NCBI RefSeq assembly: GCF_003918875.1
Contig: NW_025765187.1
Location: forward strand, 1-64,000
DNA: 64,000 nucleotides
Direction: 5' to 3'
From: Haliotis rubra
Taxonomy: Eukaryota
Part shown: positions 1-64,000 of the stretch, piece by piece
Numbering within the stretch: position 1 is the first letter of the stretch
Layout of the letters: the number at the start of each line of letters is the position of its first letter
Program-made: the position numbers and the translations under genes
The notes under the pieces: model-generated
Database searches by the model: none
Seen by the model: only the letters and a program-made list of their open reading frames with translations
What the model was told of the DNA's origin: nothing

Positions 1-130
1 AATATTCCAGCAATATCACGGCGGGGAACACCTGAAATAAGCTTCACATATTCTACCCATTTTGGGAATCGAATCCGGGTATTAGGCGAGACGACCGAAC
101 AGATTCACCACCAGGCTATCCCACCGCCCC
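1..130 (-). mobile_element. tRNA-derived SINE (family A), 5' part, cut by the window edge
   Basis: Reverse complement reads GGGGCGGTGGGATAGCCTGGTGGT...CCGGATTCGATTCCC...GCCGTGATATTGCTGGAATATT, matching the full-length copy at 44655. The paralogous copy is at about 42590-42763. Confidence 0.85.
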
Positions 131-773
131 AAGAAATAACACACGTTTTGATACAGTCGCAAACAGTTAAAAAACAATTATGGTATCGGTAATTATGGTA
201 CCAGTCAGACACATTATCAGCTGTTAAACAAGGGAGGACACTTTTCTTTAATGTTTAAATGTATTTTATTTCTAACAGAAATAGATCCATTCCTTATTTC
301 ACAGAAAGATGGATCATGATATCAAACGATACTATAAACGATATACATTGTTGGAATATTTTATATGTACAAAATGGAATAACATACATACAAGTCTTGT
401 TTTCCATGTAGGGCAAGGGTACCTGAAGATAGAAAGTCGCTACACTGACTAAACAACACAACGTGCAGTGTAGGTTTCCGCGAGATAAAATCATAGGGCT
501 TAAAAAATCCTATTACTTCATATTCACCATCCAAAAACACAAAAGAGTTTGCTCAAGTAAAATTCATTAAAATACCCAGTCAAGTACAGAAAAAAGTATT
601 ATAAACCCGTATACACTAAAAAAAGTAAGCATCGATTTATATTCGAAACAACCAGGTAACACACTCACCAACGATTTGATTTAAAAATAAATTGGAGATA
701 TTCAAATTACACATATTTCAGAAAACTGCCTCATCGAAAGATTCATCATATGTGTTATGTTGATTCCAGAGAA

Positions 774-871
774 TCACGTGAACCAAGCGACGTCACGTGA
801 CACACACGACGACAACCAGGAAGTGGAGCGGGGACAGTCTGTCGATTTACGGTGTTGTAATTGTGGTAAGT
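774..871 (+). promoter_or_regulatory. Putative promoter and non-coding exon 1 of TRIM copy 1
   Basis: TCACGTGA (774-781), GTCACGTGAC (792-801), ETS-like CAGGAAGT (817-824), then a consensus donor TG|GTAAGT (866-871). The ATG exon begins at a splice acceptor (TTCCTCTTCAG|ATAATG, 5564/5565), so an upstream exon is needed. The block recurs at 12.8, 36.3 and 43.5 kb. Confidence 0.6.
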
Positions 872-2016
872 CTCACGTTAATATGACACAATACAAACAC
901 AGATATTACTACCTTTAACAGTAACTTGTGTTTTTAGCAAACATTTCTTCTGATTTTGGACTGTTATCTGGGGAGTAAGGGAAGGTTAGTTCACTTAGTT
1001 TCCGCACAGGTTAGTACAGAGGTTTCCCTTTAATACAGAAAGTAGACTTGGAATCAACATGGACTAACGTATGTACCGGTGAGGTGTCAGCTGTTGAAAT
1101 GTCAGTGCTGAAAATGGCTACCCACATTGGTGCACTTCTACAGAGTGTTTTTGTTATCAACATTTATTAACACGAAGTTTTAAGACAAATCAGTACAGTA
1201 CATCATGGCTTTGTGGCGATACACTTGATGTCACCAGCGTTATGTCCCTTTAAATATTCAATGATCTGCATGTGTGTGTGTTCAGGCGCTTGAGTGTGTT
1301 CAGGCACGGGCGCGTGTGCGTGTGCGTGTGCGTGTGTGTGAGTCACTTATAGATTTAACAGAACCTAATACATCTAGGAGAGTAGGTTCTGATTATGTGA
1401 CAGTTTACAAACGTGTGTGGACGCGTTCCTGAACATTCACTAACTTTAAGAACACCCCTATATTTCCTAATAGTACTTTGTGATGTACTTCCACTATTTA
1501 GAAACAAGCGAAATAGGCGAGATTTATACAGCGTATGACCAATACAAAAGATATATCTGATACTGGCTGTTTTAAAATAATACAATGAATTAACCCGGAA
1601 CGGATATTTGGGTGAACAAGTTCTTTCAGCTGGTGAAGTCCCGGACATCCGTTAGTGACACATGTTACTCTGTCTCCTTTAGGAAATGAAACAGTTTTTA
1701 GAAAACCTCATGCATGTTGAAATTAACCCGTAATGGAAACGACTTTGTTCTTCTACTTTTGGTTTGATTCAATCAAACTATTTTCAATCAGATGATTCAG
1801 ATCTTTGCTTAAAACAATACTCAGGGTTTAGGTTTTTTTTAAATTAAATCAGGAAAACTTTTTTTGTATCCATCCTCAATAAATGGTCAGTGTATTTTAA
1901 AATGAATAGGATTTTTATTCCTATTTTCTCCAGTCATTTCCATCAGTGTTGTGTACATGTATAACTAAAATATGCATAAAAATAAGGTCAAACGACTTTT
2001 TCCCCTTTCCAATAGC

Positions 2017-5000
2017 TATTCGACTGTACATGAAAACCGGATGTTGCACTTTTGCAACAACCCATTTTCCACTGAACTGTTTTCCATGGACAACTCAGGC
2101 TTCACGTTAACGGTTAGTTAATGGTATTCCCCACCTTTGATAAATGCAACATTTTGAATATGACCACATCGGCTTATACAACATCGGCATATTTAGAATC
2201 AGATAATAATGATAATGTTTCTATTCTTGTCATAAATGTCTATTTCAAGCGGCTCCCCGACTGAAGCTAACGTAGCGATCGCAAATAAGCTTGTTTTACT
2301 CCTGATATTACGCGAGTGATGACCACACGGTGCTTCTGTTGACTTTTACAACAAAGTTCGTCTTATTCAAAGTCCTGAGTGAAGTTTTAATGCTTATCTC
2401 TTTACACTTAGAGAGAAACGTGGCAAAATGTAGACTGTACGATCTGATGGTTGTGGCACCGGTACTGTGCGGGGAGTTGCAGGGAATAAATATGGCACTG
2501 TACGGAGAGTTGGTATGATAATGATGCATGTATTGTAATAAGATTCCTGTTACAAATGGTTTTCTTTAATTTTCAGGCTAAACGCATACTACATATCTCC
2601 TGTTACCGATGGCGACTTTCCACTGCTACCATTGTGCTCTTGTTTCGGACTTTTAGACTATTATTTGTCAGGTTATTGTTGCTCATCCACAGATGTTTTA
2701 TAGGTCCGACAACGAAATGTGGATTGTAGCATTTCCATTATAAGTTTTCATGACTTTCTGAATTCGAAAGGGCTATCGAAATTGTATTTCCTTTATATTT
2801 GGACTGAGGGGCAGAAAATCTTTTGCTGAGAAATAACCAAATATTAATCCAAAAATTGAAAACCATCGTTAACGTGACATCAGTTATACAACTAAAGTTA
2901 TGTACGTCACTTCATTTAACATAAGATGTATATAATTCTATCGCAATTTTTATGAACATCAATATTATGAAACCATTATTTGCTATTCATGATTCGTTAA
3001 CTACAACTGGCAAGTTAAACATAGCAATCAAGTACACAATACACCTAGGCCAAACTTCCTCAAGTCCAGGCACCTCTGACGTAATAATCATTTCAAATAC
3101 ATATCTCCTATTTAATATCTGTCGTTTCTTAATGTTTATTCATAATATTTCTAAACCTTTTGAATCTTCTTAGTCAATAATCATAATTTACGCGTTAGCG
3201 ATTTACAACGAAACTTATATTTGATGCAAAGTAACGTTTTGCGCAACGTTCCAAAAATATGTCTCTCAAACGTTTTGCATTTCTACGCAAACAAAAGATA
3301 GAATAAATCTATAATATCAGAATCAATCAAGTGAGTATTTTTAATAGGACTTCGAGGCCCATTTCAATTACACGTGAAAATTATTTTTCTAAATAATGCC
3401 TCAGAAAAAATAGGGATATTTTTCAGGAAAGACAACAAACTTGTAAGCACCTAGCACCTTGGTCTTTTAAAATAATTGTGACTTTGAATGCCCTAATGAC
3501 CATGCTTTAGTCACTGAATTTAATTGTTATCAGAAATCTTCGAGTGTATCTTCATTGTCTAATATTCAATGTGTGATTGACACCAATAATCATTTCAACG
3601 AATATTTTAATTCTAATGATGAATGGACGAACAACGGATCGAACCTGCGAAATGATCCAAAACATGTGCACTCCAAATTTATATTCTGGGTTATCGATGT
3701 AAAAATCTGCATGGAGGTCAGAATCGAGAAATTTACGTCATTTTAATATTTTGGTACAATGTGACATGATCATAGGTTGTTTATTATAAGATAGTCTGTA
3801 AAAATATTCTCTGATCAAACGCTGCCCGAACGTCGATAACAGTAAAACTCAACTTATATATGCACTGCAGCGACACGAACATAGAGCAGACGACTGTTTA
3901 CTTGAGCTATCAGAGATAAATGATATCTATATGTATATGTGCAGGTGTTCATTGTTCATTGTGTACGTTGTTCTCATAATAATGTAGCGATGATCGCCAT
4001 TTAAAGGTTTTATTACATGTATGGCACCTGTACATTCTACCGTTGTGGTGTTCATACATGTAATCCTTTGCCATGACGCTCTGACAGACATCCTAATCCA
4101 TGGCATCATCCTTATTCGAACAGATCTTGCGATGACGCTCAGGTTCTTTCTCTGGCAAGTACGATTTCTTACAACTTGGACACTTCTCTGGTCTTAAACT
4201 ATGATGTTGAGTTACATGAGAGTTGTAACTCCACAGTTGTTTGAATTTCTTATTACATACAACACATTCGGAACTTCATATGTTCTTGTGGATGCTGAAG
4301 TGAAGTTACAAGCCATACTTAGTTTTGAAGCTTCGCCCGCATCTATCGCACAGGCGTGTCGTAGTTTTAGCTTTAATCGGGGTACTTGTGAAAACATGTG
4401 ACGAATTTAAGGGAATGCAAGACTCGTCTAGGGCCTCAACATCCATTTCTGAAAGACTTTAAGCCATGCAGTACACCGTACCGTTTAAAGCAAACGGGTA
4501 TTTATCATTTAGACAAGAGATAATTCCACATCGACCCGTATGTTAAACTTAGTATAGCACGATTTATTTTCCTGAATGAGTGTTCAAAACATATGACGTA
4601 GCTGTGATGTAATTAGTAAAACAGTTGTTGGATAACTGGTTCTAAACCATGTGCATAATTATGACTTCAAATTTACCTGCAAAACGTCGCAATTATCCAC
4701 CTCATATAATGACCATTATTCATGTTACATCTAATAAGCATGCAAGACATGACATATTCCGAATACCTATCACAGAACTCAGTCACTCTGCAAAGGCGCA
4801 ACTACCCGTACCCACAACCTGACGCAGTAGCAACGACCATTTAGCGTACAGCTTGGTTTCAGTCAAAACAAAGGCTTGAGACTTTCACAATACATGCATT
4901 GGGCATTTATAAAATAAATATGCCTTATGCCTGCATGGAAAAGGTCTAATTGTATGAAATAAACCATCTATATTCCCTTGATTGACAGATTTAGATTTAG

Positions 5001-5257
5001 ATAATATTTCGTAAGGCACGATCACGTGATCTGAAATGCGACAGTAAATCATCCGGTAAAAGAGGATGAATGAATGTCACCTCATAAATATAGTAGTTAA
5101 GGGTACAAGAAGGCTTCATCTTTGGACACAAAAACGTTAAGCCGGTTCTATTCAAAATATTGTCTGTAATTACCGTGAACGTGAAGCCTGGGTTGTCCCT
5201 GAAAAACTGTACAGTGGAAAATGGGTTGTTGCAAAGGTTTTCATGTACAGTCGAATA
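2017..5257. mobile_element. About 3.2-kb TIR-bounded DNA-transposon-like element in TRIM intron 1 (superfamily unassigned)
   Basis: 2017-2114 (TATTCGACTGTACATGAAAACC...CAGGCTTCACGTTAACGGT) is the reverse complement of 5171-5257 apart from a small indel and a few mismatches. The block is absent from the short intron 1 of copy 3. Confidence 0.75.
3949..4446 (-). pseudogene. Decayed multi-C2H2 zinc-finger gene inside the intronic element
   Basis: Manual translation from ATG 4446 (preceded by the acceptor-like CTTTCAG): MDVEALDESCIPLNSSHVFTSTPIKAKTTTRLCDRCGRSFKTKYGL*LHFSIHKNI*SSECVVCNKKFKQLWSYNSHVTQHHSLRPEKCPSCKKSYLPEKEPERHRKIC..., then after a break YRCHTCNKTFKWRSSLHYYENNVHNEQ*. CxxC-x3-F-x8-HxxxH spacing is clear. 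Confidence 0.8.
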
Positions 5258-5567
5258 CCCCCTGCGAATATACTCACTGTGTATTGTTAATAAACATATG
5301 AATTAAAGCCACAAGAGTTATCCCCCTTTCACATCAGCGGCACTGAAGAATGTAGAATATCTTTCGTCCCAGGAGCTGTCTTCTGTCGTCAGTTATATTC
5401 TCACTGCGCATGTCTTATTTAGATATTACGCCTTATGATGTCGGTATGTTGCCTACATTTAAACGTTGCAAGAAGGCAAAACAGTTTTATTGTTTTAGAC
5501 CATATTCTCTTTAAAACTGCAAAAGCCGCATTTATATATATTTAAACCGTGCATTCCTCTTCAGATA

Positions 5568-5859
5568 ATGGCGGCTGCCAAAATATTGACAGACAACCAC
5601 CTCACCTGTGTCATCTGTACGGAGGTGTTCACAGACCCTGCCACACTTCAGTGTAATCACACATTCTGTAAGTCCTGTCTGTTGAAATACACCAACACAC
5701 AGCCTGAAGCAATACAAGCCAAGTCCATCCCATGTCCCTCCTGTAGACAACTGACGAAGGTGACCACCCCTGACAGTCCAGTGGAGGAGTGGGTCAGTCA
5801 GCTGAAACCAAGCCACGTCATACAGGGGCTGATGGATGAATGTGGACCAGGGAGCAAAG
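5568..5859 (+). CDS. TRIM-NHL copy 1, coding exon 1 (C3HC4 RING finger); join(5568..5859,6235..7868), 641 aa
   Basis: CVIC-x11-CNHTFCKSC-x18-CPSC RING motif. Donor AAAG|GTAACG at 5859/5860 is phase 1 and joins exon 2 in frame (G+CG=Ala). Confidence 0.93.
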
Positions 5860-6234
5860 GTAACGAATTGACACTTGACGTTCAATGATTATTTTTAAAT
5901 GTTGTGGAAATATGTAAAAATTGTGTTTTGTTGTAATTTTAAGATTGAATGAATATATACACTCAATGAATGATTTATGAAATATTTTCATTTGACACAA
6001 TTTTAATTTTTCTGGTGTTTGGTCTCCTGTCAACTCATTACATCAGTCGACATTTATTATTGACATTTGCATTGATTCTTCTCACATTCTTATTATCTTG
6101 AAATTCAATTTCCAACACTATCAAAGTTAATTATTTAATTATTGTACAATGTAACTGATTCTAGGAAATTTCAATACACTTATATATGTGTTCCTTTATC
6201 TAGAACAAAAACAGCTTGTTCTTTGCCATTACAG

Positions 6235-7868
6235 CGGCCCATGTAAATATCTGCAGTGTTTGCAAAGTACAAGGGAAGACAACTCCTGCCACCTCGTGGT
6301 GCTCCGTCTGTGACGATGTCTTCTGTGATGGATGTCTGGAGATGCACAACATGATGCCAATGTCACGTGACCATGAAGTTGTGGGTTTGTCTGATACTAC
6401 CAAAAGAAAAGCCAAGCAACGCCTCATGTGTAAACTCCACAAAGACGAACAGATTAAGTTGTTCTGTAAGGATTGTAGGGTGGCCATTTGTCATACATGC
6501 TGCAGTATAAAACACAGGAAATGTGACGATGTTGATACTTTAAATAACATGACGCCTGTTGTCAGAGAACACCTGTCAAATCAAACCCAAGAACTGAAAA
6601 TCAAAATGACAACTTCAGAAAAGAGAATTACTTTCAGGAAATCTCAAATTGAAGAAATAGAGTCCAATGCGCAAATTATAAAAGATGAAATCAGACAATT
6701 ACGTCAGAAAGTGGTAGAAGTGATTTTACGGAAGGAGAAACAACTCCTTGATAAAGTCGACCGATCTTCCGATGAACAATTACAGGAATTACAAGCAGAT
6801 ATAAAATCCCAGGAGATTGAGCTGCAGATGTACCAGCAACAGTATGAGTTCACAGCCAAAGCTGTCACGTCCAACTGTGAGGTGGACATGTATGCCATCT
6901 ATGAGTCGGTGGGTGAGGAGTCGACAGACAACAGAGACAGGGACAACCGACCAGCGCCAGGAAGGGTTGTATTTACTCACGACATGGACAAGCTGAGTAA
7001 AGCAGTGGATGAACTACAGCTAGGGAAGGTTGAAGTTGTCAGAGGTGTGAGTGACCACCAGTCTACCCCTGTTCTACATCACACTATTGACTGTAAGGCA
7101 GATAATGACATCAGGTATCCTGAATTGTATGACGTCACAGTGTTGACTGTTGAGGGTATAAAAGTAACAGTAGTTGCGGACTACAATAACAAAAGCATCA
7201 AAACATATCACACATCAAAACCAAACACACTAAGTAATCATCTACTACTTTCCTATAGTCCTTATCAACTAGCAAAGCTAAATGAGAGTCGGATAGCTGT
7301 CAGTTTTCCGGGCAGTCAGGAAATAGTTACAGTGGATGTTACTCCAGATCCTGTATTGTTGTCAACTATCAAAACAAGTAAAAGGTACTTCGCTCTAGCC
7401 TGTCTGAGTCCTTCACAGCTGGTGGTGGCAGGTACAAAACTACAGTCTCACTATGTGGACATACTGGACATGACAGGGAGGATACTGAAGTCTATCAACA
7501 CGGGTGTCATAAAGAATCCAAACTGTATCCATGTCACCAGTAATAACAACTTGATAGTTAGTAAAGGATCAGTAAAATCCCTCGTATCTGTGACCAGGGA
7601 AGGAGAAGCTGTTTTCACCTACACACCCACAGGGGACAGAGCTTTGAGATGGCCATTGGGTATCACAACAACAAGCACTGGGGATATCCTGTTTGTAGAC
7701 CGCGTCTCCCACAAGGTGATTCAGCTGACAGAGTCAGGGCAGTTTGTCAGAGATGTCCTCACACAACAGGATGGTCTGGAATATCCTTGTGGTATCTGTC
7801 TTGATGGGGACGGGTTTGTGTATGTTACATGTGAGCGATATGTAAAGGTATTCAAATTTAACAAGTGA
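6235..7868 (+). CDS. TRIM-NHL copy 1, coding exon 2 (B-box1, B-box2, coiled coil, NHL beta-propeller); TRIM2/3/56/71-like E3 ligase
   Basis: Acceptor TTCTTTGCCATTACAG|CG at 6234/6235. CSVC...CSVCDDVFCDGCLEMH...DH (B-box1), CKLH...FCKDCRVAICHTC...H (B-box2), a heptad-rich segment, and NHL-type repeats (LRWPLGITTTSTGDILFVD, LEYPCGICLDGDGFVYV). Open frame to TGA 7868. Confidence 0.93.
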
Positions 7869-8632
7869 TTCGTGTTTCAAATATACTCTTACAAAAAGTT
7901 GGTGAATATTATTTTTAATTTACGATTGATAAAGCTGGGAGATATATCGGAGCAATCAATGTTGATGATAATGGACATTTTGAGAGTGCATCACCACTTA
8001 CACAAACTTATGGCCATAGTAGTTTGTACAGAAATAGCTCTTAAAAGATGATTGGTGTATGATGTGAAAACCGTCAAAATCCAGAATGACACCGGATGCA
8101 CGTGTATGGGGCACTGCGTTGTGCACGTGCATCCCATGCATTGTGTTTAGGGGCGGTGATAAAAAGACATGGCTGTGCGTTCATAAGATGTCTGTCTTGG
8201 AAACATTTGTTAACTCTTATACTTCCTATCTAAATTTGAAGTTCAGGTTCAGGCTTTTGTGAAGAGTATACGGACATAATTCGATCACACAACACAATAT
8301 CTGTTACAAGCCAACTTCAGGTACTGTTTATGGCTTTTCATGTAATTCTTAAAGTTAGCACATTGACGAAACACTGGATCTCATGTTTCATAACAAATAG
8401 TTTTAATCACAGAGATGAGACTAGCGTTGATGAAGAAAACAGTGACAAACATCCATTATTATCATATTATTCTTCATTTTTGCCAGGTCCAATGTGGTTT
8501 AACATGATGGTACGACAAAATGCAGTTATTCCAAAATAATCTAAAGTGCGACTCATGAACTATCTATCCGTAAAATCGCATTGATATGCTTTTCGGCACT
8601 TCTACAGTAATGTTTATGTATTATGAATATTC

Positions 8633-8638
8633 AATAAA
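8633..8638 (+). terminator. Candidate polyadenylation signal of TRIM copy 1
   Basis: AATAAA about 765 nt after the stop, conserved at 30233, 40812 and 50050 in the paralogous 3' regions. Confidence 0.55.
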
Positions 8639-8839
8639 CATTGTGCAATATAGCACATTCAGTGAAATTCAGAATCGTATTTGCTATGTTTTATGTTGCC
8701 TGCGTGTTGTTAATAAATGCATGCTGACCTCTTCGTACTGACGTTACGCCATGTGGCCATACATTGGACCAGGTTTAACGCTTTTACTTCCAGGAAGACA
8801 GAACTTATTTTGATGTTCAGTGTGCATCCACATCAGTTC

Positions 8840-9578
8840 AGGGTGGTGGGGTAACCAAGTGGTTAAAGCTTTCACTTGTCACGCCGATTCCCCGCATGGG
8901 TACAATGTGTGAAGCCCATTTCTCGAGTTCCCCATGGTGATATTGATGGAATGCTGCTAAACCCAAACTCACTCACTCACTCTACAGCAGTTACCCTGTG
9001 TCCAACTTTTTTCTGAATAACTACAATCCATCTCCTGTATATTGGTTGTACAAGCACTCCCTACCACAGAGCCTAGACCTTGTATGGAAGTCACGAAGAC
9101 ATAAGGGCTAAGATCGCTGTGTGGGACAGGGTGGTGGGGTAACCAAGTGGTTAAATCATTCACTTGTCACGCCGATTCCCCACATGGGTACAATGTGCAA
9201 AGCCCATTTCTCGAGTTCCCCATGGTGATATTGCTGGAATACTGCTAAACCCAAACTCACTCACTCACTCCACAGAAGTACCTATGTGGCCACTATTTTT
9301 CTGAATAACTGCAATCCATCTCCTGTATATTGGTTGTACAAGCACTCCCTACCACAGAGCCTAGACCTTGTATGGAAGTCACGAAGACATAAGGGTTAAG
9401 ATCGCTGTGTGGGACAGGGTGGTGGGGTAGCCTAGCAGTTTAAGCGTTCGTTCGCCACGCCGAAGATGCGGGTTCGATTCTCCACGAGTTTACAATATGT
9501 TAACCCCATTTCTGGTGTCCCTCGCCGTGATATAGCTGGAATATTGCTAAAAGCAGAGTAAAATTATACTTAATCACC
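8840..9578 (+). repeat. Three family-A SINEs linked by a 289-bp tandem duplication (SINE + spacer)
   Basis: Units at 8840-9127 and 9128-9416 are near-identical, and a third SINE head follows at 9417. Tails are (ACTC)n. Confidence 0.85.
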
Positions 9579-10366
9579 TCCGAGGAGCAATGTGACGTTG
9601 TACAAAACAAACAGCGCTACGATTTATTTTTGATAAAAATTAGAGCTTAGATCGCTCTGTGGAACAGTATCAGGTTCCTGGCCAAGGGATCTTGATAGAT
9701 ATTTGAGTTCATATTTTGCTGAGCACGAATAGTGTCTTGATTAAGTCTACATCTTAAGAGTTAAAACAAAACATAGACACAAGTTACTTTTATGATCCCG
9801 GAGCCTGGTTGTGATGTACACAACAAGAATTAGGACCAATTCTAACCAGGAACTCTCTGTGTGTGAAAAGTTGAGAGAAACCAAAGAAGTATTTCTCAGG
9901 CACTTGTCACTTCGTTGTCAATTCTTCAAGGTTGGTTGTCTTTATTGCCCAATCTCTCGCCAAGCAATAGTCCAGTTTTGTTAAAATAGTCTGAAGATAT
10001 CCAATCGCGAGTATGGACCAGACAATCCGGTGATGAACATTACATCACTGACGTATTTGAATAGGATGACATTGATCAAACAAGTTAGCAAATCTGACCG
10101 CACAAAAAGTTCCCAGTCTGGCCTATGACATCAGTGAGCAATTTGTATAGGATGACATGCATCAAACAAAGCTGAAAGTCTGACAACACGAAAATATCCG
10201 AGTCTGGATCAGACAATCCAGTGATTAACATGACATCAGTACCTTGTATAGGATGACATTCATCAAACTAGTCTGTGAGTTTGACCACACGATCGATCCT
10301 ACTAGTTGCTTTATACAGTACGCTTGGGAAGCTGGGAACCAACCACTCACTGAAATCATCATAAAA

Positions 10367-10527
10367 GGTGGTGGGGTAGTCTAGTGGTTAAAGCATTCGC
10401 TTGTCACGCTGAAGACCCAGGTTCGATTCATGGGTACAATGTGTGGAGCCTATATCTGGTGTCCACTGCTGTGAAATCGCTGGCAAATTGCTAAAAACGA
10501 CATAATCTACTCTCACTCACCCACTCA
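10367..10527 (+). mobile_element. tRNA-derived SINE (family A)
   Basis: GGTGGTGGGGTAGTCTAGTGGTTAAAGC...GGTTCGATTC...CTCACTCAC tail. Paralogous copies lie at about 14570-14712, 31346-31506 and 51175-51332. Confidence 0.8.
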
Positions 10528-10989
10528 CGTCACCGACACCTATCAGATCAGATTACCTACTTGAATTACCCTCCCTTAAACCACTACGACTATCACCTAA
10601 GACGTCGAGTTCATCCATTTTCTACAGAGAGGATATTATTAGACTGTGACACTAATACTCTTCCATCCAAAACAGGGAACCTTTGTGAAAAATGATAAAT
10701 TCAACCAATCCCTTCAGAGCTCTGGTCTAGGGGAAGTAACTCTTCCCGTACACGATCTCCTGGTAATCAAAAACACAGTTTGTCAAAGTGCATGATTAAG
10801 GTATCACAACGTAGGAGAACGGTACTTCAGACTGATTCCTGGACTGATTCTTTAACGGGGAAACAGTGTTCTGGTCTCAGGTCTTGGAGCTATCGACACG
10901 TCACACACTTTGGACACGTGAAAGTATAGGTGATGTCTATGCTTCTGATAGTGTGTTCATACAGAACCTGAAACAATTATATCCAGTAA

Positions 10990-12457
10990 GGACGGGAGGG
11001 ACGTCAGAGTGGTTGGGGCGGGTAGGGTGGACGGGAGGGGGTCAACGTGAGTAGGGTGGGTAGGGTTGACGGAGGGGGTCAAAGTGAGTAGGGGCGTGTA
11101 GGGTTGGCAGGAGGGACGTCAAAGTGGGTGGGGCGGGTAGGGTGGACGGGAGGGGGTCAAAGTGAGTAGGGACAGGTAGGGTGGGCGGAGGGACGTCAGA
11201 GTGGGTGGGGCGGGTAGGGTTGACAGGAGGGACGTCAGAGTGGTTGGGGCGGGTAGGGTGGACGGAGGGACGTCAAAGTGGGTGGGGCAGCTAGGGTGGA
11301 CGGGAGGGACGTCAAAGTGGGGTGGGGCGAGTAGGGTGGACGGGAGGGGGTCAAAGTGAGTAGGGGCAGGTAGGGTAGACGGGAGGGACGTCAGAGTAGG
11401 TGGGGCGGGTAGGGTTGACGGGAGGGACGTCAAAGTGGGTGGGGCGGCTTCGGTGGACGGGAGGGACGTCAGAGTGGTTGGGGCGACTAGGGTGGACGGG
11501 AGGGACGTCAGAGTGGGAGGAGTGAGTAGTAGGGATGTAACGATTCACTCTCACTTCGATTCGATACGATTATCGATTCAATTCGTTCGATTCGATTCAC
11601 CAAAGCTGAAGACAAAGTCAAATTTGTTGTAGAATCAGTTTAATTTGGCAGACTTTGAAAAATCGGTACAATGCACCATTAGAACACTGTCAAGACATGT
11701 TGTCAACAAATACCCACTGAACAAGTGATCATGAAATTAAGTTTCAGTCACGAACTTTGGTGTCAAGTGTTCATTGTGACTGTAATGTCACTGTAAGTCA
11801 TTTGGAATGATCATGTTCGGTGCAAGGAATTTTCACTTGAAAGACATACCCTCTGGGCACTTACAATGTCTCCGGCAATGGAGAATACCCTCTCAATGGC
11901 CACACTTGTAGAAGCGAATTTTCAACATAATTTCTTACGATTTCAGATGAAATAAACTCTTAGTATTAGAATGTAAGTACTGTATGAATCGAAGCGAAAT
12001 GGATGCATTTGAAATCGAGATCGAATCGTACATCTATCGATCCGATTTTCGATGAACCGAACCGAATCGTGACACCCCTAGTGGGTACGGAGGACGGTGG
12101 GGACGTCAGAGTGGGTTGGGTGGGTACGGTGGACGGGGAGACGTCGAAGTGGGTGGGGCGGGTAGGGTAGACAGGAGGGATGTCAGAGTGGGTGGGGCGG
12201 GTATGGTAGACGGGAGGATTTCAGAGTGAGTGGGGCGGATAGGGTAGACGGGAAGGACGTGAAAGTAGGAAGGACGGGTAGGATGGACGGGAGGGACGTC
12301 AGAGTGAGTGGAGCGGGTAGGGTAGACGGAGGGACTTCAAAGTAGGTAGGACGGGTAGGGTGAACAGGAATGACGTCAGATAGGGTGGGACGGGTAGGGT
12401 GGAGGGAGGGTGGTCAGATAGGGTGGGACGGGTAGGGTAGAGGGGAGGTCCGTCAGA
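10990..12457 (+). repeat. G-rich 39-bp minisatellite with G-quadruplex potential, split by a MITE
   Basis: Consensus GGGAGGGACGTCAGAGTGGGTGGGGCGGGTAGGGTGGAC repeated at 10990-11529 and 12081-12457. Confidence 0.92.
11530..12080. mobile_element. Non-autonomous hAT-like MITE (551 bp)
   Basis: TIRs TAGGGATGTAACGATTC / GAATCGTGACACCCCTA, subterminal (CGATT)n motifs, and an imperfect 8-bp TSD GTGAGTAG / GTGGGTAC. Confidence 0.85.
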
Positions 12458-15168
12458 TAAAATAATAGGGCATAAAATTTCCTATTACTTCATATTCACC
12501 ATCCAAAAACACAAACAAGAGATTTCTCAAGTAAAATTCATTAAAATACCCAGTCAAGTACAGAAACAAATATAATAAACCCGTATACACACAAAAATGA
12601 GCATCGATTTATATTCAAAACAACCAGGTAACACACTCACCAACGATTTGATTTAAATATCAATTGAAGATGTTCACATTACATATATTTCAGAAAATTG
12701 CCTAATCGAAAGACTCATTATATGTGTTATGTTGATTCCAGAGACTTGAAAAGTTATTATAAACAAGTGTTTGTACTTTGAAACGAGCACATACCCGTCG
12801 TCAGTATATAACGTGAATGAATAGATGTCGAGTGACACACACGACGACGACCAGGAAGTGGAGCGGGGACAGTCTGTCGATTCACGGTGTTGTAATTGTG
12901 GTAAGTCTCACGTTAATATGACACAATACAAACATAGATATTACTACCTATAACAGTACCTTGTGTTTTTAGCCAACATTTCTTCTGATTTTGGACTGTT
13001 ATCTGGGGAGTAAGGGAAGGTTAGTTAACTTAGTTTCAGCACAGGTTAGGACAGAGGTTTCGCTTTAATACAGAAAGTAGACTTGGAATCAACATGGACT
13101 AACGTATGTTCTGATGTCGTGTCAGCTGTTGAAATGTCAGTGCTGAAAACGGCTACCTATCTTAGTATCAACATTCATGAACACGCAGTTTTAAGACAAA
13201 TTAGTACAGTATATCACAGCTTTGAGGCGATGGACATGATTTCACCAGAGTTATGTCCCTTTATACATCGCGCGATTTGCAATGTGCAGCCGCTACATCT
13301 TGATCGCTTTGGACGCGCGCGTGTGCGAATGTGCGTGCGTGCTCGAGTGCGTGCGTGATTGATGTTTACACAATTAATAGACTTTGCTATAGACTGGTCC
13401 AGACTCGATTATTTACAGACCGCCGCCATATAGCTGGAATATTGCTGAGTGCGGCGTAAAACAAGAAGCAACAACTCTTCTGTGTATTGTTAATCAGCAC
13501 ATTCAGTATGAAGATAAAAGAGTTAGTCGACCAGACAAACCAGTGATTTTAATGATTCATCCTGCCCGAGTACTACGAAAGAGACCCGTTAAGATCCAGG
13601 TTAGAATTGATCTTCAGTAACCCATGCTTGTAAGAGGAGTGAATGGTAAGGCTCGATGACTTGGTTGACACGTCATGGGCTCCCAATTGCGTAGATCGAC
13701 GCTCATGATGTTGATCATTGGATTGTCTGGTCCAGACACAATTATGTACAGCTGGAATATTGCTGAGTGTGGCGTTAAACAACCACTAAACAACCAACTA
13801 ACCAACCAAGAAAGAGTAAGAGCTGCGTGGTTATACAAAAACAAACTTAGCCCTACGACTGTCCTAAGTTTAAGTTAAGGTATGGAAGTTATAATCACCT
13901 AAGAGCAAAAATCACTCTGTGGAACGGCACCAGGTTCCTGGCCAAGGGATCTTCACGAGATCTTAGTTCATATTAACTGAGCACGAATATTTTCTCAATT
14001 GGGTCTCTATCTTAAGAGTTAAGACAAAACATAGACTTAAGTTATTTCATGATCCCGGAGTCTGGTGATGTAGACTACAAGAATCAGGACCAGTTTTAAC
14101 CTGGAACTATCTCTCTGTGGGTGCATGAGTGCGTGTGAGACGTTGCGAAAAAAGTATTTCTCACGCACTTGTCATTTTATTGTCAGGGTTAGGATTAGAG
14201 CGCATCTCATCTAGAGGAATGTTGCCCATTCTTGTTGTATGTTTATTGCTCATTGTCTAAGAAATAATCAAGTTTTGTGATAATGGTCTGAAGACAACTG
14301 AATCTGGACCAGACAATCAATGATTAACATTGCATCAAGGAGCAAATTATATGGGATGCCGTGCATCAAACACGTCTGAAGGTCCGACAACACGAAAATA
14401 ACCGAGTATGGACCCGACAATCCAGTGATTAAAGTGAGATTAATGAGTAATGTGTATCGGATGACAGGCATCAAATAAGTCTGTGAGTCTGACCACACCA
14501 TCCTACTACTTGCTTTATACAGCAAGCATGGGAAGCTGATGACAACCCAGACGTTGAAATCATGATAAAGGGCAGTGTGGTAGCATAGTGGTAAACGCAA
14601 TCGCTTGTAACGCCGAAGACCCTTGTTTCATTCATGGGTACAATGTGTGAAGCCTATATCTGGTGTCCCCTGCCTTGAAATCGCTGGAATATTGCTAACT
14701 CACTCACTCACTCGTGGCGATATCACCTATCAGCTCAGATTACCTACTTGCCCTCCTTTAACATTATGACTATTAACGAAACGTCGATTCCTTCATAATA
14801 CAGAAGCTGAAATCCATACTTTCTCCACGGAGATGTTATTAGACTGTGACACTAGAACAGAGAACCATCAAAACCAGAGAACCCACTATCTTTGTTAATA
14901 CTGATAAACTGACGTCATCCCTTCAGGATGGTCTAAGGGAAGTAACTCTTCCCGTATACGATCTCAAGTCCTCGAAAACACATTTGGTCTAAGTGCATGA
15001 TTAAGGTTTCACAACAAAGGTGACCGTCACTTCCGAGTGCTTCCTTGGCCGATTCCTTAACGGGGAACGAGTATCATGGTCTCAGGTCTAGGAACTAATT
15101 TTGGATGAGATCAACACGTCCAACACTGAATGTACAGGTATGTATGTACTTCTGATAGTCTGCTCATA
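12456..15168 (+). other. Ghost TRIM repeat unit: promoter/exon 1 plus downstream flank, coding exons absent
   Basis: 12456-13357 aligns to about 484-1340 (ETS motif 12852, donor GTAAGT 12901). 13905-15168 aligns to about 9645-10960. No RING or NHL sequence lies between. Confidence 0.8.
13395..13810 (+). mobile_element. SINE-like family B: 3' fragment (13395-13472) and a near-complete copy (about 13580-13810)
   Basis: GAGACCCGTTAAGATCCAGGTTAGAATTG...CCCAATTGCGTAGATCGACGCTCATG...GGTCCAGAC...GCTGGAATATTGCTGAGTGTGGCGTTAAAC with an (AACC)n tail. It shares its 3' motif with family A. An antisense copy is at 63110-63340. Confidence 0.75.
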
Positions 15169-15174
15169 GGATAT

Positions 15175-15395
15175 AGGATATTTATATAGCGCACATATCC
15201 ACGCAACTAGTGCATGCTCAAGGCGCTGGTATTTTTCCCCCTCGATCATTGGATGTCAATCTCAACGGCACATCGTATTATCAATCTCAACTCTCTGGGT
15301 AGTATACAACTCTTGCAGCCATTAGGCGCACCGAGGTATTGCGGCTTTCTAATCCTAACGAGGTACCCATTCACAGCTGGGTGGACTAGGACACA
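15175..15395 (-). mobile_element. 5'-truncated SINE with a Deu/Nin-like core and an L2-like tail
   Basis: Minus strand has AGTCCACCCAGCTGTGAATGGGTACC, resembling the Deu/Nin-domain core as I recall it, and ends AGCGCCTTGAGCATG...GTGCGCTATATAAAT. Confidence 0.6.
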
Positions 15396-15461
15396 TAGTC
15401 ACAGTACTGTGACAAGTTCACTGCACGTTGCTGTACCCGCAACTAGCTATAGCTTACGAAA

Positions 15462-15613
15462 GAGTGAGTGAGTTGTTTTTTACGCAGCTTTAACAATATT
15501 ACAGCAATATCACGGCGATGAACACCAGACATGGGCTTGACATAGTGTAGCCATGTGAGGAATCGAACCTGGACATTCGGCGTAACGAGCGAACAGTTTA
15601 ACTACTAACACCA
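15462..15613 (-). mobile_element. tRNA-derived SINE (family A), diverged
   Basis: GAGTGAGTGAG tail, then GCAATATCACGGCG...GGAATCGAACCTGG in antisense orientation. Confidence 0.75.
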
Positions 15614-16920
15614 CACAAAATGTCTGTATTACCTAAATTTACTAACATTAGGGAATATACGTTTCATCCGGCGGCCATATGAACAACGTTTTAAATCTAC
15701 GTATCATCTGGCTGTCAGATTTACACAAGTTTAAAGGGGTGTTAAAATGAACGAACACTCAACTCTGTATTTACTTGTATTTTACAGGTGTGTAAATCTG
15801 GCCATTGTTTTCACGTGTTTTCTAGCATGTGTAATGTATGTAAATGCTGTGATTGTAGGACATGCATTTCAATACCTTTGAAATCTCGTATGACCAGGGT
15901 TAGGTTTGTCATATATTTAGTACACGCGTAAATAGTTGGTAATGGGTAAATATAGTGTTACAAGATTAACACGACTTTAACATGTATTTCAATGGTTTTG
16001 TAATGTAACTGTCACATCGGGTTCGTTAGCGCGTCGAACCACGCCATAATGCACGGAGATCATTAGAAACACATGACGATGTGATACCCATGACTGAGCA
16101 CCACTATTAATGTGCCTGCCTTTCTTGACATACACTTGATGTCTGTTTAAAAGGTTACAATATTGGGTCTATGGGCCAGAGCGATATGCATGTTAGGTAG
16201 TGTGTGTGTGCATGTGTGTGTGAGGGAGAGGGTGTGGTATGGGGTAGGCCTAGGGTTGGGTGGTGGCGGTGGGGTACTGATAAGCATTTCTGATCAGTAG
16301 GTAATACCGTTTATACATTTTGTAATGGAAATTACATTATAGATTAAATAATTGACCTTAGGTACACTTGTTACATTTACACACACACTTAAAGAGTTGT
16401 TGATCTCATAAATTTTCAGCATTTCATTTTGAAGAAGGTGCAGTCAAACATGTTCAGCACGCCTTAAAATAAATTTGAAACTGAAGATTCCTTTGGGAAG
16501 TTGTGAATAAATGGTGTTATTTGTCAAACATCTAAAACATATTTCAATTACTTGAAGACAAGTATTGTACAGTTCACAGATTTTGAAATGTTCACACTCT
16601 ATCACTTCTACACCAACTCCTTTGTTCATGTAATAGATACAAACAAATATTCCTACTGTCTAACCAACATTAGAATGAGGTGCACAAAAGACGCATTTGT
16701 GAAAGGAGAGCTGGGAGCGTGCCGTGAACTGATCCACTACCTACTCGAATGGGGAACAGGTGTGAAATCTTCGCGCACGTGATTTTTGTGATCCTTGCAG
16801 TAATTCTTTCTACGCAATGATTCGGAAACGTTGTGTTATTGCTCGAGCATGTGTATACTAGTATCTTGTAAAGTGGACTGTTAAAAGAGTATTAAACTCT
16901 GCAGGTATTTGAAACTTATC

Positions 16921-17110
16921 ATGTCGCACTCTAAATCGGGTAAACGGGGTCAAGTCATTCATTCACAAACACGTGAGGTTGCCTACAATGTCATTCAATA
17001 CATGTGTACTATTTCCGACAGCACACACAATGCACTCAAAAATGCCAGCGATGCTACTGGTATATCTGTCAGTACCTTGCGCAAAATAAAGGACGAAGGT
17101 AAACAGGGGC
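16921..17110 (+). pseudogene. N-terminal HTH fragment of a Tc1/mariner-superfamily (DD37E-like) transposase
   Basis: MSHSKSGKRGQVIHSQTREVAYNVIQYM...ASDATGISVSTLRKIKDEG resembles the recalled HSQ.RE...NV and A.ATG.S..T...I pattern of invertebrate DD37E-type transposases. No DDE domain follows. Confidence 0.5.
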
Positions 17111-17210
17111 GTAGCTACCATCATGGAAAAAAGGCCGGGCTCACACATGGCAAGCTCTCAACAATAACTAAATATAAAGCTTTGCAACCGACCAGGGTTT
17201 CCTTTCTTTG

Positions 17211-17363
17211 CACTTCGATGCATTAGTTTGAACAGTTGGATGTATTAGTTTGAACACTCCGATGTATTAGTTTGAACACTTCGATGTATTAGTTTGAACA
17301 CTTGGATGTGTTAGTTTGGACACTTCGATGTATTAGTTTGAACACTTCGATGTATTAGTTTGA
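17211..17363 (+). repeat. 22-bp tandem repeat, about 7 copies
   Basis: Unit ACACTTCGATGTATTAGTTTGA, head-to-tail with no spacers. Confidence 0.92.
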
Positions 17364-20300
17364 GAAAAACATTATCAACGTGCGATGTGTGCACATGATA
17401 CTTAACACTGACGTAGTTTCATAAGGGTCGTGTTGAACATTATTTTGGTCTGTATACCTCAATGATAACTGTGCTGAGCTATGACACCTCTGTGAACTGT
17501 AGCAATTTAATCAATGTAATGGTATGTTATGGCTTTGCCGGGCTTAACAGAAACCAAGTCAGAATCTCGCTGGTGGAATCAAGAGAGCTACGTGCTGTTG
17601 TAAGACCATACCCCTCTTTTTATACCTGAACTGGTATACATTTTCTGGACGAAGAGCTAAGTCATATTCAAGGTTGCGGTACTTCTTCTCATAGCTACAT
17701 GCACAATTGTCCTAAAGGTGCCTCCACATGACGAATGTGAACCTTGCTCTCTCCTCTCGGTGTTCACATAGTACATTTGTTTGTCACAGGTGCAGTAGTT
17801 AAGCTGTCGAATGGTGTTTACAGGTTATTCATTGAATACAAAAGATGTTTACCAGTCGTTGTCAAGTTAAGATAATAAGTGCTTAGTGTAGGTATTTATG
17901 TAATATGGAAATCGGTAATGTATGGTGAATGCAGTGACATAATGGCTATATACGAGTGTAAATAGTATCAACAGGGCACACAAAGGGTCCTGTGTAAACT
18001 CAACTGGCACCTTTCACACCAAAGTGTGACGAAGGTGGGTTACTTAGAAATACTAAGCTGTATACATGGTATACTTTGCTGTACATAACCAACGCATGCA
18101 TACAAAACATCTGGAGTGACAAAAGACTTAGTGAGTGAATACGTAAATATTGCTTAAAGGTGAGTCAGCAGTATTGCAAGTATTTGCAGCTAAGTTTGTA
18201 AGAATATATGGCAAAACACTTAATTGTGTATGATTATATCAAAAGTGTGATATTTATTATCCAAAATGTCTTCTGGTGGAACTACGGAAACATAAACGAC
18301 CCACTCTGCTAAAATTCATTGTGTATGTAGAATATTTGTGCATATAATATATTGTGAAGCGGCTGCAATGGTAAGTATGTATGTCCGCCCACGTGTTGGA
18401 TAAAAACACTCATACACTCACTTGACTTTCTATGGCATGTTTGAACAAACACAGCTGTTAACCTTAATGATCTTGAAGAATATCTCATTTGTAATCAGTG
18501 TGATGGTCTGAAACTATAATACGATAATGATCACGTGACCAGCTACCTTAAACTCGTTGTAATTTTTTTTTTCATTTGTTCGTCTCACAGTACAAGGATC
18601 ACTTCAGAAGAATTTCAAAGAGACTCCCTTCCTTTTCCTAATGCAATACTCCTTACAACTTTCCGTAGTACTTATGTAGTATCGGGATATAAGGTCTCTT
18701 GTGGCGATACATCGATGTATCACAGCCCTTGCGATATTAATATCCTGATGTATTGCCTAAATGTGTTTTGTATTGATGAATTCGTATCGCATAGTTGACT
18801 ATGCAAACATCGATACTATCGATGAATCGTTACACCACTACGTCAGATGGTCTCTTTTGATTCGGAATACAGATGTTGTCCCACACGGACGTTTTCTTAA
18901 ATTTCAGTTACCCGACGGAATATACTGTACACCTATTTTGATTCCATCTCTCGGGTAGATTATAGAAAACTGTAGTGATTGCAATTAGTTCATAAAGTTA
19001 GATAACTAAGCAGTTTCTGTAATTATTGAAAGCTTACTCCCTGACATCATTTATGTTGCTCATGCGTTTTTAATTTTTGCTTTTTGCTGTCTGATTTGTT
19101 ATACATTATATAATAATGTTAATCATTTTGGCATCCCAATATCATGGAATATTATGTGAACTTATTAATCTATCAAAGTACCGAAACGTTTTATAACTAT
19201 GCTTTACTGTTATTGGGTGAAACCGTTAATTAATGTCACAAACATAAAAACTGAAGGATGGGTGTGGAAAGAGTGGGGGAAAACACGTGCAAAGTCTCTG
19301 AGTCAGCTGAGATTATCCTTCAAAAACATCATATGTACATTTAACAATCACTTATCATTAAGTGCAACAAAAGCATTACAAAAACGCCATATTTCCACCT
19401 TTGGCTGGAGTTCTAAATATTTGATACCGAAAGCCTGTCAGTTAACTCAAAGGAAATAACCCTTGTGTTTTACAGTGATGGCTTAATCGTAGTCACAATG
19501 AATTATAGGCTGCTATGCGTTTTCGAATGTGATTGAGTCAGTGAAATACTAATATTTACCAAATCAAATTCTAAAGGAGCTTTTCTTCAAGCAGTGACTT
19601 AAAGCCATACATAGCTAGACTTGCTTAGATTATAGACTAAATATAAGGCATCATAGATATTTCACAAGCATGGTACAGGACCCTTAGCCTCATTAGCGTA
19701 TTGCCTCACCACTTGCGAATTAAGCGTTGGCAGATGTAAATGTTACTGAAGATGTTGGTCCCCGCCAGCCGCCGGTGTTTGGTATTGTTTACTCTGTAAC
19801 ACGAACCCTGCAGTGAGTTTTAACAGACGCTGAACCTGGGAATATCTAGATATGCTTCATTTAGGGCGTAAGGATTACAGTAAGGGCTGGGCGGAAGGGA
19901 AAATAATATCGTTCTCTGACTATGATAAAATAGAGACTATATAATAGACTATTGTATGGTCTCTGGATACAGATTGGGACAAGATATGGAAAACAAAATA
20001 TTTGGACAACTGACCATTGTTTGAGTCTTTTAATTGTAAATATGATTCCAATAGCTTAACCTAGATATCGATATCCTTCGAATGCACATTTGGTTGAAAC
20101 TGGAAAGTATACTTGTATCCCGTGACAAGAAGGAATACTTAATAATTCAAAAGCATAACAGCACGAGTATCCATTTTGTCTTTTGCCTACATACGCTCAA
20201 TCACATGAATTGTGTCTCCAGGTCACCGAGAGCATCAGTGGTTTAGGGGCCCGTATTGCAATCACGTGCGTTTCCATGTGTTGTTGACGCGGCATGGCCG

Positions 20301-23300
20301 CCTCGTAACATCACTATTTGATTATGATTCACAAACACATGCCCATGATATCCATGGATTAGCAGATAATTATCAAGAAGGTTTTTTTATGTAGGTGGCT
20401 TGAAACGCGCTTTGACAAAGGCCTATAGGTTCGATCACATCAATATTCGTTTTACAGCTTCTTTTTTCTCTAAAGATGCTCACGCCAAAACTGATTTAAA
20501 TTCTAATCGTAGATAAAAGAATAAGACAATAAATAGTATGACAAATTATCGTTACCATGACAACCCTGTGACATTTCACCTTATGTAAGAGAGAAATAAA
20601 TACGAGGCTGGGTATAGCAGTACTACTGCAGATGATAGCGTAGGTCGTAAATTTCAATAAGTTGCTGCAGCGCTATCCCTAATCACTGGATATCTATACA
20701 ATTATATGTGTGATGGAGGAGAACCTGCGTCGCTACTTTTCTCAGTAATCTGAATACATGTATGTAGCGTGAAACAGGCAGATACCTTTAGATACCTGTA
20801 GCAACCATGTCCCGTGTCTATAAAGGGGATATAATGTGGGAATGAATGACATCTACTTTTATCTGGGCCCGTTTATGATGATACATATTGTGATCTTTCA
20901 CAATCATCTCACTGGCTATCAGATTGAGGGTACGTTTCAAACATAACCGGTATTTCTATTATTGTATTTATACAGAAACATTCTTCGAACTTTCTCCAAA
21001 TACGTCCGCCAGATACATTGCACACTACCCCATTCTCTCTTGATCTTCTCAAACGACTGTTGCAAGTTCGAAGAGTCCTGGTCAAAGTAGAAAAGTCTTA
21101 AGACTATTCCCTACACATCTGTAACTTACACATTGTACCATAAATGGGTAGAGCTTCCGTTCGGGGGAATATCAGGAAGACAACGATACCATTATCTCCA
21201 ATGTTGTAGAAAGCACTCCACTCACCTAGGAAAACAATAACCCACTGAGATATTGCATTCTTGCCGGAATCAATATTTTCGGCACCTGTCAGATCTGAAG
21301 TTCAACATGCGAGGTCTGCGTCTATGTCAGGTTAAAGGTCTGCAAGATGTTTAGCAACACTGGGGCGTAATAGTCATAGGCCTGCTCCAAACAACGGAAT
21401 ATATATCTTGTTAGAAGGACTTCTCCGACATTGAAAATTGCAGCAATGCAACATCACATTTACTTGTGTGACATTTGCTTTCGGGCTCTGGGTTCATGGA
21501 TCGTCAATTTAAACAGGACAATCAAGACAAATTTTACAAAAGGTACAGTGGCCCAACATGCCAATGGTATACTCAGAGAACGCACCCGCCTGTGCCATCC
21601 AGAAATAATCGCTACACGATAAAAACTATTGTTTGTGTGGCGTTATTACAGCATAAAGTCTGAGCGGAAGGAGAAATAACATGGTTCAGGCACTGTGAGA
21701 CTAATTAAGAAAGGTCACATGCAGTGCAATAATATTCAATTATGTACTGCCAAAACTTTTACAGTACTGATGCGCGAGCTGAAGAGACTTAAGAAATTAC
21801 GAGTTGGTTCGTGTAGCGTATTTTTGCCGTGCTCAAAGAGAGATAGACTAATGCTTAGTCTGTGAATATATATATATTTTGATAGTAACAGACAATCCCA
21901 TTTAAATTGGAAAGGAGCCCCAGGGAGACAAGAGATTCAGAACCTGTGGAAATCTAGATTTGCTTTATTTAGGGCTTAAGCACTGCAGAGAGGGCTTGGC
22001 AGCAGGGAAAATAATGTGGTTCAGGGACTGTGAGACAGACTACATGGACTACAAGAGAGATAAAGTGCTATTCTGTTGGGACAGCTAGGGACACTTGCAA
22101 GGACGAAGGGCAGCTCATCGCCCTTTGTTCACCACTCACAAGATTTTGCAAACACCGCAGACAAAGCGTAACTGATACTGGCAACAAGTGCGAGCGCAGC
22201 TTAATAAGCCATGTTAGCTTGTGTAATACCGCTTTCTTTAGTCAGGCTCTTTTGATGATAAGAATAATGAGGTCACGTGAACGTTGATTTCAAACGTACT
22301 AAAATGTGTGAAAATGAAATTACATGAACCAAGTAATTCACATGATGGAAACAAATGATCATCTTGCTTGAGCACAGGTAACATGAAGGTGTATGAACCG
22401 TTCATATACATACCCCTGAAATCCGGTATGATACATAAATATCTAAGGTGTGTAAACATTTGCACATGTGAAAATTTACAAGTGTTTCCCCACCTAAGTT
22501 AATTTACATGTTTCCAACCTGGGTAAACTTAGAACGAAATCGTAAATTTCAGCACCCATTGAAATTCAAAGGAATGCATCGGAAATACTGTATGATCATG
22601 TATTTACTGGGTTATCTGTTTTGCAATTCATGTTTGGAAATACTTGACAATCCGGTCATGGCATACGTGAACGAGGTTCTTGTGCATACGAAAATGTACG
22701 ATGAGCATATGTTTCAAAGGTATAGATTCATATGAAATATGTGCCCGAAGTTAGGAAATATCTGAAAACATACGTAAATCCGGTCAAGGCATGTATTTCC
22801 TACTGGCGATACACTTGACGTCACCAGAATTATGTCCCTTTAAATATGCAATGGGCTGAATCTTCATCGCTTTGGATGTGTGTGTGTGAGCGCGCGTGTG
22901 TGTGCGTATGCGTGTGCGTGTGTGTGACTCACTTATAGATTTAACAGAACCTAATACATCTAGAAGAGTAGGTTCTGATTATGTGACAGTTTACAAACGT
23001 GTGTGGACGCGTTCCTGAACATTCACTAACTTTAATAACACCCCTATATTTCCTAATAGTACTTTGTGATGTACTTCCACTATTTAGAAACAAGCGAAAA
23101 AGGCGGGATTTATACAGCGTATTACCAATACAAAATATATGTGATACTCGCTGTTTTAAAATAATAGAATGAATTAACCCAGAACGGATCTTTGGGTGAA
23201 CAGGTTCTTTCAGCTTTTGAAGTCCCGGACATCCGTTACTCATTCTCCGTTAGAAAATGAAACAGTGTTTAGAACACCTCATGCATGTTGAAATTAACCC

Positions 23301-24605
23301 GTAATGGAAACGACTTTGTTCTTCTACTTTTGGTTTGAATCAGTCAAACTATTTTCAATCAGATGATTCAGATCTTTGCTTAAAACAATAGTTTTTTTAA
23401 ATTAAATAAGGAAAACTTTTCTTGTATCCATCCTCAATGAATTATCAGTGTCATTTAAAAAGAATATGATTTTTATTCCTATTTTTGCTCAGAAACAACC
23501 AAAAATTAATCCAAAAATTGAAAACCATTGTTAACGTAACATCAGTTTTACAACTAAAGTTATGTACGTGACATAATGTAACAAAAGATGTATATAATTC
23601 TATCTCAAATTTTATGAACATGAGTATTATGAAACCATTATTTGCTATTCATGATTCGTTAACTACAACTGGCAAGTTAAACATAGCAATCAAGTACACA
23701 ATACACCAAGGCCAAACTTCCTCAAGTCCGGGCACCTCTGACGTAATAATCATTTCAAATACATGGAAAGTTTAATGTCTTTCGTTTCTTAATGTTTATT
23801 TATAATATTTGTATACCTTTTAAATATTCTTGTTCAATAATCATAATTTACGCGTTAGCGATTTACAACGTAACTTATATTTGATGCAAAGTAACGTTTT
23901 GCACAACGTTCTAAAATATAAGTATCAAACGTTTTGCATTTCTACGCAAACAAAAGATAGAATAAATCTATAATATCATAATCAATCAAGTGAGTATTTT
24001 AATAGGACTTCGAAGCCCATTTCAATTACATGTGAAAATTACTTTTCTAAATAATGCCTCAGAAAAAATAGGGATATTTCTCAAGAAAGACAACAAACTT
24101 GTAAGCACCTAGCACCTTGATCTTTTAAAATAATTGTGAATTTCAATGCCCTAATGACCATGCTTTAGTCACTGAATTTAATTGTTATCAGAAATCTTCG
24201 AGTGTGTCTTCATTGTCTAATATTCTATGTGTGATTGACACAAAGAATCATTTCAACGAATATTTTAATTCTAATGATGAATGGACGAACAACGGATCGA
24301 ACCTGCGAAATGATCCAAAACATGTGCACTCCAAATTTATATTCTTGGTTATCGATGTAAAAATCTGCATGGAGGTCAGAATCGAGAAATTTACGTCATT
24401 TTTAATATTTTGGTACAATGTGACATGATCATAGGTTGTTAGTTATAAGAAGTCTGTGAAAATAGTCTCTGTTCAAACGCTGCCTGAACATCGATAACAG
24501 TAAAATTCATCTTATATATGCACTGCAGCGACACGAACATAGAGCAGACGACTGTTTACTGAGCTATCAGAGATAAATGATATCTTTATGTATATGTGCA
24601 GGTGT

Positions 24606-25116
24606 TCATTGTTCATTGTGTACGTTGTTCTCATAATAATGTAGCAATGATCGCCATTTAAAGGTTTTATTGCATGTATGGCACCTGTACATTCTACCGT
24701 TGTGGTGTTCATACATGGAATCCTTTGCCATGACGCTCTGACAGACATCCTAATCCATGGCATCATCCTTATTCGAACAGATCTTGCGATGACGAGCAGG
24801 ATCTTTCTCTGACAAGTACGATTTCTTACAACTTGGACACTTCTCTGGTCTTAAACTATGATGTTGATTTACATGAGAGTTGTAACTCCACAGTTGGTTG
24901 AATTTCTTATTACATACAACACATTCGGATCTTCATATGTTCTTGTGGATGCTGAAGTGAAGTTACAAGCCATACTTAGTTTTGAAGCTTCGCCCGCATC
25001 CATCGCATGGAAAGCTGATGTGTCGTAGTTTAGCAGCTTTAATCGGGGTACTTGTGAAAACATATATGTGACGAATTTATGCAAAGGCAAGACTCATCTA
25101 GGGCCTCAACATCGAT
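24606..25116 (-). pseudogene. Paralogous decayed C2H2 zinc-finger remnant in the intron of copy 2
   Basis: FPCDGCGRSFKTKYGL*LHFSIHKNI*RSECVVCNKKFNQLWSYNSHVNQH... with the same two stops as in copy 1. The right TIR is retained at 25840-25926. Confidence 0.75.
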
Positions 25117-26236
25117 TTCTGAAAGACTTTAAGCCGTGCAGTACACCATACCATGTAAAGCAAACGGGTATTTATCATTTAGACAAGAGATAATTCCACA
25201 TCGACCCGTATGTTAAACTTAGTATAGCACGATTTATTTTCCTGAATGAGTGTTCAAAACATATGACGTAGCTGTGATGTAATTAGTAAAACAATTGTGG
25301 GATAACTGGTTCTAAACCATGTGCATAATTATGACTTCAAATTTACATGCAAAACCTCGCACATATCCACCTCATAAAATGACCATTATTCATGTTACTC
25401 TAATAAGCATGCAAGACATGACCTACTCCGAATACCTATCACAGAACTCAGTCACTCTGCAAAGGCGCAACTACCCGTACCCACAGCCCGAGACAGTAGC
25501 AACGACCCTTTAGCGTACAGCTTGGTTTCAGTCAAAACAAAGGCTTGAGACTTTCACAATACATGCATTGGGCATTTATAAAATATATCTGCCTTATGCC
25601 TGCATAGAAAATGTCTAATTGTATGAAATAAACCATCTATATTACCTTGATTGACAGATTTAGATTTAGATAATTTTTCGTAAGGCACGATCACGTGATC
25701 TGAAATGCGACAGTAAATCATCCGGTTAAAGAGGATGAATGAATGTCACCTCATAAATATAGTAGTTAAGGGTACAAGAAGGCTTCATCTTTCGACACAA
25801 AAACGTTAAGCCTGTTCTATTCAAAATATTGTCTGTAATTACCGTGAACGTGAAGCCTGGGTTGTCCCTGAAAAACTGTACAGTGGAAAATGGGTTGTTG
25901 CAAAGGTTTTCATGTACAGTCGAATACCCCCTGCGAATATACTCACTGTGTATTGTTAATAAACATATGGATTAAAGCCACAAGAGTTATCCCCCTTTCA
26001 CATCAGAGGCACTGAAGAATGCAGAATATCTTTCGTGCCAGGAGGTGTCTTCTGTCGTCAGTGATATTCTCACTGCGCATGTCTTATTAAGATATAACGA
26101 CTTTTGACGTCGGGATGTTGCCTACATTTAAACGTTTCAAGAAGGCAAAACAGTTTTGTTGTTTTAGACCATATTCTCTTTAAAACTGCAAAAGCCGCAT
26201 TCATATATATTTATACCATGTATTCCTCTTCAGATA

Positions 26237-28526
26237 ATGGCGGCTGCCAAAATATTGACAGACAACCACCTCACCTGTGTCATCTGTACCGAGGTGTTCA
26301 CAGACCCTGCCACACTTCAGTGTAATCACACATTCTGTAAGTCCTGTCTGTTGAAATACACCAACACACAGCCTGAAGCAATACAAGCCAAGTCCATCCC
26401 ATGTCCCTCCTGTAGACAACTGACGAAGGGGGCCACCCCTGACAGTCCAGTAGAGGAGTGGGTCAGTCAGCTGAAACCAAGCCATGTCATACAAGGGCTG
26501 ATGGACGACTTCGGACCAGGGAGCAAAGGTAACGAATTGACACTTGACGTCCAATGATTATTTTTAAATGTTGTGGAAATATGTAAAAAATGTCTTTTGT
26601 TGTAATTTTAAGATGGAATGAATATATACAATCAATGAATGATGTATGAAATATTTTCATTTGACTATATTTCAATTTTTCTGGTGTTTGGTATCCTTAC
26701 ATCAGTCGACATTTATTATCGACATTTGCATTGATTCTTCTCACATTCTTATTATTTTGAAATTCAATTTCCAACACTATAATTTGTCTCTAAGTTAATT
26801 ATTGTACAATGTAACTGATTCTAGGAAATTTCAATACACTTATATATGTGTTCCTTTATCCAGAACAAAAACAGCTTGTTCTTTGCCATTACAGCGGCCC
26901 ATGTAAATATCTGCAGTGTTTGCAAAGTACAAGGGAAGACAACTCCTGCCATCTCGTGGTGCTCCGTCTGTGACGATGTCTTCTGTGATGGATGTCTGAA
27001 GATGCACAACGTGATGACGATGTTACGTGACCATGAAGTTGTGGATGTGTCTGATACCACCAAAAGAAAAGCCAAGCAACGCTTCATGTGTAAAATCCAC
27101 AAAGACGAACAGATTAAGTTGTTCTGTAAGGATTGTGGGATGGCCATTTGTCACACATGCTGCAGTATAAAACACAGGAAATGTGACGATGTTGATACTT
27201 TAGATAACATGACCCCTGTTGTCAGAGAACACCTGTCAAATCAAAAGCACGAACTGAAAATGAAAATGACAACTTCAGAAAACAAAATAATGTTCAGGAA
27301 ATCTCAAATTGAAGAAATAGAGTCCAATGCGCAAAGTATAAAAGATGAAATCAGACAATTACGTAAGAAAGTGGTAGAAGTGATTTTACGGAAGGAGAAA
27401 CAACTCCTTGATAAAGTCGACCGATCTTCCGATAAACAATTACAGGAATTAAAAGCAGAAATAAAATCCCAGGAGATTGAGCTGCAGATGTACCAGCAAC
27501 AGTATGAGTTCACAGCCAATGCTGTCTCGTCCAACAGTGAGATGGACATGTATGCCGTCTATGAGTCAGTGGGTGAGTCAACAGACAACAGAGACAGGGA
27601 CAACCAACCAGCACCAGGAAGGGTTGTATTTACTCACGACATGGACAAGCTGAGTAAAGCAGTGGATGAGCTACAGCTAGGGGAGGTTGATGTTGTCGGT
27701 GGTGTGAGTGACCACCAGTCTACCCCTGTTCTACATCACACTATTGACTGTCAGGCAGATGATAATGACATTGGGGAGCCTGAATTGTTTGACGTCACAG
27801 TGTTGACTGTTGATGGTATAAAAGTAACAGTAGTTGCAGATAACAATAACAACAGCATCAAAACATATCAAACATCAAAATCAAACACCCTAAGTAATCG
27901 CCTACTACTTTCCTATAGTCCTTATCAAATAGCAAAGCTAAGTGAACGTCGGATAGCTGTCAGTGTTCCGGGCAGTCAGGAAATAGTTACAGTGGATGTT
28001 ACTCCAGATCCTGTATTGCTGTCAACTATCAAAACAACTAAAAGCTACTTTGCTCTAGCCTGTCTGAGTCCTTCACAGCTGGTGGCAGGTACAAATAGAC
28101 AGTCTCACTCTGTGGACATACTGGACATGACAGGGAAGATACTGAAGTCTATCAACACGGGTGTCATAAAGAATCCAAACTATATCCATGTCACCAGTAA
28201 TAACAACTTGATAGTCAGTGAAGCATCAGTAAAATCCCTCGTATCTGTGACCAGTGAAGGAGAAGCTGTTTTCACCTACACACCCACAAGGGACAGAGCT
28301 CTGATGTATCAACGGGGTATCACAACAACCAGCACAGGAGATATCCTGCTTGTAGACCGCGACTCCCACAAAGGTGATTCAGCTGACAGCGTCAGGGCAG
28401 TTTGTCAGAGATGTCCTCACACAGCAGGATGGTCTGGAAGATCCTCGTGGTATCTGTCTTGATGGGGACGGGTTTGTGTATGTTACATGTAGGCGATATG
28501 TAAAGGTATTCAAATTGAAAAAGTGA
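26237..28526 (+). pseudogene. TRIM-NHL copy 2, join(26237..26528,26895..28526); +1 frameshift near 28371 (pseudogene, truncated allele or sequence error)
   Basis: Splice sites are as in copy 1. CACAAAGG replaces CACAAGG, giving a stop at 28462 (619 aa, last NHL blades lost). Removing one A restores a 640-aa frame ending at TGA 28526. Confidence 0.85.
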
Positions 28527-28987
28527 GACGTGTTTCAAATATACTCTTCAAAAAAGTAGGGTGATTTGTTTTCATTTACGATTGATAAAGCTGGGAGATA
28601 TATCGGAGTAAATCAATGTTGATATGATGATAATGAACATTTTAGAGTGCATCGCCACTTGCGCTTCCTGATGACCATAGTTTGTACAGTAATCGCTGTA
28701 AAAGGATGATTGGTATATGATGTGAAATTTGCATGTGTACGATGTTCATTCAGTTGTATGTGATTCCAGCAAACAATTGTATACCAGATGCAAGATGATT
28801 GTAAACAATGATGGTCTACAGTGATTTATCGACTAGCTTTGAAAACCGTCAAAATCCAGAATGACACCCAATGCACGTGTATGGGGCTAATGCGTTGTGC
28901 ACGTGCATCCCATGCGTTTTGTTTAGGGTTGGTGATCAAGAGAAATGCCTGTGCGTTCGTAAGATGTCTGTCTTTGAAGCTTTTGTT

Positions 28988-29389
28988 GACATGACAGGGA
29001 GGATACTGAAGTCTATCAACACGGGTGCCATAGAGAATCCAGACTGTATCCATGTCACCAGAAATAACAACTTGATAGTCAGTGAAGGAAAAGTAAAATC
29101 CCTTGTATCTGTGACCAGTGAAGGAGAAGCTGTTTTCACCTACACACCACCCGGGGACAGAGCTCTGAAAAGGCCATGGGGTATCACAACAACCAGCACA
29201 GGAGATATCCTGCTTGTAGACCGCGACTCCCACAAGGTGATTCAGCTGACAGAGTCAGGGCAGTTTGTCAGAGATGTCCTCACACAACAGGATGGTCTGG
29301 AATATCCTTGTGGTATCTGTCTTGATGGGGACGGGTTTGTGTATGTTACATGTGGGCGATATGTAAAGGTGTTCAAATTGAAAAAGTAA
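28988..29389 (+). pseudogene. Orphan NHL C-terminal cassette (copy 2b), open frame
   Basis: DMTGRILKSINTG...VFKLKK* is fused to 3' UTR sequence at GAAGCTTTTGTT|GACATGACAGGG. The first 39 codons of ORF 28871-29389 are UTR-derived. Confidence 0.85.
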
Positions 29390-30866
29390 GACGTGTTTCA
29401 AATATACTCTTATAAAAAGTAGGTGGATTTTATTTTTCATTTACGATTGATAAAGCTGGGTGATATATCGGAGTAAATCAATGTTGATATGATGATAATG
29501 AACATTTTAGTGTGCATCGCCACTTGCGCTTCCTGATGACCATAGTTTGTACAGTAATCGCTCTAAAAGGATGATTGGTGTATGATGTGAAATTTGCATG
29601 TGTACGATTTGCATTCAGTTGTATGTGATTCCAGCAAACAACTGTATAACAGATGCAAGATGATTGTCAAAAACGATGGTCTACAGTGATTTATCGACTA
29701 GCTTTGAAAACCGTCAAAATCCAGAATGACAACCTATGCACGTGTATGGGGCTACTGCGTTGTGCACGTGCATCCCATACGTTGTGTTTAGGGTTGGTGA
29801 TCAAGAGAAATGGCTGTGCGTTCATAAGATGTCTGTCTTTGAAGATTTTGTTGACTCTTGTACTTCCTATCTAAATTTAAAGTTCAGGTTCCCCTGCTTT
29901 GTTTTAAGAGTATGTGAACATAATTCGATCACACAACACAATATCTGTTACAGGCCAACTTCAGGTACTGTTTATGGCTTTTCATGTCATTCATAAAGTT
30001 AGCACATTGACCAAACACTGGATCTCATGTCTTATAGCAAATAGTTTTAATCACAGATGGGTGAGACAAACGTTGATGAAGAAAACAGTAACAAATATCC
30101 ATTATTATCATTTTATTCTTCATTTTTTCAAGGTCCAATGTGGTTAAGTGACTCACGAACTGTCTATCCGTAAAATCGAATTTATATGTTTTTCTGCATT
30201 TCTATAGGAATGTTTATGTATTATGAATATTCAATAAATATACTGCTAAAACTCACTCAGTAACTCACTCACTCACTCCACAGAAGTACCTCTGTGGCCA
30301 CCATTTTTCTGAATAACTACAATCCATCTCCTGTATATTAGTTGTACAAGTACTCCCTACCACAGAGCCTAGATCTTGTATGGAAGTCACGAAGACATAA
30401 GGGCGAAGATCGCTGTGTCGGACAAGGTGGTGGGGTAGCCTAGCAATTTAAGCGTTCGTTCGCCATGCCGAAGATACGGGTTCGATTCTCCACGAGTTTA
30501 CAATATGTTAACCCCATTTCTGGTGTCCCTCACCGTGATATTGCTGGAATATTGGTAAAAGCGGCGTAAAACTAAACTCACTCACCTCCGAGGAACAATT
30601 TGACATTTTACAATACAAATATAGCGATAATTTTGATAAAAATTAGAGCTTAGATCGCTCTGTGGAACAGCATCAGGTTCCTGGCCAAGGGACCTTGAAA
30701 GAAATATTTTGCTGAGCACGAATATTTTCTTATTTAAGTCTTAAGAGTTAAAACAAAACATAGAGTTATTTTCATGATCCCAGAGCCTGGTTGTGATGTA
30801 GACAAGAATTAGGACCAATTCTAACCAGGAACTCTGTGTGTGTGAAAAGTTGAGAGAAAACAAAGA

Positions 30867-30966
30867 CTGACTGACTGAATGAGTTTGGTTTTCGCCGCTT
30901 TTAGCAATATTCCAGCAACATCACGGCCGTGGACACCAGAAATGGGCTTCACACATTGTACCCATG
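30867..30966 (-). mobile_element. 5'-truncated family-A SINE with a 13-bp TSD; shared with 50693-50793
   Basis: Flanked by GAGAAAACAAAGA / GAGAAACCAAAGA. The empty site GAGAGAAACCAAAGAAG is at about 9873-9889. Confidence 0.85.
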
Positions 30967-33472
30967 GAGAAACCAAAGAAGTATTTCTCAGGCACTTGTC
31001 ACTTCGACCAGACAATCCACTGATGAACATTACATCACTGACGTATTTGAATAGGATGACATTGATCAGACAAGTCTGACCACACAAAGTCTGGCCCATA
31101 TCATCAGTGAGCAATTTGTATAGGATGTCATATATGCATCAAACAAAGCTGAAAGTCTGACAAAACGGAAATTTCCGAGTCTCGACCAGACAATCAAGTG
31201 ATTAACATGACATCAGTACCTTGTATCGGACGACATTCATCTAATTATAACTAGTCTGTGACTCTGGCCACACCATCCTACCATATGCTTTATACAACAA
31301 GCATGGGAAGCTGCGGATGAACCACACGTTGAAATCATGATACAGGATGGTAGGGTAGTCTAGTGATTAAAGCATTCGCTTGTCACGCCAAGGACCCAGG
31401 TTCAATTCATGGATACAATGTGTGAAGCCTATATCTGGTGTCCTCTGCCATGATATCATTGGAATATAGCTAAAAGCGACGTAAAACCAAACTCACTCAC
31501 TCACTCAAATCATGATATCAGTAATTGATACAGGACAATCTGTTAAGTTCAAATTGTTTATTGTGTGATATTTTTCTACAGCTTTGTACATATTATGTTT
31601 AAGGTATTATTTTCAATTGTGACACAATCAAACACAATAGCACTGGACAGAAGGAAGAAAATCACAAGGGTTAAAGCATCTAGACAGGACAGTTAAAGTG
31701 AAAGGGGTTAACACTAGCAGTCACTGTCCATCACTTGCAGCCTTAACCCTTTAACACTTGCTACAAGTGCAATGGTTTTAATGTCAAACATGTAATACCA
31801 GTCAGCAGCAGAAGGGTTAAGGTGGTGACGACACAAGTTCAGCATCAAAGAGCTTCAACATTTTCAGGATTTCAATAAAATACCTATTGTCATCTCAGCA
31901 GAAACATTAGAAAGACAATCCAGGATTTTCAAGGAGGAACAGAACTTGTAAATTATACTTTTAGTTTAGTCGTAAGAACTTCATATTTTCCCTTTTTACA
32001 TTCGCTGGAATGAGTGTAGGGACACTTCACATGATTAAAAAAACTAAAATATTTTGTTTGGTCATAAGCGTCCGTTATAGAATAAGGTATTTTCAAAAGA
32101 AGGGTTTAAACCTCTAGACCCCGACAATTGAATAAAGTATTCCTACCAGGTGGAGTCTGGTTATTTGGCTCTGTTGAGGATCGATATCAGGAACAGGAAT
32201 GAATACACAACTAGTTCCCCATCGAAAGAAATTTTAAGTTGGAACTTAGTTCTGTATAGCCTTAATATGGTTTAGCTCCCTCTTGCAATTTCTGTCAGGT
32301 CCAGGGTGCTGGTGATGACAATCCTACCAAATAGTAGTCATCTATTCCTTCATCCATCATTCCAATTAGAAATGTATGGATCCGTATGTCTGTTATTTTC
32401 TATGACACCTGCTTAATGTTGAGGGAAAATATTGCTGCAACATCATCACTATTATCTCCATATAAATTTTGAAACCATCAGCTGCTGTTCTGCGTCCTTA
32501 AAATCAGTACATTATATGCAAAGGTGCAATACTGACTTCAACACGTGTCTACAGTAAACCCCTAGAATTTGGTTCAGACTCTCCCACGAAAACATCTCGA
32601 AGAATCCATTTTGAAAATATAGGGTTGAAAGAATTCATGAATATGACAAAGCCAGTGCAAAGTTCAAAAGTCCATCACAATTTGGAATTCATTGGAAATA
32701 TATTACAGCTTCCCTTGCTAAGTGATACAGACAAACACAAAACCAATTGCCTTGTCTTGGGCCTGGTGATCTATGTACAGTTAACCATTCAAATGTAACA
32801 AGCCATTGTCTCTCAGTAATGTCTACAGTCTCAATCTTGTCTTTGGGACTTGAATACATACATTTTTCACATACGCCTACAGATATCCCATCAAAATTTC
32901 AGGGTACAATTTCTTTCTGGACCAACACTTAAGGGCCTTCCTAAATTTTGATGGCTTGCTGTAACAGTAATGATTTTCATTCTGCTGCAAACTGGACTGT
33001 AGATTATTTTTAAGACGAGTGAATATTCCATATATTATTTTCATAATACTGTGGGTTCCCCTGCATTTTAGTTTTTTCATGAAAAATGGCAGAAAATCTT
33101 TCAACAACACTAATGCCATATTATCTTCAGTTAAATCAGTTCAAACATTTAACATTCAACAAATGTTAAGAATTTGAATGATTTTATCAACATGCAAAAA
33201 GGAAATAAGTCACTTCATATACAATTACATGCTAATTTTCATTTCATTATATGGAACTAATAATTAAACTTCATTCACGCCAGAATTTCAAGACTGCATT
33301 ACCCTACCCAGAACATCACTACAATGATCCATGTCAAAGTTCACTTGCTAGTCTACAGAAATGCTATAAAAACATACAAAAGGGTATCACATTCCATCAC
33401 GGTGTCCAAGGTAGTTAGAAGAAGAATTATGCAATAAAATGGACCATAGTATGTTGGTAACAATTCATTAAC

Positions 33473-34490
33473 ATCGGAATAATCAGTAACAATGAGGAAA
33501 CAATATAGAAACAAGGAAACAAAACCATTTCACACATGGGACATCTTGGTGTCAACATTTGCATTCAAGTTGCTGAGATGAATCGAAGACTTGCGACTGA
33601 TGGACGTGAAACTGACGTGACGTGACGTTGTCAGTGTCAGTGCCGATTTCATCAAGTGCTTGTCACTCTTCTACAGGTGACTCAGCCTGACTAGTTCACG
33701 ACTCAAACAGGTAATAAAATAACTAATTCTATTACTAACCCAGCCAGAAATTGATGATTATGCAAATCTAACATCAAAACTTGAGAAAGTTTCTTATAAA
33801 CATAACATGAATTTTCAACATTTCAATATATTATCTGCACAATAAAATAAATAAATCTTGCTGCATGGTTTAATGCACTAAACAACAAACAACAACATAT
33901 TCACAGTTTAACAGTTTTACTCGTAAGTACCCCTTAGGTCATTCCTTTTTTAAAAAGTTGGTTTTTCCAAAACTGTATCGGAATAATCAGTAACAATGAG
34001 GAAACAATATAGAAACAAGGAAACAAAACCATTTCACACATGGGACATCTTGGTGTCAACATTTGCATTCAAGTTGCTGAGATGAATCGAAGACTTGCGA
34101 CTGATGGACGTGAAACTGGCGTGGCATGTCGATATTGACGTCGTCAGTGTCAGTGCCGATTTCATCAGGTGCTTGTCACTCTTCTACAGGTGATTCAGTC
34201 TGACTAGTTCCCTAATCAAACGGGTAATAAAATAACTAATTATATTACTAACCCAGCCAGAAATTGATGATTATGCAAATCTAACATTAAAACTTGAGAA
34301 AGTTTCTTATAAACATAACATGAATTTTCAACATTTTAATATATTAACTGCTCAATAAAATAAATAAATCTTGCTGCATGGTTTAATGCACTGAACAACA
34401 GACAACAACATATTCACAGTTTAACAGTCTTACTCGTAAGTACCCCTTAGGTCATTCCTTTTTTAAACAGTTGGTTTTTCCAAAACTGTA
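33473..34490 (+). repeat. About 505-bp imperfect tandem duplication
   Basis: ATCGGAATAATCAGTAACAATGAGG starts at 33473 and again at 33977, and both units end at CCAAAACTGT. The sequence is single-copy at 53.3-53.8 kb. Confidence 0.9.
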
Positions 34491-36263
34491 TGGTTAATCT
34501 TGGAAACTTACCTAAAATGAATATAATTATTATTTGTGAAATTAATTTTGGGTGAATCAAAATATTAAATATATCAATAAGATCAGGTAACTGAAATTTC
34601 TTACAAGCACATAAATAATGACAACATCAATTTTATTCTACACTGTTTCACGGATTGTCAAAATACCCAACAATAAATCGTTTTTATGTCATATAATAAA
34701 TACAAATACTTTTTAATCTGGACTGCCAAAGTATCACCTTTATCTTGGAATGTTTGAATTCCACAGAGAATGCTCAAGAAATTACACCTAATAATGACTC
34801 AATATTCTTTTTGCGATATAATGGCCAACATGTTTTCAAGGGCACTTTCCCTGTCTCACATGGAACTAACGTAGTTGAGATTACAATGGGAAAGAAAGCA
34901 GTATATGAAATAAAACTTTGACCAAAACCAACAAAATAATTTAATAAAGTATATTTTGATGTGAAAATTAACTGTGTTCTTATATCAACATTGCATATAT
35001 ATATAACATTATGTCCCATCACGAGCAATATTTGATACTACCATGAGGATTCAAACCTAGAACCTGAGTGATCAAACTAACAATGGGTCAAATATAAGCC
35101 AATATTTGATACCACTTTTTTCATTTGAAACCTCGTTCCAAAATTTCAGACATTACGGAAATTTCAAAACGATGTCATTGTTCTCAATGGCAATATTCAT
35201 AAAGCAAAGATCAACAAAAATTAAATATCAAACGAAATCCTCTAATTTCAATTTGATTAGGATACGAGTATATTAAAAACCTATACCCTGGATTCCCACT
35301 GAGATGCTGACATTTCAATTAGTCCATGTGGCCTTTATTAATCCAGTCAAACATATTAAACCACCCAACATATTTGAAGAATTCTCAGCAACGACCAACA
35401 TGAAAAACAACAATATTTATTATTCACTGATTTGTCTGCAGGCAAATCAAATAAATAAAGACAGCATTAATAATTAGCGTTTTAATCCACAAATGTCCAC
35501 ATGTTATTTTGCTGCTACACTGTACATCCTGTTAGCCCTGTACTATAGCAAAGCTTACGATCTAATACTACCTAGTGAGTCCTGAGATGGTGGGTATGGT
35601 GTCAGGGTGGGTTTGGGGGGACGTCAGAGTGGATGAGATGAGCGTGTGTTCAAGTACTAATCGTAAAAGGTTAGTGATCTCCGTTTCACCAAAACATTGT
35701 GTCGTGAAAAGCATCAATTTGTTGAAGTTTCCTTTCCATGAACAACACTATAAACAGCAGGCAAAAGAAACATGAAAATGGAATTGGATATAGAAATTAT
35801 GAACCTTATTGAAAAGCTCTTCGGCTGATAACAGTCGCAAACATGACAAAAATCTCTGTGTTTATTATTTCACAGGTAGATGCAGCATGATATTAAACCA
35901 AAATATAAACGACGTACATACTTTGAATATGTCATATATTCAAGCTGAAGTAACAAGTATACAAGATTTGTAACGCAAGTAGGACCAGGTTATCTCTAGA
36001 AAGAAGCGCGCACACTGACTTAGCAGCTTAACATGCAGCGTATCTTCCGACCAGCTAAAATCATAACGTTTTACATTTCCTTATACGTGATATCTACACA
36101 AGTGTGCTGAAAATTTAAGCACAGGAAAGATCAGTAATAACACAACTATGTCTTATCATTTTAACTCAGTACAGATGCAATTCATATCTAAGCAACTTAT
36201 TTAAATGTCAAACCTAATCAACATACTCAGTGGGTGTGTTATCTTGACTTTTGTACTTTGTAA

Positions 36264-36367
36264 TCATGTGAACGAAGCCATGTCACCTGACACCACGCAC
36301 AACAATAACAACCAGGAAGTACAAGGTGGCCAGTCTTACGATTCACTGTGTAGTTCTTGTGGGAAGT
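36264..36367 (+). promoter_or_regulatory. Diverged promoter/exon 1 of TRIM copy 3 with a mutated donor
   Basis: TCATGTGA (36264), GTCACCTGAC (36282) and CAGGAAGT (36313). The donor reads TG|GGAAGT instead of TG|GTAAGT. Confidence 0.5.
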
Positions 36368-37652
36368 CACACGTTAATATTTCACAATACAAACAAAGTT
36401 ATAACCATACCTTGCATTTTAGCAAAGATTTCGTTTAATTGTTGGATGTTTTTTAGTGGTGAGTACGAGTGGTATTTCAATTTTGTTTGAGCACAAGATC
36501 CGGGTTAGAACTGGTCGTAAGAGGCGAGATCGGGGGATCAGGCTCACTGATCAGGTTGGCACATGTCACCGTCTCCCAACTGCTCATGATGTTGATATTA
36601 CTATAAAATATAGGTAGCTTGAGTTTTTAGCACATACTTTTAATTGTGGGATGTTGTTGGGGGAGATGCGGAAGGTATGTTCTGGTATAGTGTCACCTGC
36701 TGAAATTTCAATTCTGAAAATGGCTCTTATATCGGTGCCCTTTTACAAACTATTGTTGTAATCAGCATAAGGTAACATGGAGTTTTAAAGACAAGTCGAT
36801 CATGGGCTTCATGACGATACACAAGGGTTCACCAGAGTTACGTCCCTTTCAACTTTCCTTATGCAATACCATCTACTGCAGCTTCATGGCTTTTGATATG
36901 TCTGTGCGTAGGTGAGCGCTTGCGTGTGCGCGTATGTATGTGTGTTACTTACTTTATTCAGTTAAAAGAACCTCATGCATCCAGAATTGTAGGTTCAGAT
37001 TAAGTGACAGTATACGAACGTGTCGCCTTTTTGACACTTCAACATTCACTGCAGGTACCACTCCTATAGTTTCGAGTGGTACTTTATGAGCAACTGCCAC
37101 TATTTAGGAGCAAGCAATAAAGGTGGAATTATACTCCTAATTACCAATACAAAATGTATGTGATACTGACTGTTTTGAAATAAAACAATAATTAACAAGG
37201 AGCTAGTCTCCAGTTGACACATCTGTTGACACATATTACCTACTAGTATTAACCGTTCGAAAATGAAACCGGGTATTAAAGTCTTTAAACCCACACATCA
37301 TACATATTGAAATTAACCCGTACTGGAAACGACGTTGTTCTTCTACTTTCGCTTAATATGATTTTTATTGATATTTTTTCAAGATATTTGACTCGATGTT
37401 GTGTACGTGTATTGCTCATAAATGGATGAAGCTAAAGTCAAAAGATATTTTCGCCTTTCCTTCGTGCAACGAGGTTCTTCCGTATACAGTTACATGCACA
37501 CTAACTGCACGTCAATAAGATGTTACGCCTTTGACGTTCGGGTAGAATCTATCGAATAGCCGTCTGAAGAAGGCAAAACACATTTCTTGTATCAGACCAC
37601 ATTCTTTTTAAAGCGACAAAACGACATATTTAAACCATGTATTGCTCTTCAG

Positions 37653-39969
37653 ATGGCGACTGCCAAGATACTGACAGACCACCACCTCACCTGTGTCATC
37701 TGTACTGAGGTGTTCACAGACCCTACCACACTTCAGTGTAATCACACATTCTGTAAGTCCTGTCTGCTGAAATACACCAACACACAGCCTGAAGCAATAC
37801 AAGCCAAGTCCATCCCATGTCCCTCCTGTAGACAACTGACGAAGGTGACCACCCCTGACAGTCCAGTAGAGGAGTGGGTCAGTCAGCTGAAACCAAGCCA
37901 CGTCATACAGGGACTGATAGATGACTTTGGACCAGGGGGCAAAGGTAACGAATTGGCACTTGACGTTCAATGATTATTTTTAAATGTTGTGGAAATATGT
38001 ATAATACGTTTGAGTCAGTTGTGGAACAAAATTTGTGTTTTGTTGTAATTTTTAAATTGAATGAGTTTATACACTCCATGAATAATTTATGGATATTTTG
38101 ATTTGAGAACACTATTTCAATTTTTCAAGTGTTTGCTTTTCTGTAAACCCGATACATTAACGACATTTATTTTCGACATTGATTACTTCTCAAATACTTC
38201 TTGTCTTGAAAATCAACTTTCCAACACCGTCATTTGTATCTAAGTTAATCTACTTGGAGTGCGTCTGATTCTAGGAAATTTCCATGCCCTAATGAATATG
38301 TTCCTTTACCCAGAAGAAAATCCAGATTGCTCTTTGTCATTACAGCGGCCCTTGTAAATATCTGCAGTGTTTGCAAAACACAAGGGAAGGCAAGTCCTGC
38401 CATCGGTGCCCGTGGTGCTCCGTCTGTGACGAGGTCTTCTGTTATGGATGTCTGAAGATGCACAACATAATGACAATGTTACGTGACCATGAAGTTTTCG
38501 GCGTGTCTGATACTACCAAAAGAAAAGCCAAGCAACGCTCCATGTGTAAAATCCACAAAGACAAACAGATCGAGTTGTTCTGTAAGGATTGTAGGATGGC
38601 CATTTGTCATACATGCTGCAGTATAAAACACAGGAAATGTGACGATGTTGATACTTTAGATAACATGATCCCTGTTATCAGAGAACACCTGTCAAACCTG
38701 AAACTCAAAATGACAACTTCAGAAAAGAGAATTATCTTCAAGAAATCTCAACTTGAAAAAACAGTGTCTAATGCGCAAAGTATAAAAGATGAAATCAGAC
38801 AATTACGTCAGAAAGTGGTAGAAGTGATTTTAAGGAAGGAGAAACAACTCCTTGTTAAAGTTGATCGGTTTTCCAATAAACAATTACAGGAATTACAAGC
38901 AGAAATAAAATCCCAGGAGATTGAGCTGCAGATGTACCAGCAACAGTATCAGTTCACAGTAAATGCTGTCACGTCCAACTGTGAGATGGACATGTATGCC
39001 GTCTATGAGTCTGTTGGTGAGGAGTCGACAGACAACAGAGACACGGACAACCGACCCGCACCAGGAAGGGTTGTATTCACTCACGACATGGACAAGCTGA
39101 GTAAAGCAGTGGATGAGCTACAGCTAGGGGAGGTTGAAGTTGTCAGTGGTGTGAGTGACCACCAGTCTACCCCTGTTCTACATCACACTATTGACTGTAA
39201 GGCAGATGATGACAGTGGGGGTCCTGATTTGTTTGACGTCACAGTATTGACTGTTGATGGTATAAAAATAACAGTAGTTGCAGACTACACTAACAACAGC
39301 ATCAAAACATATCTAACATCAAAACAAAACACACTAAGTAATCGTCTATACGTTTCCAATTGTCCTCGTCAAATAGCAAAGCTAAATGAGCGTCGGATAG
39401 CTGTCAGTGTTCCGGTGAGTCAGGAAATAGTTACAGTGGATGTTACTCCAGATCCTGTATTGCTGTCAACTATCAAAACAACTAAAAGCTACTTCGCTCT
39501 AGCCTGTCTGAGTCCTTCACTGCTGGTGGCAGGTACATAAGAACAGTCTCACTCTGTGGACATACTGAACATGACAGGGAGGACACTGAAGTCTATCAAC
39601 ACGGGTGTCATAAAGAATCCAAACTATATCCATGTCACCAGTAATAACAACTTGATAGTCAGTGAAGCATCAGTAAAATCCCTCGTATCTGTGACCAGTG
39701 AAGGAGAAGCTGTTTTCACCTACACTCCCACAAGGGACAGAGCTCTGATGTATCAACGGGGTATCACAACAACCAGCACAGGAGATATCCTGCTTGTAGA
39801 CCGCGACTCCCACAAGGTGATTCAGCTGACAGCGTCAGGGCAGTTTGTCAGAGATGTCCTCACACAACAGGATGGTCTGGAAGATCCTCGTGGTATCTGT
39901 CTTGATGGGGACGGGTTTGTGTATGTTACATGTAGGCGATATGTAAAGGTATTCAAATTGAAAAAGTGA
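37653..39969 (+). pseudogene. TRIM-NHL copy 3, join(37653..37944,38346..39969), disrupted
   Basis: A 5-nt insertion GGTGC (38405-38409) shifts the frame in B-box1 and gives a stop at 38453-38455. There is also an in-frame TAA at 39538-39540 and a 12-nt deletion in the coiled coil. The RING exon is intact. Confidence 0.9.
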
Positions 39970-41011
39970 GACGTGTTTCAAATATACTCTTCAAAAAAAG
40001 TAGGTGATTTGTTTTTCATTTACGATTGATAAAGCTGGGAGATATATCGGAGTAAATCAATGTTGATATGATGATAATGAACATTTTAGAGTGCATCGCC
40101 ACTTGCGCTTCCTGATGACCATAGTTTGTACAGTAATCGCTGTAAAAGGATGATTGGTATATGATGTGAAATTTGCATGTGTACGATGTTCATTCAGTTG
40201 TATGTGATTCCAGCAAACAATTGTATACCAGATGCAAGATGATTGTAAAAAATGATGGTCTACAGTGATTTATCGACTAGCTTTGAAAACCGTCAAAATC
40301 CAGAATGACACCCAATGCACGTGTATGGGGCTAATGCGTTGTGCACGTGCATCCCATGCGTTGTGTTTAGGGTTGGTGATCAAGAGAAATGCCTGTGCGT
40401 TCGTAAGATGTCTGTCTTTGAAGCTTTTGTTAACTCTTATACTTCCTATCTAAATTTAAAGTTCAGGTTCCCCTGCTTTGTTTTAAGAGTATGTGAACAT
40501 AATTCGATCACACAACACAATATTTGCTACAGGCCAACGTCGGTACTGTTTATGGCTTTTCATGTCATTCATAAAGTTAGCACATTGACCAAACACTGGA
40601 TCTCATGTCTTATAGCAAATAGTTTTAATAACAGAGGTGAGACAAACGTTTATGAAGAAAACAGTAACAAATATCCATTATTATCATTTTATTCTTCATT
40701 TTTTCAATGTCCAATGTGGCTTAAGTGTGACTCACGAACTGTCTATCCGTAAAATCGAATTTATATGTTTTTCTGCATTTCTATAGGAATGTTTATGTAT
40801 TATGAATATTCAATAAACATACTGCTAAACCAAACTCACTCAGTAACTCACTCACTCACTCAATTCACAGAAGTACCTCTGTGGCCACCATTTTTCTGAA
40901 TAACTACAATGCATCTCCCTTATATTGGTTGTACAAGCACTCCCTACCACAGAGCCTAGATCTTGTATGGAAGTCACGAAGACATAAGGGCTAAGATAGC
41001 TGTGTGGGACA

Positions 41012-41445
41012 GGGTGGTGGGGTAACCAAGTGGTTAAAGCATTCACTTGTCACGCCGATTCCCCGCATGGGTACAATGTGCGAAGCCCATTTCTCGAGTT
41101 TCCCATGGTGATATTGCTTGAATGCTGCTAAACCCAAAAGTACTCACTCACTCCACAAAAGTACCTCTGTGGCCACCATTCTTCTGAATAACTACAATCC
41201 ATCTCCTGTATATTCGTTGTTCAAGCACTCCCTACCACAGAGCCTAGAGCTTGTATGGAAGTCACGAAGACATAAGGGCTAAGATCGCAGGGTGGTGGGG
41301 TGGGGTTTAAGCGTTCGTTCGCCACGCCGAAGATCAGGGTTCGATTCTCCACGAGTTTACAATATGTTAACCCCATTTCTGGTGTCCCTCACCGTGATAT
41401 AGCTGGAATATTGCTAAAAGCAGCATAAAACTAAACTCACTCACC
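41012..41445 (+). mobile_element. Two family-A SINEs (paralog of the 8840-9578 cluster)
   Basis: Same SINE-spacer-SINE arrangement as downstream of copy 1. Confidence 0.8.
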
Positions 41446-41994
41446 TCCGAGGAAAAATGTTACGTTGTACAAAACAAACAGCGCTACGATTTAGTTTTGA
41501 TAAAAATTAGAGCTTAGATGGCTCTGTGGAACAGCATCAGGTTCCTGGGCAAGGGATCTTGATAGATATTTGAGTTTACCTCTCGCCAAGCAATAGTCCA
41601 GTTTTGTAAAAAAAGTCTGAAGATATCCAAACGCGAGTCTGGACCAGACAATCCAGTCATGAACATTACATCTCTGACGTAGTTGAATAGGATGACATTG
41701 ATCAAACAGGTTAGCAAATCTGACCACACAAAAACTTCCAAGTCTGGCCCATGACATCAGTGAGCAATTTGTATGGGATGACATGCATCAAACAAAGCTG
41801 AAAGTCTTACAACACGAAAATATCCTAGTCTGGACCAGACAATCAAGTGATTAACATGACATCAGTACCTTGTATAGGATGACATTCATCAAACTAGTCT
41901 GTGAGTTTGACCACACGATCGATCCTACTAGTTGCTTTATACAGTACGCTTGGGAAGCTAGGGACCAACCACGCACTGAAATCATCATAAAAGG

Positions 41995-42178
41995 TGGTGG
42001 GTAGGGTAGACGGGAGGGACGTCAAAGTGGGTAGGACGGGTAGGGTGGACGGGAGGGACGTCAAAGTGGGTAGGACGGGTAGGGTGGACGGGAGGGACGT
42101 CAGAGTGGGTAGAACGGGTAGGGTGGACGGGAGGGACGTCAGATTGGGTGGGGCGGGTGGGAGGGGATGGGATGGGAA
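41995..42178 (+). repeat. G-rich 39-bp minisatellite, about 4 copies
   Basis: Units GGGTAGGGTGGACGGGAGGGACGTCAAAGTGGGTAGGAC, the same family as 10990-12457. Confidence 0.9.
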
Positions 42179-42589
42179 AGGCTTATCCGAGGGTTCACAA
42201 AGACCGTGGTCAAGACTACCAGTTGTTCGACTTCCATTTTGTGGAAAAGCGAAGGCTGAGTGGGTTAGACAGCTGACTTTGTGTGCTGGTGATAAGGTAC
42301 TGCCTCTGGGGTATTGGGTCCAATCCTGGATAGACCTTAACCCAACAAAACACTAGAATCTGTACTCTACTGAGGAAGTGTAATCCAAAATATAACATGT
42401 ATGGCAACTCTCTTTCTTACAAAGCACAACATTCGTCTTCATTCAGTTTATTTAGCAAACGGCCTCAGGCGAGCCCTTGAACACAACACACATTTGACGT
42501 GAACGTCTCATATAGTGATAACTACAAGTTCGTGCGGGTAGCGACACTTTTATCAGCAGGCAAGAGAAAAGAATCACTTGGAATTCAGA

Positions 42590-42763
42590 GTGAGTGAGTG
42601 ATTGACTGCGTTTGGTTTTACGCAGGTTTTAGCAGTATTCTAGCAATATCACGGCGGGGAACACCAGAAATAAGCTTCACATATTCTACCCATTTTGGGA
42701 ATCGAATCCGGGTATTCGGCGAGACGAGCGAACCATTTCACTACTAGGCAATCCCAACGCCCC
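42590..42763 (-). mobile_element. tRNA-derived SINE (family A), paralog of 1-130
   Basis: (GAGT)n tail at 42590 and antisense body through ...GGAATCGAATCCGGG...CCCAACGCCCC. Confidence 0.85.
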
Positions 42764-43479
42764 ATGAAATAACAAACGTTTTGATACAGTCGCAAACAGT
42801 TATGGTATCGGTAATTATGGTACCAATCAGAAAGATTATCAGCTGTTAAACAAGGAGGATAAGTTTCTTTGATGTTCAAATGTATTTTGATTTCTAAGAG
42901 AAATAGATCCATTCCTTATTTCACAGAGAGATGGATCATGATATCAAACGAAACTATAAACGATAAACATAGTTTGAATATTTTAGATGTACAAACTGGA
43001 ATAACATACATACAAGTCTTGTTTTCCATGTAGGGCAAGGGTACCTGAAGATAGAAAGGCGCTACACTGACCAGGGATACTCTACAACATAGAGTCTCCC
43101 TGCACTGACTAAACAACTCAACGTGCAGTGTTGATAAAATCATAGGGCTTAAAATTTCCTGTTACTTCATACTCACAAAACACACAAGAGTTTTCTCAAG
43201 TAAAATTCATTAAAATACCCAGTCAAGTACAGAAAAAAGTATTATAAACCCATATACACTCAAAAACGTAAGCATCGATTCATATTCGAAACAACCAGGT
43301 AACACACTCACCAACGATTTGATTTAAAAATAAATTGGAGATATTCAAATTACACATATTTCAGAAAACTGCCTCATCGAAAGACTCATCATATCAGTTA
43401 TGTTGATTCCAGAGACTTGAAAAGTTATTGTAAACAAGTGTTTGTACTTTGAAACGAGCACATACCCGTCGTCAGTATA

Positions 43480-43574
43480 TCACGTGAACCAAGCGACGTC
43501 ACGTGACACACACCACAACCAGGAAGTGGAGCGGGGACAGTCTGTCGATTGACGGTGTTGTAATTGTGGTAAGT
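43480..43574 (+). promoter_or_regulatory. Putative promoter and non-coding exon 1 of TRIM copy 4
   Basis: TCACGTGA (43480-43487), GTCACGTGAC (43498-43507), CAGGAAGT (43520-43527) and donor GTAAGT (43569-43574). Confidence 0.6.
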
Positions 43575-44654
43575 CTCACGTTAATATGACACGATACAAA
43601 CATAGATATTACTACCTATAACAGTACCTTGTGTTTTTAGCAAACATTCCTTCTGATTTGGACTGTTATCTGGGGAGTAGGGTAAGGTAACGTTATTTCA
43701 CTTCAGCACAGGTTAGGACAGAGGTTTCGCTTTAATACAGAAAGTAGACTTGGAATCAACATGGACTAACCTATGTACCAGTGTCGTGTCAGCTGCTGAA
43801 ATGTCAGTGCTGAAAATGACTACCCATCTCGGTGCCCTTCTATAAAGTGTTTGTGTTATCAACATTCATTAACACGGAGTTTTAAGACAAATCAGTACAG
43901 AACATCACGGCTTTGTGGCGATACACTTGATATCGCAGAGTTATGTCCCTTTAAATATGCAATCGTGACAGTTTACAAACGTGTGTGGATGCGTTCCTGA
44001 ACATTCACTACTTTAAGAACACCCCTATATTTCCTAATAGTACTTTGTGATGTACTTCCACTATTTACAAACAAGCGAAAAAGGTGGGATTTATACAGCA
44101 TTTTACCAATACAAAATATACATGATACTCGCTGTTTTAGAATAATACAATGAATTAACCCAGAACGGATCTTTGGGTGAACAGGTTCTTTCAGCTGCTG
44201 AAGTCCCAGACATCCGTTAGTGACACATGTTACTCATTCTCCGTTAGAAAAATGAAACAGTGTTTAGAAAACCTCGTGCATGTTGAAATTAACCCGTAAT
44301 GGAAAAGACTTTGTTCTTCTACTTTTGGTTTGAATCCAGTCAAACTATTTTCAATCAGATGATTCAGATCTTTGCTTAAAACAATACCCAGGGTTTAGGT
44401 TTTTAAAAAATTAAATCAGGAAAACTTTTTTTGTATCCATCCTCAATAAATGGTCAGTGTATTTTAAAAAGAATATGATTTTTATTCCTATTTTCTCCAG
44501 TCATTTCCATCAATGTTGTGTACATAGGTCAAACGACTTTTCCCCCTTTCCAATAGCTATTCGACTGTACATGAAAACCAGATGTTGCACCTTTGCAACA
44601 ACCCATTTTCCACTGTACTGTTTTCCATGGACAACCCAGGCTTCACGTAAACGG

Positions 44655-44824
44655 GGGGCGGTGGGGTAGCCTAATGGTTAAAGCGTTGGCTCGTCACGCC
44701 GAAGACCCGGGTTCGAATCCCCACATGGGTACAATGTGTGAAGCCCATTTCTGGTGTCCCCCGCCGTGATGTTGCTGGAATATTGCTAAAAGCGGCGTAA
44801 AACCAAAATCAGTCAGTCAGTCAG
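44655..44824 (+). mobile_element. Young full-length tRNA-derived SINE (family A) with a 12-bp TSD
   Basis: A box TAGCCTAATGG, B box GGTTCGAATCC, (AGTC)n tail, and perfect TSD TCACGTAAACGG (44643-44654 / 44825-44836). The empty site is at about 2102-2113 in copy 1. Confidence 0.93.
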
Positions 44825-46911
44825 TCACGTAAACGGTTAGTTTATGGTATTCCCCACCTTTGATAAATGCAACATTTTGAATATGACAATATAGAGTCTT
44901 TCTCCGCATATTTAGAATCAGATAATAATGATAATATTTCTATTCTTGTCATAAATGTCTATTTCAAGCGGCTCCCCGACTGAAGCTAACGTAGCGATCT
45001 CGAATAAGCTTGTTTTACTCCTGATATAACGCGAGTGATGACCACACGGTGCTTCTGTTGACTTTTACAACAAAGTACGTCCAGAGTGAAGTTTTAATGC
45101 TTATCTCTTTACATTTAGTGAGAAACGTGGCAAAATGTAGACTGTACGATCTGATGTACGCTGCAGGAAATACATATGGCACTGTAGGGAGAGTTACTGA
45201 TGGCGACTTTCCACTGTTACCACTGTGTTCTTGTTTCAGACTGTTAGACTATTATTTGTCATCTTATTGTCGCTCATCCACAGATGTTTTAAAGGTCCGA
45301 CAACGAATTGTGGATGGTAGCATTTCTATTATAAGTGTTCATGACTTTCTGAATTCGAAAGGGCTATCGAAATTGTATTTCCTTTTTATGTGGAGTGAAG
45401 GGCAGATAATCTTTTGCTGAGAAATAACCAAAAAATAATCCAAACATTGAAAACCATCGTTAACGTATCATCAGTTATACAACTAAAGTTATGTACGTCA
45501 CTTCATTTAACATAAGATGTATATAATTCTATCGCAAATTTTATGAACATCAATATTATGAAACCATTATTTGCTATTCATGATTCGTTAACTACAACTG
45601 GCAAGTTAAACATAGCAATCAAGTACACAATACACCTAGGCCAAACTTCCTCAAGTCCGGGCACCTCTGACGTAATAATCATTTCAAATACATGTATCAT
45701 ATTTCATATCTTTCGTTCTTAGTGTTTATTTATAATATTTCTATACCTTTTGAATATTTTTGTTCAATAATCATAATTTACGCGTTAGCGATTTACAACG
45801 AAACTTATATTTGATGTAAAGTAATGTTTTGCGCAACGTTCTATAATATAAGTCTCAAACGTTTTGCATTTCTACGCTAACAAAAGATAGAATAAATCTA
45901 TAATATCATAATCAATCAAGTGAGTATTTTTAATAGGACTGAGGCCCATTTCAATTACATGTGAAAATTACTTTTCTAAATAATGCCTCAGAAAAATAGG
46001 GATATTTTTAAGAAAGACAACAAACTTGTAAGCACCTAGCACCTTGGTCTTTTAAAATAATTGTGACTTTGAATGCCCTAATGACCATGCTTTAGTCACT
46101 GAATTTAATTGTTATTAGAAATCTTCGAGTGTGTCTTCATTGTCTAATATTCTATGTGTGATTGACACCAAGAATCATTTCAACGAATATTATAATTCTA
46201 ATGATGAATGTACGAACAACGGATCGAACCTGCGAAATGATCCAAAACATGTACACTCCAAATAGATATTCTGGGTTATCGGTGTAAAAATCTGCATGGA
46301 GGTCAGAATCGAGAAATTTACGTCATTTTTAATATTTTGGTACAATGTGACATGATCATTGGTTGTTAATTATAAGATAGTCTGTAAAATATTCTCTGTT
46401 CAAACGCTGCCCGAACGTCGATGACAGTAAAACTCAACTTATATATGCACTGCAGCGACACGAACATAGAGCAGACGACTGTTTACTTGAGCTGTCAGAG
46501 ATAAATGATATGTATCAATGTATATGTGCAGGTGTTCATTGTTCATTGTGTACGTTGTTCTCATAATAATGTAGCGATGGTCGCGATTTAAAGGTTTTAT
46601 TACATGTATGGCACCTGTACATTCTACCGTTGTAGAATATGAATTAAAGCCACAAGAGTTATCCCCCTTTCACATCAGCGGCACTGAAGAATGTAGAATA
46701 TCTTTCGTGCAAGGAGCTGTCGTCTTCTGTCGTCAGTTATATTATCACTGCGCATGTCTTATTCAGATATTACGCCTTTTAATGTCGGGATGTTGCTTAC
46801 ATTTAAACGTTTCAAGAAGGCAAAACAGTTTTGTTGTTTTAGACCATATTCTCTTTAAAACTGCAAAAGCCGCGTTCATATATATTTAAACCGTATATTC
46901 CTCTTCAGATA

Positions 46912-47203
46912 ATGGCGGCTGCCAAAATATTGACAGACAACCACCTTACCTGTGTCATCTGTACTGAGGTGTTCACAGACCCTGCCACACTTCAGTGTAA
47001 TCACACATTCTGTAAGTCCTGTCTGCTGAAATACACCAACACACAGCCTGAAGCAATACAAGCCAAGTCCATCCCATGTCCCTCCTGTAGACAACTGACG
47101 AAGGTGACCACCTCTGACAGTCCAGTAGAGGAGTGGTTCAGTCAGCTGAAACCAAGCCACGTCATACAGGGGCTGATGGACGACTTTGGACCAGGGAGCA
47201 AAG
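46912..47203 (+). CDS. TRIM-NHL copy 4, coding exon 1 (RING); join(46912..47203,47578..49205), 639 aa
   Basis: RING core identical to copy 1, with donor AAAG|GTAACG at 47203/47204. Confidence 0.93.
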
Positions 47204-47577
47204 GTAACGAATTGACACTTGACGTTCAATGATTATTTTTTTAAATGTTGTGGAAATATGTAAAATTGTGTTTTGTTGTAATTTTAAGATTGAATGAATA
47301 TATACACTCAATGAATGATTTATGAAATATTTCATTTGACACTATTTAAATATTTCTGGTGTTTGGTATCTTGTCAATTCATTACATTAGTCGACTTTTA
47401 TTATGGACATTTGCATTGATTCTTCTCAAATACTTATTGTCTTGAAATTCAATTAAACACTATCATTTGTCTCTAAGTTAATTATTGTACAATGTAACTG
47501 ATTCTAGGAAATTTCAATACACTTATATATGTGTTCCATTATCCAGAACAAAAACAGCTTGTTCTTTGCCATTACAG

Positions 47578-49205
47578 CGGCCCTTGTAAATATCTGCAGT
47601 GTTTGCAAAACACAAGGGAAGACAACTCCTGCCACCTCGTGGTGTTCCGTCTGTGACGAGGTCTTCTGTGATGGATGTCTGAAGATGCACAACATGATGA
47701 CGATGTTACGTGACCATGAAGTTGTGGGCGTGTCTGATACCACAAAAAGAAAAGCCAAGCAACGCTTCATGTGTAAAATCCACAAAGACGAACAGATCGA
47801 GTTGTTCTGTAAGGATTGTAGGGTGGCCATTTGTCATATATGCTGCAGTATAAAACACAGGAAATGTGACGATGTTGATACTTTAGATAACATGACCCCT
47901 GTAATCAGAGAACACCTGTCAAATCAAAACCAAGAACTGAAAATCAAAATGACAACTTCAGAAAACAGAATAATTTTCAGGAAATCTCAAATTGAAGAAA
48001 TAGAGTCCAATGCGCAAAGTATAAAAGATGAAATCAGACAATTACGTAAGAAAGTGGTAGAAATTATTTTACGGAAGGAGAAACAACTCCTTGATAAAGT
48101 CGACCGATCTTCCGATGAACAATTACAGGAATTACAAGCAGAAATAAAATCCCAGGAGATTGAGCTGCAGATGTACCAGCAACAGTATGAGTTCACAGCC
48201 AATGCTGTGACGTCCAACTGTGAGATGGACATGTATGCCGTCTATGAGTCAGTGGGTGAGTTGACAGACAACAGACACACGGACAACCGACCAGCACCAG
48301 GAAGGGTTGTATTCACTCACGACATGGACAAGCTGAGTAAAGCAGTGGATGAACTACAGCTAGGGAAGGTTGACGTTGTCGGTGGTGTGAGTGACCACCA
48401 GTCTACCCCTGTTCTACATCACACTATTGACTGTAAGGCAGATAATGACAATGACGATCCTTATTTGTATGACGTCACAGTGTTGACTGTTGATGGTATA
48501 AAAGTAACAGTAGTTGCAGATATCACTAACAAATGCATCAAAACATATCAAACATCAAAATCAAACACACTAAGTAATCATCTACTACTTTCCTTTTGTC
48601 CTCATCAAATAGCAAAGCTAAGTGAGAGTCGGATAGCTGTCTGTGTTCCGGGCAGTCGGGAAATAGTTACAGTGGATGTTACTCCAGATCCTGTATTGTT
48701 GTCAACTATCAAAACAGCTAAACAGTACTACGCTCTAGCCTGTCTGAGTCCTTCACAGCTGGTGGCAGGTACAAATAGACAGTCTCACTCTGTGGACATA
48801 CTGGACATGACAGGGAAGATACTGAAGTCTATCAACACGGGTGTCATAGAGAATCCGGACTATATCCATGTCACCAGTAAAAACAACTTGATAGTCAGTG
48901 AAGAATCAGTAAATTCCCTCGTATCTGTGACCAGTGAAGGAGAAGCTGTTTTCACCTACACTCCCACAGGGGGCAGAGCTTTGAAAAGGCCACAGGGTAT
49001 CACAACAACCAGCACAGGAGATATCCTGCTTGTAGACTGCAACTCCCACAAGGTGATTCAGCTGACAGAGTCAGGGCAGTTTGTCAGAGATGTCCTCACA
49101 CAACAGGATGGTCTGGAAGATCCTCGTGGTATGTGTCTTGATGGGGACGGGTTTGTGTATGTTACATGTAGGCGATATGTCAAGGTATTCAAATTGAAAA
49201 AGTGA
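47578..49205 (+). CDS. TRIM-NHL copy 4, coding exon 2 (B-boxes, coiled coil, NHL)
   Basis: Acceptor ATTACAG|CG at 47577/47578 and an uninterrupted frame to TGA 49205, with the same domains as copy 1. Confidence 0.93.
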
Positions 49206-52200
49206 GACGTGTTTCAAATATACTCTTATAAAAAGTAGGTGGATTTTATTTTTCATTTACGATTGATAAAGCTGGGAGATATATCGGAGTAAATCAATGT
49301 TGATATGATGATAATGAACATTTTAGTGTGCATCGCCACTTGCGCTTCCTGATGACCATAGTTTGTACAGTAATCCCTCTAAAAGGATGATTGGTGTATG
49401 ATGTGAAATTTGCATGTGTATGCGATTTGCATTCAGTTGTATGTGATTCCAGCAAACAACTGTATAACAGATGCAAGATGATTGTCAAAAACGATGGTCT
49501 ACAGTGATTTATCGACTAGCTTTGAAAACCGTCAAAATCCAGAATGACACCCGATGCACGTGTATGGGGCTACTGCGTTGTGCACGCATCCCATAATTGT
49601 ATGTTTAGGGTTGGTGATCAAGAGAAATGGCTGTGCGTTCATAAGATGTCGGTCTTTGAAGCTTTTCTTGACTCTTGTACTTCCTATCTAAATTTAAAGT
49701 TCAGGTTCCCCTGCTTTTTTTAAGAGTATGTGAACATAATTCGATCACACAACACAATATCTGTTACAGGCCAACTTCTGGTACTGTTTATGGCTTTTCA
49801 TGTCATTCATAAAGTTAGCACATTGACCAAACACTGGATCTCATGTCTTATAGCAAATAGTTTTAATCACAGATGGGTGAGACAAACGTTGATGAAGAAA
49901 ACAGTAACAAATATCCATTATTATCATTTTATTCTTCATTTTTTCAATGTCCAATGTGGTTTAAGTGACTCACGAACTGTCTATCCGTAAAATCGAATTT
50001 ATATGTTTTTCTGCATTTCTATAGGAATGTTTATGTATTATGAATATTCAATAAATATACTGCTAAAACTCACTCAGTAACTCACTCACTCACTCCACAG
50101 AAGTACCTCTGTGGCCGCCATTTTTCTGAATAACTACAATCCATCTCCTGTATATTAGTTGTACAAGTACTCCCTACCACAGAGCCTAGATCTTGTATGG
50201 AAGTCACGAAGACATAAGGGCTTAAGATCGCTGTGTCGGACAAGGTGGTGGGGTAGCCTAGCAATTTAAGCTGTTCGTTCGCCATGCCGAAGATAATGGT
50301 TCGATTCTCCACGAAGTTTACAATATGTTAACCCCATTTCTGGTGTCCCACACGTGATATTGCTGGAATATTGGTAAAAGCGGCATAAAACTAAACTCAC
50401 TCACCTCCGAGGAACAATTTGACATTTTACAATACAAATATAGCGCTACAATTTAATTTTGATAAAAATTAGAGCTTAGATGGCTCTGTGGAACAGCATC
50501 AGGTTCCTGGCCAAGGGACCTTGAAAGAAATATTTTGCTGAGCACGAATATTTTCTTAATTAAGTCTTAAGAGTTAAAACAAAACATAGAGTTATTTTCA
50601 TGATCCCAGAGCCTGGTTGTGATGTAGACAAGAATTAGGACCAATTCTAACCAGGAACTCTCTGTGTGTGAAAAGTTGAGAGAAAACAAAGACTGACTGA
50701 CTGAATGAGTTTGGTTTTACGCCGCTTTTAGCAATATTCCAGCAACATCACGGCCGGGGACACCAGAAATGGGCTTCACACATTGTACCCATGGAGAAAC
50801 CAAAGAAGTATTTCTCAGGCACTTGTCACTTCGACCAGACAATCCACTGATGAACATTACATCACTGACATATTTGAATAGGATGACATTGATCAGACAA
50901 GTCTGACCACACAAAGTCTGGCCCATATCATCAGTGAGCAATTTGTATAGGATGTCATATATGCATCAAACAAAGCTGAAAGTCTGACAAAACGGAAATT
51001 TCCGAGTCTCGACCAGACAATCAAGTGATTAACATGACATCAGTACCTTGTATCGGACTGACATTCATCTAATTATAACTAGTCTGTGACTCTGGCCACA
51101 CCATCCTACCAGTTGCTTTAAACAACAAGCATGGGAAGCTCGCGGATCAACCACACGTTGAAATCATGATACAGGATGGTAGGGTAGTCTAGTGATTAAA
51201 GCATTCGCTTGTCACGCCAAGGACCCAGGTTCAATTCATGTATACAATGTCTTGAAGCCTATATCTGGTGTCCTCTGCCATGATATCACTGGAATATTGC
51301 TAAAGCGTAAAACCAAACTCACTCACTCACTCAAATCATGATATCAGTAATTGATACAGGACAATCTGTTAAGTTCAAATTGTTTATTGTGTGATATTTT
51401 TCTACAGCTTTGTACATATTATGTTTAAGGTATTATTTTCAATTGTGACACAATCAAACACAATAGCACTGGACAGAAGGAAGAAAATCACAAGGGTTAA
51501 AGCATCTAGACTGGACAGTTAAAGTGAAAGGGGTTAACACTAGCAGTCACTGTCCATCACTTGCAGCCTTAACCCTTTAACACTTGCTACAAGTGCAATG
51601 GTTTTAATGTCAAACATGTAATACCAGTCAGCAGCAGAAGGGTTAAGGTGGTGACGACACAAGTTCAGCATCAAAGAGCTTCAACATTTTCAGGATTTCA
51701 ATAAAATACCTATTGTCATCTCAGCAGAAACATTAGAAAGACAATCCAGGATTTTCAAGGAGGAACAGAACTTGTAAATTATACTTTTAGTTTAGTCATA
51801 AGAACTTCCTATTTTCCAATTTTACATTCGCTGGAATGATTGTAGGTACACTTCACATGATTAAAAAAAAGTAAAATATTTTGTTTGGTCATAAGCGTCC
51901 ATTACAGAATAAGGTATTTTCAAAAGAAGGGTTTAAACCTCTAGACCCCGACAATTGAATAAAGTATTCCTACCAGGTGGAGTCTGGTCATTTGGCTCTG
52001 TTGAGGATCGATATCAGGAACAGGAATGAATACAAAACTAGTTCCCCATCGAAAGAAATTTTAAGTTGGAACTTAGTTCTGTATAGCCTTAATATGGTTT
52101 AGCTCCCTCTTGCAATTTCTGTCAGGTCCAGGGTGCTGGTGATGACAATCCTACCAAATAGTAGTCATCTATTCCTTCATCCATCATTCCAATTAGAAAT

Positions 52201-55135
52201 GTATGGATCTGAATGTCTGCTATTTTCTATGACACCTGCTTAATGTGAGGGAAGATATTGCTGAAATATCATCACTATTATCTCCTATATAAATTTTGAA
52301 ACCATCAGCTGCTGTTCTGGGTCCTTAAAATCAGTACATTATATGCAAAGGTGCAATACTGACTTCAACGTGTCTACAGTAAACCCCTAGAATTTGGTTC
52401 AGACTCTCCCACGAAAACATCTCAAGAATCCATTTTGAAAATATAGGGTTGAAAGAATTCATGAATATGACAAAGCCAGTGCAAAGTTCAAAAGTCCATC
52501 ACAATTTGGAATTCATTGGAAATATATTACAGTTTCCCTTGCTAAGTGATACAGACAAACACAAAACCAATTGCCTTGTCTTGGGCCTGGTGATCTATGT
52601 ACAGTTAACCATTCAATTGTAACAAGCCATTGTCTCTCAGTAATGTCTACAGTCTCAATCTTGTCTTTGGGACTTTAATACATACATTTTTTCATATTAG
52701 CCTACAGATATTCCATCAAAATTTCAGGGTACAATTTCTTTCTGGACCAACACTTAAGGGCCTTCCTAAATTTTGATGGCTTGCAGTAACAGTAATGATT
52801 TTCACTCTGCTGCAAACTGGATTGTAGATTAGTTTTAAGACGTGAGAATATTCCATATATTATTTTCATAATACTGTGGGTTCCCCTGCATCTTAGTTTT
52901 TTCATGAAAAATGGCAGAAAATCTTTCAACAACACTAATGCCATATTATCTTCAGTTAAATCAGTTCAAAAATTTAACATTCAAGAAATATTAAGAATTT
53001 GAATGATTTTATCAACATGCAAAAAGGAAATAAGTCACTTCACATACAATTACATGCTAATTTTCATTTAATCATATAGAACGTTAACAATTAAACTTCA
53101 TTCACGCCAGATTTTCAAGACTGCATTACCCTAGCCAGAACATCACTACCATGATCCATGTCAAAGTTCACTTGCTAGTCTACAGAAATGCTATAAAACA
53201 TACAAAGGGTATCACATTCCATCACGGTGTCCAAGGTAATTATAAGAAGAATTATGCAATAAAATGGACCATAGTATGTTGGTAACAATTCATTAACATC
53301 GGAATAATCAGTAACAATGAGGAAACAATATAGAAACAAGGAAACAAAACCATTTCACACATGGGACATCTTGGTGTCAACATTTGCATTCAAGTTGCTG
53401 AGATGAATCGAAGACTTGCGACTGATGGACGGAAACTGACGTGACGTGACGCTGTCAGTGTCAGTGCCCGATTTCATCAAGTGCTTGTCACTCTTCTACA
53501 GGTGACTCAGCCTGACTAGTTCACTTCCACTCAAACAGGTAATAAAATAACTAATTCTATTACTAACCCAGCCAGAAATTGATGATTATGCAAATCTAAC
53601 ATCAAAACTTGAGAAAGTTTCTATATAAACATAACATGAATTTTCAACATTTCAATATATTATCTGCACAATAAAATAAATAAATCTTGCTGCATGGTTT
53701 AATGCACTAAACAACAAACAACAACATATTCACAGTTTAACAGTTTTACTCGTAAGTACTCCTTAGGTCATTCCTTTTTAAAAGTTGTATTTTTTCAAAG
53801 CTGTATGGTTGATCTTGGACACATATTTAGTAAAAAAACAATTTTAAGAAATACCTGAAATGAATAATTATTATTTGTGGAATTCCTTTGGCTGGACCGA
53901 AACACTGAATATATCAATGAAATCACATAAATGAAATTTCTTACAAGCACATAAATAATGACCACATCAACTGTATTCCACACACTTTCAAGGATTGTCA
54001 AAATACCCAACAATAAATCGCTTTTATGTCACATAATAAATACAAATACTTTTAAACTGGACTGCCAAAGTATCACCTTTATCTTGGAATGTTTGAATTC
54101 CACAGAGGATGCTCAAGATCTTACACATAATAATAATTCAAAATTCTTTTTTATGATATAGTGGCCCACATGTTTTTCAAGGGCACTTTCCCTGTCTCAC
54201 ATGGAACTAACGAAGTTGAGATTACAATCGAAAGCAGTATATGAAATAAAATCTTGACCAAAACCAACAAAATAGTTAAATAAAGGATATTTTGATGTGA
54301 AAATTAACTGAGATAACATATCAACATTGCACCCATATAACATTATGTCTCATCACAAGCAATATTTGATAGTACCATGAGGATTCAAACCTAGAACCTG
54401 AGTGATCAAACTAACAATGGTTTAAATATAAGCCAATATTTGATACCACTTTTATCATTTGAAACCTCGTTCCAAAACAGTTTCAGACATTACTAATTTC
54501 AAAACGATGTCATTGTTCTCAATGGCAATATTTATAAAACAAAGATCAACAAAAATTAAATATGAAACGAAATCCTCTAATTTAATTTGATAGGATACAA
54601 ATATATTAAAAACCTATACCCTGGTTTCCCACTTGATACTGACATCTCAACTGATCCATGTGGCCTTTACTAATCCAGTTAAACATATTAAACCACCCAA
54701 AACAACACAAGAAATCTCAGCATCGATTTCTAAACATGAAAAACCAAAATGATCATTATTCACTGATTTGTTAGCAGGCAAATCAAATAAAGGAAGGAAT
54801 TATCAATAATTAGCGTATTAATCCACAAATGTCCACATGTTATTTCATCAGCAGTGCTTTATTGTCAATTTGCTATACTGTAGTTTAAGTCTGAAAAGCT
54901 GCTACACTGTACATCCTGTTAGCCCTGTACTATAGCAAAGCTACGATCTAATACTGAAGCGAGCCCTGAGTTAACAAGTAACATACACACACATACCCCT
55001 GCAGAGGACTCCACACCTGTAAATAATTTCCCAGAAGCCTCCCTCGCTATCAAACTGTAATTCCTTTTACATAATAAACAATATTTCCCTCACTTTCTAT
55101 GAAGATGGTAAGAATATTTTAATTCAGCACAACAG

Positions 55136-55511
55136 TAGAGCTGCAACTATTCACCCAGACCTCGATTCGATTCGATTTTTCGATATTGGATCCTCGATTC
55201 GATCATTTTTATTCAATTCTTCATACAAGTAAAACATCAGATTTCATTTAACTCTCAGAGTCAGCATTTTTAGCATGAAATGCATCATCAACTAACAATA
55301 ATTTTCATTGGATAATTAGCCCGGCGTTGGCCAATCACGTTTGCCTTATTTCAGCCGAAACTGCTGGAGTCAAAATTTCGGTCTGGCTGTGTGGAAATAA
55401 TTTAAATAGGTATTCAAATATCGAATCGAAATAGTGATAATGGTTATTGAAGATCGAAACTAAGGTGCCAGATTCCATTTTGATGAATCGAACTGAATCG
55501 TTGCAGCCCTA
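55136..55511. mobile_element. Non-autonomous hAT-like MITE (376 bp)
   Basis: TIRs TAGAGCTGCAACTATTC / GAATCGTTGCAGCCCTA, with perfect 8-bp TSD CACAACAG (55128-55135 / 55512-55519). Confidence 0.92.
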
Positions 55512-56171
55512 CACAACAGTGTCAACAGGTCAGTGATTTCAGTTGCTTTTTCCATTCAGTACAAATTTACTTTATATGTTTTTGAAACAATTTCTTGACT
55601 TGTATTTTTGAAGTATCATAAATGCTTGTGTAAATAAACATCTACATTTTTCTTTTTTCAAAAATTAGCACATTTTCTTCTTGTATTATCTTTTTCTCGG
55701 TACTGAAATTTTATGGCCGCTACATAAAATGAATCAACGAAAGTCCAGCTCCTCCTGAATTTCACACAATTTCTATTAAAAGCAGACTTTTACCATGAAA
55801 AAATACAAAAATGATTGACTGCCTGATATATATATTCATCTCACATGAGAAATTATAAAACAAATATCATAGCCTAGCAATATTTTATGTTTGAATATAA
55901 ACTCCGTAAAGCATTAAGTGTAAATCACCTCAGAGGTTCTTAAGAGTCAAATGGCTATATTACATGATATCCAAAGAGACTCCACAACACCCCACCAATG
56001 TCAACAGTCACGCACAATCCTAGACAACTGGTATATGCAAACTGAAACTAAATGAAACTGAAAGTAAAAATAACAAATATTTCAAGCCCTAATTTCTACA
56101 TCCCAAACAAAAACACTTCCTAACTTACCAACTACTATCTACATTAACCCTGAAATACAGTGCAAGTTTGT

Positions 56172-56335
56172 GAGTGAGTGAGTTTAGTTTTACAGCTTTT
56201 AGCAATATTCCACCAATATCACGGCAGGGGACACCAGAAATGGGCTTCACACATTGTACCCATGTTGGGAATCGAACCCGGTCTTCAGGGTGACGAGCCA
56301 ATGCTTTAACCACTAGGCAACCCCAATCACCAGCT
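56172..56335 (-). mobile_element. Full-length family-A SINE with a 12-bp TSD
   Basis: TSD GTGCAAGTTTGT (56160-56171 / 56336-56347) and B box GGTTCGATTCC on the minus strand. Confidence 0.9.
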
Positions 56336-58316
56336 GTGCAAGTTTGTATTACTCCCTAGACAAATATATATTCAAAGGTAAACAATTAAGTAGTTTCAGA
56401 GATATAGCCAATTTATTTTTTCACAAAACAAATCAACACTCCTGGATTGCCATGTTTGCCCTACAAGCATATAAACGCTAGAAAATACTCCTAAAGTGAC
56501 TATGTTAATCCGTGTTGATGGACCATCATCCTCAACGATCAAGGGATAGGTAACTTCACTCTTCCAAACTTACCCTTGGGCCATTAAAGAGATGGTTGAT
56601 GAATAGTAACAATAGTCTGACATCAGTTGCTTATCAGTGAGTGAAACCATTTCAATTTTTTAAGCTAATTTAACAGTACAAAGGATTATATTTGTACCAT
56701 CAGTGCTACATGTAAATAAGGCCAGACACATTTTAAACTTGTCTTCTGAATCCATTCCCAAAATTGAATTGGAAAAGTAACCCTAAACAAAGTAGAGTTA
56801 TTTTATTCCAACCAGAATTGAGTTGGGTTAAAACACCAACATTTACTATCACTATCAAAGTTTAATCATTTCAAGTACAATTAAAACTGAAAACTTTCTC
56901 CCCAAAACAGCTTGGATGAAACCCTGTTAGTTTGTGTCTCTCGTCCTCTTTACGATTTGGAGGAAATATTATTATAGTCTGACCTGATCGGTGTACTCCA
57001 CCTTGAGAGGGCAAATGGCTGCTTGACTCTATTCCTTCAGTACTGCCCTATGGGTCAGATGCTGGAATGTGAGTTCAGTGGTCAACCCAGGAATGAACCA
57101 TCTTTGGAAATTAAGGTCAGGTTTTGTAAATATTCATACATTCAGATAATGTAAACTTACTTTCTAGGAAGGAAAAATAAGTTGACATCAGCACTCTGAT
57201 TCCAATACATTGAACTCTGACAAAGTTCATTCTAAAACAACACCATCTTCTGACATACAGACCAGAATCTCACAGACCCCACGCATATAGAATGTCAAAA
57301 GTATTGCGAGAAAAACATGACAGAGAAAGATGAAAATTTATGTCATCCAAGGGTGATCCGCTTCCTCAGTGAATGGAATGTCTTCCACAAAAAGAATTTA
57401 CAAAACTAGAAGCATCTATATACAACATAAATAATTTAAATCAGCTCCTTATGTCACTGCTGTACATGTGGCAAATTATACATATTTAAATAGAGAACAG
57501 TGTTCTCCTGCCAAGGTCATGGCCACCTGGGTCACTGTGACCCAGGTCTTGGCAATGTAGGTCATCGCGACCTTCCTCTCCTTACCAATATTGCACTGTT
57601 GTGTTCACCCTTCACCTTAGAACAACCAAACACCAGGATTTCTAGGACAATATAGGATGATGGATGCAAATGAGCACACAACCAATTCATGTAATACAAC
57701 ACAGTAGAGTTACTTCCCTTGCAAGGGTGACAGTAATAATACTACGCTTCACACCTACCATTGCACTGAGGATGCAAACCGAGATAGAAATATAGTATTA
57801 TAAAAGTAAACTTACATATGGTACATAGTTTATATCTGTGTTGATTAGGGAATGGAATAAATAAGTCAAAATAGGTCAGCAAGGTGTAACGATCAATCAC
57901 AGAGTGCCGATTCGTGGTCTCAACATACTCCAACCAGAACAGGACTGACGAGTGTGAAGTGTTGAGCAGCACTGGTCCCAGATCTGAGAGGTATTTTTTC
58001 ACAGACAGAAAGCCTGCAAAACATGCCATCATGCTACTCCAAGCTTATCAACACATGCAGCTCTCCCAATCGTATCTCAATCGCTTGCCAATCACTAATC
58101 AATGATTGCATGAGGAACGCCCTGTATCTCCCGTGATCTTCCACTGCCACAGCGCACGACTTTGGCAATGTGGCATAAGTGTGCTTGACTGCAGCCTACT
58201 TAATTAATGTGCGGGTACCACAGTGCCTGTTTCCATGGTAACATGGTGCAGTATCCACAGTAACAATCTCTAGCCGGGTTGGCGGGTGCGTGTGGGCAAG
58301 GTCTGTGTCACGCTGT

Positions 58317-58454
58317 CTAGAACTGGTACCACTTCTTGTCCTTGTATCTGCTCATGATCTGGTGTGCTGCTTGAGCGAAACTCTCTGCCTGGGACAACAT
58401 TTGGGCTGACTTGTCGTCCAGTTCGCCAATCTTCTCACCTCTCTCCACCAAAGC
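58317..58454 (-). CDS. STXBP5: Tomosyn / syntaxin-binding protein 5-like, last coding exon (C-terminal R-SNARE motif)
   Basis: TGTCTGTACAG|ALVERGEKIGELDDKSAQMLSQAESFAQAAHQIMSRYKDKKWYQF*. The YKDKKWYQF terminus is the tomosyn signature. Confidence 0.95.
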   Translation of the reverse strand, partial: ALVERGEKIGELDDKSAQMLSQAESFAQAAHQIMSRYKDKKWYQF

Positions 58455-59176
58455 CTGTACAGACAAATATTCCAGTGCAATAATAGTCATTGTCATTGGG
58501 ATCTAGAGGATGTCCTGTTACGATTCATTCACGTATTCAGTAAATAAAACCGTATCTCTTCATGAATATAATTCATTGTATGTGATCACTGGAACTGAAC
58601 ATTGACAAATATGTTTAAGAGAGTGTTTTCACTTCAAACTAGTTTATTGCTGAGTGAGACACGCAAAATGAAATATTTCCAAGCCATGCAGTAGAGTAAC
58701 TTGTGTGAAACCCTCACGGCATAGTCATTAGGCTTTAAGCAGCAGAGTTCGTGATGTATTGTATTTTGTGTGTGCTTAATAGCAAATATCACTTAAATGT
58801 TTCAACCTAAGCAACTGCATGACATGTTTGTTATTGTAATTCCTAGATATTAACCACAAAGTATTCGTTAATAAATATTCGCAGTCGTTACTATACATTA
58901 AAGTAGAAACATATCATATCAGCCTCATAGTGTATTCATTGCAGCTCTAGTATCTGAACCCAGGAATCCTGATTTTTCAGAATGGAGAAAAATCTAAACT
59001 GAGTGCGATTACTTCTATTCAGAACAAGAAGACATGGTCATCTATATTCCCCCGCCAGAATGTTCTGTTCCTATTTTGACAACTATTCATTCTTCCTAAA
59101 AATAGCAATACATAAGATGTTAAATGAGAAATTCTGTTCCCATTGGGAAAATGTGCATTAAGTCAAGAAAGCGTGT

Positions 59177-59340
59177 GACAAGCTGTAACCACGGTTTCGT
59201 TCGAACTCCTAGGTATTCATGTCCTGAAAACACCCACCAAATTTGGTTTCCCTATCTATAACGTTTTTTGAGAAAATCTGTCCCCATCATCTCACACTGA
59301 CGGATGGATCAATGGATGGACGGAGCTCGAACCTACAAAC
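59177..59340 (+). mobile_element. Fragment of a Helentron/HINE-like non-autonomous repeat
   Basis: ACAAG start, CCACCAAATTTGGT..., TTTTGAGAAAA and a GACGGATGGA microsatellite-like stretch resemble such elements. Not verified. Confidence 0.35.
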
Positions 59341-60041
59341 ATTCGGAATCAGTGACAGATGTGGGAAACATATTATTTAGAAATCCCATATCTGACTGGT
59401 TAAAGTAACCATGCCTTATGTCCAGCCTTTCCAGGATCTTGACAGAGGTTTTAAATCTGAGTACTAGAACTGATTTTAACGAGATTGCCTAAAGTGTATA
59501 GGGGACCAGTCAATTATAATATGGGGTTGGATGAAAGGAAATCGGGGAAGGGTCACTAAAACATATATAGTATAGTACTATAGAAAAGCTGACCTCATAG
59601 ATAAGCTCGACCCTTAACTTGACCCTTAAAATCAGTGTAAAATAGTATGTTTCGATGCATAAGCCTCACACCCCATGATTGGGTCCTAATCACGGCAAAC
59701 TCAGACCACAGACAACTGGCTGTTACTGATAACTACAATTTCGGTCTTCATTATTCAAAGAAATCACAATCATATTTAGGGAGAGTAATGAAAAATAGAC
59801 AAAAAATGCTCATGAATTTTGTCTTTCGAGAGAGGGTAATGAATACAAAGGACTTTCATAACTAAATACATAATGCTCTTTCATTTTGTTTTTTGAAGGA
59901 GGGTCATGCCAGCATCATACAAGAACTCAGGAAGGATAATCCCAAAAATGACAAGGGAAGTGTCTTTACTTTCCAGCAGCTCAGAGCTACAAACACCTCT
60001 GACCACTTCTAATAAATGACCGGTCCTTGGTTCAGACTCAC

Positions 60042-60160
60042 CATCCTGGCCCGAAAGCAATCTCTCCCGATAGCTTACCGCTCTGTGCCTGCAGGTGCTG
60101 TAGCCCACCTCAGGGACATGCTTAGCTAAACCCTTCGATGCCTTCCCACTGTTCTCCCGA
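60042..60160 (-). CDS. STXBP5: Tomosyn penultimate coding exon (three apparent small indels in this sequence)
   Basis: TGTTTCAG|...|GTGAGT boundaries with phases 1 and 0, matching the neighbouring exons. The corrected reading is FGENSGKASKGLAKHVPGGGLQHLQAQSGKLSGEIARARM. Confidence 0.85.
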
Positions 60161-60241
60161 CTGAAACACAAACAAGGTGCAGGTATTATCTCTCCATGGT
60201 TTGACTTACGTTGGCAACAAATGTCATCAGTTTTTAAGCTG

Positions 60242-60246
60242 CTACA

Positions 60247-60301
<55 letters not shown>
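60242..60301 (+). repeat. (CTA)n microsatellite, about 19-20 units
   Basis: Visible directly; it causes the poly-Ser run in ORF 59881-60327. Confidence 0.95.
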
Positions 60302-60375
60302 AAATCCTTGAATCTACAGATCAACAAGCATAAGGTACAGGTGACCTATTCTATCCTGGAATCTGCAAAGAACAT

Positions 60376-60532
60376 AAGTAAGTGAGTGAGTTGGGTTGTA
60401 CGCTGCTCTTAGCAATATTCCAGCAATATCACAGCAGGGACACCAGAAATGGGTTTCACACACTGTACCCATGTGGGGAATAGAACCCGGGACGAAGGAA
60501 CGCTTTAACCAGTAGGCTACCCCACCTCCCCC
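60376..60532 (-). mobile_element. Family-A SINE with a 10-bp TSD
   Basis: TSD CAAAGAACAT (60366-60375 / 60533-60542). Confidence 0.88.
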
Positions 60533-60654
60533 CAAAGAACATGAAGCACTAGGAATCCCTATGTAGGAATCCCTATGTAGGAATCCACAATGTATTGGGG
60601 GCCTTCTTTGCCCTGGAATCCCTTCAGCACAACAAGCACGAGGTCCTGAGGTCA

Positions 60655-61470
60655 CATTCTGCCCCTGGACTCCCATCAACAAGCATGTACTGGGGGCCCA
60701 TTCTGCCCCTGGACTCCATCAACAAGCATGTACTGGGGGCCCATTCTGCCCCTGGACTCCATCAACAAGCATGTACTGGGGGCCCATTCTGCCCTGGACT
60801 CCATCAACAAACATGTACTGGGACCCATTCTGCCCTGGACTCCATCAACAAGCATGTACTGGGGGCCCATTCTGCCCCTGGACTCCATCAACAAGCATGT
60901 ACTGGGGGCCCATTCTGCCCTGGACTCCATCAACAAGCATGTACTGGGGGCCCATTCTGCCCTGGACTCCATCAACAAACATGTACTGGGGACCCATTCT
61001 GCCCTGGACTCCATCAACAAGCATGTACTGGGACCCATTCTGCCCTGGACTCCATCAACAAACATGTACTGGGGACCCATTCTGCCCTGGACTCCATCAA
61101 CAAACATGTACTGGGGACCCATTCTGCCCTGGACTCCATCAACAAACATGTACTGGGGACCCATTCTGCCCTGGACTCCATCAACAAGCATGTACTGGGG
61201 ACCCATTCTGCCCTGGACTCCATCAACAAGCATGTACCATGGGGGACCCATTCTGCCCTGGACTCCATCAACAAGCATGTACTGGGGCCCATTCTGCCCT
61301 GGACTCCATCAACAAGCATGTACCGGGGACCCATTCTGCCCTGGACTCCATCAACAAGCATGTACTGGGGGCCCATTCTGCCCTGGACTCCATCAACAAG
61401 CATGTACCGGGGACCCATTCTGTCCTGGACTCCATCAACAAACATGTACAGGGGGCCCATTCCGCAGTGG
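60655..61470 (+). repeat. 42-bp intronic minisatellite, about 19 copies
   Basis: Unit CCATTCTGCCCTGGACTCCATCAACAAGCATGTACTGGGGGC with +/-1 variants in the G/C runs. Confidence 0.95.
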
Positions 61471-61518
61471 AATCCCAACAGACATATAAGTTAGTTATAA
61501 GTATATAGATAAACCTAC

Positions 61519-61643
61519 ATAGCTCCTCCCTGTCCAGTGTTGAGGGCCCTCCACTGAACAGGTTCTTGAAGAAGCCCTGCTTTGGTGCATCAGGAGTGTC
61601 ACAGGCCAGGAACAAGTCCCCAAGCATGTCATTTAATGTTTCA
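61519..61643 (-). CDS. STXBP5: Tomosyn internal coding exon
   Basis: CTTTCAG|T-ETLNDMLGDLFLACDTPDAPKQGFFKNLFSGGPSTLDREEL-T|GTAGG matches the tomosyn MLGELF...TPEAP..GFFK.LF.GG...LDREELFG motif. Phases are 2 and 1. Confidence 0.95.
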
Positions 61644-61702
61644 CTGAAAGCAGAATCACACATTCAGGTCAGGGAAGTTCAACAACATTGATATCATCGT
61701 AA

Positions 61703-62012
61703 GGCCAGACCAATTTTATTTCTTGTTTTATGGATCCGCCGGTTGTATTTTTTCAAGAATATGAAAAAAAATATAAATTAATTTTCCCTGCTCAAAAAAT
61801 ACAATCCCAATGTTAATGTGATATAAGTGAAATACTCTTGAAATCAGTGAGAAACCTAAACTCACTCAATTTTCTTTTCGTTGTTATGAACAAACCAAAC
61901 TCATGTGGGCTTTTGCTTTCACTGGTGATTTTTTATTTATTTATTTTCACTCCTGCCTTTAGGTTTACTGAAGACAAAAATCCATAAAAAAAGAAATAAA
62001 ATTGGTCTGGCC
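61703..62012. mobile_element. PIF/Harbinger (Tourist-like) MITE
   Basis: Perfect TIR GGCCAGACCAATTTTATTTCTT and TAA TSD (61700-61702 / 62013-62015). Confidence 0.88.
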
Positions 62013-62103
62013 TAAAAATTGATTCACATTTTTCTTTCTCATGTTACAAATTAAACAAGCATACTGTGCTTTTGATGTACAACCGTGTTTGCAGTTACCT
62101 TAG

Positions 62104-62478
62104 CAGAGATGCCAACCCCAAAGTATTGCACACAGTGCCTTCAAGGATCAAAATTAGTAGTTTGACCATAAAATTCGTAGTCAACTAAATACTTAAAATC
62201 ATGATGGATTCTGAGAAAGATAATATGACACTAATCAAGAGTGAAGCTTTGATTTCACATACCTCCCAACAGCAGATTTCCAAATTATCAGCATTATGTT
62301 TCATCTTGTCGTCTCTTTTTGTCGAAAATGTATATAATCGATTTTAAAATATATGTTTTGTCAATATATCCGAATTTGAATGAATTTTCTTCTAGACAGT
62401 CTAGTGCAATCGTATTGGCATAGTTCGAGGCTAAAATTCGTAGTGACTACGATAAAATCGTAGAGGTTGGTATCTCTG
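62104..62478. mobile_element. MITE with a 6-bp TSD
   Basis: TIRs CAGAGATGCCAACC / GGTTGGTATCTCTG and TSD CCTTAG (62098-62103 / 62479-62484). Confidence 0.88.
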
Positions 62479-63109
62479 CCTTAGTGACCTTGCTCTAAAT
62501 TGCTATCACAGTATGTTGACTTGACCAATCCTAACAGGAACTCAAGGAATAAGGCTGAGGGGCAAGATGGGAACTCAAAACTGATGTTTTATACGTACAT
62601 TGTCAAGCTACTCGAAACAGCTATTTTACAGATTTCAAATGAAAGGTCCAAAAACATGTATTGGACTGTCTGGATAGGAAAACTAGCAACTGAAAACATT
62701 CACTCCATTCCACACCATCTGCATACAATAACACAGTGTGCAAAGCCTGGCAACCCTGACCAATTTGTTGCCTTCTACGACCACGAATGCCAAGTGTGCT
62801 ACATCACCTGTACCTAGCAGTGTACTAACTTTTCAGAGCATACAGACATCATCAATAGATTCTTTGTCTGATCAGGAATGGCCATTTCATGTCCTAGGAT
62901 TTTGTAAAAAAAACAACCCAATAAATTTTGTCCCAGAAAATGCTTTCAAAAACATTAAGATTCAGACAGATGAGAAAAAGCATGTCTGTCATAAAAATTA
63001 ATTCTTGAAAGCTGCTCATTAAAAGCTAAAAAGTATCTGGTTTTGCAAATGCAGCTGAAAAAGTAACTAGTATCCATGCAACACCCCAGCTGTTAGTCGC
63101 CTCTTATGA

Positions 63110-63340
63110 TTATTTGTTGTTTAACGTCACATTCACCAATATTCCAGCTACATGACGGTGGTCTGTAAATAATCGAGTGTGGACCAGACGTCCAACAGCA
63201 TGAGCATCGATCTACGCAATTGGGATATGATGACATGTATCAACCAAGTCAGCGAGTCTGACCACCTAATCCATTAGTCACCTCTTATGACAAGCATTGG
63301 TAGCTGAAGACCAATTCTAACCCAGATCTTCATGGGTGCA
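63110..63340 (-). mobile_element. SINE-like family B copy
   Basis: Antisense match to 13580-13810 (AATATTCCAGCTA...GGTCTGTAAATAATCGAGT...GATCTACGCAATTGGG). Confidence 0.75.
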
Positions 63341-63665
63341 CCTCTTACAACAAGCATGGGTAGCTGACGACCAATTCTAACCCAGATCTTCATGGGTGCA
63401 CCTCTTATGACAAGCGTGGGTAGCTGAAGACCAATTCTAACCCAGATCTTCATGGGTGCACCTCTTACGACAAGCATGGGTAGCTGAAGACCAATTCTAA
63501 CCCAGGGCCTAGATTTTCGAAGCTCTCTTAGCGCTACGATAGTCGTAAGTGCCATACATTAACATTAACTTACGACTTTCTTAGCGCTAAGAGAGCTTTG
63601 AAAATCTAGGCCAAGATCTTTATGGGTGCACCTCTTATGACAAACATGGGTTGCTCAATACCAAA
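63278..63665 (+). repeat. 60-bp tandem repeat (about 4.5 copies) derived from the family-B 5' region
   Basis: Unit CACCTCTTATGACAAGCATGGGTAGCTGAAGACCAATTCTAACCCAGATCTTCATGGGTG. Confidence 0.9.
63506..63612. mobile_element. 107-bp hairpin MITE (Harbinger-like) inserted in the 60-bp repeat
   Basis: About 44-bp TIRs GGCCTAGATTTTCGAAGCTCTCTTAGCGCTA... / ...TAGCGCTAAGAGAGCTTTGAAAATCTAGGCC. It interrupts AACCCAG|ATCTT with a CAG/AAG 3-bp duplication. Confidence 0.85.
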
Positions 63666-63689
63666 TCTTCATTTGAACTGGAGTGTTAC

Positions 63690-63785
63690 CTAATATCAGC
63701 AGAATAGGTTATTTTCTGAACCTCCGTCGGGGAACACAGATACAAGGCATGACCACTGTTGCTAAAACAGAATGTTCGGGCTACC
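63690..63785 (-). CDS. STXBP5: Tomosyn internal coding exon (the gene continues beyond the window)
   Basis: GCTTTCAG|G-VARTFCFSNSGHALYLCSPTEVQKITYSADI-AG|GTAAC matches tomosyn RIARTFCF.N.G.ALYL.SPTEIQ..TYS. Phase 2 joins the next exon. Confidence 0.95.
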
Positions 63786-64000
63786 CTGAAAGCAAACAAA
63801 TAAACATTAGAACCACATGGTAAGACCGATAGCTTTACAAATGAGGATGTGCATCACATGTCTTTGCAACGCATGTTAAATCAGATTACTGATGTCACAG
63901 GTTTGGAGATAAAAGTGTGTTAAAGTATAGACGGAACAATGGAACAATGAAAGGTACACAGTAGTGGATTGTAAACAATGGATCAATGAAAGATGGACAG

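Follow-up and report, generated by a model that had tools for sequence, protein, structure and literature searches.

The window, by which is meant the whole 64,000-nucleotide stretch of Haliotis rubra contig C297 that was analysed, contains what is probably a birth-and-death array of TRIM-NHL ligases. The top face of the NHL propeller is diversifying in this array, and its targets would most plausibly be components of viruses or other parasites. The species, an abalone, is a gastropod and not a bivalve. Four tandem two-exon TRIM genes, all on the + strand, make up the array (Table 1). The RING comes from exon 1 in all four units; two B-boxes, a coiled coil and a six-bladed NHL propeller follow in exon 2. 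The spliced products of copies 1 and 4 are 641 aa and 639 aa long, and the exon 2 part of copy 1 is identical to the public protein P0002. A reading of the large open reading frames as RING-less B-box proteins was dropped; once the four units were aligned, a RING exon conserved upstream of these frames became visible, followed by a GT..AG intron.

Table 1. Features of the TRIM-NHL array, in positions of the window
Feature	Position	Strand	Description or basis
Copy 1 exon 1	5568..5859	+	Start codon and C3HC4 RING, 292 nt, ends in phase 1; translation, splice motifs
Copy 1 intron	5860..6234	+	375 nt, GT..AG; homologous copy 2 intron skipped by a transcript contig
Copy 1 exon 2	6235..7868	+	B-box1, B-box2, coiled coil, NHL (7044-7865), stop TGA; intact
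Copy 2 exon 1 (RING)	26237..26528	+	Translation, splice motifs
Copy 2 intron	26529..26894	+	366 nt; skipped exactly by one contig of run X8
Copy 2 exon 2	26895..28526	+	NHL from 27701; frameshifted; ancestral stop 28524-28526
Fragment 2b	28988..29389	+	Partial tandem duplicate of the 3' end (NHL blades 4-6), in open frame 28871-29389
Copy 3 exon 1 (RING)	37653..37944	+	One Ala-to-Thr change in the core
Copy 3 exon 2	38346..39969	+	Pseudogene
Copy 4 exon 1 (RING)	46912..47203	+	Translation; Pfam RING
Copy 4 intron	47204..47577	+	374 nt, GT..AG
Copy 4 exon 2	47578..49205	+	Intact; B-boxes, 110-residue coiled-coil helix, disordered linker, NHL
Copy 4 NHL propeller	48384..49202	+	273 aa, 24 strands in 6 blades; AlphaFold
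Copy 4 codons with posterior >0.9 for omega > 1	starts 48453, 48462, 48468, 48522, 48525, 48597, 48603, 48651	+	Site posteriors
Further copy 4 codons with posterior >0.9 for omega > 1	starts 48723, 48774, 48777, 48987, 48993, 49116, 49170	+	

The initial annotation had described an array of four copies. Four units are present, but inspection for frameshifts and stops found copies 1 and 4 intact and the other two damaged. In copy 2 a single additional A near 28370, either real or an assembly error, puts the terminal ~55 codons out of frame; in the read mapping the depth dips at 28309-28419 and no indel is reported. In copy 3, 5 nt are inserted at 38404-38408, 12 nt are deleted and a TAA stands at 39538-39540; over the last ~240 nt this copy differs from copy 2 by only 1 nt per 120. 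From 48804 onward copy 4 matches fragment 2b and the flank downstream of it at 97% identity. A joint from ~28438 to ~28930, by which the public model P0001 takes in this fragment, was not seen among the mapped contigs, which cannot prove its absence. With disrupted or partial genes making up two of the four window copies and about half of the close subfamily, the array is partly decaying.

The copy 2 intron has zero depth in runs X8 and X10 but is covered in the DNA runs. Since the intron is missing there and one contig skips it exactly, X8 and X10 were taken as RNA, with the caveat that they carry another species label and that their contigs are short and possibly derive from paralogs. The transcript contigs confirm the splice joint and show a spliced transcript.

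The RING, the B-boxes and the coiled coil, which together make a TRIM protein, are all present. The zinc-ligand pattern C-x2-C-x11-C-x-H-x2-C-x2-C-x18-C-x2-C is found in exon 1 of all four copies with its eight ligands complete, and Pfam matches copy 1 exon 1 with zf-RING_UBOX (1.8e-10) and zf-C3HC4 (3.5e-9). As first reported, the RING core is the same in copies 1, 2 and 4 and differs once in copy 3; it lies in a separate upstream exon. Two stretches matching Pfam zf-B_box and an ANCHR-like B-box exceed the cut-offs in copies 1, 2 and 4, and the B-box Cys/His columns are invariant across 35 relatives. In the AlphaFold model of exon 2 a single unbroken helix spans residues 102-211, followed by short helices at 215-224 and 249-258, so that the predicted coiled coil follows the B-boxes as the TRIM order requires. 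Residues 225-270, a linker of ~45 residues, are disordered in the model. Pfam gave no filamin match between the coiled coil and the NHL and no match to a SPRY (B30.2) recognition domain. The predicted architecture is thus that of TRIM32/Thin and not of the TRIM2/3/71 type.

The NHL domain of copy 4 was modelled by AlphaFold with a pLDDT of 93.1 and a pTM of 0.91. Foldseek matched it to the solved NHL domains of Thin, TRIM2/3, TRIM71, Mei-P26 and Brat with a probability of 1.00 and TM scores of 0.77-0.82, and the Pfam NHL model passes its threshold in copies 1 and 4 as well as in fragment 2b. With this modelled C-terminal six-bladed propeller the proteins fall into the TRIM-NHL subfamily (class VII). 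In NHL domains of the Brat/LIN-41 type the ligand binds the top face, the surface defined by the d-a and b-c loops (PMC4015489, PMC5908797). Every loop string quoted in the initial annotation was found in the translations of the copies named for it, and in the AlphaFold model each of these variable stretches is a d-a (x-x-P-x-G) or b-c (D-x-x-N) loop of the top face. The faces were assigned from how the strands are connected, from where the C-terminus lies and from coordinate offsets, rather than from a residue-level alignment with TRIM2 or Brat. In TRIM2 the C-terminus lies on the face opposite the top (PMC9634614), and the abalone C-terminus likewise lies on the non-top face. TRIM2 D640, a top-groove residue, falls in a b-c loop by inferred numbering.

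The variable positions are concentrated on this top face. NG86 dN is 0.18-0.25 in the d-a and b-c loops against 0.04-0.07 in the strands and bottom loops, and a top-loop dN of 0.18-0.23 exceeds the intron divergence (about 0.06) by a factor of 3-4. The clustering of NHL differences in these loops is beyond chance, as shown by NG86 dN and by a Fisher test on the selected sites. The strands had been called nearly invariant; they are in fact about four times less variable than the loops. With the window copies only, loop dN/dS is 1.73 (95% CI 0.88-4.51), not significantly >1, and close H. rubra paralogs and relatives from three other Haliotis species were therefore added. Among six H. rubra paralogs top-loop dN/dS is 1.67 (95% CI 1.06-2.86), compared with 0.41 in the bottom loops and about 0.55 in the B-box/coiled-coil part.

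Codon site models were fitted with an implementation of our own, with branch lengths fixed from M0, to 16 relatives drawn from four Haliotis species, all of them intact genes apart from copy 2. Overall omega under M0 is 0.71-0.74. M2a is favored over M1a with a 2dlnL of 159 on one tree and of 144 when each of six recombination segments is given a separate tree, so the omega far above 1 persists when recombination is taken into account. For the NHL alone the 2dlnL is 171, with 13.5% of sites at an omega of 4.9. M7 against M8 on one tree gives a 2dlnL of 186; the M8a fit fell below that of M1a (M8a lnL -8593.81), probably through lack of convergence, and the M8-M8a test was not used. The B-box/coiled-coil part, as a negative control, shows no positive selection (2dlnL 2.9, p = 0.23) and dN/dS of the RING exon is about 0.25, which together with the selected NHL top face bears out the proposal of a constant effector joined to a variable face.

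Fifteen NHL sites are selected. Top loops hold 13 of them and the beginning of strand a the other two, leaving the bottom face with none (13/65 in d-a and b-c loops vs 2/200 elsewhere, Fisher p = 3e-7). By this loop assignment the variable sites sit on one face, and the claim of a single variable face thus survives this test. Trp (15.7x), Tyr (3.9x) and Arg (3.0x) are overrepresented at the selected sites, as is typical of binding hot spots.

Recombination is pervasive in these genes. The PHI test gives p = 0.001, the breakpoint scan still improves in AICc up to six segments, and the nearest paralog switches every ~120 nt. The two tests agree with the description of the loops as shuffled.

The array is part of a very large Haliotis-specific expansion with hundreds of paralogs. 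A first look at the H. rubra genome gave 877 candidates, and all 80 of those scored were matched (83 matches). The copies on contigs C1298, C2142 and C2500 are putative paralogs that may instead be divergent haplotypes. Two distant subfamilies of the same genome show the same selection pattern on single trees. In a subfamily that is only 41% identical, positions 29, 48, 74, 90, 132, 202 and 263 are selected again (2dlnL 102).

These observations bear on what the top face may recognize. It is possible, though unlikely, that diversification serves endogenous targets such as cellular mRNAs or proteins, selfish elements or abalone reproductive proteins and not pathogen sensing. All the characterised TRIM-NHL proteins closest in fold act as regulators in development or in neurons, and several of them bind RNA on the top face. 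The net charge of the 69 top-loop residues, counted from sequence and not as a surface potential, ranges from -11 to +6 among the 16 members, so some paralogs have a net-positive top face; the bottom-loop count is negative in all 16. The same range makes uniform RNA binding unlikely. The analogy with RNA binding by Brat and LIN-41 drawn at the outset is weak because, by this count, the top face is not uniformly basic. Moreover, an omega of 4-8 at the same positions in independent subfamilies, like hundreds of copies with rapid turnover, is unusual for regulators of conserved endogenous targets.

Neutral decay of redundant, pseudogenising duplicates, with relaxed constraint and loops that tolerate change, is largely refuted and very improbable. 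It would fit the frameshifts and stops in copies 2 and 3 and in several close relatives, as well as the high overall omega under M0. However, M1a with its neutral class is rejected (2dlnL 144-171) in a data set restricted to intact genes plus copy 2, top-loop dN exceeds intron divergence, and the bottom loops, which are equally exposed, have a dN/dS of 0.4 and no selected sites. Least credible of all is that gene conversion, mosaic assembly, or collapsed or duplicated haplotypes misled the site models: recombination is pervasive, the assembly is fragmented (2855 contigs) and synonymous divergence is about 1.5 times higher in the top loops, but per-segment trees alter the test little, the B-box/coiled-coil half recombines equally without a signal, and the pattern also appears in chromosome-scale assemblies of the three other species in the data set and in the other subfamilies.

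The preferred reading, a diversifying array of ligases directed at viruses or parasites, suggests the following mechanism. A constrained RING, two B-boxes and a long coiled-coil helix would form the effector, joined to the six-bladed NHL propeller. About 15-20 propeller residues are replaced again and again under positive selection; each loop has one or two of them, on either side of the conserved d-a Pro and after the Asp or Glu that ends strand b, and they thus ring the top face. Gene conversion or unequal crossing-over among paralogs also yields new combinations, and the turnover of copies through duplication, truncation and loss is continual. Most likely the variable top face is the substrate- or ligand-binding surface, and each paralog would therefore steer putative RING-dependent ubiquitination to a different fast-changing target. 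Such targets would most plausibly be components of viruses or other parasites, the most conjectural of these steps, and by analogy the array may act as an immune sensor.

Diversifying TRIM repertoires are known for the vertebrate SPRY/B30.2 domain. Primate TRIM5alpha/TRIM22 and teleost finTRIM/btr share with the abalone genes the RING-B-box-coiled-coil effector, tandem multigene expansion with birth-and-death turnover, and selection focused on surface loops of the C-terminal recognition domain (PMC2657112, PMC3845644); in abalone this selection is seen in the M2a vs M1a comparison, with 13 of the 15 sites in top loops. Their recognition domain, however, is B30.2/PRY-SPRY whereas that of abalone is an NHL beta-propeller, and antiviral function or induction has been shown for them and is putative for the abalone genes. 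Because its recognition domain is NHL, with no SPRY match, the abalone family is an analogue and not a member of the TRIM5/finTRIM type.

Among NHL proteins, human TRIM32 and Drosophila Thin/Abba likewise run from RING, B-box and coiled coil straight into the NHL with no filamin domain, and the Thin NHL is the best Foldseek match. They are single-copy, conserved and 14-20% identical in the NHL, unlike the abalone family with its two B-boxes and hundreds of paralogs. TRIM32 is reported to restrict influenza A via PB1 ubiquitination (PMC4461266), a precedent for an antiviral NHL-TRIM. Brat, LIN-41/TRIM71, Mei-P26 and NHL-2 have the same six-bladed fold (TM 0.75-0.81), but their top faces are conserved and electropositive whereas the abalone face is hypervariable and of widely differing net loop charge; TRIM71 also carries a filamin domain that the abalone family lacks. 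Among natural proteins of solved structure, TRIM2 and TRIM3 match best in sequence (profile E 1e-23 to 1e-24), and their C-terminal strands align with those of abalone. Unlike the abalone family, they are conserved neuronal ligases with a filamin domain, and we know of no expansion or diversifying selection in them.

A literature search of incomplete coverage found no description of positive selection on NHL loops in mollusc TRIMs, and an earlier one may exist. A broader reading is offered tentatively and falls short of being probable: abalone, and perhaps other molluscs, may possess a large germline-encoded intracellular NHL recognition repertoire. Hundreds of RING-coupled paralogs, with ~20 top-face residues diversified by selection and cassette-like gene conversion (possibly using spare fragments like 2b), would act as restriction factors against viruses, abalone herpesvirus being one example, and so form a convergent counterpart of TRIM5/finTRIM built without SPRY. 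If this is true, the design of a constant E3 ligase plus a hypervariable recognition face arose convergently on another fold, in a mollusc, and the NHL top face, a known RNA- and protein-binding platform, has become a rapidly adapting specificity surface. For binding tests, the shortlist of candidate specificity positions comprises about 15 residues per propeller, and the array belongs to a gene family that is a candidate for resistance to abalone herpesvirus and vibriosis in a farmed species.

The window, which makes up the first 64 kb of contig C297, is part of a 1.38-Gb genome, and the best protein matches of the window are Haliotis rubra (blacklip abalone) proteins, one of which is identical to exon 2 of copy 1. 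Self-comparison revealed four duplicated units, and their alignment showed that each large open reading frame is exon 2 of a gene with two exons. Exon 1 (292 nt) opens with the ATG and closes in phase 1, where a GT begins the intron. The introns of the four units are 366-401 nt long with an AG at the 3' end, and the frame carries on into the large open reading frame. Pfam places a C3HC4 RING in exon 1 (1.8e-10) and two B-boxes plus NHL repeats in exon 2. The AlphaFold model of copy 4 exon 2 consists, from N- to C-terminus, of two small zinc-finger folds, a 110-residue helix (102-211), a disordered linker without a filamin domain, and a propeller. The architecture is that of a complete TRIM-NHL protein of the TRIM32/Thin type; it has all the structural hallmarks of the TRIM and TRIM-NHL families and lacks only the filamin domain seen in TRIM2/3/71-type proteins.

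None of the sequencing runs found was recorded as RNA, but two small contig sets, X8 and X10, whose species label differs from that of the best DNA set, cover copy 2 in both its exons. The intron has zero depth in these sets and is covered by DNA runs, and one X8 contig lacks precisely the 366 nt of the predicted intron, whose ends are GT..AG. Copy 2 or a very close relative is therefore transcribed and spliced as modelled.

Features of the window, with the state of the four TRIM-NHL copies
Feature	Position	Description
Copy 1		Intact, 641 aa
Copy 2	near 28370	One extra A; frame of last ~55 codons shifted
Fragment 2b	28988-29389	Downstream of copy 2; partial duplicate, NHL blades 4-6
Copy 3		5-nt insertion, 12-nt deletion, premature TAA
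Copy 4		Intact, 639 aa
Copy 3 intron and 5' flank	37561-38345	Compared with other copies
RING exon	46912-47203	Compared with C2255 loci
Public automatic model P0001	26237-29389	792 aa
G-rich 39-nt minisatellite	10990-11517, 12093-12457, 41999-42158	About 4 to 14 copies, between gene units; explains the peak in GC and GC skew at 10-14 kb
288-nt unit	8839-9429, 40850-41437	About 2 tandem copies, downstream of copies 1 and 3
42-nt tandem repeat	60655-61462	19 copies, 95% match; both strands have long ORFs, in several frames

Fragment 2b, together with its flank, shares 97% identity with the matching part of copy 4. The close subfamily on three other contigs (C1298, C2142, C2500) adds 3 intact genes, 3 broken ones and four 3' fragments. 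This mix of intact, broken and fragmentary copies is birth-and-death evolution. The wider family is huge: a first look at the genome gave 877 candidates; 80 of these were scored and every one matched (83 matches). Orphan 3' NHL fragments adjoin full genes on several contigs. They span blades 4-6 in 2b and in two ~460-nt pieces (L006:822-1281 and L020:358-809), and ~900 nt at loci L016 and L018; such fragments may be left over from unequal crossing-over or may serve as donors for gene conversion. Model P0001 continues through the out-of-frame end of copy 2 and then splices into 2b, giving a protein with a duplicated part-propeller; no sequencing contig supports this joint. In four loci of H. 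rufescens and H. cracherodii (L031, L034, L035, L037) a 15-residue linker segment is tandemly duplicated just ahead of the propeller.

The loop sequences quoted in the initial annotation are all present in the translations, and the RING core, as it stated, is identical in copies 1, 2 and 4, while copy 3 differs by a single substitution. The NHL domain of copy 4, modelled by AlphaFold with 58 relatives (pLDDT 93.1, pTM 0.91), has 24 strands forming six four-stranded blades. Foldseek matched it to the NHL domains of Thin, TRIM2, TRIM3, TRIM71, Mei-P26 and Brat (TM 0.77-0.82). In strand order, each x-x-P-x-G loop comes ahead of the small-residue strand and each D-x-x-N loop comes after the strand next in line; since the strands alternate, the two loop types lie on one face of the modelled propeller. 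Three lines of evidence say that this variable-loop face is the top. First, in the Brat NHL domain the term top surface refers to the b-c and d-a loops (PMC4015489). Second, the TRIM2 C-terminus is on the bottom surface (PMC9634614), and the C-terminal strand of the copy 4 model runs away from a D-x-x-N-type loop. Third, the TRIM2 top-groove residue D640 maps to a b-c loop, using HMMER coordinate offsets and assuming that chain residue 1 is residue 464.

The codon alignment comprised 16 members, all intact or nearly so: from H. rubra, five intact genes plus copy 2 without its extra base, and 10 genes from H. rufescens, H. cracherodii and H. asinina. The PHI test was positive for all sites (p = 0.001) and for third codon positions (p = 0.012). 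A GARD-like IQ-TREE scan lowered the AICc from 17233 to 17023 and was still improving at six segments, the most tried, the coiled-coil/NHL junction being the best single breakpoint. The nearest paralog of each copy switches repeatedly across 120-nt windows. Because these tests are positive, "shuffled", the word first used for the loops, is a fair description. Copy 3 all but matches copy 2 over its last 240 nt.

Two further observations concern the exons. The RING exon differs from loci L013-L015 of contig C2255 by a dS of 0.23-0.32, far below that of exon 2 in the same gene pairs (1.1-1.5), a gap that suggests gene conversion confined to exon 1, or exon shuffling between subfamilies. Copy 3 stands apart from the other copies by K ~0.2 in its intron and 5' flank, against only 0.04-0.09 in its exons; this suggests that copy 3 is an older unit and that conversion homogenised its exons before it broke.

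Regional dN/dS (Nei-Gojobori, six H. rubra genes) was 1.67 (95% CI 1.06-2.86) in the 69 codons of the top loops, 0.65 (0.47-0.94) in the NHL remainder, 0.41 (0.20-0.93) in the bottom loops, 0.53 (0.31-0.97) in the B-boxes and 0.55 (0.38-0.81) in the coiled coil and linker. For copies 1 and 4, both intact, the top loops have a dN of 0.228, the introns a divergence of 0.062 and the NHL domain a dS of 0.066.

Site models were fitted with our own Goldman-Yang-type codon likelihood (F3x4), branch lengths being optimised under M0 and then given one scale factor. On one tree, M2a (lnL -8504.48) was favored over M1a (-8584.17) by 2dlnL 159, with 6.9% of sites at omega 4.5. The recombination-aware fit called for initially, with six segment trees, gave 2dlnL 144 (-8313.89 to -8241.74; 7.2% of sites, omega 4.2). 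The signal was strong in the 263 NHL codons (M1a -4454.99, M2a -4369.34, 2dlnL 171, p = 6e-38; 13.5% of sites, omega 4.9). The first 270 codons (B-boxes, coiled coil) supported no positively selected class in M2a against M1a (-3855.97, -3854.52; 2dlnL 2.9, p = 0.23). They serve as an internal control, since recombination is as strong there as in the NHL domain and yet the signal is absent.

Seventeen sites had a posterior > 0.9. Within the propeller they favour one face, as the initial annotation had proposed: 13 are in top loops (enrichment in top loops, Fisher p = 3e-7) and none in bottom loops or strands b to d. Two others open strand a (positions 29, 204), one is in B-box 1 and one lies directly ahead of the propeller. 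The selected positions sit on either side of the conserved Pro in each d-a loop and after the acidic residue with which strand b ends. Every blade has such sites except blade 4 (best 0.85); the gapped b-c loop columns of blades 4 and 5 were left out. Trp (15.7-fold), Tyr (3.9-fold) and Arg (3.0-fold), typical interface hot-spot residues, are enriched at these sites.

Two distant H. rubra subfamilies were put through the same analysis on single trees. The subfamily on contig C2298 (7 paralogs, 41% identical to copy 4) gave 2dlnL 102. Its selected sites fall in top loops (12) and at the start of strand a (4), and the bottom face has none; positions 29, 48, 74, 90, 132, 202 and 263 are selected in both it and the window subfamily. 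The C2255 subfamily (4 paralogs) gave 2dlnL 24.7.

The evolutionary pattern is solid: a constrained RING/B-box/coiled-coil module is joined to a propeller whose top face is under recurrent positive selection and recombination, in a multigene family that turns over rapidly. A literature search found no published report of selection on NHL loops. By analogy with known TRIM proteins, the coiled coil would dimerise, the RING would recruit an E2 and the NHL top face would choose the substrate. The RNA-binding role named for these loops at the outset is unlikely in a uniform, Brat-like form because the charge of the top loops varies between -11 and +6; the ligands are more likely to be proteins or of mixed kind. 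The abalone family would work like the SPRY-based diversifying TRIMs, TRIM5 and finTRIM (PMC2657112), yet does not belong to them. TRIM32 is reported to restrict influenza (PMC4461266), and oyster TRIM genes are among the loci linked to surviving herpesvirus (PMC9437489). In Aplysia the TRIM genes number only 22 (PMC9334734), which fits a lineage-specific expansion in abalone. By analogy with TRIM5, finTRIM and TRIM32, the selective agent may be a fast-evolving parasite.

What the first reader, a model, noticed from the sequence alone, without database searches (positions are those of the whole stretch)
28020..29850. Copy 2 is a patchwork gene followed by a spare, different NHL C-terminal cassette
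Seen: copy 2 switches affinity within about 200 nt. It reads TTKSYF (as copy 3), GTNRQSHSVDILDMTGKI (as copy 4), then from VIKNPNY through about 460 nt of 3' UTR it is near-identical to copy 3 (39590-40430). At 28987/28988 the sequence jumps back about 865 nt via a GAC microhomology (UTR GTTGAC-TCTTG vs coding CTGGAC-ATGAC) into a second, open-frame NHL half (2b). That half has a unique loop combination: EYPCG as copy 1, KRP and ENPD as copy 4. Inference: gene conversion plus a microhomology-mediated template switch; 2b and pseudogene copy 3 could act as silent donors of NHL loop variants.
Basis: partly seen in the sequence, partly recalled or inferred. Interest (0 to 1): 0.7.

Follow-up and report, generated by a model that had tools for sequence, protein, structure and literature searches.

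The report
Paralogue-copied insertion in abalone TRIM-NHL gene
In a row of four blacklip-abalone TRIM-NHL ubiquitin-ligase genes, one copy carries an extra 0.86-kb piece copied from the neighbouring dead copy, which has pushed its own original gene end downstream; this looks like an ordinary one-off germline rearrangement in a fast-evolving gene family, not a working store of spare parts.

Summary
The window is Haliotis rubra contig C297, with four tandem RING/B-box/coiled-coil/NHL genes. In copy 2, 28124-28990 and 28988-29855 form an 864-nt head-to-tail repeat (93.7% identity) that shares GAC at the joint.

- **Proximal unit (2a):** 98.9% identical to pseudogene copy 3 from about 28146 to 28987. 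Copy 2 and copy 3 are only about 92% identical upstream (Fisher 1e-14; breakpoint 28140-28169, permutation p<=0.0005; trees 100/99).
- **Distal unit (2b):** open in frame. It and its flank are closest to copy 4, so it is copy 2's own displaced 3' end.

- 2a carries a private +1 A at 28368-28370 that ends the ORF at 28462. It sits in a homopolymer of a 30x Nanopore assembly and may be an error.
- The "3' UTR" is a 510-bp MITE.
- A RING exon lies upstream.
- NCBI's 792-aa model joins 2a to 2b through a predicted intron.

Best reading: one non-reciprocal template-switch event copied from copy 3. The "silent donor" idea has no support: 2b is open because the event is young, and older orphan NHL halves on another contig are decaying. 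The joint could not be checked with reads, so an assembly artefact remains possible (about 15%). Earlier scan notes describe similar conversion mosaics in other arrays of this genome.

The parts
26222..26540 (+). RING-finger exon of copy 2 (approximate limits)
   Evidence: tblastn of NCBI model P0001. Pfam RING families are precomputed for P0001 and P0002. The block is 97% conserved between units (D5).
26894..28123 (+). Native 5' part of copy 2's main exon: two B-boxes, coiled coil and the first 12 of 24 propeller strands
   Evidence: ORF; Pfam B-box. It groups with copies 1 and 4, not copy 3. Strand count comes from the AF2 model of copy 4.
28141..28168 (+). Interval holding the in-register (homologous) crossover from copy-2-type to copy-3-type sequence
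   Evidence: MaxChi breakpoint between informative sites 28140 and 28169, permutation p<=0.0005.
28124..28987 (+). Unit 2a: NHL strands 13-24 plus 461 nt of MITE-derived flank. From about 28146 it is 98.9% identical to copy 3.
28368..28370 (+). A-run with one extra A, private to 2a. It shifts the frame at propeller strand 20 and the ORF then stops at 28460-28462. It may be a Nanopore homopolymer error.
   Evidence: Alignment; translation; assembly method.
28432..28926 (+). Intron predicted in NCBI model P0001 (GT..AG, 495 nt). It links the frameshifted 2a frame to the frame that runs into 2b. Its support is unknown.
28985..28990 (+). Non-homologous joint: MITE flank (…GTT) joined to the coding sequence. 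GAC at 28988-28990 is shared by both units.
28988..29389 (+). Unit 2b: copy 2's own displaced last 133 codons plus TAA. The frame is open, and 864 = 3 x 288 keeps it in register with the 5' part.
   Evidence: (NHL repeat, E 7e-9).
29404..29913 (+). MITE directly after the stop codon of 2b (15-nt terminal inverted repeats). The duplicated unit ends inside it at 29855.
   Evidence: More than 25 dispersed copies at about 80% identity; empty site in the C2500 paralogue; inverted ends.
39568..40431 (+). Probable template: the NHL half and MITE flank of pseudogene copy 3
   Evidence: 99% identical to 2a. Copy 3 keeps the normal single-copy structure.
38403..38407 (+). 5-nt insertion in B-box 1 of copy 3 (frameshift)
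39538..39540 (+). In-frame TAA in copy 3
48804..49205 (+). Equivalent NHL half of intact copy 4. Its flank is the closest relative of 2b's flank.
7467..7868 (+). Equivalent NHL half of intact copy 1

Best explanation
Copy 2 was an ordinary intact TRIM-NHL gene: RING exon, then a main exon running through what is now 2b. A single germline repair or replication accident then changed it.

1. A growing DNA end left copy 2 between 28141 and 28168.
2. It paired in register with the neighbouring pseudogene copy 3, 11.4 kb away.
3. It copied about 0.85 kb: the last 12 propeller strands (three blades' worth) plus 460 nt of the MITE that follows the stop codon.
4. It then jumped back to copy 2 out of register, 17-45 nt behind where it had left. 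That joint (28987/28988) has at most 3 nt of microhomology.

The result mimics an 864-nt tandem duplication. Its first unit is copy-3 sequence and its second unit (2b) is copy 2's displaced native end.

- **Shown:** the two joints, the identity pattern, the tree conflict, and the unchanged copy 3.
- **Inferred:** the direction (copy 3 to copy 2), the single-step mechanism (MMBIR/FoSTeS-like template switch, or SDSA ended by end joining), and the consequences.

As assembled, copy 2 now encodes a propeller cut at strand 20. If the extra A is a sequencing error, it instead encodes a full protein with copy 3's last three blades, and 2b lies untranslated downstream. Nothing indicates programmed or repeated use of 2b.
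For: - Repeat geometry and the shared GAC.
- Tract identity 833/842 against about 92% upstream, Fisher 1e-14, breakpoint p<=0.0005.
- Tree conflict: 2a groups with copy 3 at 100/99 and 99/98, while copy 2's 5' part groups with copies 1 and 4.
- 2b is nearer to copy 4 than to 2a (flank 97.8% vs about 95%; 2b plus downstream is 96.8% identical to copy 4 over 5 kb). So 2a is not a diverged copy of 2b.
- Copy 3 has no duplication, so the event was non-reciprocal.
- The left crossover lies within 45 nt of the re-entry point. That is about a 2% coincidence if duplication and conversion were separate events.
- 2b looks like a normal gene-attached half, with 1 change at invariant residues.
- The RING exon and 5' part of copy 2 are intact.
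Against: - The joint is seen only in this assembly. Public runs gave short unitigs, none listed as bridging it, and none held more than 51% of the words.
- 2a differs from both 2b and copy 3 at 28137, inside the short stretch that should be copy-2 native on both sides.
- The base at 28988 is G where copy 3 has A, so either the microhomology was near zero or the tract ended earlier.
- The 2a/copy-3 tract is slightly more diverged from copy 4 (about 5%) than copy 3's own downstream flank is (about 2.5%). That leaves the direction open.
- Several 2a vs copy 3 differences are homopolymer-type, so fine details, the frameshift included, may be errors.
Confidence: 0.55

Rival explanations
1. Two separate events. 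First, a plain 864-nt tandem duplication inside copy 2, through the GAC microhomology of copy 2's own flank and coding sequence. Later, gene conversion of nearly the whole first unit by copy 3.
For: - With copy 2's own flank (GTTGAC, as at 29850-29855) the joint has a clean 3-nt microhomology. The G at 28988 then needs no extra explanation.
- Conversion is common in this family (scan note s1-327988).
- An independent, older partial tandem duplication exists on C2142.
Against: - It needs the conversion tract to start within 45 nt of the duplication start by chance (about 2%).
- It needs the tract to fill 92-98% of the unit.
- It requires two rare events where one suffices.
Confidence: 0.2
2. 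Assembly artefact. The animal has one NHL half at copy 2, perhaps with one allele converted by copy 3. The Nanopore meta-assembly placed two versions in series.
For: - The assembly used 30x Nanopore data, wtdbg and DBG2OLC merged with QuickMerge, one Pilon round, and a genome with 1.3-1.4% heterozygosity.
- The duplicated unit matches the divergent region almost exactly, as a flattened bubble would.
- Several 2a vs copy 3 differences are homopolymer-type.
- No independent data bridge the joint.
- At 28178, all laid contigs from four other runs show the 2b/copy-4 base.
Against: - It requires two joins 850 nt apart, one of them between non-homologous positions (MITE to coding). Overlap-based assemblers do not create that kind of join.
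- Nanopore reads would span the whole 1.7 kb.
- The 5' part is clearly copy 2, not copy 3 (91-92%).
- Neighbouring ORFs (copy 1, copy 4, copy 2's 5' part, 2b) are free of indels, so the local consensus is good.
- The runs laid are other individuals or species.
Confidence: 0.15
3. Functional cassette arrangement. 2b (and copy 3) are kept as donors for repeated conversion into the expressed gene, or 2b is used as an alternative 3' coding segment through the intron that NCBI predicts.
For: - 2b is open and has a unique mix of variable residues.
- A pseudogene did donate sequence once.
- The family is diversifying: dN/dS is 0.5-1.9 in the NHL half.
- NCBI model P0001 splices into the 2b frame.
- Orphan NHL halves recur: C2142 twice, and one in H. 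rufescens.
Against: - There is a single cassette and a single event.
- 2b's open frame is explained by youth.
- 2b contains no conversion tracts.
- Older orphans are decaying.
- The predicted donor site is weak, and the model passes through 21 frameshifted codons.
- No transcript evidence was obtainable.
- The apparent H. rufescens case P0004 turned out to be an annotation merge.
Confidence: 0.05

Closest known systems
Interlocus gene conversion from a pseudogene into a neighbouring gene in tandem arrays (textbook cases: CYP21A1P into CYP21A2, GBAP1 into GBA; from my own knowledge)
   Same: Non-reciprocal copying of a sub-kilobase tract from a dead paralogue about 11 kb away. Identity rises sharply within the tract, the donor is unchanged, and the recipient is probably damaged.
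   Different: Only the left end is homologous. The right end is an out-of-register joint that adds 864 nt and displaces the native end. The species and family (abalone TRIM-NHL) are new for this.
Replicative template switching, FoSTeS/MMBIR, and templated insertions at duplication joints (from my own knowledge)
   Same: A short backward jump, a joint with 0-3 nt of microhomology, an inserted piece copied from a nearby similar sequence, and a duplication-like outcome.
   Different: The mechanism is inferred from one finished product. The microhomology is no better than about 5% chance. SDSA followed by end joining fits equally well.
Silent-cassette variation systems (Neisseria pilE/pilS, Borrelia vlsE, chicken immunoglobulin pseudo-V genes; from my own knowledge)
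   Same: A full gene lies next to 5'-less partial copies of its variable part, and sequence has moved from a dead copy into the gene.
   Different: There is no array of cassettes, no sign of repeated or somatic transfer, no conserved recombination flanks were looked for or seen, and older orphan halves decay.
TRIM-NHL proteins (TRIM2, TRIM3, TRIM71/LIN-41, Brat, Mei-P26, Thin)
   Same: RING, B-box, coiled coil and a six-bladed NHL propeller. The AF2 model matches TRIM2/3/71, Thin and Brat NHL structures at TM 0.73-0.81.
   Different: Only 14-19% sequence identity to the solved domains. There is no filamin domain. This is a lineage-specific tandem expansion in Haliotis with variable NHL positions.
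Fast-evolving tandem TRIM arrays with a variable recognition domain (primate TRIM5/22, fish finTRIM; from my own knowledge)
   Same: A tandem family, a constant ligase end, a variable C-terminal domain, birth-and-death evolution and conversion mosaics.
   Different: The variable domain here is NHL, not B30.2/SPRY. No ligand or immune role is known.

Membership tests
TRIM-NHL protein family | N-terminal RING finger | tested here: met
   Precomputed Pfam RING families on NCBI models P0001 (copy 2) and P0002 (copy 1). The exon maps to about 26222-26540.
TRIM-NHL protein family | B-box zinc finger(s) | tested here: met
   PF00643 E 1e-9 and PF22586 E 2e-8 in copy 4, and the same families in copy 2.
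TRIM-NHL protein family | Coiled coil between the B-box and the C-terminal domain | not tested
   A heptad-rich, charged region is visible in the translation, but no coiled-coil predictor was run.
TRIM-NHL protein family | C-terminal six-bladed NHL beta-propeller | tested here: met
   PF01436 hits. AF2 model has pLDDT 88.9 and 24 strands. Foldseek top hits are the TRIM2, TRIM3, Thin, TRIM71, Mei-P26 and Brat NHL domains, E down to 5e-14.
Interlocus gene conversion | Tract of sharply higher identity between two paralogues, with a statistically supported breakpoint | tested here: met
   9/839 vs 104/1285 mismatches (Fisher 1e-14). MaxChi breakpoint 28140-28169, p<=0.0005.
Interlocus gene conversion | Tree conflict between the tract and its flanks | tested here: met
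   2a groups with copy 3 at 100/99 and 99/98. Copy 2's 5' part groups with copies 1 and 4, and copy 3's 5' part with C2500.
Interlocus gene conversion | Non-reciprocal: the donor keeps its structure | tested here: met
   Copy 3 has one NHL half and a normal flank.
Interlocus gene conversion | Homology on both sides of the tract (classical conversion) | tested here: not met
   The right end is a MITE-to-coding joint with no homology beyond GAC. This is therefore conversion-like copying that ended in a non-homologous join.
Microhomology-mediated template switch (FoSTeS/MMBIR) | Microhomology at the novel joint | tested here: inconclusive
   3 nt (GAC) with copy 2's own flank, but 0-2 nt if copy 3 (A at the position aligned to 28988) was the template. 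Three or more nt occur at about 5% of random joints.
Microhomology-mediated template switch (FoSTeS/MMBIR) | Inserted segment templated from nearby sequence | tested here: met
   The segment is 98.9% identical to copy 3, 11.4 kb downstream.
Microhomology-mediated template switch (FoSTeS/MMBIR) | Origin in replication or break-induced repair | not testable with these tools
   Only the end product is available.
Silent-cassette diversification system | A maintained set of silent partial copies | tested here: not met
   There is one young orphan here. The older orphans on C2142 are 16% diverged: one is frameshifted, the other has 7 changes at invariant residues.
Silent-cassette diversification system | Repeated transfer of cassette segments into the expressed gene | tested here: not met
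   No 2b-derived tract was seen in copies 1, 3 or 4. 2b's own coding part shows only site-by-site alternation. Population data were not available.
Real structure rather than assembly artefact | Independent reads or contigs bridging 28987/28988 | tested here: inconclusive
   Four public runs were laid as short unitigs and none was listed as bridging. An ORF search with the joint-spanning frame found nothing. No second copy exists in the assembly.

The most novel reading that the evidence does not exclude
Half-propeller swapping with retention of the displaced half is a recurrent way in which the abalone TRIM-NHL family makes new recognition surfaces. Three-blade modules would be copied between paralogues, dead ones included. 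The displaced halves (2b here, and the orphans on C2142 and in H. rufescens) would persist for a while as a reservoir that can be copied back or spliced in.
Probability: 0.06. Interest if true: 0.6.

Novelty: new member of a known kind. Interest (0 to 1): 0.25.

Why it matters
This is a clean, datable example of how a tandem, fast-evolving receptor-like family is reshaped. A dead copy supplied half a propeller to a live neighbour in a single copying accident that also left the original half behind. It documents birth-and-death and conversion dynamics in a mollusc-specific TRIM-NHL expansion.

It also flags a misleading reference annotation: a 792-aa model with one and a half propellers. Beyond that it is ordinary. 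It does not open a new mechanism, and nothing shows that the spare half is used.

Tried and rejected
1. **Reads.** No bridging contig was listed, so the joint, the extra A and expression all stay untested.
2. **ORF search.** A word search with the joint-spanning ORF (28871-29386) looked for independent ORFs containing the joint. It found only two H. rufescens fragments.
3. **MITE end coincidence.** I first thought the duplication ended exactly at the end of the dispersed repeat. That came from where my query ended; the MITE runs 58 nt further.
4. **Common start of paralogue matches.** The apparent shared start at the 2b boundary was likewise caused by the query.
5. **H. rufescens P0004.** This 799-aa protein begins with an NHL half and looked like a second spare cassette. 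It is an annotation merge of the tail of one gene with the next gene.
6. **Exact-run GENECONV-style test.** It fragments the tract at the few mismatches. MaxChi and Fisher tests were used instead.
7. **Loop enrichment.** Positions with three or more states are not enriched in loops over strands by DSSP of the model (12/60 vs 13/71, p = 0.83). The face of the propeller could not be tested because coordinates are not returned.
8. **Direction of transfer.** Divergence profiles along copy 3 were suggestive only.
9. **tRNA scan of the very abundant repeat at 30418-30685.** Nothing found.
10. **Literature.** Two full-text searches for mollusc or abalone TRIM-NHL expansions returned nothing useful.
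11. It was redone from files.
Full report
**What the locus is**

The window is the first 64 kb of a 236,676-bp contig (C297) of a 1.38-Gb animal genome. Protein matches identify it as Haliotis rubra, the blacklip abalone. NCBI models from the same contig appear among the hits.

Four homologous units lie head to tail on the + strand. Each has a RING-finger exon followed, after an intron, by one large exon. That exon encodes two B-boxes, a coiled-coil region and an NHL domain.

An AlphaFold model of the C-terminal 291 residues of copy 4 is confident (pLDDT 88.9) and has 24 strands, that is six four-stranded blades. Its best structural matches are the NHL propellers of TRIM2, TRIM3, Thin, TRIM71, Mei-P26 and Brat (TM 0.73-0.81). 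These are therefore true TRIM-NHL genes, part of a large Haliotis-specific expansion.

State of the four copies:
- Copies 1 (main exon to 7868) and 4 (to 49205) are intact.
- Copy 3 is a pseudogene. It has a 5-nt insertion in B-box 1 (about 38403-38407) and an in-frame TAA at 39538-39540. Its last 133 codons are still open.

**Checking the observation**

- Self-comparison aligns 28124-28990 with 28988-29855 at 93.7% identity with three gaps. This is an 864-nt head-to-tail repeat whose units share GAC at the joint.
- The first unit (2a) matches copy 3 at 833 of 842 aligned positions from 28146 to 28987. Genome-wide, copy 3 is its best match at 99%.
- The second unit (2b) is open from 28871 to the TAA at 29387-29389. 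It carries the stated mix of ENPD and KRP (as copy 4) with EYPCG (as copy 1).

The switch to copy 3 is far beyond chance.
- At sites where copies 3 and 4 differ, copy 2 follows copy 4 at about three quarters of sites up to 28140, then follows copy 3 at 41 of the last 43 sites. The MaxChi permutation p is <=0.0005.
- Mismatches between copy 2 and copy 3 fall from 104/1285 to 9/839 (Fisher 1e-14).
- Maximum-likelihood trees put 2a with copy 3 (100/99 for the coding half, 99/98 for the flank). The 5' part of copy 2 sits with copies 1 and 4.

The smaller "patches" are not convincing.
- Across 27900-28050, copy 2 is only 91.4% identical to copy 3.
- In 2b, copy-1-like and copy-4-like sites alternate one by one without any tract.
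- A 3-nt microhomology occurs at about 5% of random joints.

1. *A private frameshift in 2a.* One extra A in the run at 28368-28370 is absent from copies 1, 3, 4 and 2b. It shifts the frame at propeller strand 20 and ends the ORF at 28462.
2. *The "3' UTR" is a transposable element.* It is a 510-bp MITE (29404-29913 in the 2b unit) with 15-nt inverted ends and dozens of copies at about 80% identity across the genome. A paralogue on contig C2500 preserves the empty site. The duplicated unit ends 58 nt before the MITE's end.
3. *The NCBI model for copy 2.* P0001 (792 aa) reads through the frameshifted 2a, then uses a predicted GT..AG intron (28432-28926) to enter the frame that runs into 2b. The product has one and a half propellers. 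Whether RNA supports that intron is unknown.

**Which half is native**

2b and everything downstream of it match copy 4 at 96.8% over 5 kb. In the MITE, 2b is 97.8% identical to copy 4 but only about 95% identical to 2a. So 2a is not a diverged duplicate of 2b; it belongs to the copy 3 lineage.

The offset of 864 (3 x 288) means that the 5' part up to 28123 and 2b from 28988 are in the same frame. 2b has only one change at residues that are invariant in nine gene-attached copies, which is within the range of those copies themselves (1-4). 2b is therefore copy 2's own original end, displaced downstream.

**How it most likely arose**

There are two novel joins.
- The left join is in register and lies between 28141 and 28168.
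- The right join is out of register, from the MITE flank to the coding sequence, and re-enters copy 2 only 17-45 nt behind the left one.

Copy 3 is unchanged, and the 11.4 kb between the copies is neither deleted nor duplicated. That rules out unequal crossing-over. A single non-reciprocal copying event explains both joins at once: a DNA end leaves copy 2, copies about 0.85 kb from copy 3, then jumps back a few tens of bases behind. This could be an MMBIR/FoSTeS-type template switch, or synthesis-dependent annealing that ended in end joining.

The alternative is a plain tandem duplication later overwritten by conversion. It needs the conversion tract to begin within 45 nt of the duplication start by chance, roughly 2%. 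It does, however, explain the G at 28988 and the clean GAC more simply.

I rate the single event at about 0.55 and the two-step version at about 0.2. The direction (copy 3 to copy 2) is favoured by the argument above but not proven. Along copy 3, the tract is slightly more diverged from copy 4 (about 5%) than copy 3's own downstream flank is (about 2.5%).

**Is it real?**

The assembly was built from 30x Nanopore reads. It used wtdbg and DBG2OLC, two Racon rounds and one Pilon round, QuickMerge and Purge Haplotigs, on an animal with 1.3-1.4% heterozygosity (PMC6774278). Two cautions follow from that.
- Several of the nine differences between 2a and copy 3 are homopolymer-length differences, the extra A among them. 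Short-read polishing is weak where two copies are 99% alike. The frameshift may therefore be an error. If it is, copy 2 encodes a complete protein with copy 3's last three blades, and 2b lies untranslated behind it.
- The duplicated unit coincides almost exactly with the region where a copy-3-converted allele would differ from an unconverted one. That is what a flattened heterozygous bubble would look like.

Against an artefact:
- the right join is between non-homologous positions, which overlap-based assembly does not produce;
- it would take two errors 850 nt apart;
- Nanopore reads span the whole structure;
- the neighbouring ORFs are free of indels.

The public runs hold at most 51% of the stretch's words and exist only as short unitigs. 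No bridging contig was listed. At 28178, all laid contigs in all four runs carry the 2b/copy-4 base, which suggests these are other animals or species without the 2a sequence. A search for independent ORFs containing the joint found none. I leave about 15% for an artefact.

**The "silent donor" idea**

The family does vary.
- Pairwise dN/dS in the last 131 codons is 0.5-1.9.
- 2b's coding part is more diverged from copy 4 (28/404) than its flank is (10/462, p = 0.0007). This agrees with another first-stage note on this stretch.
- The excess also holds for synonymous sites (8/92, p = 0.004). So it reflects mixed histories as much as selection.

Variable positions are not enriched in loops over strands by the model's DSSP (p = 0.83). 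I could not test the propeller faces.

Orphan NHL halves do recur.
- Two genes on contig C2142 are each followed by a 460-nt partial copy, from an independent 680-nt duplication.
- A 5'-less fragment is annotated as a 175-aa protein in H. rufescens.

These older orphans are decaying. They are 16% diverged from their neighbour. One is frameshifted. The other has seven changes at otherwise invariant residues, including in the most conserved strand-loop stretch. A further apparent case (P0004) was an annotation merge.

So 2b's open frame reflects its youth, and nothing shows it or copy 3 being used repeatedly. Earlier scan reports on other arrays of this genome describe the same picture: conversion mosaics and many broken copies. 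I did not re-test those windows.

**Verdict**

The functional speculation is not supported.

This is a new instance of a known kind of event: paralogue-templated insertion, or gene conversion ending in a non-homologous join, in a tandem array. It occurs in a mollusc-specific TRIM-NHL family. It carries modest interest, and the joint remains unverified by independent data.

Noticed in passing
window 29404-29913 (also 28541-28987 truncated, 39983-40490, 49220-49730, 7882-8270): A 510-bp MITE with 15-nt terminal inverted repeats sits about 15 nt after the stop codon in all four units. More than 25 copies at about 80% identity lie elsewhere in the genome. The paralogue on contig C2500 keeps the empty site. 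Copy 1's MITE has a deletion of about 120 nt at 8065.
   Followed up: partly
window 30418-30685 and inverted partial copies at 30866-30966: An extremely abundant short repeat (summed unitig depth in the millions in all four runs) with many copies in the fetched loci. It looks SINE-like, but ARAGORN finds no tRNA-like part.
   Followed up: partly
G000:C2142:2379-2838 and 14881-15345 (loci L031, L032): Two full TRIM-NHL genes are each followed by a 460-nt partial copy of their own NHL end. This comes from an independent 680-nt tandem duplication, later carried along by a 12.5-kb segmental duplication. The copies are 16% diverged: one is still open, one is frameshifted.
   Followed up: yes
window 38371-39567 vs G000:C2500 (L038 6715-8417): The 5' part of pseudogene copy 3 groups with a gene on another contig (C2500, 100/99 support) rather than with its own neighbours. 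Its 3' part and flank are like its neighbours. Copy 3 is therefore itself an older mosaic.
   Followed up: partly
window 26222-29389 (NCBI model P0001, LOC124266560): The reference annotation gives copy 2 a 792-aa product with one and a half propellers. It invents or uses an intron at 28432-28926 that bridges a frameshifted stretch. This is likely a rescue of a broken ORF by the pipeline.
   Followed up: partly
L041 (H. rufescens JALGQA010000044.1, 3411429-3445417): NCBI model P0004 (799 aa) fuses the last 130 residues of one TRIM-NHL gene to the whole of the next gene 12 kb away. The upstream gene is split into a 319-aa model. This is an annotation artefact around a probably broken gene.
   Followed up: yes
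window 11096-12403 and 41961-42204; window 60590-61517: There are minisatellites of 39-nt and 42-nt units. The 42-nt array carries overlapping ORFs of 150-300 codons on both strands and has raised GC (0.47).
   Followed up: no
window 29715-29731 / 29834-29850: A 17-nt imperfect inverted repeat (76% complementary) ends two bases before the stretch GTTGAC where the duplicated unit ends. It might have favoured stalling, but it is weak.
   Followed up: no
G000:C2142:23303-24205 and G000:C1298:16183-17085: Two genes have a RING exon but a main exon that lacks its first 730 nt or so (homology starts at copy-4 position 48291). C1298 (59.8 kb) may be an unpurged haplotig or a further duplicate of the C2142 array.
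   Followed up: no
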